This document shows, in pieces, positions 1-64,000 of a stretch of DNA of 64,000 nucleotides. The stretch comes from Squalus acanthias (lineage: Eukaryota). The position numbers were made by a program, and so were the translations under genes. Every line of letters starts with the position of its first letter. Position 1 is the first letter of the stretch. Location: assembly GCA_030390025.1 (NCBI GenBank), contig CM059431.1, forward strand, positions 111,602,001-111,666,000, read 5' to 3'. Under the pieces are notes generated by a model, which was not told the DNA's origin, ran no database searches, and worked only from the letters and a program-made list of their open reading frames with translations.

Positions 1-276
1 CCCAGAATTCACAATATAAACACAGAAAAAATGTATTCAAATCTTTTCAGGTAGGGTAGCTGTGAGAGAATCTCAGGTAGGGTAGCTGTGAGAGAATCAT
101 TTTTTCTGTGTTTATATTGTGAATTCTGGGAGATTCTCTCACAGCTACCCTACCTGAAGAAGGAGCGACAGCTCCGAAAGCTTGTAATTTTAAATAAATC
201 TGTTGGACTATAACCTGGTGTTGTGCGACTTCTCATTTTTGTCCACCCCAGTCCAACGCCGGCATCTCCACATCAT
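1..276 (+). mobile_element. Penelope-like element end (pLTR plus 3' tail) with inverted arm running off the window edge
   Basis: 99-239 matches the pLTR at ~9903-10043 and 99-276 is the reverse complement of 7413-7590; 1-44 is the same pLTR inverted; contains a hammerhead core at 151-186. Confidence 0.85.
151..186 (+). ncRNA. Minimal type-I hammerhead ribozyme motif (PLE-associated)
   Basis: UAC-CUGAAGA-A-GGAGC(GACA)GCUCC-GAAAGCUU-GUA: CUGANGA/GAAA core, 5-bp stem II, palindromic AAGCUU in place of stem III, UAC/GUA stem I. Confidence 0.8.
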
Positions 277-1156
277 CATTAGATTGAGCATTGCATTGGC
301 GGATTAATAAATCCCGTCACAATGTTACTGTGAGGTGGAATATTGGTTACATCTTCTTCCCCAATAATTAACAGCCTTCTATTGAAATTTCATTAAAATC
401 ACACATTTTAATACTGCATCACATTAGCATGTCATTAATACTGGGAACATGCATTCTCCCCTTTTTGTTAAATGAGTAATTTCACCCCATAGATTCTTAG
501 TGTTCCACATCAAAATAGAACTGGTCTCTAGTCCAAGTGCTTTTCCACAGTGATCGTAACCAGCCTCTTAAAGAAGCACTGTGCCATCACTGAGTAGATT
601 GTACTAAATACGTGCTACTGGCCTGTTTTGTTGCAGTGCAAAATAATGGCTGAATAAAATAGCTAATAGCTGATCTTATTTTTCACTGAGAAGCCTACTG
701 CCCCTTTTTTCAAGCCGTTACCCAGTCTATCCATTCCGACACCTAAAATGAAATAATTAGTCTCAAAATAAATTTCTCATCAAATTAACAAATGAATGCA
801 TCCCACCCACAGCATGGCTCCATCAGCTGAAGTCATCGGGCTCTTGACTCGCAAACTTAAGGTCTCATGTTGAAGTCAAATTTTGTTTTTATTGCATGGG
901 ATTTTTACCACTGTTTTAAGGATCAGATTCCTCAAGTGCACCTGTTTATAATTAAGTCCGCTGGTTTATGCTGACTGAATTAGTGAGATTCCATTGTTAC
1001 GTGTGATTTTCACCAGTGTTTTTTGGAGATTTAATTATATAATTTTGCCCATTTTTCCATGAAAACCGCAAGTCAATGGCTTTGGTCATACGTTCCAGAG
1101 CTTCCTGTTTTCCAAGTTAATTTGCTTCCATTGAGAGTAATATCCACCTCAGCAAG

Positions 1157-1250
1157 GAGAAAGATTTCCTCTGTGCGCTGAAATTGTAAACCCATTTGTA
1201 AACAGGTTTTCGATTATTTGACACACACAATCCACAGAGGAAATCTTCCC
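1157..1250. mobile_element. Tiny MITE-like inverted repeat
   Basis: aagatttcctctgtg ... cacagaggaaatctt termini, flanked by aag on both sides. Confidence 0.4.
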
Positions 1251-1737
1251 AAGCGGTCACGGTCATGTGAACGACGTCCCTCTTGCTCTTTCAAGATCAT
1301 CGTGGGGAACTATGCAGCTTCCTTGTGACAGGAAGAGGCTGCATGGTTTGCAAGATACTTCCCCAAAGTCATCCGAGAACGGATCTCGCTAACTTTGTGC
1401 ACCTTATGCTTCTAGGGTTAGACACTGCAGCTTTCCCAAGTAGCTGCTTTTGCAAAGTCAGTTATGCCCTAAACAGCCAGAAGAGAGACAAAAATGGCCT
1501 GAGTGCATTCAGTACAACAGTCTGAAACCTCCTAATATCCAACATATCCATGCCAAGTATATTCTACCTGAAAGAGACCAGTCATATTAGTCCTGGTAAT
1601 GGTTGCCTAAATGGCTTGTGATGAGAACCACTTTTAAGCACAGCAATACACAATTTTCACATTTATAGTCCAAGTTCTGATAAAGTTTTACTCTGAAAGG
1701 TTAGATGTGCAATTGCCACCAGACAGAAGGGACTTAC

Positions 1738-1842
1738 CAGCGATTCATTGGCACACTGAAACACGTAGCACACATACTGATTTAGTCCCGGTTCAACACT
1801 TTCTCGACAAATGAACCCAAAATGGTCAACGTGTTTTATACC
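1738..1842 (-). CDS. TBC1D4: TBC1D4 (AS160) coding exon, second PTB domain (equivalent to human exon 4)
   Basis: 105 nt, ttccAG|GGT...CTG|GTaagt; translates [35 protein letters not shown], near-identical to the TBC1D4 segment I recall. Confidence 0.95.
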
Positions 1843-2647
1843 CTGGAAGGATACAGTTAAAAGATGCCAGGTTAGATGTAAGGGAATCAGTAAAAAGAGT
1901 AGAAGCAACTTCTGAAAGTCTTCCTATCAGCAACCACCAGGGTTAAACTGACAAAATACCATCTTTTCTTGTTAGGACTGCCTCTGGCTGAGCTCTGTCA
2001 TTATGCCACCTAACAAGGATTGGCATCACTTACAGACGGCTGACTGCTCCCCCCCCCCCTCCCCGCCCACACTCCATTGGTTGTCCAACACCACCATCTT
2101 CAGTGCGCATTTCCTTCCCACGCCAATTGGAAAGTAAACAGACTCCTCATTACCCGATGGGATGATTCTTGACTGCCAATCAAACAACCGTTTCTTCCCC
2201 ATCTCCAATATTTTTATAACTAGTAAATGAAATTTTATTGATATTGTACTTGAGCAAGAATGCCAATCCTACCCCCAAGCGCAAACTCTCATCTTAATGA
2301 CTGGTTAAAAAAATCAGAAAGTTAATTTAATCTAGGTTAGAAATATTTTCTGAATGCCACTGTAAGGATTAACCCAGTTTAGGCTGTGCAGTCATGAACT
2401 CATGCTTGCCGACAAATTATTTGTAACATTTCCAGCTGTCAAGTTTTTTATTCCCGGTTTTATGGGGATTTTATGATATTGACTGTAATTGGTCTCCTGA
2501 GGGAAGCCATTACCAAACAGCGAGCCAGAATGAAGCAAGCTAGAGTTAAACATAGTTTCTGAGCAGAATTTACAGTTGGTCCAGGCAAAGTCATAGGAGC
2601 TGGATTGCGGAGATTCAACGGAATTTACACCATCACATCAGGCGTTT

Positions 2648-3597
2648 GTAGGATTGCCAACTCTGATTGGATGTATTCCTGGAGGTTTCATTGCATGAGA
2701 TCCCACCCCCCACCGCTCCTCCCCCATACTCCATTGGTTGTCCAACACCTCCATCCTCACGCCGCACTTCCTTCCCACGCCAATTGGAAAGTAAGAGCAG
2801 GTCAGAGGCTAGGTATTCTGCAGCGAGTGTCTCACCTCCTGACTCCCCAAAGCCTTTCTACCATCTACAAGGCACAAGTAAAGAGTGTGATGGAATACTC
2901 TCCACTTGCCTGGATGAGTGCAGCTCCAACAACACTCAAGAAGCTCGACACCATCCAGGACAAAGCAGCCCGTTTGATTGGCACCCCATCCACCACCTTA
3001 TACATTCACTCCCTCCACCACCGGCGTACCGTGGCTGCAGTGTGTACCATCTGCAAGATGCACTGCAGCAACTCGCCAAGGCTTCTTCGGCAGCACCTCT
3101 CAAACCCGCAACTCTACCACCTAGAAGGACAAGGGCAGCAGACGCATGGACCACTTCCACCTCCAAGTTCCGCTCCAAGTCACACCAACCTGACTTGGAA
3201 ATATATCGGCAATCCTTCATCATCGCTGGGTCAAAATCCTGGAACTCCCTACCTAACAGCACTGTGGGAGTACCTTCACCACACAGACTGCAGCGGTTCA
3301 AGAAGGCGGCTCACCACCACCTTCTCAAGGGCAATTAGGGATGGGCAATAAATGCTGGCCCTGCCAGCGACGCCCACATCCCACAAACAAATTTAAAAAA
3401 AGTAAACAGACTCTTTATTACCCGATGGGATAATTCTTGACTGCCAATCAAACAGCCTGATTTCCTGATCTCCAATCGTTTTATAACTAATAAATGAGAG
3501 TGTCCATAGAAATGAAAAAAAACACACATTTCTTTTCATGTCCCTATGATTTTTCTCCTGGGTGGCTCACAGCAATCCTGGAGGATTGGCAAACCCA
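2648..3597 (+). mobile_element. hAT-like non-autonomous element (TAGGGTTGCCAA-type ends) interrupted by a LINE 3' fragment
   Basis: taggattgccaactctgattgg ... ggattggcaaaccc; related copies at ~2050-2230, ~34690-35528 (-), ~41545-41795 and ~59255-59495. Confidence 0.55.
2793..3400 (+). mobile_element. 3' fragment of non-LTR retrotransposon (same family as 50660-54908)
   Basis: ORF segment QRLGILQRVSHLL...MEYSPLAWMSAAPTTLKKLDTIQDKA; 3' UTR gggcaataaatgctggcc plus A tail; aaagtaa repeated at both flanks. Confidence 0.85.
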
Positions 3598-4083
3598 GGT
3601 GTTTGTAAGGTTTGTCAAATGATCTTTCGTGGGAAAAAAGAGGCTCTACCATTTGCCACGCTGGCCTCATGATCCAGGTAGCCATTTTTCCTGAGATTAA
3701 CTGTCCGCTCCTCAGCTCCCAGCACTTAACAACCTCTCAGAAATGAGCGGCAGACTGTACTGGGAACCAGGACTGAGCAACAGACCATCATGCAGCTGTG
3801 TCCATGCCACAAACAAGACTGCAGCCTTGACAAGGAGATCAGTCAAACTGAGGCGATTTTATTTTTTAAATTTTTTTAATAAAATGTAAAATAACTCATC
3901 ACAAAGTGTACCTGTCAGTGAAAAACTCAAAGAAAGATCGCCTGGGGAGATAATCCTGAAACACACCTCGAACCACTCTTGTTGTGAAAATGATAACAAT
4001 TGTGGGCAGCGCCTAATTATACCAATTACAATAACTAAATAAAAAGTGAAGATAAACACTGGAAAAGCCAGATAACTACAAAC

Positions 4084-4173
4084 CTGAGAACACGAGGAAA
4101 TATTTTTGAAATTCTTTTCAAGTACAACTGTTTTGGTATCGGGACTGATGAGGTTAACTTCAAACCGACCGAC
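4084..4173 (-). CDS. TBC1D4: TBC1D4 coding exon (equivalent to human exon 3)
   Basis: 90 nt, ttttcatAG|GTC...CAG|GTttgt; my translation is [30 protein letters not shown] (not in the ORF track). Confidence 0.95.
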
Positions 4174-5231
4174 CTATGAAAAGAAAACACAGATATGACT
4201 CCCTTTGAAAATAAAACAAACAGCCAGTGTTTCAGTCAGTACAACCACAGAACCACAGGACGAATGTTGTTAAGATCCGCATTGTGTTGAAAGCGTATGA
4301 CACTGCCTTGAGATATGTACATTTACAGCTCTGCCCCGTGACAACCACGTGCTTGATGAAAGAACGAAGATTTCTTTGTGACACAAACATACACAGGGGC
4401 AGCTGTCGCCAGCTTTCAGTCCTCCTTCGTTTAAAGAGACAGCAACCAAACACACATAATTATCACTGTTTAAAAGCAAAAACAAAATTAAAAGCGGATT
4501 ATTTTTGTTTTGCCGTTTCTCTCCCTCCAATTTCTCTCCGATCTCCGCTCATGACCTCTCCGCGTTCATCTTGTCCATGAGATTCACTTCCTGCTCCCAT
4601 GACCCTATTCCCACCAAACTGCTGACTACCCAACTTCCTTTTCTGGCTCCCATGTTAGCTGATATTGTTAACGATTCTCTCTCCTCAGGTACTGTCCCCC
4701 TCTCCTTCAAATCTGCCGTCATCACCCCTCTCCTCAAAAAAACAACCCTTGACCCCTCCGTCCTTGCAAACTGCCGCCCCATCTCCAACCTCCCTTTCCT
4801 CTCCAAAGTCCTTGAACGTGCTGTCGTCGCCCAAATCCGTGCCCAGCTTTCCTGCAAATCCATGTTTGAAACCCTCCAATCAGGTTTCCGCCCTTGACAC
4901 AGTACCGAAACAGCTTTCATCAAAGTCACAAATGACATCCTTTGTGACTGTGACAAAGGTAAACTATCCCTCCTCATCCTTCTTGACTTGTCTGCAGCCT
5001 TTGACACAGTTGATGACTCCATCTTTCTCCAACACCGTCGTCCAGCTGGGTGGGACTGCACTCGCCTGGTTCCATTCTTATCTATCTAATCATAGCCAGA
5101 GAATCACCTGCAATGGCTTCTCTTCCCACTCCCGCATCGTTACCTCTGGTGTTTCCCAAGGATCTATCCTTGGCCCCTTCCTATTTCTCATCTACATGTT
5201 GCCCCTTGGCGACATCATCCGAAAACACAGA

Positions 5232-6291
5232 GGGCTGGATTTTCATTGACCCGTGGAGGTGGGTTTGGAGGCATGTGGGGGGTTAAAATTGTGAAAACTG
5301 GTGGGCGGGCACAAGCCCGCCTCCACGCAATTTTCATTAAATCGTGTCTGCTGGTCCCGACTCCGTGAGGCGGGATAGGCTGTTAAGGACATTAACAAGC
5401 ACTAAATTGCCTCTATAATGCCATTTTGAAAGGCCTTTGTGATTTTAACCCTTTTTCTACGTGAAGCACGCCTGTTCTGAACCACGAATGTGAAACCTGG
5501 CGGGAGCACATCTGGCTGGCTGGCTGGCTGATCGATCTGGGAGTGGTGGTGGATGGGAGACATATCTGGGAGCAGATTTAGGGCTGCTGCTGCTCATTTT
5601 CCATCCAGGTCCTCTCACAGCAAAGGCCAGGCAGTCTTTGCAGACCTTCAATGCAGCAGCAATGATGACATCATCAGAGGCGACTTTCAGACTGAAAACA
5701 CTAATTGGTTCATGGGTTCCCACATGCTGGAACTCAATTGCCCAATTAGGTGAAAATCACATCATAGAAACTAGGAGCAGGAGTAGGCCATTCGGTCCCG
5801 TCGAGCCTGCTCCACCATTCAATACGATCATGGCTGATCATCCAAATCCAGTACCCTGTCCCTGCTATCTCACACAGAATCCCCATCGAGCCTGCACCGA
5901 CACATATCCCACCCTATCCCCGTAACCCCACGTATTTAATTCCCCCTAACATATCCCATCCTATCCCCGTAACCCCGCATATTTAATCCCCCCCTAACAC
6001 TAAGGGTCAATTTATCATAGCCAAATCAACCTAACCCGCACATTTTTGGACTGTGGGAGGAAACCGGAGCACCCGGAGGAAACCCACGCAGACACAGGGA
6101 GAATGTGCAAACTCCACACAGACAGTCACCTGAGGCCAGATTCGAACTCGGGTCCCTAGCGCTGTGAGGCACCAGTGCTAACCACTATGCCACCGTGTTG
6201 CATCAATCTCCCACATCCAATTGCAGTCGGGTGCATAACACGAAAAGTGGATGACACAACCCCAACCCGCCCCAGTATCAAAATCCAGCCC
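5232..6291 (+). mobile_element. PIF/Harbinger-type non-autonomous transposon (family A, copy 1)
   Basis: TIR gggctggatttt/aaaatccagccc, 3-bp TSD AGA; internal similarity to the 10629-12061 element. Confidence 0.8.
5765..6197 (-). mobile_element. HE1-type V-SINE (tRNA head, V domain, CR1/HER1-like tail)
   Basis: Minus strand: tRNA-like head, gtgtggagtttgcacattctccc...gtgggtttcctccgggtgctccggtttcctcccacagtccaaa V domain, and tail gaatggcctactcctgctccta shared with CR1 3' ends in the window. Confidence 0.85.
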
Positions 6292-7502
6292 AGAGTTTCC
6301 ACATGTACGCTGATGACACCCAGCTCTACCTCACTACCACTTCTCTCAAGCCCTCCACGGTCTCTAAATTGTCAGACTGCTTGTCCGACATCCAGTTCTG
6401 GATGAACAGAAATTTTCTCCAATTAAATATTGGGAAGACATAAGCCATTGTTTTCGGTCCCCGCCACAAACTCCATTCCCTAGCCACTGACTCCATCCCT
6501 CTCCCTAACATCTGTCTGAGGCTGAACCACACTGTTCGCAACCTTGGTGTCATATTTGACCCTGAAATGAGCTTCCGACCACATATCCGCAGCATAACTA
6601 AGACCGCCTATTTCCACCTCCGTAACATCCCCCGTCTCCGCCCTTGCCTCAGCTGATCCGCTGCTGAAACACTCATCCATACCTTTGTTACCTCTAGACT
6701 TGACTATTCCAATGCACTCCTGGCTGGCCTCCCACATTCTACCCTACGTAAACTTGAGGTCATCCAAAACTCGGCTGCCCGTGTCCTAACTCGCACCAAG
6801 TCTCGTTCACCCATCACCCCTGTGCTCGCTGACCTACACTGGCTCCCAGTTAAGCAACGCCTCGATTTCAAAAGTCTCATCCTAGTTTTCAAATCCCTCC
6901 ATGGCCTCGCCCCTCCCTATCTCTGTAATCTCCTTCAGCCCCACAACCGCCCAAGATATCTGTGCTCCTCTAATTCTGCCCTCTTGAGCATCCCTGATTA
7001 TAATCGCTCAACCATTGGTGGCCGTGCCTTCTGTTGCCTAGGCCCTAAGCTCTGGAATTCCCTGCCGAAACCTCTCCGCCTCGCTACCTCTCTTTCCTCC
7101 TTTAAGACGTTCTTTGACCAAGCTTTTGGTCACGTGCCCTAATTTCTCCTTATGTGGCTCGGTGTCAAATTTTCTTTGTCTTATAAAACTCCTGTGAAGC
7201 GTCTTGGATGTTTTACTACGTTAAAGGCGATATATAAATCTAAGTTGTTGTTGTTATCGTTCCCCTTCTATTTTTCCCCAATCTCCTTGTGGCACGCATG
7301 ATCTATGGCTCAGAGGGCAGGGATGCAAGTAACCTACTCCAAAACCTCCGTCCACTCAGAGGTATATGAGAATCCCAAATGGAAACAACTGCTTATATTA
7401 ACAATAGAGGTCATGATGTGGAGATGCCGGCGTTGGACTGGGGTGGACAAAAATGAGAAGTCGCACAACACCAGGTTATAGTCCAACAGATTTATTTAAA
7501 AT

Positions 7503-7538
7503 TACAAGCTTTCGGAGCTGTCGCTCCTTCTTCAGGTA
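7503..7538 (-). ncRNA. Minimal hammerhead ribozyme motif (sense to TBC1D4 pre-mRNA)
   Basis: Reverse complement of the 151-186 motif. Confidence 0.8.
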
Positions 7539-7767
7539 GGGTAGCTGTGAGAGAATCTCCCAGAATTCACAATATAAACACAGAAAAAATGTATTCAAAT
7601 CTTGCCCTACATCAAAGACACACTAAGAGCACAGCCAAGACAATGAGATGTGTCCCAGGGGGTCCAACGTGTCAAAACACCTGCTGGCTGCATATCCTCT
7701 CCATTTGGGTTTGGTTCTTGTGTTAGTTTTTTTAAAAAAACCTGGAAAGACCGGCCATGATGTCAAG

Positions 7768-8916
7768 TCACGTTCTGTATCGTGACATGAACCCGATATC
7801 GCGATTGAGGCCATCCTCATGAGTGCGGAACTTGGCTATCAGTTTCTGCTCTATGATTTTGCGCTGTCGTGTATCCTGAAGGCCGCCTTGGAGAACGCTT
7901 ACCCGCAGATCCGAGGCTGAATGCCCCTGACTGCTGAAGTGTTCCCCGACTGGGAGGCAACCCTCCTGCCTGGCGATTGTTGCGCGGTGTCCGTTCATAC
8001 GTTGTCTCAGTGTCTGCATGGTCTCGCCGATGTACCATGCTCTGGGGCATCCTTTACTGCAACGTATCAGGTAGACAACGTTGGCCGAGTCACATGAGTA
8101 TGTACCATGTACCTGGTGGGTAGTGTCCTCACGTGTGATGATGGTATCTGTGTCCATGATCTGGCATGTCTTGCAGAGGTTGCCGTGGCAGGGTTGTGTG
8201 GTGTCGTGGTTGCTGTTCTCCTGAAAGATGGGTAATCTGCTGCGAACGATGGTACTTTTGAGGTTAGGCGGCTGCTTGAAGGCGAGTAGTGGAGGAGTGG
8301 GGATGGCCTTAGCAAGGTGTTCGTCGTCATCGATGACATGTTGAAGGCTGCGAAGAACATGGCATAGTTTTTCCGCTCCGGGGAAGTACTGGACGACGTA
8401 GGGTACTCTGTTGGTTGTGTCCCGTGTTCGTCTTCTGAGGAGGTCTATGCGGTTTTTCGCTGTGGCCCGTCGGAACTGTCGATCGACGAGTCGAGCGTCA
8501 TATCCCGTTCTTACGAGGGCGTCTTTCAGTGTCCGTAGGTGTCCATCGCGTTCCTCCTCGTCTGAGCAGATCCTGTGTATTCGCAGGGCTTGTCCATAGG
8601 GGATGGCTTCTTTAACGTGGTTAGGGTGGAAGCTGGAGAAGTGGAGCATCGTGAGGTTGTCCGTGGGCTTGCGATAGAGTGAAGTGCTGAGGCGTCCGTC
8701 TTTGATGGAGATTCGTGTGTCCAAGAATGAAACTGATTCTGAGGAGTAGTCCATGGTGAGTTTGATGGTGGGATGGAACCTGTTGATGCTATCGTGTAGT
8801 CCTTTCAGTGATCCTTCGCCGTGGGTCCAAAGGAAGAAGATGTCGTCGATGTATCTGGTGTACAGCGTTGGTTGGAGGTCCTGTGCAGCGAAGAAGTCTT
8901 GCTCGAACTTGTGCAT
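7768..8916 (-). CDS. Penelope-like RT C-terminal half plus GIY-YIG endonuclease (5'-truncated, frame open)
   Basis: YTRYIDDIF RT motif, FLD, YRKPT; linker C-x4-C-x2-C (PCHGNLCKTC); VVYLIRC...C...WYIGET...R...H...H...E...GLN GIY-YIG pattern. Confidence 0.92.
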   Translation of the reverse strand: MHKFEQDFFAAQDLQPTLYTRYIDDIFFLWTHGEGSLKGLHDSINRFHPTIKLTMDYSSESVSFLDTRISIKDGRLSTSLYRKPTDNLTMLHFSSFHPNHVKEAIPYGQALRIHRICSDEEERDGHLRTLKDALVRTGYDARLVDRQFRRATAKNRIDLLRRRTRDTTNRVPYVVQYFPGAEKLCHVLRSLQHVIDDDEHLAKAIPTPPLLAFKQPPNLKSTIVRSRLPIFQENSNHDTTQPCHGNLCKTCQIMDTDTIITREDTTHQVHGTYSCDSANVVYLIRCSKGCPRAWYIGETMQTLRQRMNGHRATIARQEGCLPVGEHFSSQGHSASDLRVSVLQGGLQDTRQRKIIEQKLIAKFRTHEDGLNRDIGFMSRYRT

Positions 8917-8927
8917 GAAGATGTTGA

Positions 8928-9726
8928 CTCAGACGAGGAGGAACGCGATGGACACCTACAGACACTGAAAGACGCCCTCGTAAGAACGGGATATGACGCT
9001 CGACTCGTCGATCGACAGTTCCGACGGGCCACAGCGAAAAACCGCATAGACCTCCTCAGAAGACGAACACGGGACACAACCAACAGAGTACCCTACGTCG
9101 TCCAGTACTTCCCCGGAGCGGAAAAACTACGCCATGTTCTTCGCAGCCTTCAACATGTCATCGATGACGACGAACACCTTGCTAAGGCCATCCCCACGCC
9201 TCCACTACTCGCCTTCAAGCAGCCGCCTAACCTCAAAAGTACCATCGTTCGCAGCAGATTACCCATCTTTCAGGAGAACAGCAACCACGACACCACACAA
9301 CCCTGCCACGGCAACCTCTGCAAGACATGCCAGATCATGGACACAGATACCATCATCACACGTGAGGACACTACCCACCAGGTACATGGTACATACTCAT
9401 GTAACTCGGCCAACGTTGTCTACCTGATACGTTGCAGTAAAGGATGCCCCAGAGCATGGTACATCGGCGAGACCATGCAGACACTGAGACAACGTATGAA
9501 CGGACACCGCGCAACAATCGCCAGGCAGGAGGGTTGCCTCCCAGTCGGGGAACACTTCAGCAGTCAGGGGCATTCAGCCTCGGATCTGTGGGTAAGCGTT
9601 CTCCAAGGCGGCCTTCGGGATACACGACAGCGCAAAATCATAGAGCAGAAACTGATAGCCAAGTTCCGCACTCATGAGGATGGCCTCAATCGCGATATCG
9701 GGTTCATGTCACAATACAGAACGTGA
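8928..9726 (+). pseudogene. Second, inverted and shorter copy of the Penelope thumb/linker/GIY-YIG region
   Basis: Same protein from SDEEERDGH onward with about 6 substitutions; the upstream part of ORF 8821 is antisense read-through. Confidence 0.9.
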
Positions 9727-9954
9727 CTTGACATCATGGCCAGTCTTTCCAGGTTTTTTTTTAAAACTAACACAAGAACCAAACCCAAATGGAGAGGATA
9801 TGCAGCCAGCAGGTGTTTTGACACGTTGGACCCCCTGGGACACATCTCATTGTCTTGGCTGTGCTCTTAGTGCGTCTTTGATGTAGGGAAAGATTTGAAT
9901 ACATTTTTTCTGTGTTTATATTGTGAATTCTGGGAGATTCTCTCACAGCTACCC

Positions 9955-9990
9955 TACCTGAAGAAGGAGCGACAGCTCCGAAAGCTTGTA
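9955..9990 (+). ncRNA. Minimal hammerhead ribozyme motif
   Basis: Identical to 151-186. Confidence 0.8.
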
Positions 9991-10628
9991 ATTTTAAATA
10001 AATCTGTTGGACTATAACCTGGTGTTGTGCGACTTCTCATTTTCATATTAACAATCACAGCGCATGGTCAGGACAACTTAAAGAGCCCCCTGTGTTCGAT
10101 GTGGTGGAGGGGTAGAGTTGGCATAGTCATGTGTCACTTGCACTGTAGTGATGCAGTGACGTAAGCAATTAATATTTTTGCTTTGTGGTTGGAATAATTA
10201 CACCGTCGTGTCCAACAAAGAAAAAAAACGTTTTTCTGAATTGATTGTGTAATGACAGTGCCGTTGTTAAGCAATGAAATCATGACTTTAAGCTGTCTGA
10301 ACTCGACTAGATTCTAAACAGTGAATGGACCTGTTTAGATGCACGATGAATGGAGTAATTTTTATTAATGTGTTTGTACAGCAATGAATCTGCTGGTTAG
10401 ATATGCGGTATGCATAAATGAACTGCAATGCTATAAACCTGAAATAAATTGCACATATTATACAGATTATCATCTGCATAATAAAAATGAATGTGGGAGA
10501 ATCCTGACTCTTGTAAAGGACACACTTAAAACTGCCGTGCCCCAGTCGTGTGTGGCTATCAGGCACTTTCCTACAGGGAAGTAAGGAAGGTTCCACTGGC
10601 ATGAGGGTCGGTAACCAGAGGACACAGA

Positions 10629-12061
10629 GGGGGCGATGTTCTGCCGTCAGAGGAGGCAGGTTTGGAGGCGGGAAAGGCGGGAAAATCAGATTCAATGAGG
10701 GCGGGTTTGGAACCCGCCTCCAACCTGCCTCTGCGGGATTTTGCCGGTGCCGGTTTTGGAGGTCGGGAAACGGTCCCGCCTCCAGCTGGCCATAGTGATA
10801 CTTGTGATCATTAAATGCTCGTTAAGGGCCTCTCTAAGCCTATTTTGAGAGGCCCTCGTGATTTTTCGAGCATTTCGGCGTGCTCCACGCTCCTCCTAAA
10901 CCATGCCAAGTAAACCTGGCGGGTTGACTTGTGGGTGGCCTCCTCACAGCTGCAGGTCTAACAAGACATCGTTTATTGCAGCAAGGATTACTTGCAGGTG
11001 CCAGACCTTGGCTTTAAAAGGTCTCTGAGCACTTTTAGAAGGCCTTCCGAAGTCGGAGGTGCTGCAGCTTGAATCAATCAACTGTGGGACCTCCTTAGAA
11101 GAACCTCTTCCCGCTTGCAATGAGCGCTTCCCCAAAGGAGGCATCTGCAAGCAGCATGGGAACCATTCGTTTTCTTTCTGCATGGACCTCAGATGAGGAG
11201 AAGAGGAGGAGGAGGAGGCTGAGGAGGAGGAGGAGGATCTGGAGGAGGAGGAGGAGCAGGAGGAGGTCAGAGCACCGGTGTATCGACCAGCGGCAGCACA
11301 TGGCTGCCCGGGATTCAAGGGATGAACTTATCATGGCCAGATTTGCATAGGTTGCCCAAGATGGCACATGTCCTTGGCTCCATCCTAGGACATCATTGAC
11401 AATGGACATGACTCTCTGGCCTCCTTTCACTCAGACCACCAACCTGACAATGCAAGTGTGGCGAAGCCCGCAATGTGGAGCTGCCTAAGGCAAAAGAACA
11501 GATGCCATAACGCCAACATTTTGGCTTCAAATCATTTTAATGCTTTCCAACAGGGATGGCATTTCATCAATATACAGAAACATTCTCCCAATCTGCACAC
11601 AGATCTGGAGGTTATATCCCTTGCCAACTATACCCTCACAGCCTTGGTTTCTTTGGCAGGCCTCTTCCTCCCAGATAAGTAGAAGAGCACCTCCATGCTA
11701 GCTGTCACCCCCTCAAACAACATTTGCAGCGCCTCATCCGAGAGCCTTGGGGAGGCTCTTGCCTTGGAATTGGACACAGTGGTTTCTCAGAATATGTTGC
11801 GGGTGGTGCAGCATAGGCAGAAATGCTGTGGAATGAGCCAAGGCAGCAAGAAACCATAAAATCAGACTGGAAAAGTGATGTCAGCAGAGGCGAGTTTCAG
11901 TCCCAAAACACTAATTGACCAAGGACATCCCACACCTCTGAAATCAAGTGGCCAATCATGGGAAAATCGCAAATTTTTGAAAACTATCAGTGGAGGCGGG
12001 TTTCAAACCCACCCAAACCGAAACCCGCCTCCATCTCGCCTCCAGTGAGAAAATCGCCCCC
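10629..12061. mobile_element. Internally deleted PIF/Harbinger transposon with Myb/SANT-like remnant (-) and probable transposase C-terminus (+)
   Basis: TIR gggggcgat(g/t)ttct / agaaaatcgccccc; flanks aga/gga inside a CR1 3' fragment; minus strand near 11680-11765 reads approximately ARASPRLSDEALQ..EGVTASMEVLF (Myb/SANT-like); plus strand has a (GAG)n tract then ARDSRDELIMARFA*. Confidence 0.65.
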
Positions 12062-12335
12062 GGATTTAGGATAACTGGCAAAAAGTCCAGGGGGAAAATG
12101 AGGAGAATTTTTTTTACACAGCGAGTTGTTATGATCTGGAATGCACTGCCTGAAAGGGCGGTGGAAGCAGATTCAAGAGTACCTTTCTAAAGAGAATTGG
12201 ATAAATACTTGAAAAGGAGAAATGTGCAGGGCTACAGGGGAAAGAGCAGGAGAGTGGAACTAATTGGAGAGCTCTTTCAAAGAGCCAGCACAGGCACGAT
12301 GGGCCAAATGGCCTCCTTCTGTGCTGTATCATTCT
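12062..12335 (+). mobile_element. CR1 3' end (continuation of ~10590-10628)
   Basis: MRRIFFTQRVVMIWNALPE motif and CR1 3' UTR. Confidence 0.8.
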
Positions 12336-12633
12336 GTGAAACCTGGAGGGTGAGTTGGCAGAGGCCTGAGAGCAGGTTCAGTGTGTGTCTATTTAGCCAG
12401 GGCAGTGATGCATATCAGAGGAGATGGGATAACTAGTAAATTAACATGCAAACAAAATTACTTATTCAAATAGTGTAGTGCCTCAATCATTCTGTGGGTA
12501 GCCCAGAAGTAAAGAAACAAAAATCACATTCCGAATGGGATCTGTTGTTTAAGGTTGTCACTTCTTCATAGGCAACAGAGTTAATTGGACAGTCAGATTT
12601 TGTACACTGACAGTACTGGTCTGTGTTGGTGAA

Positions 12634-14172
12634 GGGGCTGAGAATAGATCTTGGGAAAATAAAATGGACAACAATATTGGCAAACAATAATGTAGAAGAA
12701 CAGCAATGGGAAACATTTAAAACAGTGTTCAACAGAGACCAGGAAAAATATATTCCACTAAAAAAAAAACTAAACACAAATGGGACACCATGGATGAATA
12801 AAGCCACAAGGGAAAAATTGAGGGTAAGGAAAGAGGCATACATTAAGTACATGGACAGCAGGGGATTGCATGTTAAGGGAGAATACGAAGAGATTAGGAG
12901 AGAAGTCCATAAAAACAATTAGAAAGGCAAAGAGGAACTATGAAATTAAATTTTCAAGGAACATAAAACAAAATAGTAAAATATTTTACAGGCACATGAA
13001 TAAAAAAAGGAAGGTCGAGATGGGAATAGGGCCACTAAGGGATGGACAGGACAATACCATAGGTAACAATAGAGAGATGGCAGAAATATTAAATAATTAC
13101 TTTGCTTCAGTAGTTACCAGGGAGATAGAACAGGTGGACATGGCATTGGATCTTGAGATTAGTAATGAGATAACTGCATTTAAAATAAAACGAGGAGATA
13201 TATTAAATAAACTAAATAGACTCAAAGAGGAAAAAAAACCCTGGTCCGGACGGTTTACATCCGCATATTTTAAAAGATTCTAGGGAAGAGATAGCAGAGG
13301 CATTACTACACATATTTAATAATTCATTAGAAAAGGTGTAGTGCCAGAGGACGGGTGGATAGCTAACGTAATACCTATATTTAAGAGGGGACATAGAACA
13401 TGTCCAGGGAACTATAGACCAGTCAGCTTAACATCGGTGGTAGGACATATAATGGAATCCCTACTAAAGGAGAAAATAGAAGAATATCTAGAAGCCAAAA
13501 ATATAATAATGAATAGTCAGCATGGATTTCAAAAGGGAAAGTCTTGCTTGATCAACCTCATTGAATTTTTTGAAGAGGTAACAGAGAGAATAGACAAGGG
13601 TAATGCAGTAGATGTAATTTATCTAGATTATCAAAAGGCCTTCGATAAGGTACCACATAATAGACTAATGAATAAGGTCAGAGAATGCGGAGTCAGGGGA
13701 CAAGTAGCAGAATGGATAGCTCGCTGGCTTCAAGACAGAAAGCAGAGAGATGGGGTAAAGGGTAGCTATTCACAGTAGCAGAAGGTGGGTAGTGGTGTTC
13801 CACAAGGATCAGTGTTGGGACCATTGTTGTTCACAATTTATATTAACGATTTAGACTTTGGAATCAAAAACACAATTTCTAAATTTGCGGGTGACGCCAA
13901 ATTGAGGGGGGATAGTCAATACTGAGGAGGACTGCAACAAATTACATGAGGACATTAATAAACTTGCAGAATGGCATATAATTGGCAAATGAAATTCAAC
14001 ACAGATAAATGTGAGGTATTACATTTTGGTAGGAAGAATATCACTTGGAGGGTGCGAGTCTGGGTGGGGTAGAGGAGCAAAGCGATCTCGGAGTACAAAT
14101 ACACAAATCACTAAAAGTAGCGACACAGGTTAACAAGGCCATAAAAAAAGCAAACCAAGCACTGGGGTTTAG
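12634..14172 (+). mobile_element. CR1 LINE ORF2 internal fragment (frameshifted)
   Basis: PEDGWIANVIPIFK, GNYRPVSLTS, SQHGF..GKSCL, YLDYQKAFDKVPH. Confidence 0.9.
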
Positions 14173-14607
14173 AGCCAGCAGCCTTCTCCAGCCATGGTCC
14201 CCCCACCCACCCCCACCTCCTGTGGGACATTCCCTCAACATGTTTGGAGGAAGCAAAGTGGTCTGCTCTTTCCCCATATCCCTGCCTCAAGGCTCTCTCA
14301 ATGTGATTCCCCCCGCCAGCATGTTGAAGCTGGACAGGAAAGCATTGGCAGCAGTGAGAGTATTCACCAGAGCGGAGCCCCCAACAACACTGCGCTTAGG
14401 ACCTGTGTCTCTGTAAAAGTTCTCGGAGCAATCACACCATCTGTGGCAAGACTGCAATCCGGAGAAGATTCCCTATGCAAATATGGCGAGTGGACTCCAT
14501 GCCTCCACACTCCTAGTCAGAGTGCTTTAGACAGACTCAAGTGATTCCTGTCGAACCTCCTGCTCAGATAGCAGTCGCCTTTTACAAGCAGGCCCTGTAG
14601 GGTCCAA

Positions 14608-15410
14608 GGGGGAAAAATTCGGTTGGTTAGCGCCTCCCGTTAGCGCCTCCGGGGGGCGCTAACGGGGCGCTAGGAACTTAGCACCCAAGCGCAGCGATTT
14701 TAGCGCCGCTCACGAAATTGACCAGTCATTTTGCAGCGGCGCTAAACACTACCGTCACGATCTCCTGCGCCCGCAGATCGTGACGTCAGTCGAGCGTGCA
14801 ACGCCCCGGTAGCGCCCTGGACCAGATATTGAGTCGCGCCCCCTGCCTTAGCGCCTGCCACTAGGAACGACAGATAGAGGGGAACGTTTTCAAGTCGGGA
14901 AGGGGTTGGGGGAGCGCTATTTAAAGGCGGGCACTTCCTGCCTTTTCTTGTCGGTAGAATTTTTGGCTTTAACGCTGTCCTAAGGAGTTTTGGCCCTCAG
15001 CACCACTTTTGAGGTTCCTAAGCGCCGAGCTCTTTCCCTGGGCCTATCCATTAGTGCTGCCAACACAATTGCTTTCGAGGTCTCTCCAGGCCGAGATTCA
15101 AGGCTGCAATGAGCAGGGAGTGGCTGGCCAGCAAGATGGCCCCTCCCCTTTAAGAACTGGACAGCGCCAGTCTGTCTGGCTTCCATGGTAACTGACATCG
15201 CCTGAGCTTCGGTAGCGTTCTGAGGTAGCGCCTCGCTCCTGACGTTTGCGCCTTAAGAGAGGTGTGTAGCGCCTGATTTAGCGCTCAAATCACCTCCAGG
15301 GGCAATAGAAGCGAAATTTGCAGTCGGAGGCGATAATTAGCGCCAGGCGCTAAACTTTGCGCCCGGCCGTTATTAGCGTCCCAAACGGGACGATACCGAA
15401 TTTTCCCCCC
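14608..15410 (-). mobile_element. Harbinger-like MITE family B (GC-rich, agcgcc repeats)
   Basis: TIR gggggaaaaattcggt/accgaattttcccccc, TSD CAA; inverted relative to copies at 33679 and 45383. Confidence 0.75.
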
Positions 15411-15799
15411 CAAATCTTTTAGGATCTGGAGCTGGAGGAGGAAGTTTCTTGAGAAAACTTAACACAACAACAGCAACAAGCATTTATATAGCACCTTTAA
15501 CATACAAAACTATCCCAAGGTGCTTCACAGGAGCGTAATCAGACAAAACATTGACAAAACACGTCAAGAATTTCACTAGAAATACTGGATACAGCAAATC
15601 TTCACAAGTGCCTTTAAGATGGGTCTACACCAGCAACCCCAGCAATCCTTACCTAGGTTTGAAAGAATTCAGAAGTGTCCAGTTTTTCAAATGGTCCACA
15701 GCAACACCAAGGGAAATCAGCTAGTTAAGACCCTTATTGATAACTTCATTCATCAGACTGAAATATGCTGATGGCCAGCCATGTTTGTATAACTATTCA

Positions 15800-16050
15800 A
15801 ATTATAGAATCAAACAGCACAGAAGGAGGCCATTCGGCCCATCATGCCTGTGCCGGCACTTTGGAAGAGCGACCCAATTAATCCCACTCCCCTGCTCTTT
15901 CCCCACAGCCCTGAAATGTTTTCCCCTTCAAGTATAGATCCAATTCCCTTTTGAAAGTTACGATTGAATCTGTTTCCACCATCTTTTCAGGCACTGCGTT
16001 CCAGATCATAACCACTCGCTGCATAAAAAAAAAATTCTCCTCATCTTCCC
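15800..16050 (-). mobile_element. CR1 3' end fragment
   Basis: FFMQRVVMIWNAVPE...FKRELD plus 3' UTR. Confidence 0.75.
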
Positions 16051-16846
16051 TCTGTATACGTACGTCACAAACATAAAACAGCAACGCTGTATAAGTCGCC
16101 TCGTGGTTACTCAGCACTTGGAGCACTGAAAGGGAACGTGTCAAATTAGTGTTCAAAAAAATGTTAAACGCGAGTTAAACGGGAGGCCAGCTTTCCTGCA
16201 GGCCCTGCCGACTTTAATTTGCATACGAGGCCTCGGTTTCCCGCCCGCAGCCAGCCAGATTGCTGGAACTGCCGGGTTTTACAAAGTATGTAAAGCCCGA
16301 CCACAGGCAGTTAAAAACAAAATGAAGGTTAAAGAGGAGGCTTCCAGCCTCATTATAATATTTAAATTGACATCCCACCTCCTGGGAGCGGGCTAGCTGC
16401 CCGCCACCCCCCCCGTCCCGCCTGTTAAAATCGGAAGTGGGCGGATTGGAGGCGGGTTCAGGTCGAGAATCCGATTTTTTAACGATTTAACTACCACCAC
16501 GCCCCCAACCCACCCGTTTCTTAGATTAAAATTCCCCCCGATGAATCCTCCAAAACTCACAGAAAAGGCCACTGAAAGTAAATCAGCAGTTTAAAATCAC
16601 ATGGTCAGTTACAGTATTTCCCCTCAGCAATCTGTGCATGGGTAGGCATGTCAATATGCCAGTACATAATGATGCCCATCTCCGCTGCACCTATGCATCA
16701 ATCTCAGAACCCCCAATCTCTGCACTGGTGGAGATGCTTCAGTACCTCTCCATCCTGCATTACTAGAGGTCACAAGCTTTGCTGATTTCAGTATGTATAC
16801 CCATCTACCTTCTATTTCTTCACAAAAAGTGATAAAACACGCATAC

Positions 16847-17440
16847 CTGAAATAACATTGTCCGATTTTTCTCTGCGTCGGAGGGTTGGACGTGACTTGG
16901 AGCGCTGGCGTGACGGCGTCGGGCTTGCACTTTGGCGCCGAGGTCGGGCATCCTCATGGGCCGAATGCTGGCGACGCTGTTACACCGAGAGCGGAACTCG
17001 GCCTGCTCCTCCTCGAAGGGCGTGTCCCCCAGACTGGGCTCGGTCAGAGCCGAGCCCAAGCCCGGGCCCGACAGGTCGCTCTGACTGCCGCTGGCTGAGG
17101 GCAGGCTGGTGTTGACTGTTGCCTCGTCTGCCACCTCGTGGAGCCGCTTCGAATCCCCCCCGGCATCTCCCTCCTCCTGGCCAGCGGCGGCGTCGGCCAG
17201 GGGCTTCTCGTTCAGCAGCTTCAGCCGCTGCCTTTCCAGCTGGTGCTGGGCAAACTTCTCGATGCAGTCGTCAATAATGGTGGACGGAGCCTTCTTGTGC
17301 GTCACCACCACTTTGCCGCAGTACAGCACTTCGTACTTCTGCGAGTTGTAAAAGGCATCCTCGCTGACTTGCCGGGATTTGGTGTCCCCCTTTAAGGCGG
17401 CCTTGGATACTTGCCGGATGCCGCTGATAACATCAGGAAC
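16847..17440 (-). CDS. TBC1D4: TBC1D4 coding exon (equivalent to human exon 2)
   Basis: 594 nt, ttttAG|GTT...CAG|GTatgc; VPDVISGIRQVSKAALKGDTK...FYNSQKYEVLYCGKV...EFRSRCNSV...RRRHASAPSHVQPSDAEKNRTMLFQ, which matches TBC1D4 rather than TBC1D1. Confidence 0.96.
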
Positions 17441-17624
17441 CTAAAAGAACAGGAAGAAAAGGGTAAGAGACCAAAGATCCACCTTTAAACAATCTCCAAT
17501 CATCCCCAAGAAAGAAAAAGACAACCTTATTTTAGTAGCTAGATAAGTCGATCGAACTTGGACAATAAGGCACACTGAAACCAAAACCTGTCCAGCTGAC
17601 TACAGCACATTACTAACACCTTGT

Positions 17625-18082
17625 GGTGTCAGCCAGTGCCTCAGTGGGTAGCACTTGCGTTTCTGGGTCAGAAGGTTGTGGGTTCAAGTCCCACTCCAGA
17701 GACTTGAACACAAAAATCTAGGCTGACACTCCAGCACAGTACTGAGGGAGTGCTGCACTGTCGGAGGTGCTGTTGTTCGGATGAGATGTTAAACCAAGAC
17801 CCCGTCTCCCCTCTCAGGTGGATGTAAAAGATCCCATGGCACTATTTTGAAGAAGAGCAGGGGAGGTGACCTGGTTAATATTTTATCCCTCAAACGACAT
17901 CACTAAAACAGATTATCTGGTCATTATCACATTGCTGTTTGTGGGATCTTCCTGTGCGGAAATTGGCTGCCACATTACAACAGTGACTGCACTTCAAAAA
18001 AAAGTACTTAATTGGCTGTAAAGCCATTTGGGACGTCCGGTGGTCGTGAAAGACGCTGTAGAAATTCAAGTCCTTTTACTTT
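17625..18082 (+). mobile_element. SacSINE1/DeuSINE-type SINE
   Basis: tRNA-like head (tcagtgggtagc...ggttcaagtcc), Deu-like domain gagggagtgctgcactgtcggaggtgc, L2-like tail. Confidence 0.8.
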
Positions 18083-18961
18083 CTTGTGCATTAACAACCT
18101 CCGAACAAAAGACCAACAGGGAATTAGTGAAAAAATGGCATATTAAACCAACTCCAGACTAAACCTGAATAAATATAATTTGTAAATTATTTAAAAGCAA
18201 CCTGCAAACTTAACAGCACAAAAAAAAAGCACCACACTACAGATGTTTACAGGGTTATTTTTAAAGTCTTACTTATTAAAATGAGTTGGTACCTTTTTAA
18301 TCCAGTACGAGAGCGGAGCCATTGTAAACTCCCGGAGGCAAACCCAAGTGAAACACCATGCAGAGGAAACTCTCGCCGTTAAAATATCTTTCTCTGAACT
18401 GAACTGATTTGGTTTCTGTGGTTCCCTGCTTAGAAATGCAGTTGTGGGTAGGATTTGACAGTTGCAAATTTGAAATAAGAAAGGAACGGTCCAGATGTTA
18501 TCTGTTTAATTATGATGTCATTCAGCAGTACTTCCGAACAATTACACTGGATAACGTAACTCTGCATGGCCTCAACACTGAAGCCCAGTTTATTCGTTCC
18601 ACTGGTTTCCTGTTCCAGAGAGTCAGCCCACGTTTCTGACTCAGTTTGTATTTATAACAAAATTATATCTCACCAGTATTTTTTATATGTTGCAAAGCCA
18701 TTCAAATCTTTGGCTTCATTTAATAAAAGGTGTATTGGGTGGGGGGGGGGGCGGGACGGTCACAAAGAACTTGCATTTATTACAGCCTCAGGACAATCCC
18801 GAGCGTGAATACTGTCGTCAATGTAGAGAAATGCCACTGTCAATTTTCGCACAGCAAGATCCCACAATCTGTGTTAGTGGTGTTGGTTGAGGGCCAACTG
18901 TTGGCCAGGATAAAGAGCGCCACAGGATCTTTTACATCCATCGGAGAGGGTATACTGAGCC

Positions 18962-20280
18962 TCATAGAATCTTACAGCACAGAAGGAGGCCATTCGTCCC
19001 GTCGTGCCTGTGCCGGCTCTTTGAAAGAGCTCTCCAATTTAGTCCCGCTCCCCCACTTTAACCCCATAACCCTGCAAATTAGTCTTCTCCAAGTACATGC
19101 CTTTTGAAAGTTCCTATGGAATCTGGTTCCACCACCCTTTCAGGTAGTGTGTTCCAGATCTTAACAACACTCTGTGTGAAAAAAATTCTCCTCTTTCCCC
19201 ACTAGTTCTTTTGCCAATTATTTTAAATCTATGACCTCTGGTTTCCGACCCACTTGCCGGAGGAAATAACTTCTCCCTACTTGCTCTGTCAAAGCCCCTC
19301 ATAATTTTGAATATCTTTATTAGGTCTCCCCTTAACCTTCTCTGCTCTATGTAAAACAATCCCAGCTTCTCCAATCTCTCCACATAACTGAAGTCCCTCA
19401 TCACTGGTAAACCTCCTCTGTAATCTCTCCAAGGCCTTGACATCCTTCCTAAAGTGTGGTGCCCAGAACTGTGCACAATACTCCAGCTGAGGCCTAACCA
19501 GTGATTTGTAAAGGTTTAGCATGACTTCCTTGTTTTTGTATCCAATACCCCTATTTACAAAGCCAAATATCCCAAAGGCTTTCTTAACCAACTTATCAAC
19601 CTGCCCTGCCACCTTCAAAGATCTATGAATATGTACCCCAGATCCCTCTGCTCTTGCAATACCCTCACAATAGTACCATTTAGTTTATACTGCCTCTCCA
19701 GGTTGTTCCTCCCAAAGTGCATCACTTCACACTTATCCGCATTAAATTGCATCTGCCATGTGTCTGCCCATTTCTTTAGTCTCTCTATGTCCTCTTGAAG
19801 TCTGCTACTATCCTGCTTACTAATTACTACATTGCCAAGTTTTGCTTTATCTGCAAACTTCGAAATTGTACTCGCTGACGTAAGAAAACTACTAGGCACT
19901 TGGTCTAAGCGTTAAACAAAGCTTTAATCAACTGTTTTTCAACATGGAGATCTAGTTGTGTCCTTCACTAGTTCCTGTTGAGGAATGTCCTAAGCAAGCT
20001 GGGCCCATGCCCGAGTATTTATACTCTCCCTGGACAGCGCCACCAGCAGGCCGCCCAGTATTACTTCATACATGAATGACAAGATTCATGTCATTCGCTA
20101 TACCCAAGTCCAGGTCATTTCTATATAACAAGAAAAGCAATGGTCCTAATACTGACCCCTGGGGAACTCCACTGCATACTTCTCTCCAGTCAGAAGAACA
20201 TCCGATCACCACTACTCTCTACCTCCTATCCCTTAGCCAATTATGTACCCAAGTTACCACCGTCCCTTTAATACCATGTG
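18962..20280 (-). mobile_element. CR1 LINE 3' part, interrupted by a small solo LTR
   Basis: SKFADK.KLG, LYKSLVRPQLEYCAQFW, LRGDLI motifs. Confidence 0.88.
19876..20093 (-). mobile_element. Short solo LTR (218 bp)
   Basis: TGAC...GTCA termini, 5-bp TSD ctcgc/ttcgc, minus-strand TATAAATA (20016-20023) and ATTAAA (19923-19928). Confidence 0.75.
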
Positions 20281-20795
20281 CTTCTATTTAACCTCAGTTT
20301 AACATCTCATCCGAAATATGGACCCTCCCTCAGTACTGCACTGAAGCGTTATCCTAGATTATATGCTCAAATCCCGGAGCGGGCCTTGAACCCACAACAT
20401 TCTGAATCAGGCAAGAGTGCTGCCACGGAGCCAAAGCGGGCACTTACAGATTCCAAAACTATACTAAAAAATGTAGATTCTGTAATGTGTGCTGGAACTT
20501 TGCTCCATTTCACTTTACACTTCATTGGCTGTCGTGAAAGGCTCCATATAAATGCAAGTCTTTCTTTTCTTTTATTTCAAATGAATATACATTTAGAAGG
20601 ATAAATGACACAAATATTCAAACTTGCATTTAAAAAAAATGCCCAGCGCAAATTCTCCTTACATTTTACTTTTTCCAGAAGCGCCCAGTAGTCAAGTGAT
20701 TAATCCTACGCCTTCACAATGCCCAAAGAGCCCAGCCATTTAAACAAAAACACTTTCATTCTCTGCACAAGAGCAAAGGGTTAAAAGAAATCATT

Positions 20796-21539
20796 GGGCC
20801 GAAAATTGATCCCGGGACGCGAGAGTACGCACTGCATACTCTCGCGTATTCCCACTCCAATTGCCGGTTTTCTGCATGCCCTGCGCATGCGCTGAAAACC
20901 GGCAATTGCTCTTCCGAAAAGGGGGCGGGGCCTTGCTGCATCGCGTGCGCGCTACAGGCTGCGCGCACGCTGTGCACTTCATGCTTTGGACGCGCAGGTA
21001 AGTAGGGAAGATTTTGGAAATGTAAAAAGGAGGAGTAAGACCCGCTTTTAAGAAGGTAAGTAGTGAATTAAGTATTTTTTTGAATTTTTTTTTACAGGTA
21101 TATCTTTTTTATAGACTTTAAAGACAGGTAAGTTTATTTTTATAACTTTTTAAAAGATTTTAAATTTTTTCAAAAATTTAATTTTTTATTTAAAATGGTT
21201 AATTTAATTAACTATACTTATTTTATTAATGTGATGGGTTTTTTTTTTAATTTAATTGAGGTTTAGCTGTTATTTTGGGGGGGTGTAAGATTCATAAGTC
21301 TCACAGCCATGCTGTGAGACTTATGAATGGAAGATGGTGTGCTGCCATTGGCTCTAACTGAGTCACGTGATCCCACAGCTCGCACGAATTAACTACGCCG
21401 CTGGGATACGCAAGCCCAGCACAGCTGATGTCTGGAACATCAATTTCGTGCGAGCTGGATCAGAAAAAGCATAAGCGAGGTGAGACATCGCGGGGAAGGC
21501 TTACCCCCGCGGGAACAGAGCGAGATCAATTTCTGGGCC
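20796..21539. mobile_element. Harbinger-like MITE family C
   Basis: TIR gggccgaaaattgatc/gatcaatttctgggcc, TSD ATT; CpG-rich ends, AT-rich core. Confidence 0.75.
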
Positions 21540-22914
21540 ATTATTGCAGCGACAACATTACTTGTCCATGTCCTAGAAAGTTTTCAGAGAAGTTGTAAAA
21601 ATCTTAACAAATAATTAACTGTCCATATGTTTATAAACAAAAATAAAAAGTTGCAAAGCAGAAAGAAAGATCTTGCATTTATATACAGTAGCACCTTACA
21701 CAAGGCAGAAACCCTCATCACATTTAAAAAGTACTTGGATATGCACTTGAAGTGCCGCAACGTGCAAGGCTACGGAACAAGAGCCAGAAAGTGGGATCAG
21801 GCTGGGTGGCTCTTTTTCGACCGGTGCAGACACGATGGGCCGAATGACCTCCTTCTGTGGCGTAAATTTCTATGATTCTAACTTCAGGACATCCCAAAAC
21901 ACTTCATCGCCTCAAGAATGACAAGTCTGGGGACCCAGATCTCATAGGCCTCGCTTTTAAAACATGCTTACAGAACAGCATGTCTATGTGCAGGCACTAG
22001 GGGCTACGCCAGATGATAGATGCCACAGCGAGTGGAGGAATCCACTAACCACGTGCACGATACTATGATGGACGGCTTCGCAGCATTGCCGCCAACCCCG
22101 GAGATGAGGTAGCTCCAAGCAGATTTGCATTGGTGGCCTCCACAACATGGACCCTAAGGAGAGTCTGTGCTTGCTCCACAGATGCAGCCTGGCCTGGCAC
22201 TCTTCTATTAGTCAGTGCGTAAAGGTAGAGGGGGCTCCCCAATCGGAGAGTCTAATGTGCCTCTCTCTCTCTATCTCCGAGGGGTGGGTGGGAATGGCAG
22301 TCTCTTGAGTAAATGGTTAAAAATGCATCTGGTAAAGTGTTTGCAGGAGCAAAAAAAAAACAAATCCAAAATTGTTAGAGCAATAAGGATTCTGTAAAGT
22401 TTACAAATGTCTGTGCTTGGCTGTCTAAAATAGCTTCCACCTTTTTCCCCAGGATGCCCATTTTATACAGCCGTGATTCCCACGGATTACCAAGTCAGAC
22501 AGAAGGGCTGGAAATGGGCTGTAGGGTGTCACCATCTCATTATCGCTTCGTTTACACGCGCCCGTAACAAAAAACTGGAACTGAAAGGAAAATTAGGTGA
22601 GCGGGCAATCAGCATAACTGGTCCTCATCCCAAATCCTGACCCACCTGAACATCAGGGCCTACTTGGCGGAAAATGAAGGTTCAAGTTTTCAGGTGTGCT
22701 ATTGCAGGTCCAGGAAAATGACATGCCCAGCACTGCTATTGTTCCCCCTGCCACTGTTAGTGTGCTAGCCTCTTCCAGTAAGCTCACATCTAAGCTCTCC
22801 AACACATGCACCAATGGGAGGCCGAAAAGTGATGACTTGAGAGGCAATGTGTTGCACTTGCCGAGGGGGCAAAATCCATTTGAACACTTCTTCCCCCAGT
22901 ATAATGGGGTAAAA

Positions 22915-23312
22915 AAGAAAGACTTGCATTTATATAGCGCCTTTCACGACCACCAGACGTATCAAAGCGCTTTACAGTCAATGAAGTACTTTTTGAAGTG
23001 GAGTCACTGTTGTAATGTGGGAAATGCGGCAGCCAATTTGTGCACAGCAAGCTCCCACAAACAGCAATGTGATAATGACCAGATAATCTGTTTTTGTTAT
23101 GTTGGTTGAGGGATAAATATTGGCCAGGACACCGGGGATAACTCCCCTGCTCTTCTTTGAAATAGTGCCATGGGATCTTTTACGTCCACCTGAGAGAGCA
23201 GACGGTTTAACTTCTCATCCAAAAGACGGCACCTCCGACAGTGCAGCACTCCCTCAGCACTGCACTGGGAGAGTCAGCCCAGATTATATGCTCAAGTCCC
23301 TGGAGTGGGACT
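22915..23312 (-). mobile_element. SacSINE1/DeuSINE-type SINE (head truncated)
   Basis: Reverse complement of the SINE family body and tail. Confidence 0.8.
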
Positions 23313-23839
23313 GTGAAGTCACAAGCATGGCAAGCTATAGCATATTCTTTGCAACACTGCAGGGCAGTGAAACATGCTATGATTTATTGCTTACTTTTGT
23401 TTTTTTTTAATTGGTGTTGTTTCACATTCCCAGACACTTCTCAGCCAGCAAATAAATCGCCCCCCCCCCCCCCCCTTTCACACAAAAAGATCGGTGCTCG
23501 ACTTTGGCTGCTGATTGTGTTTATACATTTTTGGGTAGCACATTAGACTTCTCGGCTTTTAAAGCAAAGATTCTTATCTCCTCACACTGGTCCATGCATG
23601 CAGCTCGTGCACAGGAAGAGTGGATTTCAGGAGGGAGCTGAACTGCCAGAGGCACTTTCAGTGCTAAATTGTGGACTGAAGTGTGTACATTCATTTGGCT
23701 TTAGTAGGGTAGGCTTTCCAGTCGGGCAGGCTCGATTTTCAGACATCGGAACATTGGGTGGAAACCCATTTCGCCAGGTAGCCAGCCATTGTGCCAATTT
23801 ACCAAGAAGAATTTTAACTGGTGCAGGAAGCACTCGCTA

Positions 23840-24275
23840 GGTGTCAGCTGTGGCTCAGTGGGCAGCACTCTCGCTTCTGAGTCAGAAGGTTGTGGGTTCA
23901 TAGTCCCACTCCAGAGACTCGAGCACAAAATCCAGGCTGACACTCCCAGTGCAGTGCTGAGGGAGTGCTGCACTGTTGGACGTGCCGCCTTTCGGATGAG
24001 ACGTTAAACCGAGGCCCCGTCTGCTCTCTCAGGTGGACGTGAAAGATCCCATGGCACTATTTCGAAGAAGAGCAGGGGAGTTCTCCTCGGTGCCCTGCCC
24101 AAAATGTATCCCTTGACCAACATCACTAAAACAGATTGCTATTTGTGGGACCTTGCTGTGCGCAGATTGGCTACATTAGATAAGTCACCACACTTCAAAA
24201 ATACTTCATTGGCTGTAAACGCTTTGCAACATCCTGAGGTCATGAAAAGCGCTCTATAAATGCAAGTCTTTTTTC
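23840..24275 (+). mobile_element. SacSINE1/DeuSINE-type SINE
   Basis: Full head gtgtcagctgtggctcagtgg through tail ataaatgcaagtcttt. Confidence 0.82.
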
Positions 24276-24532
24276 CCCCCATCTCAGAACTGCTGCTTTT
24301 CAGATGCTGGCAGCTCACAGTGAGTACAGGTGAGCAGCCTAAACACCACACCGAGATTATACAATCAAGTTGCTCTGTACAACTTGAGGACTGAGTTACT
24401 TAATGACTGAACACTGGATCAGCCTCCAGCAAAGTAAAGGATGTTGATTCCCGTTCTTTCAGCGCGTGCATTTGCTGAATGATCAGGGCCTCATTCAATT
24501 GAAACCTTGTACGTTACTTTAGTTTCTTTATT

Positions 24533-24980
24533 GAAAGAAAGACTTGCATTTATATAGCGCCTTTCACGACCTCAGGACATCCTAAAGCGTTTTACAGCCT
24601 ATGAAGTACTTTTGAAGTGTAGTCACTGTTGTAATGTCGGAAACACAGCAGCCAATTGCGCACAGCAAGCTCCCACAAACAGCAAGGTGATAATGAGCAG
24701 ATAATCTGTTTTTGTTATGCTGATTGAGGCATAAATATTGGCCAGGACACCGGGGATAACTCCCCTGCTGTTCTTCGAAATATTGTCATGGGATCTTTTT
24801 ACAACCACCTGAGAGAGCAGACAGAGCCTGGGTTTAATGTCTCATCTAAAAGACAGACAGTGCAGCACTCCCTCAGAGTGTCAGCCTCAATTTTTGTGCC
24901 AAAGTCTCTGGAGTGGGACTTGAACCCACAACCTTCTGACTCAGAAGCGAGAGTGCTACCCACTGAGCCACAGCTGACAC
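24533..24980 (-). mobile_element. SacSINE1/DeuSINE-type SINE
   Basis: Inverted copy ~260 bp from the previous one. Confidence 0.82.
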
Positions 24981-25455
24981 ATTGCTTCATATAGTGCCAA
25001 ATTCTGCACTCAGCAGAACATTTCTTTCTTTTTTATTTGTTCCTAATTGCCCTTGAGAAGGTGGTGGTGAGCCGCCTTCTTGAACCGCTGCAGTCCATGC
25101 GATGAAGGTACTCCCGTATGTTCGAGCACAGTTAATATTACTCCTCAGTTTATAGAATATGAACGATTTTGATTTACTATCAGTGATGCAGGTCCAGTGG
25201 ATATTGGCAAAATGATAAACTAGAACACTTTGCATTGTATTAACATCGCAGTTTACTACTCCAAGTCTTTGTTAGGAAGCTGGAAGAGATTTAATGCTGC
25301 CCATTCACACATGCCACTGTCTCATTATTCATTCGCCCAGTTTAGGGGGGGCCTACACATTACACTTGCACTGCCTGTTGCGTCCTCACATTCCTGTGTT
25401 CTCCATCTGTCCTTCAACCTCTGTAGTTTTCATGGTCAATCATCCCAGAAACATA

Positions 25456-26093
25456 GGGCTGGATTTTGAATGACCCATGGAGTCGGGTTTGGAGGCGTGT
25501 GGGGGGTTAAATTTGCGGGGTCGGGGTTTCCGACCCCATCCCAACTCCATGCAATTTTGACACAATCAGTCGCGGGGTTCCCGACTCTCTCCCGACTGCA
25601 AGAGGCGGGAGAGGCCATTAAAGCACTTAACAAGCTCTAAATTGGCTCTGTAATGCCATTTTGAAACGCTGTAGTTAGTTTAACCCTCTTCTGACGTGAA
25701 GCACGCCTGATGTGAAACACTCCAGTGAAACCTGGCAGGAACACAAGTGGATAGCTGACTATCGGCTGCAGGTCCACTATTACAACGGAGATGTCTCTCT
25801 CTCTCTCTCTCTCTCTCCCCCCCCCATTTTTGCATCCAGGTCCACTCACATCAAAAGCCAGGCAGGTCCTCTCTCACCAACAGTCTCTGAGACTAGGCAG
25901 TCAGCAATGATGACATCATCAGAGGCAACTTTCAGACTGAAACACTAATTAGTTCATGGGTTCCCACATGCTCCAACTCAATTGCCCAATTAAGTGAAAA
26001 TTGCATCAGGCATCCACATTAATCTGGAGTCGGGGGGAAACACGAAATGCGGATTACACGACCCCAACCCGACCCCAAGACAAAATCCAGCCC
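25456..26093 (+). mobile_element. Harbinger-type MITE family A (related subfamily)
   Basis: TIR gggctggattttg/caaaatccagccc, TSD ATA. Confidence 0.8.
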
Positions 26094-26169
26094 ATAGACT
26101 GCTGAATCTGATCTCCCTCTTTATGTGCACCAGTGTGTGTTAAAAGAAACTTTCCTTCGCCATCAAATC

Positions 26170-26710
26170 ACGCCATGGCCTCGCCCCTCCTTCTCTCTAT
26201 CACCTCCTCCAGCCCTACAACCCTCCGAGAACTCTGCATTCCTCCAACTCCGGCCTCTTGTACATCCCCGAGTTCCTCCACCCACCATTGGCTGCTGTGC
26301 CCTCAGCTGTCTAGGTCCTAAGCAATGGAATTCCCTCCCTAAACCTCTCCGCCTCTCCACCAATGTTCCCTCTAATTTTTTTTTCATGTGCGGTCCCTTT
26401 AACTGGCTGCGTGGCCCATTCAAATTTTCATGCACGTGCAGTTTCCTCCATGTAAAAGCCAGTGAGCGGCCTGCGCGGGATCGCCAAACCACTGCGTGGC
26501 CGCGCAGTTTAGCGAGAACGTTGCTCTCTACCTCTCCCTTCTCCTTTAAGAGGCTTCTTAACACCTACCTCTTTGACCAAGCTTTTGGTCACTTGTCCTA
26601 ATATCTCCTTATATGGCTCGGTGTCAAATTCTGTCTGATAACGCTTCTGTGAAGCACCTTGGGACGTTTTACTATGGTAAAGGCGCGATATTTAAACGCA
26701 AGTTGTTGTT
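26170..26710 (+). mobile_element. L2 3' fragment interrupted by a hAT MITE
   Basis: ccatggcctcgcccctcc...tttgaccaagcttttggtcac...gttgtt tail. Confidence 0.8.
26361..26523. mobile_element. hAT-type MITE (163 bp)
   Basis: TIR caatgttccctcta/tagcgagaacgttg; 8-bp TSD ctctccac/ctctctac. Confidence 0.8.
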
Positions 26711-27984
26711 TGTGATGTCATAGTTATGTGGACAGTCTGGGGCCAGGCTGCGTTTAATTTTTTTTTTTAACCCAGCGAAATACACTGAAGAAGCAAAGCA
26801 GGGAGCCTGTATCTATTTCCGTTGGCATTGCTGCATTCTTCACATCCTAATCAGCTAAAGTTTGCATTCCTGATCACTATTAAGTAACCCCTGTTAGTAC
26901 ATGTGCATATGTGGATGCCGGGTGAGGACAGGAGCAAGATCAGCTGTGACGTCTTCATCGCCACCCAACAGTCTACTGTCACTCACCATGGTGTGCCACT
27001 TGGGCAAGGTATCAGAGGGCTGCTGGCACCTCAGGAACCATATCCTAGCATGAGTTACTACTTTCAGGAGAGATGGGGAGAAAACCAGAGACAGAATATT
27101 GACTTGAATATTAAGGGAATCAAGGGATATGGGGATAGTGCAGGAAAGCAGAGATGAGGTAGATGATCAGCCATGATCTTCTTGAATGGCAGAGCAGACT
27201 CGAAGGGCCAAATGGCCCACTCCTGCTCCTATTTCTTATGTTCTTAGAACAAAACCTCAATTGGTTATTTCACTATTATCCTGTCATATGAACACCACAG
27301 TCATTCAAAGCCAGTATCCTAATGCATTGATGCAACTGTTTGATATGTTTGCGATTTCACAGGCCACCTACTGAATTCAATAGATCTGTCCCCAAAACAC
27401 CACCATATACTGTAGTCAAGCAGTGCACGCTATATAATTCGCTGTACAAACAAAACCTGGTACTACCACGGGTACGTCATCATACCTCCAGATCTTGCTT
27501 CAAAAGTTAATAACCTCAGCTCTCCCATTATAAAACCTACTAAACCATCAGCTCCTACTGAGCAAAACAAAAGCAAAAGACCACGTTGGTTAAGTATGAG
27601 ATTTGTAAACAACATTTGGAATCTATTTCAGATAGTAATCTAATCTTGGGATTTAGGCGAGGAAGATAAGCATCTCGAGATTCATTCTCGTGATCTGTGT
27701 CACTGCTTGAACATTTTGATGGGAGTATAAGGAGAAGTACCCGACGCCCTCCAACAGTGGATTTGCAATAAATTTTGGCCATTTGCCGCTTTTGTTAGAA
27801 CTTACATGGTGCAAAGCCACACCTAGCACCACAACACAAGAGAATACATTTTCCTCACAGTGCAATTTACTACGTTAAACAAAAGGGCTTTGTCTGTCAG
27901 TATGTTACAGGCTAGCCTCAGGCTTCTAAAAGGCACCTAATTTACATAACACACCCAGAGCACTGAGATGTGCAGTGACTGTAA

Positions 27985-28655
27985 AACAACAACTTGTATT
28001 TATATAGCGTCTTTAACGTAGTAAAACGTCCCACGGCGCTTCACAGGAGTATTAAAAGACAAAAAATTTGACACCGACCCACATAAGGAGAAATTAGGGC
28101 AGATGACCAAAAGCTTGGTCGAAGAGGTAGGTTTGAAGAAGCATCTTAAAAGGAGGAGAGAGGTAGAGAGGCAGAGAGGTTTAGGCAGGGAATTCCAGAG
28201 CTTAGAGCCTAGGCAACTGAAGGCACAGCCACCAATGGTTGAGCGATTATAATCAGGGATGATCAAGAGGGCAGAATTAGAGGAGCGCAGATATCTTGGG
28301 GGGTTGTGGGGCTGAAGGAGATTACAGAGATAGGGAGGGGCGAGGCCATGGAGGGATTTGAAAACAAGGATGAGAATTTTGAAATCGAGGTGCTGCTTAA
28401 CCGGGAGCCAGTGTAGGTCAGCGAGCACAGGAGATGGGCGAACGGGACTTGGTGCGAGTTAGGACACGGGCAGCAGAGTTTTGGATGACCTCAAGTTTAC
28501 GTAGGGTAGGACATGGGAGGCCAGCCAGGAGTGCGTTGGAATAGTCAAGTCTACAGGTAACAAAGGCATGGATGAGGGTTTCAGCAGCGGATGAGTTGAG
28601 GCAGGGACGGAGACGGGCAATGTTACGGAGGTGGAAATAGGCGGTCTTAGTTATG
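27985..28655 (-). mobile_element. L2 3' fragment
   Basis: IHAFVTCRLDYSNALL, LHWLPVKQHLDFKIL. Confidence 0.88.
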
Positions 28656-29324
28656 TCGTGGATACATGCTTTACAATATTCTGTCAAAGTGCGTTACAGT
28701 ATTCTAGACTTTTACTCAGTCTGCAGTGCAGAGCGGATTGTGTAGCTCGCCTCCAACACCTGAACTCACCTGTCAGGAAGAGGGAAATTATGGCTGGGTT
28801 AAAATGCTGTTGTTGTCTGCCATCATTTCCCATAGGAGGCGCTGTGATCAGTCTTAGACTGACTGTCTCAGTCTTATCAGCAGAGAATTAAACATTGGCA
28901 AATCTGTACGTAAACACTGTATGCAAAAATAAAAATGAATTTAAAAAGTGCCAAATTGTAGAAAATCCTTCAATAAACATAAGCAGGAGATAAGGTTGGA
29001 TAACACTGATCTTTGGGGATACTGTTAATCTCAGAGTACAGCCATTGCACAGATAGTGCCGGGATATTGTTTCGGTTCTTGCCTCACTTGAGGGTTTACA
29101 GCAGGAATTCTCCATTTTCACACGAGATTTACAATTTCAGCCTTTTTTCACTAGCTGTTGGATCTTGCAAAAGACTTCTGCATGCTTGCTTCAGTTCCAG
29201 TTCTGCAGACACACTCCCAAGCCACTGATTTCCCCTTAAAACTTGAGTATCTTGCCTCCATTCTTAATCAACCTCCATCAAATCTGCCCATCTCCCTACT
29301 GACGCCTAACTCCCAAATCTTGAC

Positions 29325-30255
29325 CAAAAGCAAAATACTGCAGGATGCTGGAAATCTGAAATATAAACAGAAACTGCTGGAAACACTCAGCGGGTCAGGC
29401 AGCATCTGTGGAGAGAGAAACAAAGTTAACGTTTCAGGTCAATGACCTTTCGTCAGAACTGGAAAAAGTTAGAGATGTAACAGGTTTTAAGCAAGTGCGG
29501 GGGCAGGGAAAGGAGGGCGGGGAGGAAAGAACAAAAGGGAAGGTCTGTGAAAGGGTGGAAGGCAGGAGAGATTAAATGACAAAAGGGATGAAGGGACACG
29601 GCAAAATGGGATGGCATTGGGACAAGTAAAGAAACAAAAGATGGGTCCAGAGGAGATGTAAATGGTTACAGCAGAACCGTCACCAGCATCTACTGTCGAA
29701 AAAATGAGGGCAGTGGTTATGATCTGAAATTGTTGAACTCGATGTTGAGTCCAGCAGGTTGCCTAATCAAAAGATGAGGTGCTGTTCCTCAAGCTTCCAT
29801 TGAGCTTCATTGGAACAGTGTAGGTGGCTGTGGAAAGGGGCAGAGAATTAAAATGACAAGCAACCGGCTTGCAGACTGAACGTTGGTGTTCTGCAAAGCG
29901 GTCACCCAATCTGCATTTGCTCTGCCCAGTGTAGAGGAGACCGCGCCGTGAGCAGCGAACACAGTGTACTAAATTGAAAGAAGTACAAGTAAATCGCTGT
30001 TTCACCTGGAAGGAGTGCTTGGGGCCCTGGACGAGGTGAAAGGGCAGGTGTTGCATTTCCTGCGCTTGTACGGGAAGGTGTCATGGGTAGCAGAGCGAAT
30101 ATTGGGGGTATTGAAGAGTGGACCAGGGTGTCGTGGACGGAATGGTCCCTTTGGAATTGCTTTGCACCATTACCCATCTGAGATTTAATTACTCCTGCCT
30201 CCTACCCTATCACAGACCTTTCCTTTTGTTCTTCCACCCCCCGCTCCCTGCCCAC
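29325..30255 (-). mobile_element. Second Penelope-like family: decayed GIY-YIG end plus pLTR, with a short inverted arm at ~30180-30252
   Basis: FTCTSFNLVHCVRCSRRGLLYTGQSKCRLGDRFAEH (degenerate GIY-YIG); hammerhead at 29424-29460; 30180-30252 is an inverted copy of ~29500-29578. Confidence 0.8.
29424..29460 (-). ncRNA. Minimal hammerhead ribozyme motif, family 2
   Basis: AGUU-CUGACGA-A-AGGUC(AUU)GACCU-GAAACGUU-AACU. Confidence 0.8.
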
Positions 30256-30389
30256 CATTTTCCTTTTCCCACCAGTCTTGCTTTCAGTCATGTTGCTGCT
30301 GAACCCACCCACCTTGTCACCAGTGTCAGAAAATCCATTCCCTTCAAATTTGACCAGGATGGAATTCTTCCCAGGTTACGGATGGACGA

Positions 30390-30830
30390 ACTTAGCCTTG
30401 GAGTTAAACTCGGGCTTAAGGGTAGATTTCGAGTTCGAGTTTGTGTTATGATGAGGGTTAGGTTTAGGATAGGGGTTAGGGTTAGGGTTAGTGTTGGGTT
30501 TAGGTGTGGGATTATTGTTCGGTTTAGGTTTAGAGGTTTGTTTAAGGTTGGAGTTGGGTTTAGGGGTTAGTTTTAGGATTACGTTAGGTTAAAGATCATA
30601 GTTGCAGTCGAGTTTAGGGTTAGGATTGGGCTAACGTTAGGGTTACAGTTGGCCTTCAGGGTAGATTTAAGTTTTGGGTTATTGTCATATTCAGGGTTAG
30701 GGTTTGAGTTGGGTTTAGGGTTAGAGTTGAAATTAGAGTTCGCACTGAGTTTCAGGTTAGGGTTCTGTTTAGGGTCAGAGTCAGGGCTAGGTTTGTGTTC
30801 AGAATTAGGGTTGGGTTTAAGGTTACGGTG
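30390..30830 (+). repeat. Degenerate (TTAGGG)n telomere-like tract
   Basis: Hexamer periodicity with exact gggttagggttagggttag core near 30473-30491 and many variants. Confidence 0.8.
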
Positions 30831-31360
30831 AAATTGTTTCTGGGGATAATTTTATTTTGCAGAAGGGAATTGTTTGTTTCAAAGAGCGTGCCCAGGTACC
30901 AAATGAGGCTGGTGGGGGCAAAGGACAGATCTGCCAAAATATTTCGTGCCGTGTGTTAATGTCAGGATTTTGTTGATTTGAACAGATTCTTTTTGGAAAA
31001 AAAAGCTATTATAACATGTAATTTACTGAAAGAAATATACTAAATTGCTCATTTATCTCATTATCTCAGTCTGACCAAGCAAATATGAAATCCTAACGGT
31101 AGAAATCCTAATGGTGGGGTCAAAGGTTGTGAGCAGGGTTATGTGGTGCAGGAAAAAGATCAAAGGTTACACAAGCTAGCATTGTGGTGGGGGCGGGGTG
31201 TGGGCAAGTGCCCTTTCATAACAAATTCCCCCCCCGACCCCCACCCCCCGATTACCGATTCCAACACGGCGGGGCAGATTTTCCACTCTTTTGAAACTGA
31301 AAACACAAGCGATCTGGTTTGGGACGTACGACCATCCCCACACGATTTTACTTCACGGAC

Positions 31361-31775
31361 TCATAAGAACATAAGAAGTAGGAGCAGGAGTGGGCCATAT
31401 GGCCCCTCGGGCCTGCTCCGCCATTCAATAGGATCATGGCTGATCCGAACCTAGACTCACGTCCACTTCCCTGCCCGCTCCCCATAACCCTTAATTCCCT
31501 TATCAGCTAGGAAACTGTCTATCTCCGTTTTAAATTTATTTAATGTCGCTGCTTCCACAGCTCTCTGAGGTAGCAAATTCTATAGATTTACTACCCTCTG
31601 AGTGAAGAAGTATCTCCTCATCTCAGTTTTGAAACGGCAGCCCCTTATTCTAAGATTATGCTCCCTAGTTCTAGTCTCACCCATCAGTGGAAACATCCTC
31701 CCCGCCTCCACCCGATCAAGCCCTCTCACAATCTTATATGTTTCGATAAGATCGCCTCTCATTCTTCTGTATTCA
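31361..31775 (-). mobile_element. CR1 3' end
   Basis: RRMRGDLIETYKI...FFTQRVVNL; (cataagaa)n tail. Confidence 0.85.
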
Positions 31776-33064
31776 TCCAGGTGATTATCTACACCCAAGC
31801 ACAAAAGAGGAAATTCTGTCTTGATATTCAGTAAGTGTATTTATCAGAATAGCGCAGGCACACAGAAGGCCCAGCATTTACTAGTAAATGCATTTGATTT
31901 TACTGAGCTTGCGCGCTCCATTTATTGAGCGTAATACTGTTATAGAAAGCACTATCTGGCTCTTCTGAAAGCCCAATGTCAAATGGAAACCACATTATCT
32001 CAGCTCACTATCACTTACACTCTGCCTCAATGCCATTATTCACAAGGCTTCGTTTCTTTCCTCATGTGACTAGCAGAGATGGCTATAAAAGTGCCTTCAA
32101 TTTCAACTTCTACCCAGCAAATCTTAGTCTAGACAGTCCAGGTTTTGAGTGAACTGTCCAGATTTCTTTTTTTTTTAATTTTAAATGTAAACCAGACCCC
32201 ATAAGTCTGACTTTCTCTTGAAACAGAAATCGGTGGGGTAAAAATTGGTATGTGTTGCGCTAATTTTCCGGGTGCAACGATGACAGACTTAACAGCGGGA
32301 GGGCCTGTTTCAAATCTGCTTGCACGTTTGGGTCACAGCTGAATTTGTCACGCCTGTTTTAGCGCCTAAGACGGCCCTTGAAATATGTTAATGAGGGGCC
32401 TAACTCTTGTTTAAGGACCCCTCTGTGAAATTGGTCTCTGATGAGTGGAAGCCTTCTGCAGAATTCACAAAGTCACTGTGGGAGTACCTTCACCACACGG
32501 ACTGCAGCGGTTCAAGAAGGCGGCTCATCACCACCTTCTCAAGGGCAATTAGGGATGGGCAATAAATGCTGGCCTTGCCAGCGACGCCCACATCCCGCGA
32601 ATGAATTTAAAAAAAATTCAGGTCAGCCTTGGGCCTAGTGGTTCAGGCGCACGTTATGGCCTTATCGTTTCCTTTGCGTCCAAATTACCTACTTTACCCA
32701 GAGAGTGGTTAGAGTTGGAACTTGCTACCACATGGAGTAGTTGAAGCAAATAGCAAAGATGCATTTAAGGGGAAGCTGGATAAATACTTGAGGGTGAAAG
32801 GAATAGAAGGATCTGTTAATAGGGTTAGATAAAGTAAGGTGGGAGGAGGCTCAGGTGGAGCATAAACCCCGGCATAGACCTGTTGGACCGAATGGACTGT
32901 ATGTGTGCTTTAAATTCTATGTGAATTACTACCCCTATGTGTCTTATGATGTGGGAGATGTTACTAATGGTTCTGAGTGAATTTTTCTCGCCAGCAAAAC
33001 AAACATCAGGACTCAAGCCATGATAGCCTCCCATTCCCTCTCCCCGACTAGTTTTAGATACGCT

Positions 33065-33367
33065 TAACAACAACAACAACAACTTGCATTTATATAGCAC
33101 CTTTCGCCTCGTAAAACGTCCCAAGGCGCTTCTCAGGAGCGTTATCAAACAAAATTTGACACTGAGCCACATAAGGAGATATTAGGGCAGATGACCAGAA
33201 GCTTGGACAAAGAGGTTGGTTTAAGGAGCGTCTTAAAAGGAGGAGAGGTAGAGAGGCAGAGAGGTTTAGGGAGGGACTTTCCAGAGCTTGGGGCCTAGGC
33301 AGCTGAAGGCACGGCCGTCAATGGTGGAGCGATTAAAATCGGGGATGCCCAAGAGGCCAGAATTGGA
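33065..33367 (-). mobile_element. L2 3' end
   Basis: (caa)n tail and L2 3' UTR shared with other copies. Confidence 0.8.
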
Positions 33368-33678
33368 CAAACATTGGCAAATCTATCATTCTTAGTCAGT
33401 CAGATAAGAAAGGTGAGGTTTTTGTTTCTAATCTATATTCTAATTTCTAATTTTTTGTATAAAAATTCGATCCTTCTATCAAAGAGCAGCTTATCATGAA
33501 CACTGGTGGTTGCCGAGCTCTCATGTATCAGTGCAATTTCCATCATAAACAGGTATTAAAATTCAACCCTGGGAAATGAGGTCATGCCTGTAGCTGCAGA
33601 GAGGCAGATCATATTACGCATTGGTTGAATAAAACTTCGACATTTTGTTTCAGTTAGAAGCATTTTGTAAGAGATATG

Positions 33679-34569
33679 GGGGGAGAAATTCAGTATCGCC
33701 CCATTTGGGGCGCAATTATCGGCCGGGCGCAAAGATTAGTGCCTGGCACTAATTATCGCCACCAACTGCAAACTTGACTTTTATCGCCCCTGGAGGTGAT
33801 TGGAGCGCTAAATCAGGCACTTCACACCTGTCTTAAGGCGCAAAGGCCGAGGAGCGAGGCACTACCTCAGAGCGCTGGCGAAGCTCATGTAATGTCAGTC
33901 AGCAATGGAACACACACACAATGGCACGGGCCAGTTCTTAAAGGGGATGGTTAATCTCACTTTCCATCCACATCCTGCTAATTGCAGCCTTGAATCTCGG
34001 CCTGGAGAGACCTGCACGTCAAATCTGCTGGAAAGAACAATGGAGAGTACCAGGCAAAGAGCTCAGAGTGCAGCCCCCACAGTCTCTTCTAAATCGATAC
34101 AAGGAATGGCAAATCAAAATGAACCTGCAAAGTGCTGCTCAGTACCCAAAACTCCTTCACACAACGTTGAAACTCTCCAGAAGTCTCTCTCTCTCTCTCA
34201 GAATGCGTAGTTCAAAAATGGCACCAACAATAAAAGGCAGGAAGTGGTCACCTTTAAATAGCGCTCCCCCTTTCCCTTCATGACTGCAGAACGCTCCACT
34301 CAAACTGTCGTTGCTAGCGTCAGGCGGTAAGGCAGGGGGCGCCACTCAATATCCGCTCCGGGGCGATACTGGGGCGTTGCGCACTCGACTGACATCACGA
34401 TCTGCCGGCGCAGGAGATCGTGGTGGTAGTGTTTAGCGCCACCGCAAAATGTCTAGTTAATTTCGCGAGCGGCGCAAACTTTGCCGCGCCTGGGCGCTAG
34501 ATGCTTTGCGCCCCATTAGCGCCCTATTAAGGCGCTAACGGGAGGCGCAACCAACTGAATTTTTCCCCC
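33679..34569 (+). mobile_element. Harbinger-like MITE family B
   Basis: TIR gggggagaaattcagt/actgaatttttccccc, TSD ATG. Confidence 0.8.
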
Positions 34570-34904
34570 ATGAAGTTCAAACCCGCCCTATTCATGTGAG
34601 TTTAATGGCCTCCCATAATGTTCTAATGACACACAGGGTGCTGCCAGAATCGTCTTTAAATGTTAACTGACGGAATTGGACACTGAACAAAACTTTGGGG
34701 GGTGGGTGAGGAGGGGAAGTCTCCAGGAATTAAAGATTCATCTCCAGGACACTGCTGCGAGGAAACCCAGGAGAAAAATCACAGGGGCAGTAAAAAAAAT
34801 TCTGTTTTTTTCATTTTCTTTCAACATTTTCATTTATTAGTCGTAAAAATATTGGAGATGGGGGGAAAAAAGGCTGTTTGACTGACAGTCAACATTCATC
34901 CAAT

Positions 34905-35357
34905 AAAGAAAGACTTGCGTTTCTATAGCGCCTTTCACAACCTCAGGACGTCCCAAAACGCTTTACAGCCAATGAAGTACTTTTGAAGTGGAGTAATGTG
35001 GGAGGCGCGGCAGCCAATTTGCGCACAGCAAGCTCCCGCAAACAGCAATGTGATAATGACCAAGTCATCTGCTTTTTTTTGTGATGTTGATTGAGGGATA
35101 AATATTGGCCAGGACACCAGGGATAACTCACCTGCTCTTCTTCGAAATAGTGCCATGGGATCTTTTACATCCCCTGGGAGAGCAGACGGGGCCTCGGTTT
35201 AACGTCTCATCCGAAAGACGGCACCTCCAACAGTGCAGCACTCCCTCAGTACTGCCCTGGAGAGTCAACCTCAATTTTTGTGCTCAAGTTCCTGGAGTAG
35301 GACTTGAACCCACAACCTTCTGGCTTGAGAGGTGAGGTGTGCTATCCACTGAGCCAC
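34905..35357 (-). mobile_element. SacSINE1/DeuSINE-type SINE inserted in a hAT-like element
   Basis: Family body and tail on the minus strand; hAT-like sequence on both sides, ending gagttgccaacccta. Confidence 0.8.
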
Positions 35358-35661
35358 TGGCTGGCAATCGGGCATCAAAAGAGTCTGTTTACTTTCCAAT
35401 TGGCCGTGGGAAGGCGGAGCGCCCGGAGGATGGACCAATGGCGGGAGTGTGGGGGCGGGACAGTGCGAGGCGGGAGGTCATGTGATGGAACCTCCAGAAA
35501 TATACCCAACTAGAGTTGCCAACCCTACATGTGACCTACGTATATCATTCTCCTGCGTCTACATTAGTTGGTCCTGCTGCTCTAAGTCAACGCTTACTGG
35601 AGTTCCCCCTTCTTAATAGGAGCCAGAGCTTTGCACATGTCTGCGATTTCCGTGGCTATAC

Positions 35662-37982
35662 AGTCATAGTCATAGAGTTATACAGCACAGAAAGAGGCCC
35701 TTCGACCCATCGTGTCCGTGCCGGCCATCAAGCCCTGTCTATTCTAATCCCATTTTCCAGCACTTGGTCCGTAGCCTTGTATGCTATGGCGTTTCAAGTG
35801 CTCATCTAAATGCTTCTTGAATGTTGTGAGGGTTCCTGCCTCTACCACCCTTTCAGGCAGTGAGTTCCAAATTCCAACCACCCTCTGGGTGAAAAAGTTT
35901 TTCCTCAAATCCCCTCTAAACCTCCTGCCCCTTACCTTGAAACTATGCCCCCTGGTTATTGACCCCTCTACTAAGGGGAAAAGTTCCTTTCTATCTACCC
36001 TATCTATGCCCCTCATAATTTTGTACACCACAATCAGGTCCCCCCTCAGCCTTCCCTGCTCTAAATAAAACAACCCCAGCCTGTCCAGTCTCTCTTCATA
36101 GCTGAAGCGCTCCAGCCCAGGTGACATCCTGGTGAATCTCCTCTGCACCCTCGCCAATGCAATCACATCCTTCCTATAGTGTGGCGACCAGAACTGCACA
36201 GAGTATTCCAGCTGTGGCCTAACTAGCGTTTTGTACAGCTCCATCATAACCTCCCTGCTCTTATATTCTATGCCTCGGCTAATGAAGACAAGTATCCCAT
36301 ATGCCTTTTTAACCACCTTATCTACCTGTCCTGCTGCCTTCAGGGATCTATGTACATGCACACCAAGGTCCCTCTGATCCTCTGTCCTTCCTAGGGTCCT
36401 ACCATTCATTGTGTATTGCCTTGCCTTGTTAGTCCTCCCAAAATGCATCACCTCACACTTTTCAGGGTTAAATTCCATTTGCCACTGTTCTGCCCATCTG
36501 ACCAACCCGTCTATATCGTCCTGTAGCCTGAGGCTTCCCTCCTCGCTATTTACCACTCCACCAATTTTCGTGTCATCTGCGAACTTACTGATCATACCTC
36601 CTACATTCATATCTAAATCATTAATGTACACTACAAACAGCAAGAGATCCAGCACCGATCCCTGCGGTACACCACTGGACACAGGCTTCCGGTCACAAAA
36701 GCAACCTTCGACCATCACCCTCTGCCTCCTGCCACTGAGCCAATTTTGGATCCAATGTGTCAAATTGCCCTGGATCCCATGGGCTCTTACCTTCTTGACC
36801 AGTCTCCCATGCGGGACTTTGTCAAAAGCCTTACTGAAGTCCATGTTGACTACATCAACTGCACTACCCTCATCCACACACCAAGTCACCCCCTCAAAAA
36901 ATTCAACCAAATTGGTCAGACATGATCTCCCCCTGACAAAGCCATGCTGACTATCCTTGATTAATCCTTGCCTCTCCAAGTGGAGACTAATTCTGTCCCT
37001 CAGAATTTTTTCCAATAATTTCCCTATCACTGATGTTAGGCTCACTGGCCTGTAATTCCCTGGTTTATCCCTACTACCCTTCTTGAATAATGGTACTACG
37101 TTAGCTGTCCTCCAGTCCTCTGGCACCTCCCCTGTGGCCAGAGAGGTTCTGAAAAATTTGTGTCAGAGCCCCTGCAATCTCCTCCCTTGCCTCATACAGC
37201 AGCCTGGGATACATCTCGTCTGGGCCTGGGGATTTATCCACTTTTAAGCCCGCTAAAACCTCCTCCCTCTCAATGCTAATTTGTTCAAGTATATCACAAT
37301 CCCCCTGCCTGATTTCTATGCCGACATCGTCCTTCTCCATAGTAAACACAGATGCAAAATATTCATTTAAAACCTCACCTACATCTTCCGGCTCTATACA
37401 CAGATTGCCACTTTGGTCCCTAATGGGCCCTACTCTTTCCCTGGTTATCCTCTTGCCCTTAATATGCTTATAAAACACCTTGGGATTTTCCTTTATTTTG
37501 CCCGCCAGTGTTTTTTCATGCCCCCTCTTCGCTGTCCTAATTTCTTTTTTAAGTACCCCCCTGCACTTTCTATACTCCTCTAGGGCTTCCACTGTTTTTA
37601 GACCTTTGTATCTGCCAAAAGCCTCCCTTTTTTTCCTAATCCATTCTTGTATATCCCTTGACATCCAGGGTTCCCTGGGCTTGTTGGTCCCACCCTTGAC
37701 CTTTACGGAAACATGTTGGCGTTGTACTCTCTCTATTTCCTTTCTGAAAGACTCCCACTGATCTGATGTGGATTTTCCTACAAGTAGCTGATCCCAGTCC
37801 ACTTTGGCCAGATCCTGCCTTATCATATTAAAATCGGCCTTCCCCCAATTTAGAACCTTTATTTCTGGCCCATCTTTGTCCTTTTCCATGACTACCTTAA
37901 ATCTCACCGAATTATGGTCACTGTCACCAAAATGCTCTCCTACCGACACTTCTACCACTTGCCCGGCTACGTTCCCTAGAAT
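35662..37982 (-). mobile_element. CR1 LINE, 5'-truncated, ORF2 nearly intact (one frameshift near 37120-37160)
   Basis: ORFs 37101-37958 (GDSDHN...PGPDEMYPR) and 35744-37126 (complete RT, KFADDTK); (catagt)n tail. Confidence 0.93.
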
Positions 37983-38036
37983 GCATGAACAGGGAAGGGG
38001 TGGACATCATTCTCTCGAATGCCGTTCTGCTGCCTC

Positions 38037-38639
38037 TGTAAGGGTAAAATTAATTGTAATAATGTAAGAGCAAATCAGTTGTAATGCTTAAAGTTAGTTG
38101 AACTGCTTAAAGGACTAGAGTAAAGGTCAAAATATCTCCCGAAGGCCACAAGCCGATGGAGACAGGGGTATAATTAAATAAAAACCTGCTTGCTTGGTCT
38201 GCGGTATAGATAATGCAGACACTGCAGAACAAAACGTGAATCATTGTTGTCTATAATAAACTAACCTCGAATGGTGTCCAATCACCAACAGACAACTCAG
38301 GTTGACCGAAGCTATGATGGAGCAAGAATAAACCTTGCAGCCCAGATGGCTAACCACCATTAGACAAAAGCAGAACTAGAATGGGTTTCGCTAACATTGT
38401 AAGATTCTAATCAGGTTGTTTTTAGAGACCCGACTAAGGGTCGCTCATGATGTAATAACTGCTGATGTTTGTACTTTCTGGCTTCTTGAAGTGTATGAAG
38501 AAGCTGGGCTGCTACTATTAAATTGAGAAGCTGGTCACTAGACCGCGGGGGCTATGACTCTTCTCCCAATGCACTTTGAATAATAAACTGTGATCTTTTA
38601 CTTTGAGACAGACTCGAGTGAATTTATTTTTCACCAACA
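38037..38639 (+). mobile_element. Solo LTR (603 bp), ERV/Gypsy type
   Basis: TGTAAGGGTAAAAT...ATTTTTCACCAACA termini, exact 4-bp TSD CCTC, AATAAA at 38582-38587. Confidence 0.8.
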
Positions 38640-38860
38640 CCTCTTTGCTACCTGTTAGCACAGCCGCCGACTCCAATCTCAGGAGAAAGCAGAACCTTTA
38701 CGGCAATCAGTAGGAGGTGAAACCCAGCCGTAACAAACAGGTTCTGCTCGTACACCTTCATTTAGCTCTTCCGCAAGCAAGCACAGAGATGCAGGAACCA
38801 TCTGTGCCTTCAGGGCATCCGAACAGGAGGTACCAATCTGACAGCACTTCACCAAAAAAA

Positions 38861-39737
38861 CATGAAAATCTGAGTTCGCAACACGGTTAGAACTCTGCGA
38901 GTCAAGTCATTTATATTTGCCAGTACCATTGGGATGTCTGCCATCAACAGCACTCCTTTAAAGTAAAGGTGCCTTTACAGTGGCCTCTAATAATTTAGAA
39001 CAACAATTACTCGAAAGCCTTGAAAACTCACAAAGCTGAACAGTGCGGACTGACTGGCCGGGTCCTTGCGACTGTTAAAATTGTGTAACCAGCAGTTACT
39101 GCGCTACACGCATGAAATACTGCACGCAACAGTACCGCATACTGTGCTGCGGCTCTATAAACAGTGACACAAGCTCCATCTGTCCTTCGTATTCCCACTG
39201 GTGTGCATTTGGCATTTAGAGCAGCACAGCCACGTCAGCCAGTCCGGGCCTCCTGTAATTACTCCGCTGACCTTCCAGAGGGCGCTGTTGCCTTCCTGAC
39301 CAGATCACAACTTCACTCACTGAAGAGGCACAAAAATCATTCCTCAATTCTTTTAACTCCCGTGGGATCGTAGTGCACGGCGAGCCCAGAGAAACAGAGG
39401 CAGACTAAGTAGGGTACCCCCCTGTTCCGGAATAAGGTCTGACAGGGATATCTGTGTCATTATTTTAAGAAAACAAACTTTCCGAAGCACACGAAGAAGC
39501 AGCTTGCATTATTAGGTGAAAGAGGCAGAAGGGGAAAAGACAAGCGGAGTGATTCACGTCTCACTGATGCCCCATTTTCCGGCGTCAGTAATTGTTGTTC
39601 TAAGTTATTAGAGGGCACTGTAAGGGCACCTTTACTTTAAAGGAGTGCTGTTGATGGCAGACATCCCAATGGTACTGGCAAAGATAAATGACTTGACTCG
39701 CAGAGGTGTCACCGTGCTGCAAACTCAGATTTTCATG
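38861..39737. repeat. Long inverted repeat (~150-bp arms, ~580-bp spacer), probable non-autonomous DNA transposon
   Basis: 38861-39010 is the reverse complement of 39588-39737 with scattered mismatches. Confidence 0.8.
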
Positions 39738-40989
39738 TGTTTTGTAGGCCACTGCAGCATTAAAAAATTTGGGGAAAAAAAACTTAAGTGCTGAGTTTCC
39801 ACCTCATGCCCGCCCGTCGCGATCTTCGAATTTCGGCAGCCAGCACCCCAGCCAGAGACGGGCGGGACCCTCGGGGGTCCTGGTGCAATTCTGGGCTTCC
39901 ATTGGCCAGGAGCCCATGGTGCACAAGTCCCGCCCCCCGTGGATCTGAATGTAAAGCAACCAAACCAGGGGTCCTCAAAGGGACTGCCGAAGGTCACGCA
40001 GAAACCATGACAAGAAGTGTTTTTTTTCCCCCACAGGCCCCGTAAAATGGTTTTTGCCCGCGCCTCCACATCCTCGTTCCCCCACAGCCCCCCCCCCGCT
40101 CCCCTTTACGGTCGCCCTGCCAGCTTAGCTCCAGACTTCCCGATCAAAGAGCTGCCCCGTCAGTGCTCGTTAAGCTGGCCGATTTTACTTAAGCGAGGCC
40201 TGACAGCCACGATCGACTGGGCCACCCGCTGGTGACATGGGGCAAGCAGCGGGAAAGCTTCCCCCCCCCTCCCCCGCCCACTTACCTGCCTGACGCACGT
40301 CAGAGGTAAAAAGCGGCCCCACCAAAGAAGTGTGGCTCATGCCAACACGTCCTGCCCATATCTGCGAACCCTATTCGAGGACACAGTCGCACGGTTAGTA
40401 CGAGGCTGCCGTGCAAAGCCTGTGTTTGTGTAGCATGTCCCCACTATCAGTGACATACTCAAACTGCTGTACGTGTTGAATTAACTAAGTACAAGTCGAC
40501 GTGCAATACTTACACAGGCATGAACTTTCACACCCAACCCACAACTATGAAGGGTTTTCTCATTCTCCCCAGATTAACTGGAAAAGTCCAATATTTTTCT
40601 CTCACAGGGTCGTTGAGGTTATAATTACAGCAGCAACGTGAATCAAAGACGTTTGGCTGCAGACAGAAATGATTAACCTTTTCCCAAGTGGTTATTCACT
40701 TGCTCAGCTCTCGGCCTCGGCTCATCCAACTGTCTTGCTGCAGTGGTGAGGGCGCGCACCATGCTGCTGATGGCTTTAGCCCACTCATCTATTGATACAG
40801 AAGTTTGGAGAGCGTTGCTCAAACGCTGGGCCTCACCCCCAGGCCTAACTATTTGTAGCAAACACAAACAATTCTGGAGAAGAGTGTGCAGCAAGAGAAC
40901 ACCATTCCTCTGGCCTTGAGATAACCTGCAGATGTTGTTGAGATAACCAGCAGTAAAACAGCTGCCTATCTAGAGAAAATTCCAACAAT

Positions 40990-41435
40990 AGTTAGCCATG
41001 GTAGCACCCTCGCCTCTGGGTCAGAAGGCTGTGGGTTCAACTCCCACTCCAGAGACTTGAGCACGCAAATCTGGGCTGACACTCCAGTGCGGTGCTGAGG
41101 GAGTGCTGCACTGTCGGAGGTGCCGTCTTTCGGATGTGACCTTAAACCGAGGCCCCGTCTGATCTCTCGGGTGGACGTAAAAGATCCCATGGCACTATTT
41201 CAAAGAAGAGCAGGGGGAGTTATCCCCGGTGTCCAACGTCACAAAAAAAAACAGATTATCGGGTCATTATCACATTGCTGTTTGTGGGAGCTTGCTGTGC
41301 GCAAAATGGCTGCCGCGTTTCCTACATTACAACAGTGACCGCACTTCAAAATAGTACTTCATTGGCTGTAAAGCGCTTTCGGACGTCCGGTGGTCGTGAA
41401 AGGCGCTATATAAATGCAAGTCTTTCTTTTCTTTA
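40990..41435 (+). mobile_element. SacSINE1/DeuSINE-type SINE
   Basis: Family head, body and (cttt)n tail. Confidence 0.82.
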
Positions 41436-42192
41436 CTTGCTCTCAAGAACAGTTCCATGTTCCTACAAGGAATGCCTGAGTACTAGCCTCAAATGCACAG
41501 GCCAGATTGGTAGCCAAGCATTACAGCAATACTCCAGGCCGTGGTCGCCAACTCTGGTTGGCCACATTCGTTACATGACCTCCCACCGCCCCGCTTAGTC
41601 AAACAACCTTTCCCCCACCCCATCTCCAACACTTTAGAACTATTAAACCAAAGTGTTCCATGAAAATGAAAAAAAAACTTTTTTTTAATGCCTCTATGAT
41701 TTTTCTCCCTGGGTCGCTCGCCGCAAGTGTCCTCGAGATTGATCTTTAATTCCTGGGGACTCCAGGGCAATCCAGGGAAGGCTGGTAGACCCCAGGCTAC
41801 CCATCAACAATTCCAACTGGTATTTACTATTTTGATATGCTGTAGTGCAAGACAGGAGCTAATCATGCATTTAAGGGGATTCATTGCAGTTAGCTCACTG
41901 AGTCTGTGCTGAAAGAGAGTCCATTTGTAAACCCCTTTTTAACACACTCGCAATACAAGGGGTTACAGCTTCTTGGAGGCTGGCTGTGTCACAACTAAGC
42001 AGTCGATCAGAATGGGCTTGCAACAATGCTGCTGACTCACATAGTAACTATGTCAATAGACACGGACCTGCTGAAAATACTAATGTGTGGTGCAGTAATC
42101 CAGCTGTGGAGTGTGCAAATTTGGACACTCACAGAAAGAACAAGGTGACCCCAAAAATCCTGCTTTATGGCAGAGGCCCTGTAAAGTTCTTA

Positions 42193-42812
42193 TTTTTTTA
42201 TTCGTTTTATGGGATCTGGGCATCGCTGGCAGGCCAGCATTTATTGCCCATTCCTAGTTGCCCTTGAGAAGGTGGTGGTGCGCCTCCTTCTTGAACCGCT
42301 GCAGTCTGTGTGGTGAAGGTACTCCCACAGTGCTGTTAGGGAGGGAGTTCCAGGATTTTGACCCAGCGACGATGAAGGATCGGCGATATACTTCTAAGTC
42401 AGGATGGTGTGTGACTTGGAGGGGAACTTGGAGGTGGTGGTGTTCCCATGCGTCTGCTGCCCTTGTCCTTCTAGGTGGAAGAGGTCGCGGGTTTGGGAGG
42501 TGCTGCCGAAGAAGCCTTGGCGAGTTGCTGCAGTGCATCTTGTAGATGGTACACACTGCAGCCACGGTACGCCGGTGGTGGAGGGAGTGAATGTTTAAGG
42601 TGGTGGATGGGGTGCCAAGCAAGCGGGCTGCTTTGTCCTGGATGGTGTCGAGCTTCTTGAGTGTTGTTGGAGCTGCACTCATCCAGGCAAGTGGAGAGTA
42701 TTCCATCACACTCCTGACTTGTGCCTTGTAGATGGTGGAAAGGCTTTGGGGAGTCAGAAGGTGAGACACTCGCCGCAGAATACCTAACCTCTGAGCTGCT
42801 CTTGTTGCCACA
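42193..42812 (-). mobile_element. 3' fragment of third LINE family
   Basis: ORF 42254-42844 matches the C-terminus seen at 2793-3400 and 54180-54840. Confidence 0.87.
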
Positions 42813-43199
42813 GTATTTGATGACGAGAGGGTTGTCCATAGCACAATAAACCAAGAGAGGATCCAGCAGCGTCCTCCTCAATGCCCCTGAATTTTTAGGC
42901 AAAATCACAGCGAGTTTAATGGCGCTCGCCGTTACTAATGTGTAAATCGTCCAGCAACTTGTGGTGAGGAAGAGATAGACTGTGAATTGCGAAAGGCCAC
43001 AGGTTGCTGGACGATTCGCTCAGCTCCGCCATTAGCCTCGCAGGAAAAAAAAAACAACTCGCCCTCAACCTCCCTGTGAGTTTAAAGAAATTGCCGCACT
43101 TGCACATTAATTACCAACTAAACTCGCCGCAGCAAGTTAGGGCTGGACTTATTTCTCTTTCTGTACCTGGTCTGACTCTAACTCAACCTCCTTCTCCAT

Positions 43200-43676
43200 C
43201 TAAGGTTCACCAGACTGGTTCCTGGGATGGCAGGACTGTCGTATGAGGAGAGATTGGGTCGACTAGGCCTGTATTCACTAGAGTTTAGAAGAATGAGAGG
43301 GGATCTCATAGAAACATATAAAATTCTGACAGGGCTAGACAGACTGGATGCAGGGAGGATGTTTCCTCTGGCTGGGGGGGTCTAGAACGAGGGGTCACAG
43401 TCTCAGGATACGGGGTTGGACATTTAGGACTGAGATGAGGAGGAATTTCTTCACTCAGAGGGTGGAGAACTTGTGGAATTCTCTACCACAGAAGGCTGTG
43501 GAGGCCAAGTCACTGAATATATTTAAGAAGGAGATAGATAGATTTCTAGACACAAAAGGCATCAGGGGGTATGGGGAGAGAGCGGGAATATGGTATTGAG
43601 ATAGAGGATCTGCCATGATCATATTGAATGGCGGAGCAGGCTCGAAGGGCCGAATGGCCTACTCCTGCTCCTATGT
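43200..43676 (+). mobile_element. CR1 (HER1-like) 3' end
   Basis: MRRNFFTQRVENLWNSLP; tail shared with the HE1 SINE. Confidence 0.85.
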
Positions 43677-44119
43677 CATTCTTCTGTTTCTTACTCAATC
43701 CCTCAATCTCATGAGTTAAGGGGATCGACTGCTGGTCCCATTGTTCACTGAGGTCCCAGATGCCCTGTTGCCTTCGCCGCGCTGTTATCAGCTCGCACTT
43801 CCAGCAATTTGTGGCACAAATAATTTTCGAGCTGAAGGGTGCAGGAAAATGTGGAACTAACGAGGCCGGCCACAAGATGCCCCGCTCCAGCAAAATCTGG
43901 CCCACTGCCGATTGCCCAACGCACATTAGAAGGATGAGTGCAAGGTGGTATCCAGTTGGATGAAAAGTGCAGAGGTAAGCGACGAGGTTGATTATCTATT
44001 ATTTTACTTCATTATATATGGGCATAACTGCCAATTGCCTTATATTGGCAGAAAAGACCGACACAAAAATGAAGCATTTTCATCTGAAAGGAGTCGGCAG
44101 CCCCGGAGAAGGCAGAGGA

Positions 44120-47100
44120 TAATTCAGAGCAGCTGAAGGCAGTTAATTCGGGAAACTAGGCCTATAAAAACAGGCATCGCAGTGCGATTTACACTGAGTG
44201 CGGTTTGAACAGAGTGCTGGGAGTTAGGTGGGTGAGGAGTGGAAGGAGGAGCTCCCTTGCTTCGCCTTTGCTTTCCCTAACTTTTCACCCTGGAGGAATT
44301 GGTTCTTACTTTACACCCAGGAAAGAGTCCGAGAGCGGGAGCAGTCAAACAACAACAACTACAAAACCGCTAAAGTGACGTCACAACCAGGGAAGGAGCT
44401 GATTGGTAAGTAGGACCTGGTGAGTATTTCTACAGTCCAGTCGTTAAAGTAAAAGTAAGGTCTCTAGTTTAGAGTAAGTAGTATGTAAAGTGAAGTAAGG
44501 TTCCTAGTGTATTTAATATTCTTTAATTTAGAGGAAGGAAAGGGAGTAAATTAAGGGTAGGACATGGCAGGGCAGCTCGGCAGCGTGGAATGCTCCTGTG
44601 CTATGTGGGAAGTCAGGGACACTTTAGGTGTCCAGGGCGAACACATGTGCAGGAAGTGTCTCCAGCTGCAGCTACTCAAAATCTGCGTTTCGGAGCTGGA
44701 GCAGCGGCTGGAGTCACTGTGGAGCATCCGCGAGGCTGAGATCTACGTGGATAGCACGTTTAACGAGGTGGTCACACCGCAAGTAAAGAGTGCACAGGCA
44801 GAAAGGGAATGGGTGACCGCCAGACAGAGTAAAAGAACTAGGAAGGTAGTGCAGGAGTCCCCTGGGTCCATCTCCCTCTCCGACAGATTTTCCGTTTTGG
44901 ATATTGCTGGGGGAGATGGTTTCTCAGGGGAATGCAGCAAGTCCGTGGCACTACGAGTGGCTCAGCTGCACAGGAGGGGAGGAAAAAGAGTGGGAGAGCA
45001 ATAGTGATAGGGGATTCTATTGTAAGGGGAACAGATAGACGTTTCTGTGGCCACAGACGTGACTCCAGGATGGTATGTTGCCTCCCTGGTGCCAGGGTCA
45101 AGGATGTCACTGAACGGCTGCAGGACATTCTGAAGGGGGAGGGTGAACAGCCAGCGGTCATGGTCCATATCGGTACCAACGACATAGGTAGAAAGAGGGA
45201 TGAGGTCCTGCAAGCAGAATATAGAGAGCTAGGAAATAAATTAAAAAGCAGGACCTCAAAGGTAGTAATCTCAGGATTACTCCCAGTGCCACGTGCTAGC
45301 GAGAGCAGAAATAGGAGATTAGACCAGATGAATGCGTGGCTGGAGAGAGAGATGGTGTAGGAGGGAGGGATTTAAATTCCTGGGGGAAAAAATTCAGTAT
45401 CGCTCCGTTTGGGGCGCAATTATCGGCTGTGCGCAAAGTTTAACGCCTGGCGCTAATTATCGCCTCCGACTGCAAACTTGGCTTTTATCGCCCCTGGAGG
45501 TGATTGGAGCGCTAAATCAGGCGCTACACACCTGTCTTAAGGCGCAAAGGTCGAGGAGCGAGGCGCTACCTCAGAGCACTGGCGAAGCTCATGTGATGTC
45601 AGTCAGCAATGGAACACAGACACAATGGCGCCGGCCAGTTCTTAAAGGGGAGGGTCGATCTTGCTCTCCATCCACATCCTGCTCATTGCAGTCTTGAATC
45701 TCGGCCTGGAGAGACCTGTACATCAAATCTGCTGGAAAGAACAATGGAGAGAACCAGGGAAAGAGCTCAGAGTGCAGCCCCCACAGTCTCTTCTAAATAG
45801 ATGCAAGGAAGGGCAAATCAAAATGAACCTGCAAAGTGCTGCTCAGTACACAAACTCCTTCACACAGCGTTGAATCTCTCCAGAAGTCTCCCTCTCACTC
45901 TCTCAGAATGCGTGGTGCAAAAATGTCACCAACAAAAAAAAGGCAGGAAGCGTTCGCCTTTAAATAGCGCTCTCCCAGTCCCTTCCTGACTGCAAAACGC
46001 TCCCCTCAACCTGTCGTTGCTAGCAGCAGGCGGGAAGGCAGGGGGCGCCACTCAATATCCGCTCCGGGGCGATACCGTGGCGTTGCGCACTCGACTGACG
46101 TCACGATCTGCCGGTGCAGGAGATTGTGGCGGTAGTGTTTAGCGCCGCCGCAAAATGTCTGGTCGATTTCGCGAGAGGCACAGATATCACCGTGCCCGGG
46201 CGCTAGTTGCTTTGCGCCCCATTAGCGCCCTCTTAAGGCGCTAACGGGAGGTGCAAACCAACTGAATTTTCTCCCCGAGGCATTGGGACCGATTCTGGGG
46301 AAGGTGGGACCTGTACAAGCTGGACGGGTTACACCTTGGCAGTGCCGGGACCAATATTTTCGCTGGGGATTTGCTACTGCTGTTGGGAAGGATTTAAACT
46401 AGTTTGTCAGGGGCTGAGACTGAGAACCTAAGTGTGGGCCCAGAACGGAGAGAAACAAAGCTGGAAGTGCAAGTTAGAAAAGTAGTCAGCAAAACTAGTA
46501 GGGGGCAGAAAGAAAGGCCAACAGTAAAGAGGGTCAAAGTGCAGAAAAATATTAAACAGGCAAAATTGAAGGCACTTTATCTAAATGCACGTAGCATTCG
46601 CAACAAGGTGGATGAATTAATGGCACAAATAGAAGTAAATGGGTATGATGTAATTGCCATTACAGAGACATGGTTGCAGGGTAACCAAAGCTGGGAACTG
46701 AATGTTCCAGGGTACTCAACATTTAGGAAGGACAGACAAAAAGGAAAAGGAGGTGGCGTAGCGCTGTTAATAAGGGATGAGATCGGTACGGTAGAGATAA
46801 AAGATCTTGGCTCGGCAGATCGTGATGTAGAACTGGAATCAGTTTGGGTGGAGCTAAGAAAAAGCAAAGGGCGGGAAACATTGGTGGGAGTTGTGTATAG
46901 GCCACCAAACAGTAATGGTAATATAGGGCACAGTATCAATCAAGAAATTAGAAGTGCATGTAACAAGGGCAATACGGTAATCATGGGGGACTTTAATCTA
47001 CATATTGACTGGGCAAATCAAATTACCACTAATGGTGTGGAGGACGAATTCTTGGAATGCATGCAAGATGGTTTCCTGGATCAGTATGTGGAGGAACCAA

Positions 47101-49172
47101 CCAGGGAACAGGCTATTCTGGATCTGGTACTGTGTAATGAGAAAGGGCTAATCAATAATCTTGTGGTAAAGGGGCCTTTAGGGACAAGTGACCATAATAT
47201 GATTGAATGTTACATTAAGTTTGAGAGTGATGTAGTCCAATCTGAAACTAAGGTCTTCAATCTAAACAGAGGAAACTACAAGGGTATGAGGGACAAGTTG
47301 ACCATGGTAGATTGGGAGACTACACTAAAAGGTATGAAGGTGGACATACAATGGCTAGCATTCAAGGAAATAATGCATAATTTGCAACAAACATATATTC
47401 CTCTAGGACATAGAAACCCAAAAGGAAAAGTGATCCAACCATGGCTAACAAAAGAAATTAAAGCTAGTATTAAGTCAAAGGAGGAAGCTTATAAAGTTGC
47501 CAGAAAAAAGCGGTCAGCTGAGGATTGGGATCTTTTTAGAAATCAGCAAAGGAGGACCAAGAAATTGATAAAGAAAGGGAAAATGGAATATGAACACAAA
47601 CTAGCGAAAAATATAAAAACGGATTGTAAAAGCTTCTATATGTATGTGAAAAGGAAAAGACTGGTGAAGGTAAATGTAGGTCCTGTACAGTCAGAGACAG
47701 GAGAATTTATAATGGGGAATGAGGAAATGGCAAAGAAATTAAATAAATACTTTGTTACTGTCTTCACGGAGGAAGACACAAAAAACCTCCCAGAAATACG
47801 AGAAAACCAAGGGTGTGGCGAGAATGAGGAACTTAAAGAAATTATTATTAGAAACAGTACTAGCAAAATTAATGGGACTAAAAGTTGATAAATCCCAAGG
47901 ACCGGATGACCTACATCCTAGGGTTTTGAAAGAGGTGGCCATTGGGATAGTGGACGCATTGGTTGTCATCTTCCAAAATTCTATAGATTCTGGAACGGTT
48001 CCTGCAGATTGGAGGATAGCAAATATAACCCCGCTATTTAAGAAAGGAGGGAGAGAGAAAACGGGGAACTACAGACCTGTTAGCCTCACATCAGTAGTTG
48101 GGAAAATGCTGGAATCTATTATAAAGGATGCAATAACTGGGCACTTAGAAACTAATAGTAAGATTGGGAAGAGTCAACATGGATTTATGAAAGGGAAATC
48201 CTGTTTGACAAACCTATTGGAATTCTTTGAGGATGTAACTAGTGGAGTAGACAAAGGGTTACCGGTAGATGTGGTGTATCTGGATTTTCAGAAGGCCTTC
48301 GATAGGGTCCCACGCAAGAGGTTGGTGAACAAAATTAGGGCACATGGAATTGGGGGTAATATACTAGCATGGATTGAGAATTGGTTAACAGACAGAAAAC
48401 AGAGAGTAAGGATAAACGGGTCTTTTTCAGGATGGCAGGCTGTGACTAGTGGGGTACCACAAGGATCGGTGCTTGGGCCCCAGATATTCACAATCTATAT
48501 CAATGATTTGGACGAGGGGACTAAATGTAACATTTCCACATTTGCTGATGATACAAAGCTAGGTGGCAGTGTCAGTTGTAAAGAGGATGTGAAGAGGCTT
48601 CAAGGGGATCTTGACAGGCTCAGTGAGTGGATGAGAACATGGCAGATGGAATATAATGTGGATAAATGTGAAGTTATCCACTGTGGTAGAACAAACAGAA
48701 AGGGAGAGTATTTCCTAAATGGTGAAAGATTGGGGAATGCAGATGCTCAAAGGGACCTGGGTAGCCTTGTACATGAGTCACTGAAAGTGAATGTGCAGGT
48801 GCAGCAAGCCATTAGGAAGTCAAATGGTATGCTGGCCTTCATTACAAGAGGATTTGAGTACAGAAGTAAAGAACTCTTACTCCAATTATATAGGGTCTTG
48901 GTGAGACCACACCTGGAGTACTGTGTACAATTTTGGTCTCCTTACCTAAGGAAGGATATACTTGCCATAGAGGGAATGCAATAAAGGTTCACGAGATTGA
49001 TTCCTGGGATGGCGGGGCTGTCGTATGAGAAGAGATTGAGTAAACTAGGTCTGTATTCTCTTGAATTCAGAAGAATGAGAGGGGATCTCATGGAAGCATA
49101 CAAAATTATTACAGGGCTTGATAGGGTGGATGCTAGGAGAATGTTTCCCTTGGCTGGAGAGTCTAGAACCAG
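44120..49172 (+). mobile_element. Near full-length CR1 LINE: 5' UTR, ORF1 (Zn finger/leucine zipper plus SGNH esterase), ORF2 (APE-RT); frameshifted, MITE-interrupted, 3' end missing
   Basis: 44564 ORF with CxC..CRKC plus coiled coil; 44932 ORF IVIGDSIVRG...HIGTND; 46404 APE (YLNARS, ITETW, GDFN, SDH); 47752 RT (FADDTK). 5' boundary approximate. Confidence 0.92.
45383..46276 (+). mobile_element. Harbinger-like MITE family B inserted in CR1 ORF1
   Basis: Highly similar to 33679-34569; TIRs present; TSD not cleanly resolved. Confidence 0.8.
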
Positions 49173-50144
49173 TAGCCGCAGAAAATAGCCATTTTGGGTC
49201 CAGAAATCCTGGGGCTTGCTCCGCTGCCGAACCTTGACCCCCCTGACCCTGCCACAGAGTGTCCAAGGTTGGAGCAGAGGTCGGGTCATCGGAGTTAAAT
49301 ATTTTCGCCTGGTGCCGGCGCCAGTATTCGTGCCTCTCAGGTGCCCACCAGACCGGGGAAGGGTGAAAGATGCAGCACCAAACCCCCCACCCCGCCACCA
49401 CCACCCCCATGCCCATATGGGATGCTGCTAGCCGACTGTTCCCCCTTCCTCAAAAAGGTGCAACTCTCCAGGTGATTTGCCCCCTTTGTAAGAGGGCTAA
49501 TGCTAAACAATTTAAAAAGCCAATTCTGAAGTCTTCTACGCCATAAGTTACCTGGAGACCCTGGGTGGGCTCTACTTACACCCCAACGAGTGTCTGAATG
49601 CCAGTTGCTTCCTGATACCCAGATTACCAGCCACAAAGGAGTCGGGAGCCTCGGGTGGATGAGGCCCCTCTGTCAGCTCTGCCTCCTTGCCACGCCATAC
49701 GCCCTTTATGGATCAGACGGTACGTCCATCTAATCAAGGCCACAGCGGCTCCTCTTCTCGGTGGAGACCTAGCATTTCGGGTCCCGTCTGGTTTTTCCTC
49801 CCCCTCCGCTGCACACACTGGCGATTAATGCCAGGAGTGCATCCCAGGCCCTGTGGAAATTCAGGGTCTTTGTCTCATTAGGTACCATGAGGGAACGGGT
49901 CAAGCCATTCAATTCAAATACAAACAACTTGTGGGCTTTATTTGTCAATGTTTGATTGGCAGCTCTTTATGAATTTAAAGAACGCATATTTCAATTTTGT
50001 TGGCCTGTTCATTATTTTTGAAAAGTGTTTCTCAGCTTGACTTGTGACAATTGGTTCATCCATCTGAAGCCATCAACGATTGATTGGACTCGGAGAGAGA
50101 GATTCCATGGATGGCCAGCTACAGACCACCATGTAAATGTTACT

Positions 50145-50341
50145 GAAGCAAAATACTGCGGATGCTGGAAATCTGAAATAAAAACAGGAAATGCTGGAAA
50201 ACACTCAGCAGGTCAGGCAGCATCTGGGGAGAGAGAAACAGAGTCAACGTTTCAGTTCGGATGAAAGGTCATTGACCTCACACATTTCTCTCTCCACAGA
50301 TGCAGGCTGACCTGCTGAGTGCTTACCAGCATTTTCTGTTC
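50145..50341. mobile_element. Miniature fold-back Penelope insertion (family 2)
   Basis: Left arm matches 29327-29436; the right arm is its inverse; 13-bp TSD tgtaaatgttact/tgtaagtgttact; damaged hammerhead (cggatgaaaggtcattgacct) at the turn. Confidence 0.8.
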
Positions 50342-50659
50342 TGTAAGTGTTACTATTCAGGGATCTGGTGTCTGATCTAGCTTACATTGCAGTTTAGCAT
50401 AGCAGATGTGAGTTATTTTTCAACCTTCTAAGGAGGGGTATAGTTAAGCCTGAGCTACTGTAAATCTACAGTGTTATTGCTTTTGTTCATAGCCATAAAT
50501 CTGTTTGGCTTGAACCACAGCCTACTGAAGTTTTTATTCCATTACTTCCAAAGTTGAGGAAGATCACGGAAAGGAATGGTTTGAGAAGCTGAACCCGAGA
50601 AAATAGCTAGAGTTCAAAACCCAAAAGCGTAACAAGGGCTACGGAAGGAGGGGGCAGGC

Positions 50660-53600
50660 GTCAGCTGATGAATCAGTACTCCTCCATGTTGAACACCACT
50701 TGGAAGAAGCACTGAGAGTAGCAAGGGCACAGAATGTACTCTGGATGGGGGACTTCAATGTCCATCACCAAGAGTGGCTCGGTAGCACCACTACTGACCG
50801 AGCTGGCCAAGTCCTGAAGGACATAGCTGCCAGTCTGGGCCTGCGACAAGTGGTGAGAGAACCAACACGAGGGAAAAACCTACTTGACCTCATCCTCACC
50901 AATCTACCTGTCGCAGATGCATCTGTCCATGACAGCATTGGTAGCAGTGACCACCGCACAGTCATTGTGGAGACGAAGTCCCAACTTCACACGGAGACAT
51001 CCTCCATCGTGTTGTGTGGCACTACCATCGTGCTAAATGGGATAGATTCAGAACAGATCTAGCAGCTCAAAACTGGGCATCCATGAGACGCTGTGAGCCA
51101 TCAGCAGCAGCAGAATTGTATTCCACCACAATCTGTAACCTCATGGCCGGGCATATCCCTCACTCTACCATTACCATCACGCCAGGGGACCAACCCTGGT
51201 TCAATCAGGAGTGTAGAAGAGCATGCCAGGAGCATCACCAGGCGTACCTAAAAATGGGGTGCCAACCTGGTGAAGCTGCAACACACGACTACATGCATGC
51301 TAAAAAGCGGAAGCAGCATGCTATAGACAGGGCTAAGCGATCGCACAATCAACGGATCAGATCAAAGCTCTGCAGTCCTGCCACATACAGTCATGAATGG
51401 TGGTGGACCATTAAACAACTAACGGGAGGAAGAGGCTCCATGAACATCCCCATCCTCAATGATGGTGGAGCCCAGCACGTGAGTGCAAAAGACAAGGCTG
51501 AAGCGTTTGCAACCAACTTCAGCCAGAAGTGCCGAGTGGACGATCCATAGTGGCCTACTCCCGAGGTCCCCACCATCACAGAAACCAGTCTTCAGCCAAT
51601 TCGATTCACTTCACGTGATATCAAGAAACGGCTGAGCGCACTGGATACAGCAAAGGCTATGGGCCCCGACAACATCCCGGCTATCCTACTGAAGACTTGT
51701 GCTCCAGAACTAGCCGCGCCTCTAGCCAAGCTGTTCAATTACAGCTACAATACTGGCATCTATCCGACAATGTGGAAAATTGCCATGGTATGTCCTGTCC
51801 ACAAAAAGCAGGACAAATCCAACCCGGCCAATTACCGCCCCATCAGTCTACTCTCAATCATCAGCAAAGTGATGGATGGTGTCATCGACAGTGCTATCAA
51901 GCAGCACTTACTCACCAATAACCTGCTCACCAATGCTCAGTTTGGGTTCCGCCAAGACCACTCGGCTCCCGACCTCATTACAGCCTTGGTCCAAACATGG
52001 ACAAATGAGCTGAATTCCAGAGGTGAGGTGAGAGTGACTGCCCTTGACATCAAGGCAGCATTTGACCGAGTGTGGCATCAAGGAGCCCTAGTGAAACTGA
52101 AGTCAATGGGAATCAGGGGGAAAACGTTCCACTGGCTGGAGTCATACCTAGCACAAAGGAAGATGGTTGTGGTGGTTGAAGGTCAATCATCACAGCCCCA
52201 GGACATCGCTGCAGGAGTTCCTCAGGGCAGCGACCTAGGCTCAACCATCTTCAGCTGCTTCATCAATTGTGAAGGAATAGCCAGGATTCAGAAAAATACA
52301 CGATACTAAAAACAGATTTCTGAAATTATTAATAAATGACATACTGGGTTTAAAAGTCTGAAAGCCTCAGCGACACAGGCTGTAGGCACAATACAGGCTT
52401 CTGAGATAAAGATCAGTTATTCACATGTTGTAAAACACCACAGGCTTTGAAATGGGAATGGGTTATTGACCAAGAAACAAGCCCTATTGATAAAGCAAAG
52501 GTTTGCTTCCAGAGCGTCTGGACATTGGAATCAAAACAATGCAATGACTCAAGTAAAGTGTTATAATTTAACACGTCGAACAGGTGCACAGAACATTAAA
52601 AAAACCGAGTGCCTTTGAAAGAATGACATCAAGTAAGAAATACCTGTCGTAAAATAGTTTTATGTTAATCTTAAAGACAGGAAACACGATTAAATATGCA
52701 ACCAATTGAGATAGCTAGAAAACAAGTAAACACTTGAGTTAAAGTGTTTTCAATTTACATATTGTAAATGTAATACCAACAGAAGCCTTTGAAGAAATGA
52801 CATCAAGTAAAAGAAATGCCTGCTGAACAAATAGTTTTAATGTTAAGCTTGAAATATGGAGTCCCAAGGTCTGATAAAAACCAATTGAAGTAAATTAGAA
52901 ATGCATGAAGATACTAGAGAAGTGTTTTTAATTTACAAGTTGTAAAAAGTACACAAACAAGACGACTTTGAAAATATTACTTCAATGGATACACCAAGCA
53001 ATTACATTGTTTTTGTATTGAACCTGGAATACCACCGAGTCACAACGTCTGATAAAAACCAGTTAAAGTAGTATTAGAAATTCAAGAGAAAGACTTGCTA
53101 AGAATTGCATCAAACAGAAACCATTGCTGTCATTGTGTTTATGATGGTTTTGGAAACACCTAAACAGGACACAAGTCTAAAAGCATTCAACAGAGATATC
53201 AATAAAGAATAGAACAAAGTCAGCAAAGAATGACTTGATACAATTAAGCTTACATCAGCACGAATACTTCAAAGGATAAACCACCTAAAAAAAGATATAA
53301 AAATAGACCTTTTCAGACAGAAAAGTCAGAAGTCGCTGGGAAGACAAGCGTTTCTCAACTTTACAGACATTCTCTAAGTTTACAACTTGAGAGTCTCAGG
53401 GATCAAGGTACTCTTATTTGATTTTGGTGGATATTCTGGATTAAGAAATAAGTAGAAGTGTAGAAATGTAACGAAGTTAAGATTTGAGAATACGGATCTC
53501 TGAGAATAAGAAAATGTAAGCTATTTGTATTTTGAACGATTAAAGTTGCGATTGCCATAATAAATGTTAACTGAATGTCGGTTCTGTAATAAATCTATAT

Positions 53601-54908
53601 ATTTTTAGAATAGTCTCAAAGAGTATTTCTGTATCATCTTGCGAACTCAAATTCTGTATACTCAAAGGAGTTGCAGAATTCTGGGGGGTATTCCGGACCC
53701 TTACAATATCCGGAAGGTTACAGTCTAGTTAAACTTATTAAAAGTACTATCTGGAGGACGATCTGGAGGACGGTAACATCTTTAGACTGTTTCTTTCCTT
53801 TAGGGAGAGGTAGTCTGACCTTTAAACCCAATTAAGCGTCTTATGGGATCCGGCTACGGCTAACTTTAGTTGAGGGTAAACGTCTGGGGAATACGCCTGA
53901 TCTGGGGTAGTCCGAAAGGGCTAGGACTGTAATTATCCCTTCACAATGACATTCCCTCCAACATAAGGTCAGAAATGGGGATGTTCGCTGATGACTGCAC
54001 AGTGTTCAGCGCCATTCACAACTCCTCAGATAATGAAGCAGTCCATGCCCGCATGCAACAAGACCTGGACGACGTACAGGCTTGGGCTGATAAGTGGCAG
54101 GTAACATTCGCGCCACACAAGTGCCAGGCAATGACTATCTCCAACAAGCCAGAGTCTAACCACCTCCCCTTGACATTCAATGGCATTACCATCGCCGAAT
54201 CCCCCACTATCAACATCCTGGGGAGTCACCATTAACCAGAAACTTAACTGGACCAGCCACATAAATACTGTGACAACAAGAGCAGCTCAGAGGCTGGGTA
54301 TTCTGTGGCGAGTGTCTCACCTCCTGACTCCCCAAAGCCTTTCCACCATCTACAAGGCACAAGTCAGGAGTGTGATGGAATACTCTCCACTTGCCTGGAT
54401 GAGTGCAGCTCCAACAACACTCAAGAAGCTTGACACCATCCAGGACAAAGCAGCCCGCTTGATTGGCACCCCATCCACCACCTTAAACATTCACTCCCTC
54501 CACCACTGGCTTACCGTGGCTGCAGTGTGTACCATCTACAAGATGCACTGCAGAAACTCGCCAAGGCATCTTCGGCAGCACCTCCTAAACCCGCGACCTC
54601 TTCCATCTAGAAGGACAAGGGCAGCAGACACATAGGAACACAACCACCTCCAGGAACACAACCACCTCCAGGTTCCCCTCCAAGTCACACACCATCCTGA
54701 CTTAGAAGTATATCGCCGATCCTTCATCGTCGCTGGGTCAAAATCCTAGAACTCCCTCTCTAACAGCACTGTGGGAGTACCTTCACCACACGGACTGCAG
54801 CGGTTCAAGAAGGTGTCGCACCACCACCTTCTCAAGGGCAACTAGGGATGGGCAATAAATGCTGGCTTTGCCAGCGACGCCCAGATCCCATAAGCGAATT
54901 AAAAAAAA
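50660..54908 (+). mobile_element. Non-LTR retrotransposon ORF2 (APE-RT; CR1/Jockey group, clade not assigned), 5'-truncated, split by a solo LTR
   Basis: MGDFNVHH, SSDH, GPDNIP, NYRPISLLS, LDIKAAFDRVWH, GVPQGS, MFADD; A-tailed 3' UTR. Confidence 0.92.
52268..53943 (+). mobile_element. Very long solo LTR (1676 bp)
   Basis: TGTGAAGG...CCTTCA termini, 4-bp TSD CAAT whose removal restores FIN-D in the host RT; TATAAAA 53296, AATAAA 53559 and 53588. Confidence 0.8.
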
Positions 54909-55375
54909 TATGTGGGGGTGACTTTGGTCTCGGACGGTCGTGCAAATCAGCACCCTGATTTACACCCTGCCCGAATTTCTTATCCATTAACTTCAATAGC
55001 AAAGAAAAACCGGGCGCAGGATAAAACGGGCCTCCGACTCACCATCGCCTGTTTCCCGCTACTGCGGAAGGCCAATTTCGCCTCCTCTTTCTCAACAGTT
55101 TCACAGAAGAGGACGATGAGCCCAAATTTATGCAGTAATGAGGATATTTTATTTGTATTACAACAGGCTATATAAAAGGCTAGCAGGTAAAGTTGACAGT
55201 TTTGTGTAAAAAAAACTTGCAAATAGAAAAGCACGTAGTCTTCTGCAAGTAACAGCATAACAGAACTGAGCAAGTTGAATTAAAAAGTTCTGAATTCTGT
55301 GCTTCAGGTTGCAGAAAGAGCCTGCCTGCCGGTTTTGAGGAGAGAGAAAAAATATCAATGCCCGTCTCAGGGGAA

Positions 55376-55660
55376 AAATGAGAAGTTGCACAACACCAGG
55401 TTATAGTCCAACAGTTTTATTTGAAATCACGAGCTTTCGGAGCGCTGCTCCTTCGTCAGGCAAAGTGAAGGAATACAAATCAGCAAAGCATATATAGACA
55501 GAGAACAATGTGTAGCGTACAGTGTCAGACGACTACAGTAAATCTCACTGACTGCCCTCTATCACACCTCGGCAGAGATACAATCAAGGAAGGCATTACA
55601 TCAAAGACACAGCAAAATACAGCTAAGACAATGAGGTGGGGTCACAGGGGGTTCAGGTCT
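55376..55660 (-). mobile_element. Penelope pLTR fragment (family 1 variant) with hammerhead motif at ~55425-55462
   Basis: gagaagttgcacaacaccaggttatagtccaacag...gctttcggagcgctgctccttcgtcagg; downstream similarity to 7600-7670. Confidence 0.75.
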
Positions 55661-56449
55661 ACGTTCCTCCTCATCCTCTTCCTGGACTATGATTCGCTGC
55701 AGTTCTACTTTGGCAAACAGGTGTTTGCTCTCTCAGTGACAGCGCGGTGGAGCCTGAAACACGGAATTATTCTGCAACTCACTGCAGGGGATCCAGCAGA
55801 GTGGGGGCCGGGGAGGGGGGGCGGGGGGGGGAGCAACAGCAGAGCCGCCCAGACATCTGATCCATTGCTTCAACAGGCGAAAGCTCTATTTTATCGAAAC
55901 CTTGGGAGTCATACATTGCTGGAGGCCCTCTTTGTAAGATCTAGGATTCTACATCAATCACGCTTAGTCCACATTAACCCATGTCCCCAAGAGTCAATCC
56001 TGAAATCTGTTCTGCCCTGGAACGGTTGGGAATCCCTTCCACTTACTGGGAAACAAATGCCAACTTGCCCAATTTCTTCCTAGTGTTTGCATACCATCTC
56101 GATGTTAAGGAGGGCACTACAGGTGCACTAGCAGTGGCGTGAATGTAACCAATGCCATCTTGGGCTCAAGGAGTGTCACAGACCTGGAAGAACTGGATCT
56201 GCCTCTTCATGCTGATGCTTTGCTGCAATTACAACAGTGACAACGCGTCAACAAGTACTTCATTGGCTGTGAAGCGCTTTGGGACGTCCGGTGGTCGTGA
56301 AACGCGCTGTAGAAATGCAAGTCTTTCTTTCTTTCTTTGAACTTTGTGTGTGCAAACACGTGGCTGCAAAGGGCATCGGCTTCTACCGTGAAACAGCGGT
56401 GAATTGCAAATGGATTGATTCCACTGACAGGAAAAACCCAGTGAACCTC

Positions 56450-56820
56450 CTCAAATTTTTAATCCTCATTCTTGTGTTCAAATCGCTCCATGGCCTCGCC
56501 CCTCCCTAACTCTATAACCTCCTTCAGCCCCACAACCCCCAGAGAACTATGCGTTGCTCTAATTCAGACCTCTTGTGCATCTCCGATTTCCATCGCCCCT
56601 CTATTGGCAGCCGTGCCTTCAGCTGCCTAGGCCCTAAGCTCTGGAATTCCGAACCCCTCTGCCTCTCTCTCCTCCTTATAACCTACCTTTTTGACCAAGC
56701 TTTTGGTCACCTGTCCTAATATCTCTTTATGTGGCTCGGTGTCAAATTTTGTCTGATAATGCTCCTGTTAATGTTTTACTACATTAATGGTGCTATATAA
56801 ATGGAAGTTGTTGCTGTTGC
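56450..56820 (+). mobile_element. L2 3' fragment
   Basis: LILVFKSLHGLAPP and L2 3' UTR. Confidence 0.8.
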
Positions 56821-57154
56821 TCCTTGGTTAGAGCTTTGGTTCCAGGATTCAGATGTAAGTTAGAATTCCTGGTAAAATGCAGCCTGTGCACACACAGTTC
56901 CTCGTTGAGGTCCAGGTAGTTGTTATGTCCGTTGTACACACGCTACTTTAGTAATGACAAGTCCTGAAGGGTCACCACATGTCCTTCATGCTCCTGTGCT
57001 GTTATCTTCTGTTATTCCTACTCCTTCTCAAAAGTGTCTAGCAAAGAGAGACATGCTGTACGCCCATTCTGCAGAGTTCGTAGAAAGACCATTCTCTGAA
57101 ACTTTCCGTCAGCTATCTCCTACTATCCTCAGCCTTCAAACTCTGCCAGCTCTT

Positions 57155-57580
57155 TCTGCTCGCTGACCTACACTGCCTCCCAGTTAAGCAACGCCTCGAT
57201 TTTAAAATTCTCATCCTTGTTTTCAAATCCCTCCATGGCCTCTGTAATCTCCTCCAACCCTACAACCCCGCCGAGATATCTGCGCTCCTCTAATTCTGCC
57301 CTCTTGAGCATCCCTGATTATAATCGCTCAACCATTGGTGGCCGTGCCTTCTGTTGCCTAGGCCCTAAGCTCTGGAATTCCCTGCCTAATCCTCTCTTTC
57401 CTCCTTTAAGACACTCCTTAAAACCTACCTCTTTGACCAAGTTTTTGTCCATCTGCCCTAATTTCTCCTTATGTGGCTTGGTGTCAAATTTTTTATCTTA
57501 TAACGCTCCTGTGAAGCGCCTTGAGATTTTTACTACATTAAAGGCGCTATCTAAATACAAGTTGTTTTTGTTGTTGCTGT
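57155..57580 (+). mobile_element. L2 3' fragment
   Basis: Near-identical to 6825-7255. Confidence 0.85.
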
Positions 57581-58414
57581 TTATATGTAGTAAATTAAAT
57601 ATTAATGCTGGAAGTGGAGTGTACCCAATGAATGCAATGTGCAAATCCAGTAACTTAAGTAAATGTGCACATGTCTCAATTAGTAATCTTTGGTAAATAA
57701 TAAACATATTCACTCGGGGGCACAGCACTAATGTGTAGATCTGTTTACTGCCTTGAGGCAATTTTAGAAACATAGGCAAAAGTTAGCAATTACTCTTATT
57801 ATTAACACACAACATAACTGCACCTCAACGCACAATTAGCACGTGTGCGCCAGCTCTACCGCGTAAAGTAAATTAAGCCCTGAAATTGGTGGCTCCATTA
57901 TCCGGTGAGGATACTTTGCTACTAATTACATTCGTACATATTTTAAGCAGCAATTCACCTGCAGCTCCAATATAAACAACATCGGCCCTCAGTGTAAATG
58001 GGATTCATTAGGGAAGTTCTGTACTGCCTCATAATTGATTATCCCAAGCTGATCAAAGATAGTACATACAACTGTGTCTTATATTAAAAGAGAAAAAATA
58101 GACAGACTCGCATTTCCATAGCGCCTTTCACAACCTCCCAACGTCCCAAAGCGCTTTAGTCAATGAAGTACTTTTTTGAAATGTAGTCACTGTTGTAATG
58201 TAGGAAAATTTGTATCTAAGCTCTGGTCTGTACTATTCTATACTATTTAATCCAATTATTAATACAGTGACTAATTATTAATAAGGTAATTACTCGAATC
58301 CATGACTCAGCATTATTATTTCTATGAATGAGTTTGTTAATTGTAGGGTGAAATTACACTGTACAATTAAGTTAACCTGTTCATATGAAACTTCTTCGTC
58401 CAATATTTTGACAA

Positions 58415-58885
58415 TAAAGAAAGAAAGACTTGCATTTATATAGCGCCGTTCACGACCACCGGACGTCCCAAAGCGCTTTACAGCCAATGAAGTACTTTTA
58501 AAGTGGAGTCACTATTGTAATGTGGGAAATATGGCAGCCAATTTGCGCACAGCAAGGTCCCATAAACAGTAATGTGATAATGACCAGATAATCTGTTTTT
58601 GTTATGTTGGTTGAGGGATAAATATTGGCCAAGACACCGGGGATAACTCCCCTGCTCTTCTTCGAAATAGCACCATGGGATCTTTTACATCCACTTGAGA
58701 GAGCAGACGGGGCCTCAGTTTAATGTCTCATCTGAAAGATGGCACCTCCAATAGCGCAGCACTCCCTCAGCACTGCACTGGAGCATCAGCCTAGTTTTAT
58801 GTGCTCAAGTCCCTGGAGTGGGACTTGAACCCACAACCTTCTGACTCAGAGGCAAGTGTGCTACCCACTGAGCCACAGCTGACAC
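58415..58885 (-). mobile_element. SacSINE1/DeuSINE-type SINE (full length)
   Basis: Complete head to (aaag)n tail on the minus strand. Confidence 0.85.
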
Positions 58886-59539
58886 ATGATGACCCACTTA
58901 TTTTAATGTACTTGCAGGCTGCAACTGCATCCCATTGGTATTCAACTTTTTCTATTATTTTTCTCCTATTTTTAAAACTTTATCTTCTCCTTCCATTCTA
59001 CTCTTGTTAAATAAAGAAAGATCCTGTTGCACCACCGACAGACCTCCAATTCTCCCTCGTTCCGTCTGGTAAAACGCCTGGCCTCTTGCTCACATAAACA
59101 TCTGACAACATAGTCTATGACAGAGCTTACTGTGTGCAGATATCACAGGCACCGACCCATGTCATGCATCACTGTGGTGTCAAGTGCACTACACCACTGT
59201 CCCATAAATAGAATTAGCTTTCATTAATCAGTCGCGATACACTTTTGGCTGCTAGTAGGGTTGCCAACTCTGATTGGACCTATTCCCACAGGTTCCATCA
59301 CATGACCTCCCGCCCAGTTAAACAGTCTTTTTTTCCCCCGATTTCCAATAGTTTTTGAACTAATAAACAAATCCGTTCAAAGAAAATGAAAAAGAACACA
59401 CAACTTTTCTTAATGCCCCTATGATTTTTCCGCTGGGTTGCTTGCTGCAGTGCCCAGAAGATTAATTTTTAATTCCTGGACACTCCGGGACAACCCCAGC
59501 TACTATCAACTCTTTGAGCACTACGAAACAATTTCAGGA

Positions 59540-60328
59540 TTAACAACAACAAATTGCATTTACATAGCGCCTTTAACGTAGTAAACGTCCCAAGGAGCTT
59601 CACGGGAGCGTTATAAAACAAAATTTGACACTGAGCCACATAAGGAGATAGATGGGCAGGCGGCCAAAAGCTTGGTCAAAGAGAAAGGGCTTAAGGAGCA
59701 TCTTAAAGGATGGCACAGAGAGGCGGAGAGGTTTAGGGAGAGAATTCCAGAGCTTAGGGCCCAGGCAGCTTAAGGCACGGTCGCCAATGGTGGAGTGATT
59801 AAAATCGGGGATGCGCAAGAGGCCAAAATTGGAGGAGCGCAGAGATCTCGGAGGGTTGTAGGGCTGCAGGAGGATACAGAGATAGGGAGGGCCAAAGCCA
59901 TGGAGTGATTTGAAAACAAGGATGAGAATTTGAAAATTGAGGTGTTGCCAGACCAGGAACCAATGCAGGTCAGAGAGCACAGGGGTGATGGGTGAACGGG
60001 ACTTTGTACGAGTTAGGACACAGGCAGCAGAGTATTGAATGAGCTCAAGTTTACGGAGGGTGAAAGGTGAGAAGCTAACCATTGCAGCATTGGAATAGTC
60101 AAGTCTAGAAGTAACAAAGGCATGGATGAGGATTTCAGCAGCAGATGAGCTGAGGCAGGGACAGAGATGGGCGATGATACAGAGGTGGAAGCAGGAGGTT
60201 TTGGTGAGGGAGCAGATAAGGGATCTTAAGCGCATCTCAGAGTCAAATAGAACGCCAAGTTTGCAAATGGTCTGGTTCAGCCTCAGACAGTGACCAGGGA
60301 GAGGGATGGAGTTGGTGGTTAGGGAACA
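59540..60328 (-). mobile_element. L2 3' fragment; appears to resume at ~62240-62585 after a CR1 insertion
   Basis: IHAFVTSRLDYSN...; the 62312-62623 ORF has [13 protein letters not shown]...MYPDDTQLY. Confidence 0.85.
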
Positions 60329-60329
60329 T

Positions 60330-62236
60330 AAAACTGCATAGAATTACATAGAATATACAGTACAAAACAGGCCATTTGGCCCAACCAGTCAATGCCGGCG
60401 TTTATGCTCCACTTGAGCCTCCTCCCATCCTTCCTCATCTAACTCTATCAGCATAACCCTCGATTCCCTTCTCCCTCATATGCTTATCTAGCCTCCCCTT
60501 AAATGCATCTATACTATTTATCTCAACTATTCCCTGTGAGTTCCACATTCTCACCACTCTCTGGGTAAAGAAGTTTCTTCTGAATTCCATAATTGATTTC
60601 TTGGTGATTATCTTATATTGATGGCCTCTGGTTTTGCTCTTCCCCACAACTGGAAACTCTGGGCTGGATTTTGATACTGGGGCGGGTTGGGGTCGTGTCA
60701 TCCACTTTTTGTGTTATCCACCCGACTCCAATTGGATGTGGGAGATTGATGCAATTTTCACCTAATTGGGCAATTGAGTTCCAGCATGTGGGAACCCATG
60801 ACCCAATTAGTGTTTTCAGTCTGAAAGTTGCCTCTGATGATGTCATCATTGCTGCTGCATTGAAGGTCTGCAAAGACTGCCTGGCCTTTGCTGTGAGAGG
60901 ACTTGGAGGCACAATGAGCAGCAGCAGCCCTAAGTCTGCTCCCAGATATTTTTGTACCACCACCACCACTCCCAGATACTATTCCTATTATTCCTCCTCC
61001 TCCTACTACTACCACCACCATCTCCGTTCTAATAGTGGACCTGCAGCTGATAGTCAGCAATCCAAATGTGCTCCCGCCAGGTTTCACATTCGTGGTTCAC
61101 AACAGGCGTGCTTCACGTAGAAAAAGGGTTAAAATCACAAAGGCCTTTCAAAATGGCATTATAGAGGCAATTTAGTGCTTGTTAAGGGCCTTAACAGCCT
61201 ATCCCACCTCTTGGAGGCGGGATGGAGTCGGGACCAGCAGACACGATTTAATGAAAATTGCGTGGAGGCGGGATGGAGGCGGGCTTGTGCCCGCCCGCCA
61301 GTTTTCGCAATTGTAACCCCCCCCCACACGTCTCCAAACCCACCTCCACGCAATTTTCATTAAATCGTGTCTGCTGGTCCCGACTCCATCCCGCCTCCAA
61401 GAGTGAAAATTCTGCCCATTCTCTCGCTATCTACTCTATCAAAACCTTTCATAATTTTAATCACCTCTATTAGGTCACCCCTCAGCCTTCTCTTTTCAAG
61501 AGAAACAGACCCAGGCTGTTCATCCTTTCCTGATAGGTATAACCTCCCAGTTCTGGTCTCATCCTTGTAAATCTTTTTTGCACCCTGTCCAGTGCCTCTA
61601 TATGCTTATTATAATATGGTGACCAGAACTGTACACAGTACTCTAAGTGTGGTATAACCAAGGGTCGATTCAAGTCTAGCATAACTTCTCTACTTTTCAA
61701 TACTATCCCTCTAGAAATAAACCCTAGTGCTTGGTTTGCTTTTTTTAATGGCCTTATTAACCTGTGTCACTACTTTTAGTGATTTGTGCATTTGTACTCC
61801 TAAATCCCTTTGCCCTCTACCCCATTTAGATTCTTATTTTCCAAGTAATATGTGACCTCCTTATTTTTCTTACCAAAATGTAATACCTCACACTTATCTA
61901 TGCTGAAATTCATTTGTCAATTATATGCCCATTCTGCAAGTTTATTAATGTCTTCTTGTAATTTGTTGCAGTCCTCCTCAGTATTGACTATCCCCCGCAA
62001 TTTGGTGTCGTCCACAAATTTAAAAATTGTGTTTTTGATTCCAAATTCTAAATTGTTAATATAAATTGTGAACAACAGTGGTCACAGCACTGATACTTGT
62101 AGGACCCCACTTCCCACCTTCTGCTACTCTGAATAGCTACCCTAACCCCTACTCTCTGCTTTCTATCTTGCAGCCAGCTAGCTATCCATTCTGCTACTTG
62201 TCCCCTGACTCCACATGGTCCAACCTTATTCATTAG
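60330..62236 (-). mobile_element. CR1 3' portion nested in L2 and interrupted by MITE family A
   Basis: RGQVAEWIASWLQDRKQRV, PHLEYCVQFWSP, RRNFFTQRVVRMWN. Confidence 0.85.
60661..61417 (-). mobile_element. Harbinger-type MITE family A (copy 2, rearranged end)
   Basis: Reverse complement of 5232-6291 without the SINE; ends gggctggatttt and aaaattctgccc. Confidence 0.8.
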
Positions 62237-62785
62237 TCTGTTTGTGGGAGAGAATGGAGTTTGTGGCAGAGACTGAAGACAATGGCTTTGGTCTTCCCAA
62301 TATTTTTTTTTTTAAATCGGGAAGAAATTTCTGTTCGTCCAGCACTGGATGTCAGACAAGCAGTGTGGAAAATCAGAGGAAGTGGAGGGGTCAAGAGAAG
62401 TGATGGTGAGGTAGAGCTGGGTGTCGTCAGGGTACATGTGGAACCTGACGTTGTGTTTTCGGATGATGTCGCTGAGGGGCAGCATGTAGATGAGAAATAG
62501 AAGGGGACCCAAGGATAGATGCTTGGGGAACTGCAGAGGTAAAGGTGTGGGAGCAGGAAGAGAAGCCATTGCAGGAGATTCTCTTTTGATGTTTAAAAAA
62601 TTAGAGAGTGCTTCGGAAGACACTTAAAGTATGAAGTTGACATGTTTCAATCTAATTCAACACGTCGAAAGTTCAGTAAAATTAAAAGAACTAAGCTTGT
62701 ATAGCTCGTATATGATAGAAGCAATAAAAAAAAGGTTCAGTACTTAGTGGGTTAATGTGGCAAGATAGGCAGCTAGCATTAAAAC

Positions 62786-62975
62786 ATGATGCGGAGATGC
62801 CGGTGTTGGACTGGGGTGGACAAAAGTGAGAAGTCGCACAACACCAGGTTATAGTCCAACAGCTTTATTTGAAATCACAAGCTTTCGGAGCGCTGCTCCT
62901 TCGTCAGGTGAAGTGACCTGACGAAGGAGCAGCGCTCCGAAAGCTTGTGATTTCAAATAAAGCTGTTGGACTATA
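62786..62975. mobile_element. Miniature palindromic Penelope insertion (family 1) with two opposed hammerhead motifs
   Basis: Perfect 60-bp arms 62850-62909 and 62916-62975, 6-nt loop; tail on the left; TSD (ta)gcattaaaac at 62774-62785 and 62974-62985. Confidence 0.9.
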
Positions 62976-63744
62976 GCATTAAAACTTTATAGCTTTATAA
63001 GAACAAAGATAGCAATCTGACGTCCCACTGTTTTCATAGTCATCTCATCAGGTTTATCACTGTTGTAACCTGTGGTGACATCAAGGCCAGTCTTTTATCA
63101 GAAGTAACTGAGACCCAAAACTCCCCAGAGTTAGCAAAGACTGGAAAATTAAGAGACTGAACCGATGAACGTTCCAAGCACGTGGCCTTCATTCAGAGGC
63201 AATCAGGCCGCATTATATGGACAGGCTTTCACTGAATCCCCGCCACCTTTCAGCTTCAAGCCAATTACGTTCCAGTTTAAGATGAAGATCACATGTGCCT
63301 ATCCATTCTTTCAACTGAAAGCCAATTTAAAGTATAGCTGAACTTGCTGCTAGGTTTCAGGATGTAACTAGATAGCGTTTAGAATAGTGCTAGTGTGCTG
63401 AGCTAGGCAGTTTTTCCTGATGGCTAGGATGTTTTTTTGTGCTTGGTGTTAGAGCTGCAGCAGCAATAAAGCATTGATTTTTGTGTTCTATTCTTTACTT
63501 GGTACGTCGAGCCATTTGATGAATTTATATTACATTTTCATCCAAAAATTTACATTATGTGATTTTTTTTTTGTGTCAGCCCTAGACAGTGGAACAGATT
63601 TAAGGAATCATTCTTTTGACTTTGACTCCCAGTGGAAGGCTCGGCCATTCCACAGAGCATAACAGAATTTTAATGCACAGCAGAATTTTCTGAACATTTA
63701 AATTAATAATGGGAAAATCATAGGCAGCCTGAAATTCTGCTGCA

Positions 63745-64000
63745 GAAAGAAAGAACTTGTGCCTTTCACAACCTCAGGACGCACCAAAGCGCTTTACAAC
63801 CACATCAGTACTTTTGAAGTGTAGTCACTGTTGTCATGAAGGAAACACGGCATTTGCGCACAGCAAGGTCCCACAAACAGCAATGAGATTAATGACCAGG
63901 CAATCTGTTTTTTAGTGAAGTTGGTTGAGGGATAAATATTGGCCCAGACACTCCCTGCTCTTCTTCGAAATAGTCCCATGGAAACTTTTACGTCCACCTG
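63745..64000 (-). mobile_element. SacSINE1/DeuSINE-type SINE, cut by the window edge
   Basis: Family tail and body on the minus strand. Confidence 0.75.

What the first reader, a model, noticed from the sequence alone, without database searches (positions are those of the whole stretch)
151..62954. Dispersed minimal hammerhead ribozymes with covarying stems from two Penelope families inside TBC1D4 introns
Seen: CUGANGA-A-stemII-GAAA cores at 151-186(+), 7503-7538(-), 9955-9990(+), 29424-29460(-), ~55425-55462(-), 62875-62911(-), 62910-62954(+) and a damaged one near 50258. Sequence changes while pairing is kept: stem I UAC/GUA, UCAC/GUGA, AGUU/AACU; stem II GGAGC/GCUCC vs AGGUC/GACCU; stem III palindrome AAGCUU vs AACGUU. 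Established: Penelope-like elements carry minimal type-I hammerheads with palindromic stem III that cleave as dimers. Inference: four copies are sense in the TBC1D4 pre-mRNA. Same-palindrome copies could dimerise, with predicted cleavage after GCUU/CGUU, and the two palindromes may act as family-specific pairing codes.
Basis: partly seen in the sequence, partly recalled or inferred. Interest (0 to 1): 0.85.

Follow-up and report, generated by a model that had tools for sequence, protein, structure and literature searches.

The report
Penelope retroelement hammerheads in shark TBC1D4
The small self-cutting RNA motifs are real, but they are the standard tail-end signature of two families of Penelope-like jumping genes that landed in the introns of a shark TBC1D4 gene, an already described kind of sequence with no sign of a role for the host gene.

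Summary
Observation confirmed. Seven exact CUGANGA...GAAA cores lie at the stated places. Six pass a strict minimal type-I hammerhead descriptor, against 0 hits in 200 shuffles. The seventh (62918+) keeps only 2 bp of stem I. The copy near 50258 has lost its core.

They are three sequence lineages (A, C about 92% like A, and B) from about six insertions. A and B are distinct Penelope-like elements (PLEs). An RT plus GIY-YIG ORF lies upstream in the same sense, copies share a 3' end and are 5'-truncated, many lie head to head, and there is a 35-38 nt optional tail.

The motifs carry three of four published hallmarks of metazoan PLE min-HHRs throughout. These are an unpaired base after A9, a palindromic loop III and between-family compensatory changes. 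The fourth, G10.1-C11.1, holds in A/C but not in B.

The window covers TBC1D4 exons 2-4 on the minus strand, so four copies are sense, as claimed.

Cleavage, dimerisation in the pre-mRNA and "pairing codes" remain untested. Older copies decay freely: 19 of 37 B copies are intact. No Rfam hammerhead model scores them.

This is a known kind. The scan has met it before on other genomes.

The parts
151..186 (+). Family A min-HHR, antisense to TBC1D4, in intron 4. Predicted cut between 183 and 184. It lies in a 5'-truncated PLE copy at 94-276 that carries the tail. Its inverted partner lies mostly upstream of the window start.
7411..8926 (-). Family A PLE copy, 1516 nt, 5'-truncated, with the 38-nt tail. 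It holds the 3' end of the RT/GIY-YIG ORF (7768-8928, 386 aa) and the 3' non-coding region.
7503..7538 (-). Family A min-HHR, sense in TBC1D4 intron 2. Predicted cut between 7506 and 7505.
8928..10043 (+). Family A PLE copy lacking the tail, joined head to head to the previous copy. The two form a 1.1 kb inverted repeat at 98.8% identity.
9955..9990 (+). Family A min-HHR, antisense to TBC1D4, in intron 2.
29325..30161 (-). Family B PLE copy, about 840 nt, 5'-truncated. Its ORF is decayed and gives no tblastn hit at E<1e-3.
29424..29460 (-). Family B min-HHR, sense in intron 1. It has A10.1-U11.1 and an ACGU palindrome. Predicted cut between 29428 and 29427.
50228..50286 (.). Decayed family B head-to-head pair. 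The plus-strand copy at 50253-50286 has a broken core. The minus-strand half at 50228-50255 lacks the CUGANGA box.
55427..55463 (-). Family C min-HHR, sense in intron 1. Stem I has wobble pairs and N17 = C. It lies in a 97-nt copy at 55372-55468 that ends at the tail-less position.
62875..62911 (-). Family C min-HHR, sense in intron 1, in a copy at 62785-62911 that carries the tail. Predicted cut between 62879 and 62878.
62916..62975 (+). Family C copy head to head with the previous one. The core is present at 62918-62942 but stem I is reduced to 2 bp. Together with 62785-62911 it folds into a hairpin of more than 60 bp.
16835..17440 (-). TBC1D4 exon 2 (aa 138-337 of the sawshark homologue P0004, 90% identity).
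4069..4179 (-). TBC1D4 exon 3 (aa 332-368).
1648..1857 (-). TBC1D4 exon 4 (aa 359-426).

Best explanation
The motifs are the minimal type-I hammerheads that sit in the 3' non-coding (pseudo-LTR) region of endonuclease-bearing Penelope-like retroelements.

Two element families inserted into introns 1, 2 and 4 of a shark TBC1D4 gene. The first is A, with its roughly 92%-identical subfamily C. The second is B. The copies were made from the 3' end of the element RNA. Each insertion therefore keeps the last 100-1500 nt, including the hammerhead. Each is 5'-truncated and is often joined head to head to a second, inverted copy that lacks the last 35-38 nt (the PLE 'tail'). These points are shown here.

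What follows is taken from published work and was not tested here. In the element's own tandem or read-through transcript, two motifs are thought to pair through the palindromic loop (AGCU in A/C, ACGU in B). This builds helix III and cuts after N17, weakly and possibly with help from the element's protein.

In the TBC1D4 pre-mRNA the four sense copies are most likely bystanders that do not cut to any useful extent. This last point is inference.
For: Element identity
- Family A has at least 1330 first-look candidates in the 3.71 Gb genome. The 40 scored matches are 99-100% identical. Family B has at least 2400 candidates at 92-96%.
- A 692-aa ORF lies upstream of the A hammerhead in the same sense in L031. 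It scores RVT_1 at E=1.4e-8, 35.2 bits against a cut-off of 29.6.
- That ORF is 38% identical over 678 aa (E=3e-153) to P0188. The C-terminal region of P0188, aligned to ORF residues 590-683, scores Pfam GIY-YIG at 28.8 bits against a cut-off of 22.6.
- The window copy holds the last 386 aa of this ORF at 98% identity.
- B loci encode a protein 28-40% identical to A residues 246-681, upstream of the B hammerhead.

PLE anatomy
- A copies share a 3' end at window 7401-7413 and have variable 5' truncation.
- 18 of 30 A loci hold a head-to-head inverted pair. In 18 of 18 of these the partner ends 35-45 nt short, at 7445-7457.
- B copies end at 29325, or at about 29360 in 5 HSPs.
- These are the features listed for PLEs in PMC8557442 and PMC11167929 (passages read).

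Motif hallmarks from PMC4209133 (main text read)
- An unpaired A between A9 and 10.1 in 16 of 16 distinct variants.
- G10.1-C11.1 in A and C.
- A palindromic loop III.
- Double-sided changes between families at 3 of 5 stem II pairs and at stem I pairs 1-4.

Other points
- The A and B 3' regions share no detectable sequence similarity: best local score 21, against a shuffle mean of 19.3 and maximum of 26. The shared motif is therefore structural.
- The motifs are far more frequent than chance.
Against: - No Rfam hammerhead model reports any copy. This holds at gathering score, at E<=10 on the whole window, and on short stretches around 62.9 kb and 29.4 kb.
- Family B lacks the conserved G10.1-C11.1. 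It has A-U, or G.U in a common variant.
- Stem I is only 3-4 bp.
- Pfam does not score GIY-YIG directly on the window's own ORF. That domain rests on alignment to a homologue.
- No full-length copy with two direct pseudo-LTRs was examined.
- Self-cleavage was not tested. [quoted passage not shown]
Confidence: 0.88

Rival explanations
1. The sense copies are active in the host transcript. Same-palindrome copies in the TBC1D4 pre-mRNA dimerise and cut the introns, so the palindromes act as family-specific pairing codes that affect TBC1D4 expression.
For: Four intact-looking copies are sense. Three of them (7.5, 55.4 and 62.9 kb) share the AGCU palindrome. An isolated pair of A motifs is predicted to form an intermolecular AAGCUU duplex, at -25.1 against -21.4 kcal/mol for two monomers.
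Against: - Sense copies are at least 7.4 kb apart, and helix III would be only 4-6 bp.
- The 62.9 kb copy is sequestered in a hairpin of more than 60 bp (-131.5 kcal/mol). The 7.5 kb copy is one arm of a 1.1 kb inverted repeat.
- In context folds the hammerhead is not the minimum-energy structure for the 29.4 and 55.4 kb copies.
- Published dimers cut poorly even in vitro (PMC4209133).
- Only 19 of 37 B copies elsewhere still pass the descriptor, which looks like neutral decay.
- From recall, not from any call: ribozyme cuts inside introns need not block co-transcriptional splicing.
Confidence: 0.03
2. The short C copies (97-125 nt, starting a few bases upstream of the hammerhead) come from a non-autonomous, retrozyme- or SINE-like derivative of the PLE pseudo-LTR, not from truncated autonomous elements.
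For: All three C copies in the window are short and begin 0-9 nt upstream of CUGA. A 2026 preprint argues that vertebrate non-LTR retrozymes derive from PLE pseudo-LTRs and found them in its one chondrichthyan (abstract and passages read).
Against: There are no direct tandem repeats of the unit in the window. In one other locus (L037) a C-type hammerhead lies about 320 nt downstream of an ORF end that is 90% identical to the A ORF. Extreme 5' truncation is normal for PLEs.
Confidence: 0.08
3. The motif is conserved in PLEs for something other than self-cleavage, for example as a folded handle for the element's protein near the reverse-transcription start sites. On this view it merely looks like a hammerhead or parasitises the element.
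For: - Published in vitro activity is low, and the Anolis motif cut only when the element's protein was present.
- Cleavage is dispensable for insertion in vitro.
- No RNA-seq ends were found at the site (PMC11167929).
- The authors of PMC8557442 call the function unclear.
- Here the motif lies only 57 nt upstream of the tail-less 3' end and 95 nt upstream of the tailed end.
Against: The full catalytic core, including C3, G8, G12 and A13-A14, is kept in two families whose flanks are unalignable. That degree of conservation is what catalysis requires. Core mutants abolish the Anolis activity.
Confidence: 0.2
4. The motifs are chance matches to a short degenerate pattern.
For: The bare pattern is only twice as frequent as in shuffles, and 5 of its 12 hits are noise.
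Against: The strict descriptor gives 6 hits against 0 in 200 shuffles. The motif sits at a fixed place in two high-copy repeat families. 45 of 46 A copies in other loci pass the descriptor.
Confidence: 0.01

Closest known systems
Minimal hammerheads (min-HHR) of metazoan Penelope-like elements (Cervera & De la Pena 2014, PMC4209133; dimer cleavage in Lunse et al. 2016/17, seen only as reference 134 of PMC6765202 and not read)
   Same: - Type-I topology and the CUGANGA/GAAA core.
- An unpaired base between A9 and 10.1.
- Stem II of 5 bp and a short open stem I.
- Helix III reduced to A15.1-U16.1 around a 2-nt palindromic loop.
- Consensus families that covary within one genome.
- Mostly solo copies from truncated elements, with pairs on opposite strands 100-700 bp apart also described.
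   Different: - The host is a shark. The 2014 main text names bony fishes, coelacanth, Xenopus and reptiles, and I did not open its supplements.
- Family B has A-U or G.U at 10.1-11.1 instead of G-C.
- Family A is unusually uniform (45 of 46 copies intact). This resembles the D. virilis case, which the paper links to ongoing invasion.
EN+ Penelope-like elements with a CX2-5CXXC linker (Neptune/Nematis clades, as described in PMC8557442)
   Same: - A single ORF with RT then a C-terminal GIY-YIG domain.
- A CX4CXXC motif before the endonuclease, seen in the translation and conserved in the homologue.
- 5' truncation, an inverted 5'-truncated partner, and a 30-40 bp tail at one end only.
- The hammerhead near the 3' end.
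   Different: No tree was built, so clade assignment rests on the linker motif alone. No full-length copy with direct pseudo-LTRs was examined.
Poseidon PAc of Anolis carolinensis (PMC11167929)
   Same: The optional tail matches the two adjacent reverse-transcription start sites reported there. Cleavage and extension of both DNA strands in vitro would explain head-to-head insertions with 3' ends facing outwards, as seen here.
   Different: In PAc the ORF starts inside the hammerhead. Here the motif lies about 233 nt after the stop codon, and no start codon overlaps it.
Vertebrate non-LTR retrozymes (PMC7229834, search listing only; bioRxiv 10.64898/2026.07.22.740005, abstract and passages read)
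   Same: Type-I hammerheads with a palindromic loop III, related to PLE pseudo-LTRs, and reported in a chondrichthyan.
   Different: Retrozymes are head-to-tail tandem units that yield circular RNA. No direct tandem occurs in this window.

Membership tests
Metazoan PLE min-HHR | Catalytic core C3-U4-G5-A6-N7-G8-A9 ... G12-A13-A14 with type-I topology | tested here: met
   7 of 8 sites have the exact core. The copy at 50253-50286 has lost U4, G12 and A14.
Metazoan PLE min-HHR | [quoted passage not shown] | tested here: met
   An A is present in all 16 distinct variants parsed. The feature is listed in PMC4209133.
Metazoan PLE min-HHR | G10.1-C11.1 base pair (families A and C) | tested here: met
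   7 of 7 A/C variants have G-C.
Metazoan PLE min-HHR | G10.1-C11.1 base pair (family B) | tested here: not met
   6 B variants have A-U and 3 have G.U; none has G-C. A pair is kept, but not the conserved one.
Metazoan PLE min-HHR | Palindromic 15.2-16.2 / loop III allowing an intermolecular helix III | tested here: met
   A-GC-U in 7 variants and A-CG-U in 9.
Metazoan PLE min-HHR | Families with compensatory changes in stems I and II | tested here: met
   Double-sided changes occur at 10.1, 10.3, 10.4 and at stem I pairs 1-4 between A/C and B. Between the closely related A and C, pair 2.3-1.3 changes from U-A to C-G. Only three lineages were compared.
Metazoan PLE min-HHR | Located in the repeat or 3' region of an element encoding RT and GIY-YIG | tested here: met
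   Family A. Family B. Family C: one locus, L037.
Metazoan PLE min-HHR | Self-cleavage as a dimer | not testable with these tools
   Only a cofold prediction was possible. No RNA reads could be laid.
Rfam hammerhead families | Score at or above the gathering threshold of a curated hammerhead covariance model | tested here: not met
   There were no hammerhead hits at gathering score. There were none at E<=10 on the whole window, on 62800-63000 or on 29380-29500.
EN+ Penelope-like element | Reverse transcriptase domain | tested here: met
   RVT_1 scores 35.2 bits against a cut-off of 29.6 on the 692-aa ORF of L031. A YIDD motif is in the window ORF.
EN+ Penelope-like element | C-terminal GIY-YIG endonuclease | tested here: met
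   Pfam does not score it on the ORF itself. Residues 590-683 align to the stretch of P0188 that Pfam scores as GIY-YIG above its cut-off. Many of the 120 listed homologues carry PF01541.
EN+ Penelope-like element | 5' truncation, an inverted 5'-truncated partner, and a 30-40 bp tail at one end only | tested here: met
   18 of 30 A loci hold inverted pairs, and the partner lacks the tail in 18 of 18. The query included the tail, so the queried copy is biased towards being tailed. In B the alternative ends lie 35 nt apart.
EN+ Penelope-like element | Direct pseudo-LTRs from partial tandem insertion | not tested
   No full-length tandem copy was looked for. All copies examined are 5'-truncated.
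Non-LTR retrozyme | Head-to-tail tandem units each carrying a hammerhead | tested here: not met
   The window has no direct tandem of the units. Same-strand motifs are at least 7.4 kb apart.

The most novel reading that the evidence does not exclude
A very young and probably still mobile Neptune-like PLE family is seeding intact, dimer-capable hammerheads in the sense strand of introns of conserved shark genes. It has at least 1330 candidate copies, the scored ones 99-100% identical. Where two same-palindrome copies share one intron, as at 55.4 and 62.9 kb of TBC1D4 intron 1, they pair in cis and cut the pre-mRNA. The palindrome (AGCU or ACGU) would then decide which elements can cut each other's transcripts.
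Probability: 0.03. Interest if true: 0.6.

Novelty: new member of a known kind. Interest (0 to 1): 0.15.

Why it matters
It matters little beyond annotation. It adds two shark PLE families, one strikingly young, to the known catalogue of hammerhead-bearing Penelope-like elements. It also shows that Rfam's hammerhead models miss this class entirely, so genome annotations will not flag them.

The regular asymmetry of the insertions fits the two reverse-transcription start sites and the two-strand priming reported for the Anolis element. Each unit has one tailed end and one tail-less end, with 3' ends facing outwards. It could serve as natural data for that mechanism.

If the intronic copies did cut, this would be a case of retroelement ribozymes acting on a host pre-mRNA. 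Nothing here points that way.

Tried and rejected
- Rfam at gathering score and at E<=10, on the whole window and on two short stretches, gave no hammerhead family. It gave only miRNA-like hits caused by the inverted repeats.
- Pfam on 15 long window ORFs found nothing in the two family A ORFs. The RT showed up only on a longer copy from another locus.
- A PDB sequence search with the 692-aa ORF found nothing useful.
- A genome search with the Pfam PID family did not find the TBC1D4 N-terminal exons. A full-length shark homologue did.
- RNA evidence: no RNA holder was listed by the look-up of sequencing runs, and only contigs of runs of guessed type were offered. Expression and RNA ends remain wholly untested.
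- The MAFFT alignment of the 16 variants put family B one column out of register after loop II. It was therefore not used with the count of structure pairs. Pairs were counted by parsing each sequence against the motif.
- Looking for further hammerhead families in the 210,795 bases of fetched loci found only A, B and C types.
- Lunse et al. (PMC5785218) is not held.
- No custom covariance model was built. It would match its own seeds by construction.
- The search of earlier findings by place and by sequence returned nothing for this genome.

Full report
**The observation**

A plain pattern search for CTGANGA, 5-30 bases, then GAAA gives 12 hits, against 5.5 expected. The other five have no hammerhead stems.

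I wrote a descriptor for a minimal type-I hammerhead. It asks for:
- stem I of at least 3 bp;
- the core, with 0-1 unpaired base after A9;
- stem II of at least 4 bp, then GAAA;
- a palindromic loop III closed by A15.1-U16.1;
- a non-G at position 17.

It finds six sites: 151-186(+), 7503-7538(-), 9955-9990(+), 29424-29460(-), 55427-55463(-) and 62875-62911(-). It finds none in 200 dinucleotide-preserving shuffles.

A relaxed version adds 62916-62948(+), whose stem I is only 2 bp. That gives 7 sites, against a mean of 0.27 and a maximum of 2 in 100 shuffles.

The damaged copy is at 50253-50286(+). It has substitutions at U4, G12 and A14. It abuts a minus-strand half copy at 50228-50255 that lacks the first core box.

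- The 55.4 kb copy has a wobble-rich stem I and reads AAGCUC.
- The 62918(+) copy is incomplete.

No Rfam hammerhead model reports any of them. This holds at gathering score and at E<=10, on the whole window and on two short stretches. The only hits there are miRNA-like matches to the inverted repeats.

**What the copies belong to**

The seven motifs are three sequence lineages.

| Lineage | Window sites | Notes |
|---|---|---|
| A | 154, 7510, 9958 | identical over at least 116 nt |
| C | 55435, 62883, 62918 | about 92% like A over about 125 nt |
| B | 29432, plus the decayed pair at 50.2 kb | unrelated in sequence to A |

The best local alignment of the A and B 3' regions scores 21. Shuffles give a mean of 19.3 and a maximum of 26.

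The window lies in a 3.71 Gb assembly. Family A has at least 1330 first-look candidates there, and the 40 scored are 99-100% identical. Family B has at least 2400, and the 40 scored are 92-96% identical.

Comparing 30 A loci with the window copy shows a common 3' end (window 7401-7413) and 5' truncation anywhere from about 150 to more than 1500 nt. In 18 of 30 loci there is a second copy in inverted orientation. It is joined 5' end to 5' end, so the 3' ends face outwards.

In 18 of 18 such pairs the partner stops at 7445-7457, which is 35-45 nt short of the other end. My query contained the last 37 nt, so the queried copy was bound to be the tailed one. The partner was free to be either.

Family B shows the same pattern. 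Most copies end at 29325, and five HSPs end at about 29360.

In the window:
- 7411-8926(-) is a tailed A copy joined at 8927 to a tail-less A copy at 8928-10043(+).
- 94-276(+) is a tailed copy whose partner lies upstream of the window.
- 62785-62911(-) and 62916-62975(+) are a C pair.
- 55372-55468(-) is a solo tail-less C copy.
- The 50.2 kb B remnant is again a head-to-head pair.

**The proteins**

Upstream of the A hammerhead, in the same sense, the window copy carries an open frame of 386 codons (7768-8928, minus strand). It has a YIDD motif, a CX4CXXC motif and a GIY-YIG-like end. Pfam scores nothing on it.

A longer copy elsewhere (L031) has a 692-codon frame that scores RVT_1 above the curated cut-off. 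It is 38% identical over 678 residues to a database protein, P0188. The C-terminal stretch of P0188, aligned to residues 590-683 of the ORF, is scored by Pfam as GIY-YIG above its cut-off.

Many of the 120 listed homologues carry PF01541. They come from sharks, turtles, ticks and amphioxus.

B loci encode a protein 28-40% identical to A residues 246-681, upstream of the B hammerhead. The window's own B copy is too decayed to show it.

One C-type hammerhead in another locus lies downstream of an ORF end that is 90% identical to A.

Together these features define endonuclease-bearing Penelope-like elements in the passages I read of PMC8557442 and PMC11167929:
- an RT followed by a GIY-YIG domain;
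- 5' truncation;
- inverted partners;
- a 30-40 bp tail at one end;
- a hammerhead near the 3' end.

'Two Penelope families' is correct.

**The motif against the published description**

Cervera and De la Pena (PMC4209133, main text parts 1-2 read) list four features that emerged beyond their descriptor for metazoan PLE min-HHRs. I parsed 16 distinct variants from the window and the loci.

| Published feature | Result here |
|---|---|
| Families full of compensatory changes | Met: see below |
| Conserved G10.1-C11.1 | Met in A and C. Not met in B, which has A-U or G.U |
| Palindromic 15.2-16.2 or loop III | Met: GC in A/C, CG in B, both palindromic within A-NN-U |

For compensatory changes, three of five stem II pairs and stem I pairs 1-4 differ on both sides between A/C and B while staying paired. 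Between the close relatives A and C, pair 2.3-1.3 changes from U-A to C-G.

The covariation claim therefore holds, but it rests on only three lineages.

Within families the dead copies decay. 45 of 46 A copies in the other loci still pass the strict descriptor, but only 19 of 37 B copies do. Typical CpG losses hit G8 and the palindrome.

**The host gene**

The Pfam DUF3350 family hits two places in the genome. One is 51 kb below the window on the minus strand, with RabGAP-TBC exons further down. The DUF3350 exon's best database relatives are all named TBC1D4, and sharks are the closest.

A full-length sawshark TBC1D4 maps exon by exon to C7:111512849-111786937 on the minus strand. Exon 1 lies above the window. 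Exons 2, 3 and 4 are at window 16835-17440, 4069-4179 and 1648-1857.

Everything from 17441 to 64000 is therefore intron 1. The minus-strand motifs at 7.5, 29.4, 55.4 and 62.9 kb are sense in the pre-mRNA.

**How it works**

Shown here: these are retrotransposed 3' ends of PLEs.

Taken from the literature, not tested here: the motif is thought to process the element's tandem transcripts as a dimer through the palindromic loop. Activity in vitro is low. In the Anolis element, cutting needed the element's protein, was dispensable for insertion, and left no RNA-seq ends.

That study also found two adjacent reverse-transcription start sites and cleavage and extension of both DNA strands. This would account for the 'one tailed, one tail-less, 3' ends outwards' units counted here. 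This link is my inference.

For the TBC1D4 transcript I find no support for activity:
- Sense copies are at least 7.4 kb apart.
- The 62.9 kb pair folds into a hairpin of more than 60 bp at -131.5 kcal/mol.
- The 7.5 kb copy is one arm of a 1.1 kb inverted repeat.
- In context folds the hammerhead is not the preferred structure at 29.4 or 55.4 kb.

AGCU and ACGU cannot pair with each other, so family-specific dimerisation follows trivially from the model. It is not evidence of a selected code.

**RNA evidence**

None could be obtained. No run on record as RNA was listed, and only contigs were on offer.

**Novelty**

The kind has been published since 2014 and was reviewed in 2019. A 2026 preprint includes one chondrichthyan for the related retrozymes.

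A full-text search for 'Penelope-like', 'shark' and 'hammerhead ribozyme' together found one paper, a review that I saw only in the listing. I did not open the supplements of PMC4209133, which may list further species.

The scan itself met the same kind of motif on other genomes and judged it known.

I file this as new members of a known kind, of low interest. The only mildly notable points are the youth and uniformity of family A, the non-canonical 10.1-11.1 pair of family B, the clean tail asymmetry, and the blindness of Rfam to this class.

Noticed in passing
window 46398-48984 (+), 35744-37162 (-), 51551-52309 (+), 4659-5249 (+): There are non-LTR (LINE-type) retrotransposon remnants in TBC1D4 introns 1 and 2. 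One has an AP-endonuclease domain followed by RVT_1 in overlapping frames. Three further frames have RVT_1, the last one weak.
   Followed up: no
window 61201-61411 (-): A long near-perfect hairpin scores 82 bits on the plant MIR1858 model, far below its gathering score of 137. It is most likely another inverted-repeat transposon fragment, not a microRNA gene.
   Followed up: no
window 63761-64000, 58091-58694, 41170-41438, 34902-35176, 24030-24750, 22911-23192, 17815-18085, 56228-56337: A dispersed short repeat of about 110-260 nt, 78-91% identical between copies, on both strands. It is SINE-like by size. It was not classified.
   Followed up: no
window 6476-7256, 27982-28664, 59541-60326, 57157-57572, 56461-56818, 33066-33364, 26163-26710: A second dispersed repeat of up to about 790 nt, 77-90% identical between copies. 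It was not classified.
   Followed up: no
family A loci L001-L030, junctions equivalent to window 7584-7612: The 5' truncation and inversion junctions of short A copies cluster 50-75 nt upstream of the hammerhead, in at least seven of 30 loci. This suggests a preferred stop or template-switch point.
   Followed up: partly
proteins P0144, P0153, P0139, P0161: Several public gene models in sharks and turtles fuse this PLE reverse transcriptase to host domains (ENTH/ANTH, PYD, zinc-RING, methyltransferase). One is named as an epn2 isoform. These are probably annotation chimeras caused by intronic PLE copies.
   Followed up: no
window 4145-4181 (+): One of the chance CTGANGA...GAAA pattern hits overlaps TBC1D4 exon 3 on the antisense strand. 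It has no hammerhead stems.
   Followed up: yes

Follow-up and report, generated by a model that had tools for sequence, protein, structure and literature searches.

A short hammerhead-bearing palindrome in Squalus acanthias as a likely by-product of PLE integration

Introduction

How does a non-coding insert of less than 200 bp come to carry a hammerhead core on each strand inside a perfect palindrome? An insert in Squalus acanthias raises this question, and we analyzed it within a stretch of 64,000 nt, referred to here as the window. The original prediction had read the locus as a very recent insertion of a minimal PLE and, possibly, as a non-autonomous retro-element in its own right.

As reported in the literature, complex insertions of EN+ PLEs combine an inverted 5'-truncated pLTR, a tail of 30–40 bp at one end, and a TSD (PMC8557442, PMC3846280, PMC2377424), and the 30–40 bp tail is described for PLEs in PMC8557442 and PMC11167929. 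Dual min-HHRs on opposite strands, 100–700 bp apart, occur in metazoan PLEs (PMC4209133), and sharks are not among the genomes named in the available text of that paper. Hence, the inverted truncated copy with a one-sided tail and a TSD, and the opposite-strand min-HHRs, are already published PLE features. The new element of this analysis is that the palindrome turns at a predicted start site. Searches of the literature, mostly outside subscription papers, returned no account of mini-palindromes of shark PLEs with a turn at this site.

Results

Architecture of the insert

The insert spans 62786 to 62973 or 62975 (188–190 bp) between two copies of the TSD TAGCATTAAAAC (Table 1). As originally predicted, the TSD measures 10–12 bp; it is 10 or 12 bp long because the first TA of its right copy doubles as the arm end. 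The arms at 62850–62909 and 62916–62975 are 60 nt each and 100% complementary, in agreement with the claim of zero mismatches, and enclose the 6-nt loop GAAGTG. The perfect palindrome therefore covers 126 bp (62850–62975; 60+6+60) of the 190 bp, not the 190 bp first claimed, and the remaining 64 nt (62786–62849) are the single-copy PLE 3' end and tail. This palindrome is the longest in the window, where the runner-up reaches 18 bp; its chance expectation is approximately 1e-30, and its hairpin fold has a z of about −20 on both strands. An 18-bp perfect inverted repeat with a 3-nt loop at 21290–21328 has no connection with the PLE family.

On the minus strand, the insert reads as an inverted piece of 58–60 nt followed by a 131-nt sense end with a 36-nt tail. 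The long arm is 92–94% identical to window copies at 152–276, 7413–7537, and 55374–55468, and the tail length of 36–37 nt is set by the copies ending at 55374 and 10043. Additionally, the flanks contain 66% AT, against 54% for the whole window.

Table 1. Features of the insert, its relatives, and the host gene (positions in the window)
Feature	Position	Strand	Remarks
Left TSD copy	62774–62785	none	TAGCATTAAAAC; 10 bp if TA is assigned to the arm
Right TSD copy	62974–62985	none	also present in X2 contig record 8
Long arm, 131-nt sense PLE 3' end (pseudo-LTR, predicted start site to tail end)	62786–62916	−	
Tail, ~36 nt, at one insert end only	62786–62821	−	copies 55374 and 10043 end at matches to 62822/62823
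Native minimal type I hammerhead motif	62875–62911	−	4-bp stem I; core beginning at 62907; 5-bp stem II; stem III is a palindromic AGCU
Initiator-like TCACTTC, predicted +1 = 62914	62910–62916	−	palindrome loop is 62910–62915; start inferred from motif
Short inverted arm, 58–60 nt	62916–62975	+	exact mirror of 62850–62909; overlaps of 1 nt at the turn and 2 nt (TA) with the target
Second hammerhead motif	62909–62955	+	full core, beginning at 62918; stem I re-formed over the junction
Sister-subfamily inverted PLE insertion, 2.6 kb	7413–10043	−	arms 1117 nt at 98.8%, 361-nt loop
Tail-less related copy	55374–55655	−	extends upstream beyond the turn of the studied insert; shows TATA and initiator
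Related copy with tail and several inverted or duplicated 5' pieces	1–276	+	cut by the window start
TBC1D4 coding exon, residues 138–337 of the shark homolog	16835–17440	−	homolog search

Relatives of the insert and its clade

The 2.6-kb insertion at 7413–10043 contains an open frame of 386 aa with an RT-thumb, a CX4CX2C linker, and a GIY-YIG domain. Its motifs include YIDD, VVY-C-C-YIG, and downstream H residues, as in the CCHH type of GIY-YIG, and CHGNLCKTC at residue 247 matches the CX2-5CxxC linker motif. Direct Pfam scans of the PLE frames gave no match; the frames were identified by homolog search, in which the homologs of the 386-aa frame were RT/GIY-YIG proteins carrying PF00078/PF26215 and, in some, PF01541. 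The CX2-5CxxC motif between RT and EN is the mark of the Neptune and Nematis clades (PMC8557442), and on the linker motif of this related ORF, the studied insert would be the end of a Neptune/Nematis-type PLE. Since its pLTR is 92% identical to the studied insert, the 2.6-kb insertion represents a sister subfamily, not the source of the insert.

Of the three further family members in the window, two are inverted and have junctions that differ from each other and from that of the insert, and no second copy of the GAAGTG junction occurs within the 64-kb window. In the 2.6-kb insertion, the second arm lacks the last 37 nt, that is, the tail. An 11-bp TSD-like repeat (7395–7405 and 10045–10055) flanks this insertion, with 7 extra nt between the repeat and the tail end; in the sense direction, these 7 nt extend the CAT of the tail into a possible ATG start, as if the RT had begun 7 nt inward. 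Its inversion junction has a 1-nt overlap. The copy at 1–276 is 99% identical to the end of the 2.6-kb insertion and has a tandemly repeated inverted piece of 26–29 nt on its 5' side, which suggests several template switches. For the copy at 55374–55655, a BLAST search found no inverted arm.

Collectively, the studied insert displays the features of an EN+ PLE insertion: pLTR kinship to an RT/GIY-YIG element, a TSD in AT-rich DNA, a one-sided tail, and an inverted truncated copy. The claim of a minimal PLE insertion with hammerhead cores and a TSD, made by an RT/GIY-YIG element, is thus borne out; the related 2.6-kb insertion, itself 5'-truncated, has an open RT-thumb/GIY-YIG frame. A search for the family motif in metagenome and viral contigs returned no match. 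Several annotated shark protein isoforms (P0162, P0168, P0174, and P0176) contain pieces of the 386-aa PLE frame at 69–90% identity, through either exonisation or gene-model errors.

Host gene

The 200-residue exon at 17440–16835 is 89% identical to shark TBC1D4, with top matches that are all sharks, and further TBC1D4 exons lie at 4173–4051 and 1845–1717. A Pfam scan of the exon gave no match, and the identification came from the homolog search. As residues 1–137 of TBC1D4 have no match within the 64-kb window, the insert most likely sits in the intron upstream of the 17440–16835 exon (exon 2), judged from these homologies. The TBC1D4 pre-mRNA would then most likely carry the minus strand of the insert. 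The same intron holds long open LINE-like frames for RT and endonuclease (472, 496, and 413 aa) at 35744–37162 and 46398–48984.

Hammerhead motifs and the hairpin that locks them

Each strand carries CUGACGA, an extra A, a 5-bp stem II, and GAAA-GC-UU, so that the predicted complete core is indeed present on both. Both copies show the features of a minimal type I hammerhead, namely the conserved core, the extra nucleotide before G10.1–C11.1, and the palindromic stem III, and the two cores start only 11 nt apart. In the minus copy, the loop consists of native sequence, so that the original 4-bp stem I is retained; the predicted cut of this copy lies between 62879 and 62878. In the plus copy, stem I has 2 bp, a G–G mismatch at pair 3, and 6 pairs made across the junction. 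The turn had been placed just 5' of stem I; instead, the arms stop 2 nt before the core, within stem I. The junction-made 5' strand of the plus copy (62909–62955) can pair with 8 of the 9 positions of its stem I partner, more than in the native copy, probably by chance from internal similarity of the pLTR.

No hammerhead reached the Rfam gathering score in the 64-kb window, and none appeared at E≤10 over 62700–63060, where 8 of the 11 sub-threshold matches were to miRNA hairpin models. The hammerhead call thus depends on the motif together with the published account of min-HHRs (PMC4209133). The 8 miRNA-model matches all lie far below the gathering score and were set aside as generic hairpin signals. 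In stem I, covariation consists of one two-sided change in 4 distinct rows, which was equalled by 259 of 500 shuffles. An unrelated hammerhead-like motif on the minus strand at ~29420–29470, CTGACGA...GAAACGTT with a palindromic AACGTT, apparently belongs to another short repeat family.

On either strand, the antisense arm precedes the ribozyme. The hairpin is predicted to be more stable than a forced hammerhead fold by 62–63 kcal/mol, and the predicted pairing probability of stem II is ≤1e-13 at all 12 prefix lengths tested. Homodimer folding gave no dimeric hammerhead, with energy models that do not represent the hammerhead core. The ribozymes of this copy are therefore predicted to be inert. 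In the available reports, single min-HHRs showed no cleavage in vitro and dimers cleaved weakly (PMC4209133), while the hammerhead motif of a lizard PLE required protein (PMC11167929). The suggestion of a ribozyme with its own antisense lock thus stands as geometry; a route of release is not seen, and single min-HHRs stayed uncleaved in vitro (PMC4209133).

The turn and the predicted start site

Judged by TATA and initiator motifs, the turn lies within 2 nt of a predicted start site, and the core begins 7 nt after the predicted +1. The TCACTTC at the sense 5' end of the long arm is presumably an initiator, as it resembles the consensus. The copy at 55374 has a TATA at −28/−30 before the same initiator position, and the sister subfamily has one at −28 before a looser initiator; such an upstream TATA accompanies 3 of the 675 initiator-like sites in the window. 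The same layout of TATA, 20 bp, and TCACT is found in A. vaga Pen2a (PMC3846280). The other inverted copies in the window (1–276 and 7413–10043) turn away from the start site.

Contigs from 4 of 24 listed runs were compared over 62340–63420: X2 and X5 from organism A, X7 from B, and X9 from D. Contigs that end at 62785 with unrelated flanks number 90 in X2 and 92 in X5, which confirms the 3' boundary of the insert. At 62915/62916, loose ends occur in all four runs, showing that the family extends past the turn; by eye, the consensus of these loose ends has a TATA at −30 in two of the four (X2 and X7) and lacks it in X5 and X9. Moreover, among the contig ends listed, 15 from X2 stop at 62914 and run on into long unrelated sequence.

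Joints listed over the stretch numbered 224, some of them from a flanking repeat. Of the 15 ranked highest, one came from that repeat and was dropped, and together with 8 from a second table this left 22 family joints for examination; these 22 are the top-ranked subset of the tool, and the junction of the studied insert cannot appear as a joint by construction. These best 22 of more than 200 joints are all distinct. Four of the best 22 end at 62912–62916, where approximately one is expected (crude post hoc p=0.017). The deepest of the best-ranked joints links 62913–62916 to the complement at 62875–62878 via a 4-nt overlap, as a snap-back product would. At the predicted cut site (62877–62879), 5–6 of the best 22 joints fall within 1 nt, with about 2 expected (crude p~0.06); this clustering is a hint only, and the AAGCTT palindrome there could itself favour fold-back. 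Seven of the best 22 fall at the stem II loop (62891–62894; crude p 0.02), and some of these probably reflect broken alignments of diverged subfamilies.

Depths of 80–940 (up to 938 in X5) are seen in some joint contigs, against 4–20 on the single-copy flank; some junctions may thus recur, with the proviso from the tool that depth is not copy number. The summed pLTR depth of 0.7–7 million, against 4–20 on the flank, marks the family as abundant and is likewise not a copy number.

Haplotypes and lineage

X2 record 8 spans 62948–63420 and holds the arm end, the TSD, and the right flank in one contig. It differs from the window by a replacement at 62986–62989 and two substitutions, and X2 may be the window's own sample. 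At the replacement, which adjoins the right TSD, the window has 4 nt where this second haplotype has 11 other letters. The orthologous right flank of B and D is ~94–95% identical (23 and 26 differences, besides gaps, over 431 nt) and aligns only from 62990, with no arm, though X7 has 79 further letters. On the left flank (62599–62746), none of the four runs gave contig cover, and no empty-site joint was present among the best-ranked joints; with records dropped by a filter and the joints being a ranked subset, neither point was counted for or against. The letters at 62825 and 62836 prevail in A, with 74–95% of depth, but make up just 0.4–5% in B and D, from which the subfamily looks specific to the lineage of organism A.

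Age of the insert

The original prediction took the zero mismatches as a sign of a very recent insertion from an active source. However, 0 mismatches in 58–72 sites give a 95% upper bound of 4–5% divergence. At the epaulette shark mutation rate of 7e-10 per generation (PMC10587355), this corresponds to 30–37 million generations, somewhat lower given 3 CpGs per arm; zero mismatches thus bound the age only to less than ~30 million generations. Furthermore, a neighbour with the 1.2% arm divergence of the 2.6-kb insertion would give a perfect 70-site stretch 44% of the time. Because up to 4% divergence is compatible with the observed arms, neither a very recent date nor an active source follows from the zero mismatches, and young for a shark is a fair description of the insert.

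Discussion

Based on these observations, the insert is very probably a single 5'-truncated insertion of an abundant PLE, with a hairpin that was built during integration and was likely not inherited from a hairpin parent. This reading follows from the TSD, the 131-nt arm, the mirror arm of 58–60 nt, the overlaps of 1–2 nt, and a parent family that extends past the turn. In the proposed sequence of events, the GIY-YIG endonuclease would make staggered nicks 10–12 bp apart in AT-rich intron DNA, and the RT would begin on a PLE transcript left uncut at the hammerhead, priming in its upstream pLTR at the start site of the tail end. Synthesis would then reach the 5' end of the RNA, placed at the predicted TATA/initiator start (+1 = 62914), and run off there, comparable to retroviral strong-stop DNA. 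The mirror arm would arise either from the cDNA folding back on itself or from the second target end priming on PLE RNA via the TA overlap, in which case a head-to-head joining of both cDNAs would follow, and repair would fill in the TSD. The outcome would be a dead copy, in which the antisense arm is made first in the TBC1D4 pre-mRNA and pairs with the ribozyme as it emerges; what remains in the intron would be an inert hairpin of 60 bp, at most an ADAR or Dicer substrate.

Between fold-back and second-end priming, the balance is near even. Several listed joints look like snap-backs at stem II, which speaks for fold-back, and self-priming on an antisense template was preferred by Arkhipova (2013). 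The second arm of the 2.6-kb insertion ends exactly at the tail boundary, which speaks for second-end priming. Twin priming is known for L1. The window contains two kinds of PLE 3' end, with and without the tail, which match the two RT start sites from which both target strands are extended in vitro (PMC11167929). Against a two-start-site model, the short arm ends 27–29 nt inside the usual second 3' end.

The position of the turn adds a more tentative point. The long arm may be a run-off cDNA that began at the tail start site and stopped where the RNA ended at its 5' side, although we consider this less probable than the by-product origin as a whole. As the core starts 7 nt after +1, it would be copied whole automatically, and complete cores would be explained without selection for twin ribozymes. 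By extension, though this is less likely than not, shark PLE mini-hairpins could form a discrete class of strong-stop-like products, primed in the upstream pLTR, run off at a true RNA end, and snapped back. Their turns would then record where templates had ended, be it at the transcription start (as in this copy), at the stem II hairpin, or at the cut site.

Three other explanations were weighed. The first, which is very unlikely, regards the palindrome as a non-autonomous mini-element: transcription from the host or flank makes a hairpin RNA, which the PLE RT/EN copies from the tail to the far end. The tail and the RT start region are kept, a pLTR by itself can be mobilised in trans (PMC3846280), and the deep junction contigs noted above, with the maximum in X5, would fit repeated copying. 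However, the TATA box is lost, the RT must unwind a perfect duplex of 60 bp, and the RNA 5' end is undefined at the far arm. In addition, such an element should repeat its junction, and a unique junction in each copy had been proposed as the argument against independent amplification. The 64-kb window has no second copy of the junction, and the other junctions, those of the two inverted window copies and of the best 22 of more than 200 joints, all differ, so the suggestion of a retro-element in its own right finds no support here.

The second explanation, slightly less probable still, accepts an integration by-product and adds a function now under selection, as an intronic siRNA or miRNA-like silencer of PLEs or as a switchable ribozyme acting on TBC1D4. 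It draws on the transcribed strand of the likely TBC1D4 intron, on a very stable hairpin with arms that are still perfect, and on precedents in which rotifer PLEs give antisense small RNAs (PMC3846280) and a lizard Penelope is heavily A-to-I edited (PMC5625713). Conversely, the orthologous flank of B and D begins to align past the arm, so that conservation is not apparent, the scores of the miRNA models stay far under the gathering level, and no route unlocks the ribozyme. A 60-bp unbulged stem with a 6-nt loop is also unlike a typical Drosha substrate. Finally, the least probable explanation, a mirror arm that an ordinary truncated copy gained later, through fold-back repair or conversion at the DNA level, or else an assembly artefact, could appeal to the difficulty of assembling palindromes and to the two haplotypes that differ beside the right TSD, but an intact TSD of 10–12 bp encloses both arms, X2 record 8 is an independent contig that runs unbroken from the arm end through the TSD into the right flank, and the layout is standard for PLE integration.

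The layout resembles that of known complex insertions of canonical EN+ PLEs. Similar to A. vaga Pen2a, D. virilis Penelope, and the general scheme (PMC3846280, PMC2377424, PMC8557442), the insert has a head-to-head inversion, a shorter inverted arm, a one-sided tail, and a TSD of comparable size (8–10 bp in those insertions, 10–12 bp here), and the studied family also shares TATA followed by TCACT in the pLTR. In contrast to these insertions, it has no ORF within its total of 188–190 bp, its inverted arm is shorter by 64–66 nt and not by one tail length, and it turns at the predicted start site.

With the min-HHR (Cervera and De la Pena 2014, PMC4209133), the hammerheads share a short stem I (4 bp in the minus copy), the extra nucleotide before G10.1, the G10.1–C11.1 pair, and the palindromic 15.2–16.2; stem II has 5 bp instead of 7–8 bp, and the cores lie 11 nt apart instead of 100–700 bp. 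With PAc, the Poseidon PLE of Anolis carolinensis (Frangieh 2024, PMC11167929), the insert shares two 3' ends one tail apart and an AT-rich target. In both, the template was apparently uncut at the hammerhead, with cDNA passing through the cut site. The CX2-5CxxC linker of the related shark ORF is absent from Penelope/Poseidon in the available descriptions. According to the available text on PAc, both strands were extended and inverted products were not reconstituted (PMC11167929). Non-LTR retrozymes (PMC7229834; bioRxiv 10.64898/2026.07.22.740005) are likewise non-coding, PLE-related, and equipped with type I hammerheads. However, they are head-to-tail tandems with at least 2 same-strand hammerheads, and the insert is a lone head-to-head unit in which either strand has a single sense core; this single unit without tandem same-strand hammerheads rules out a non-LTR retrozyme.

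As one of very many truncated PLE insertions, this single locus matters little in itself, and its value is that of a specimen. The origin of the inverted ends of PLEs and the cutting of min-HHRs in vivo are questions addressed in PMC8557442, PMC3846280, and PMC11167929, and if turns cluster at the start site and at the ribozyme cut site, one shark assembly could inform both. A real pile-up at the cut site, if true, would be in vivo evidence of cleavage by the minimal PLE hammerhead, a point left open in the available text of PMC4209133 and PMC11167929. Intronic hairpins of this kind are, moreover, likely to supply dsRNA to editing or silencing pathways.
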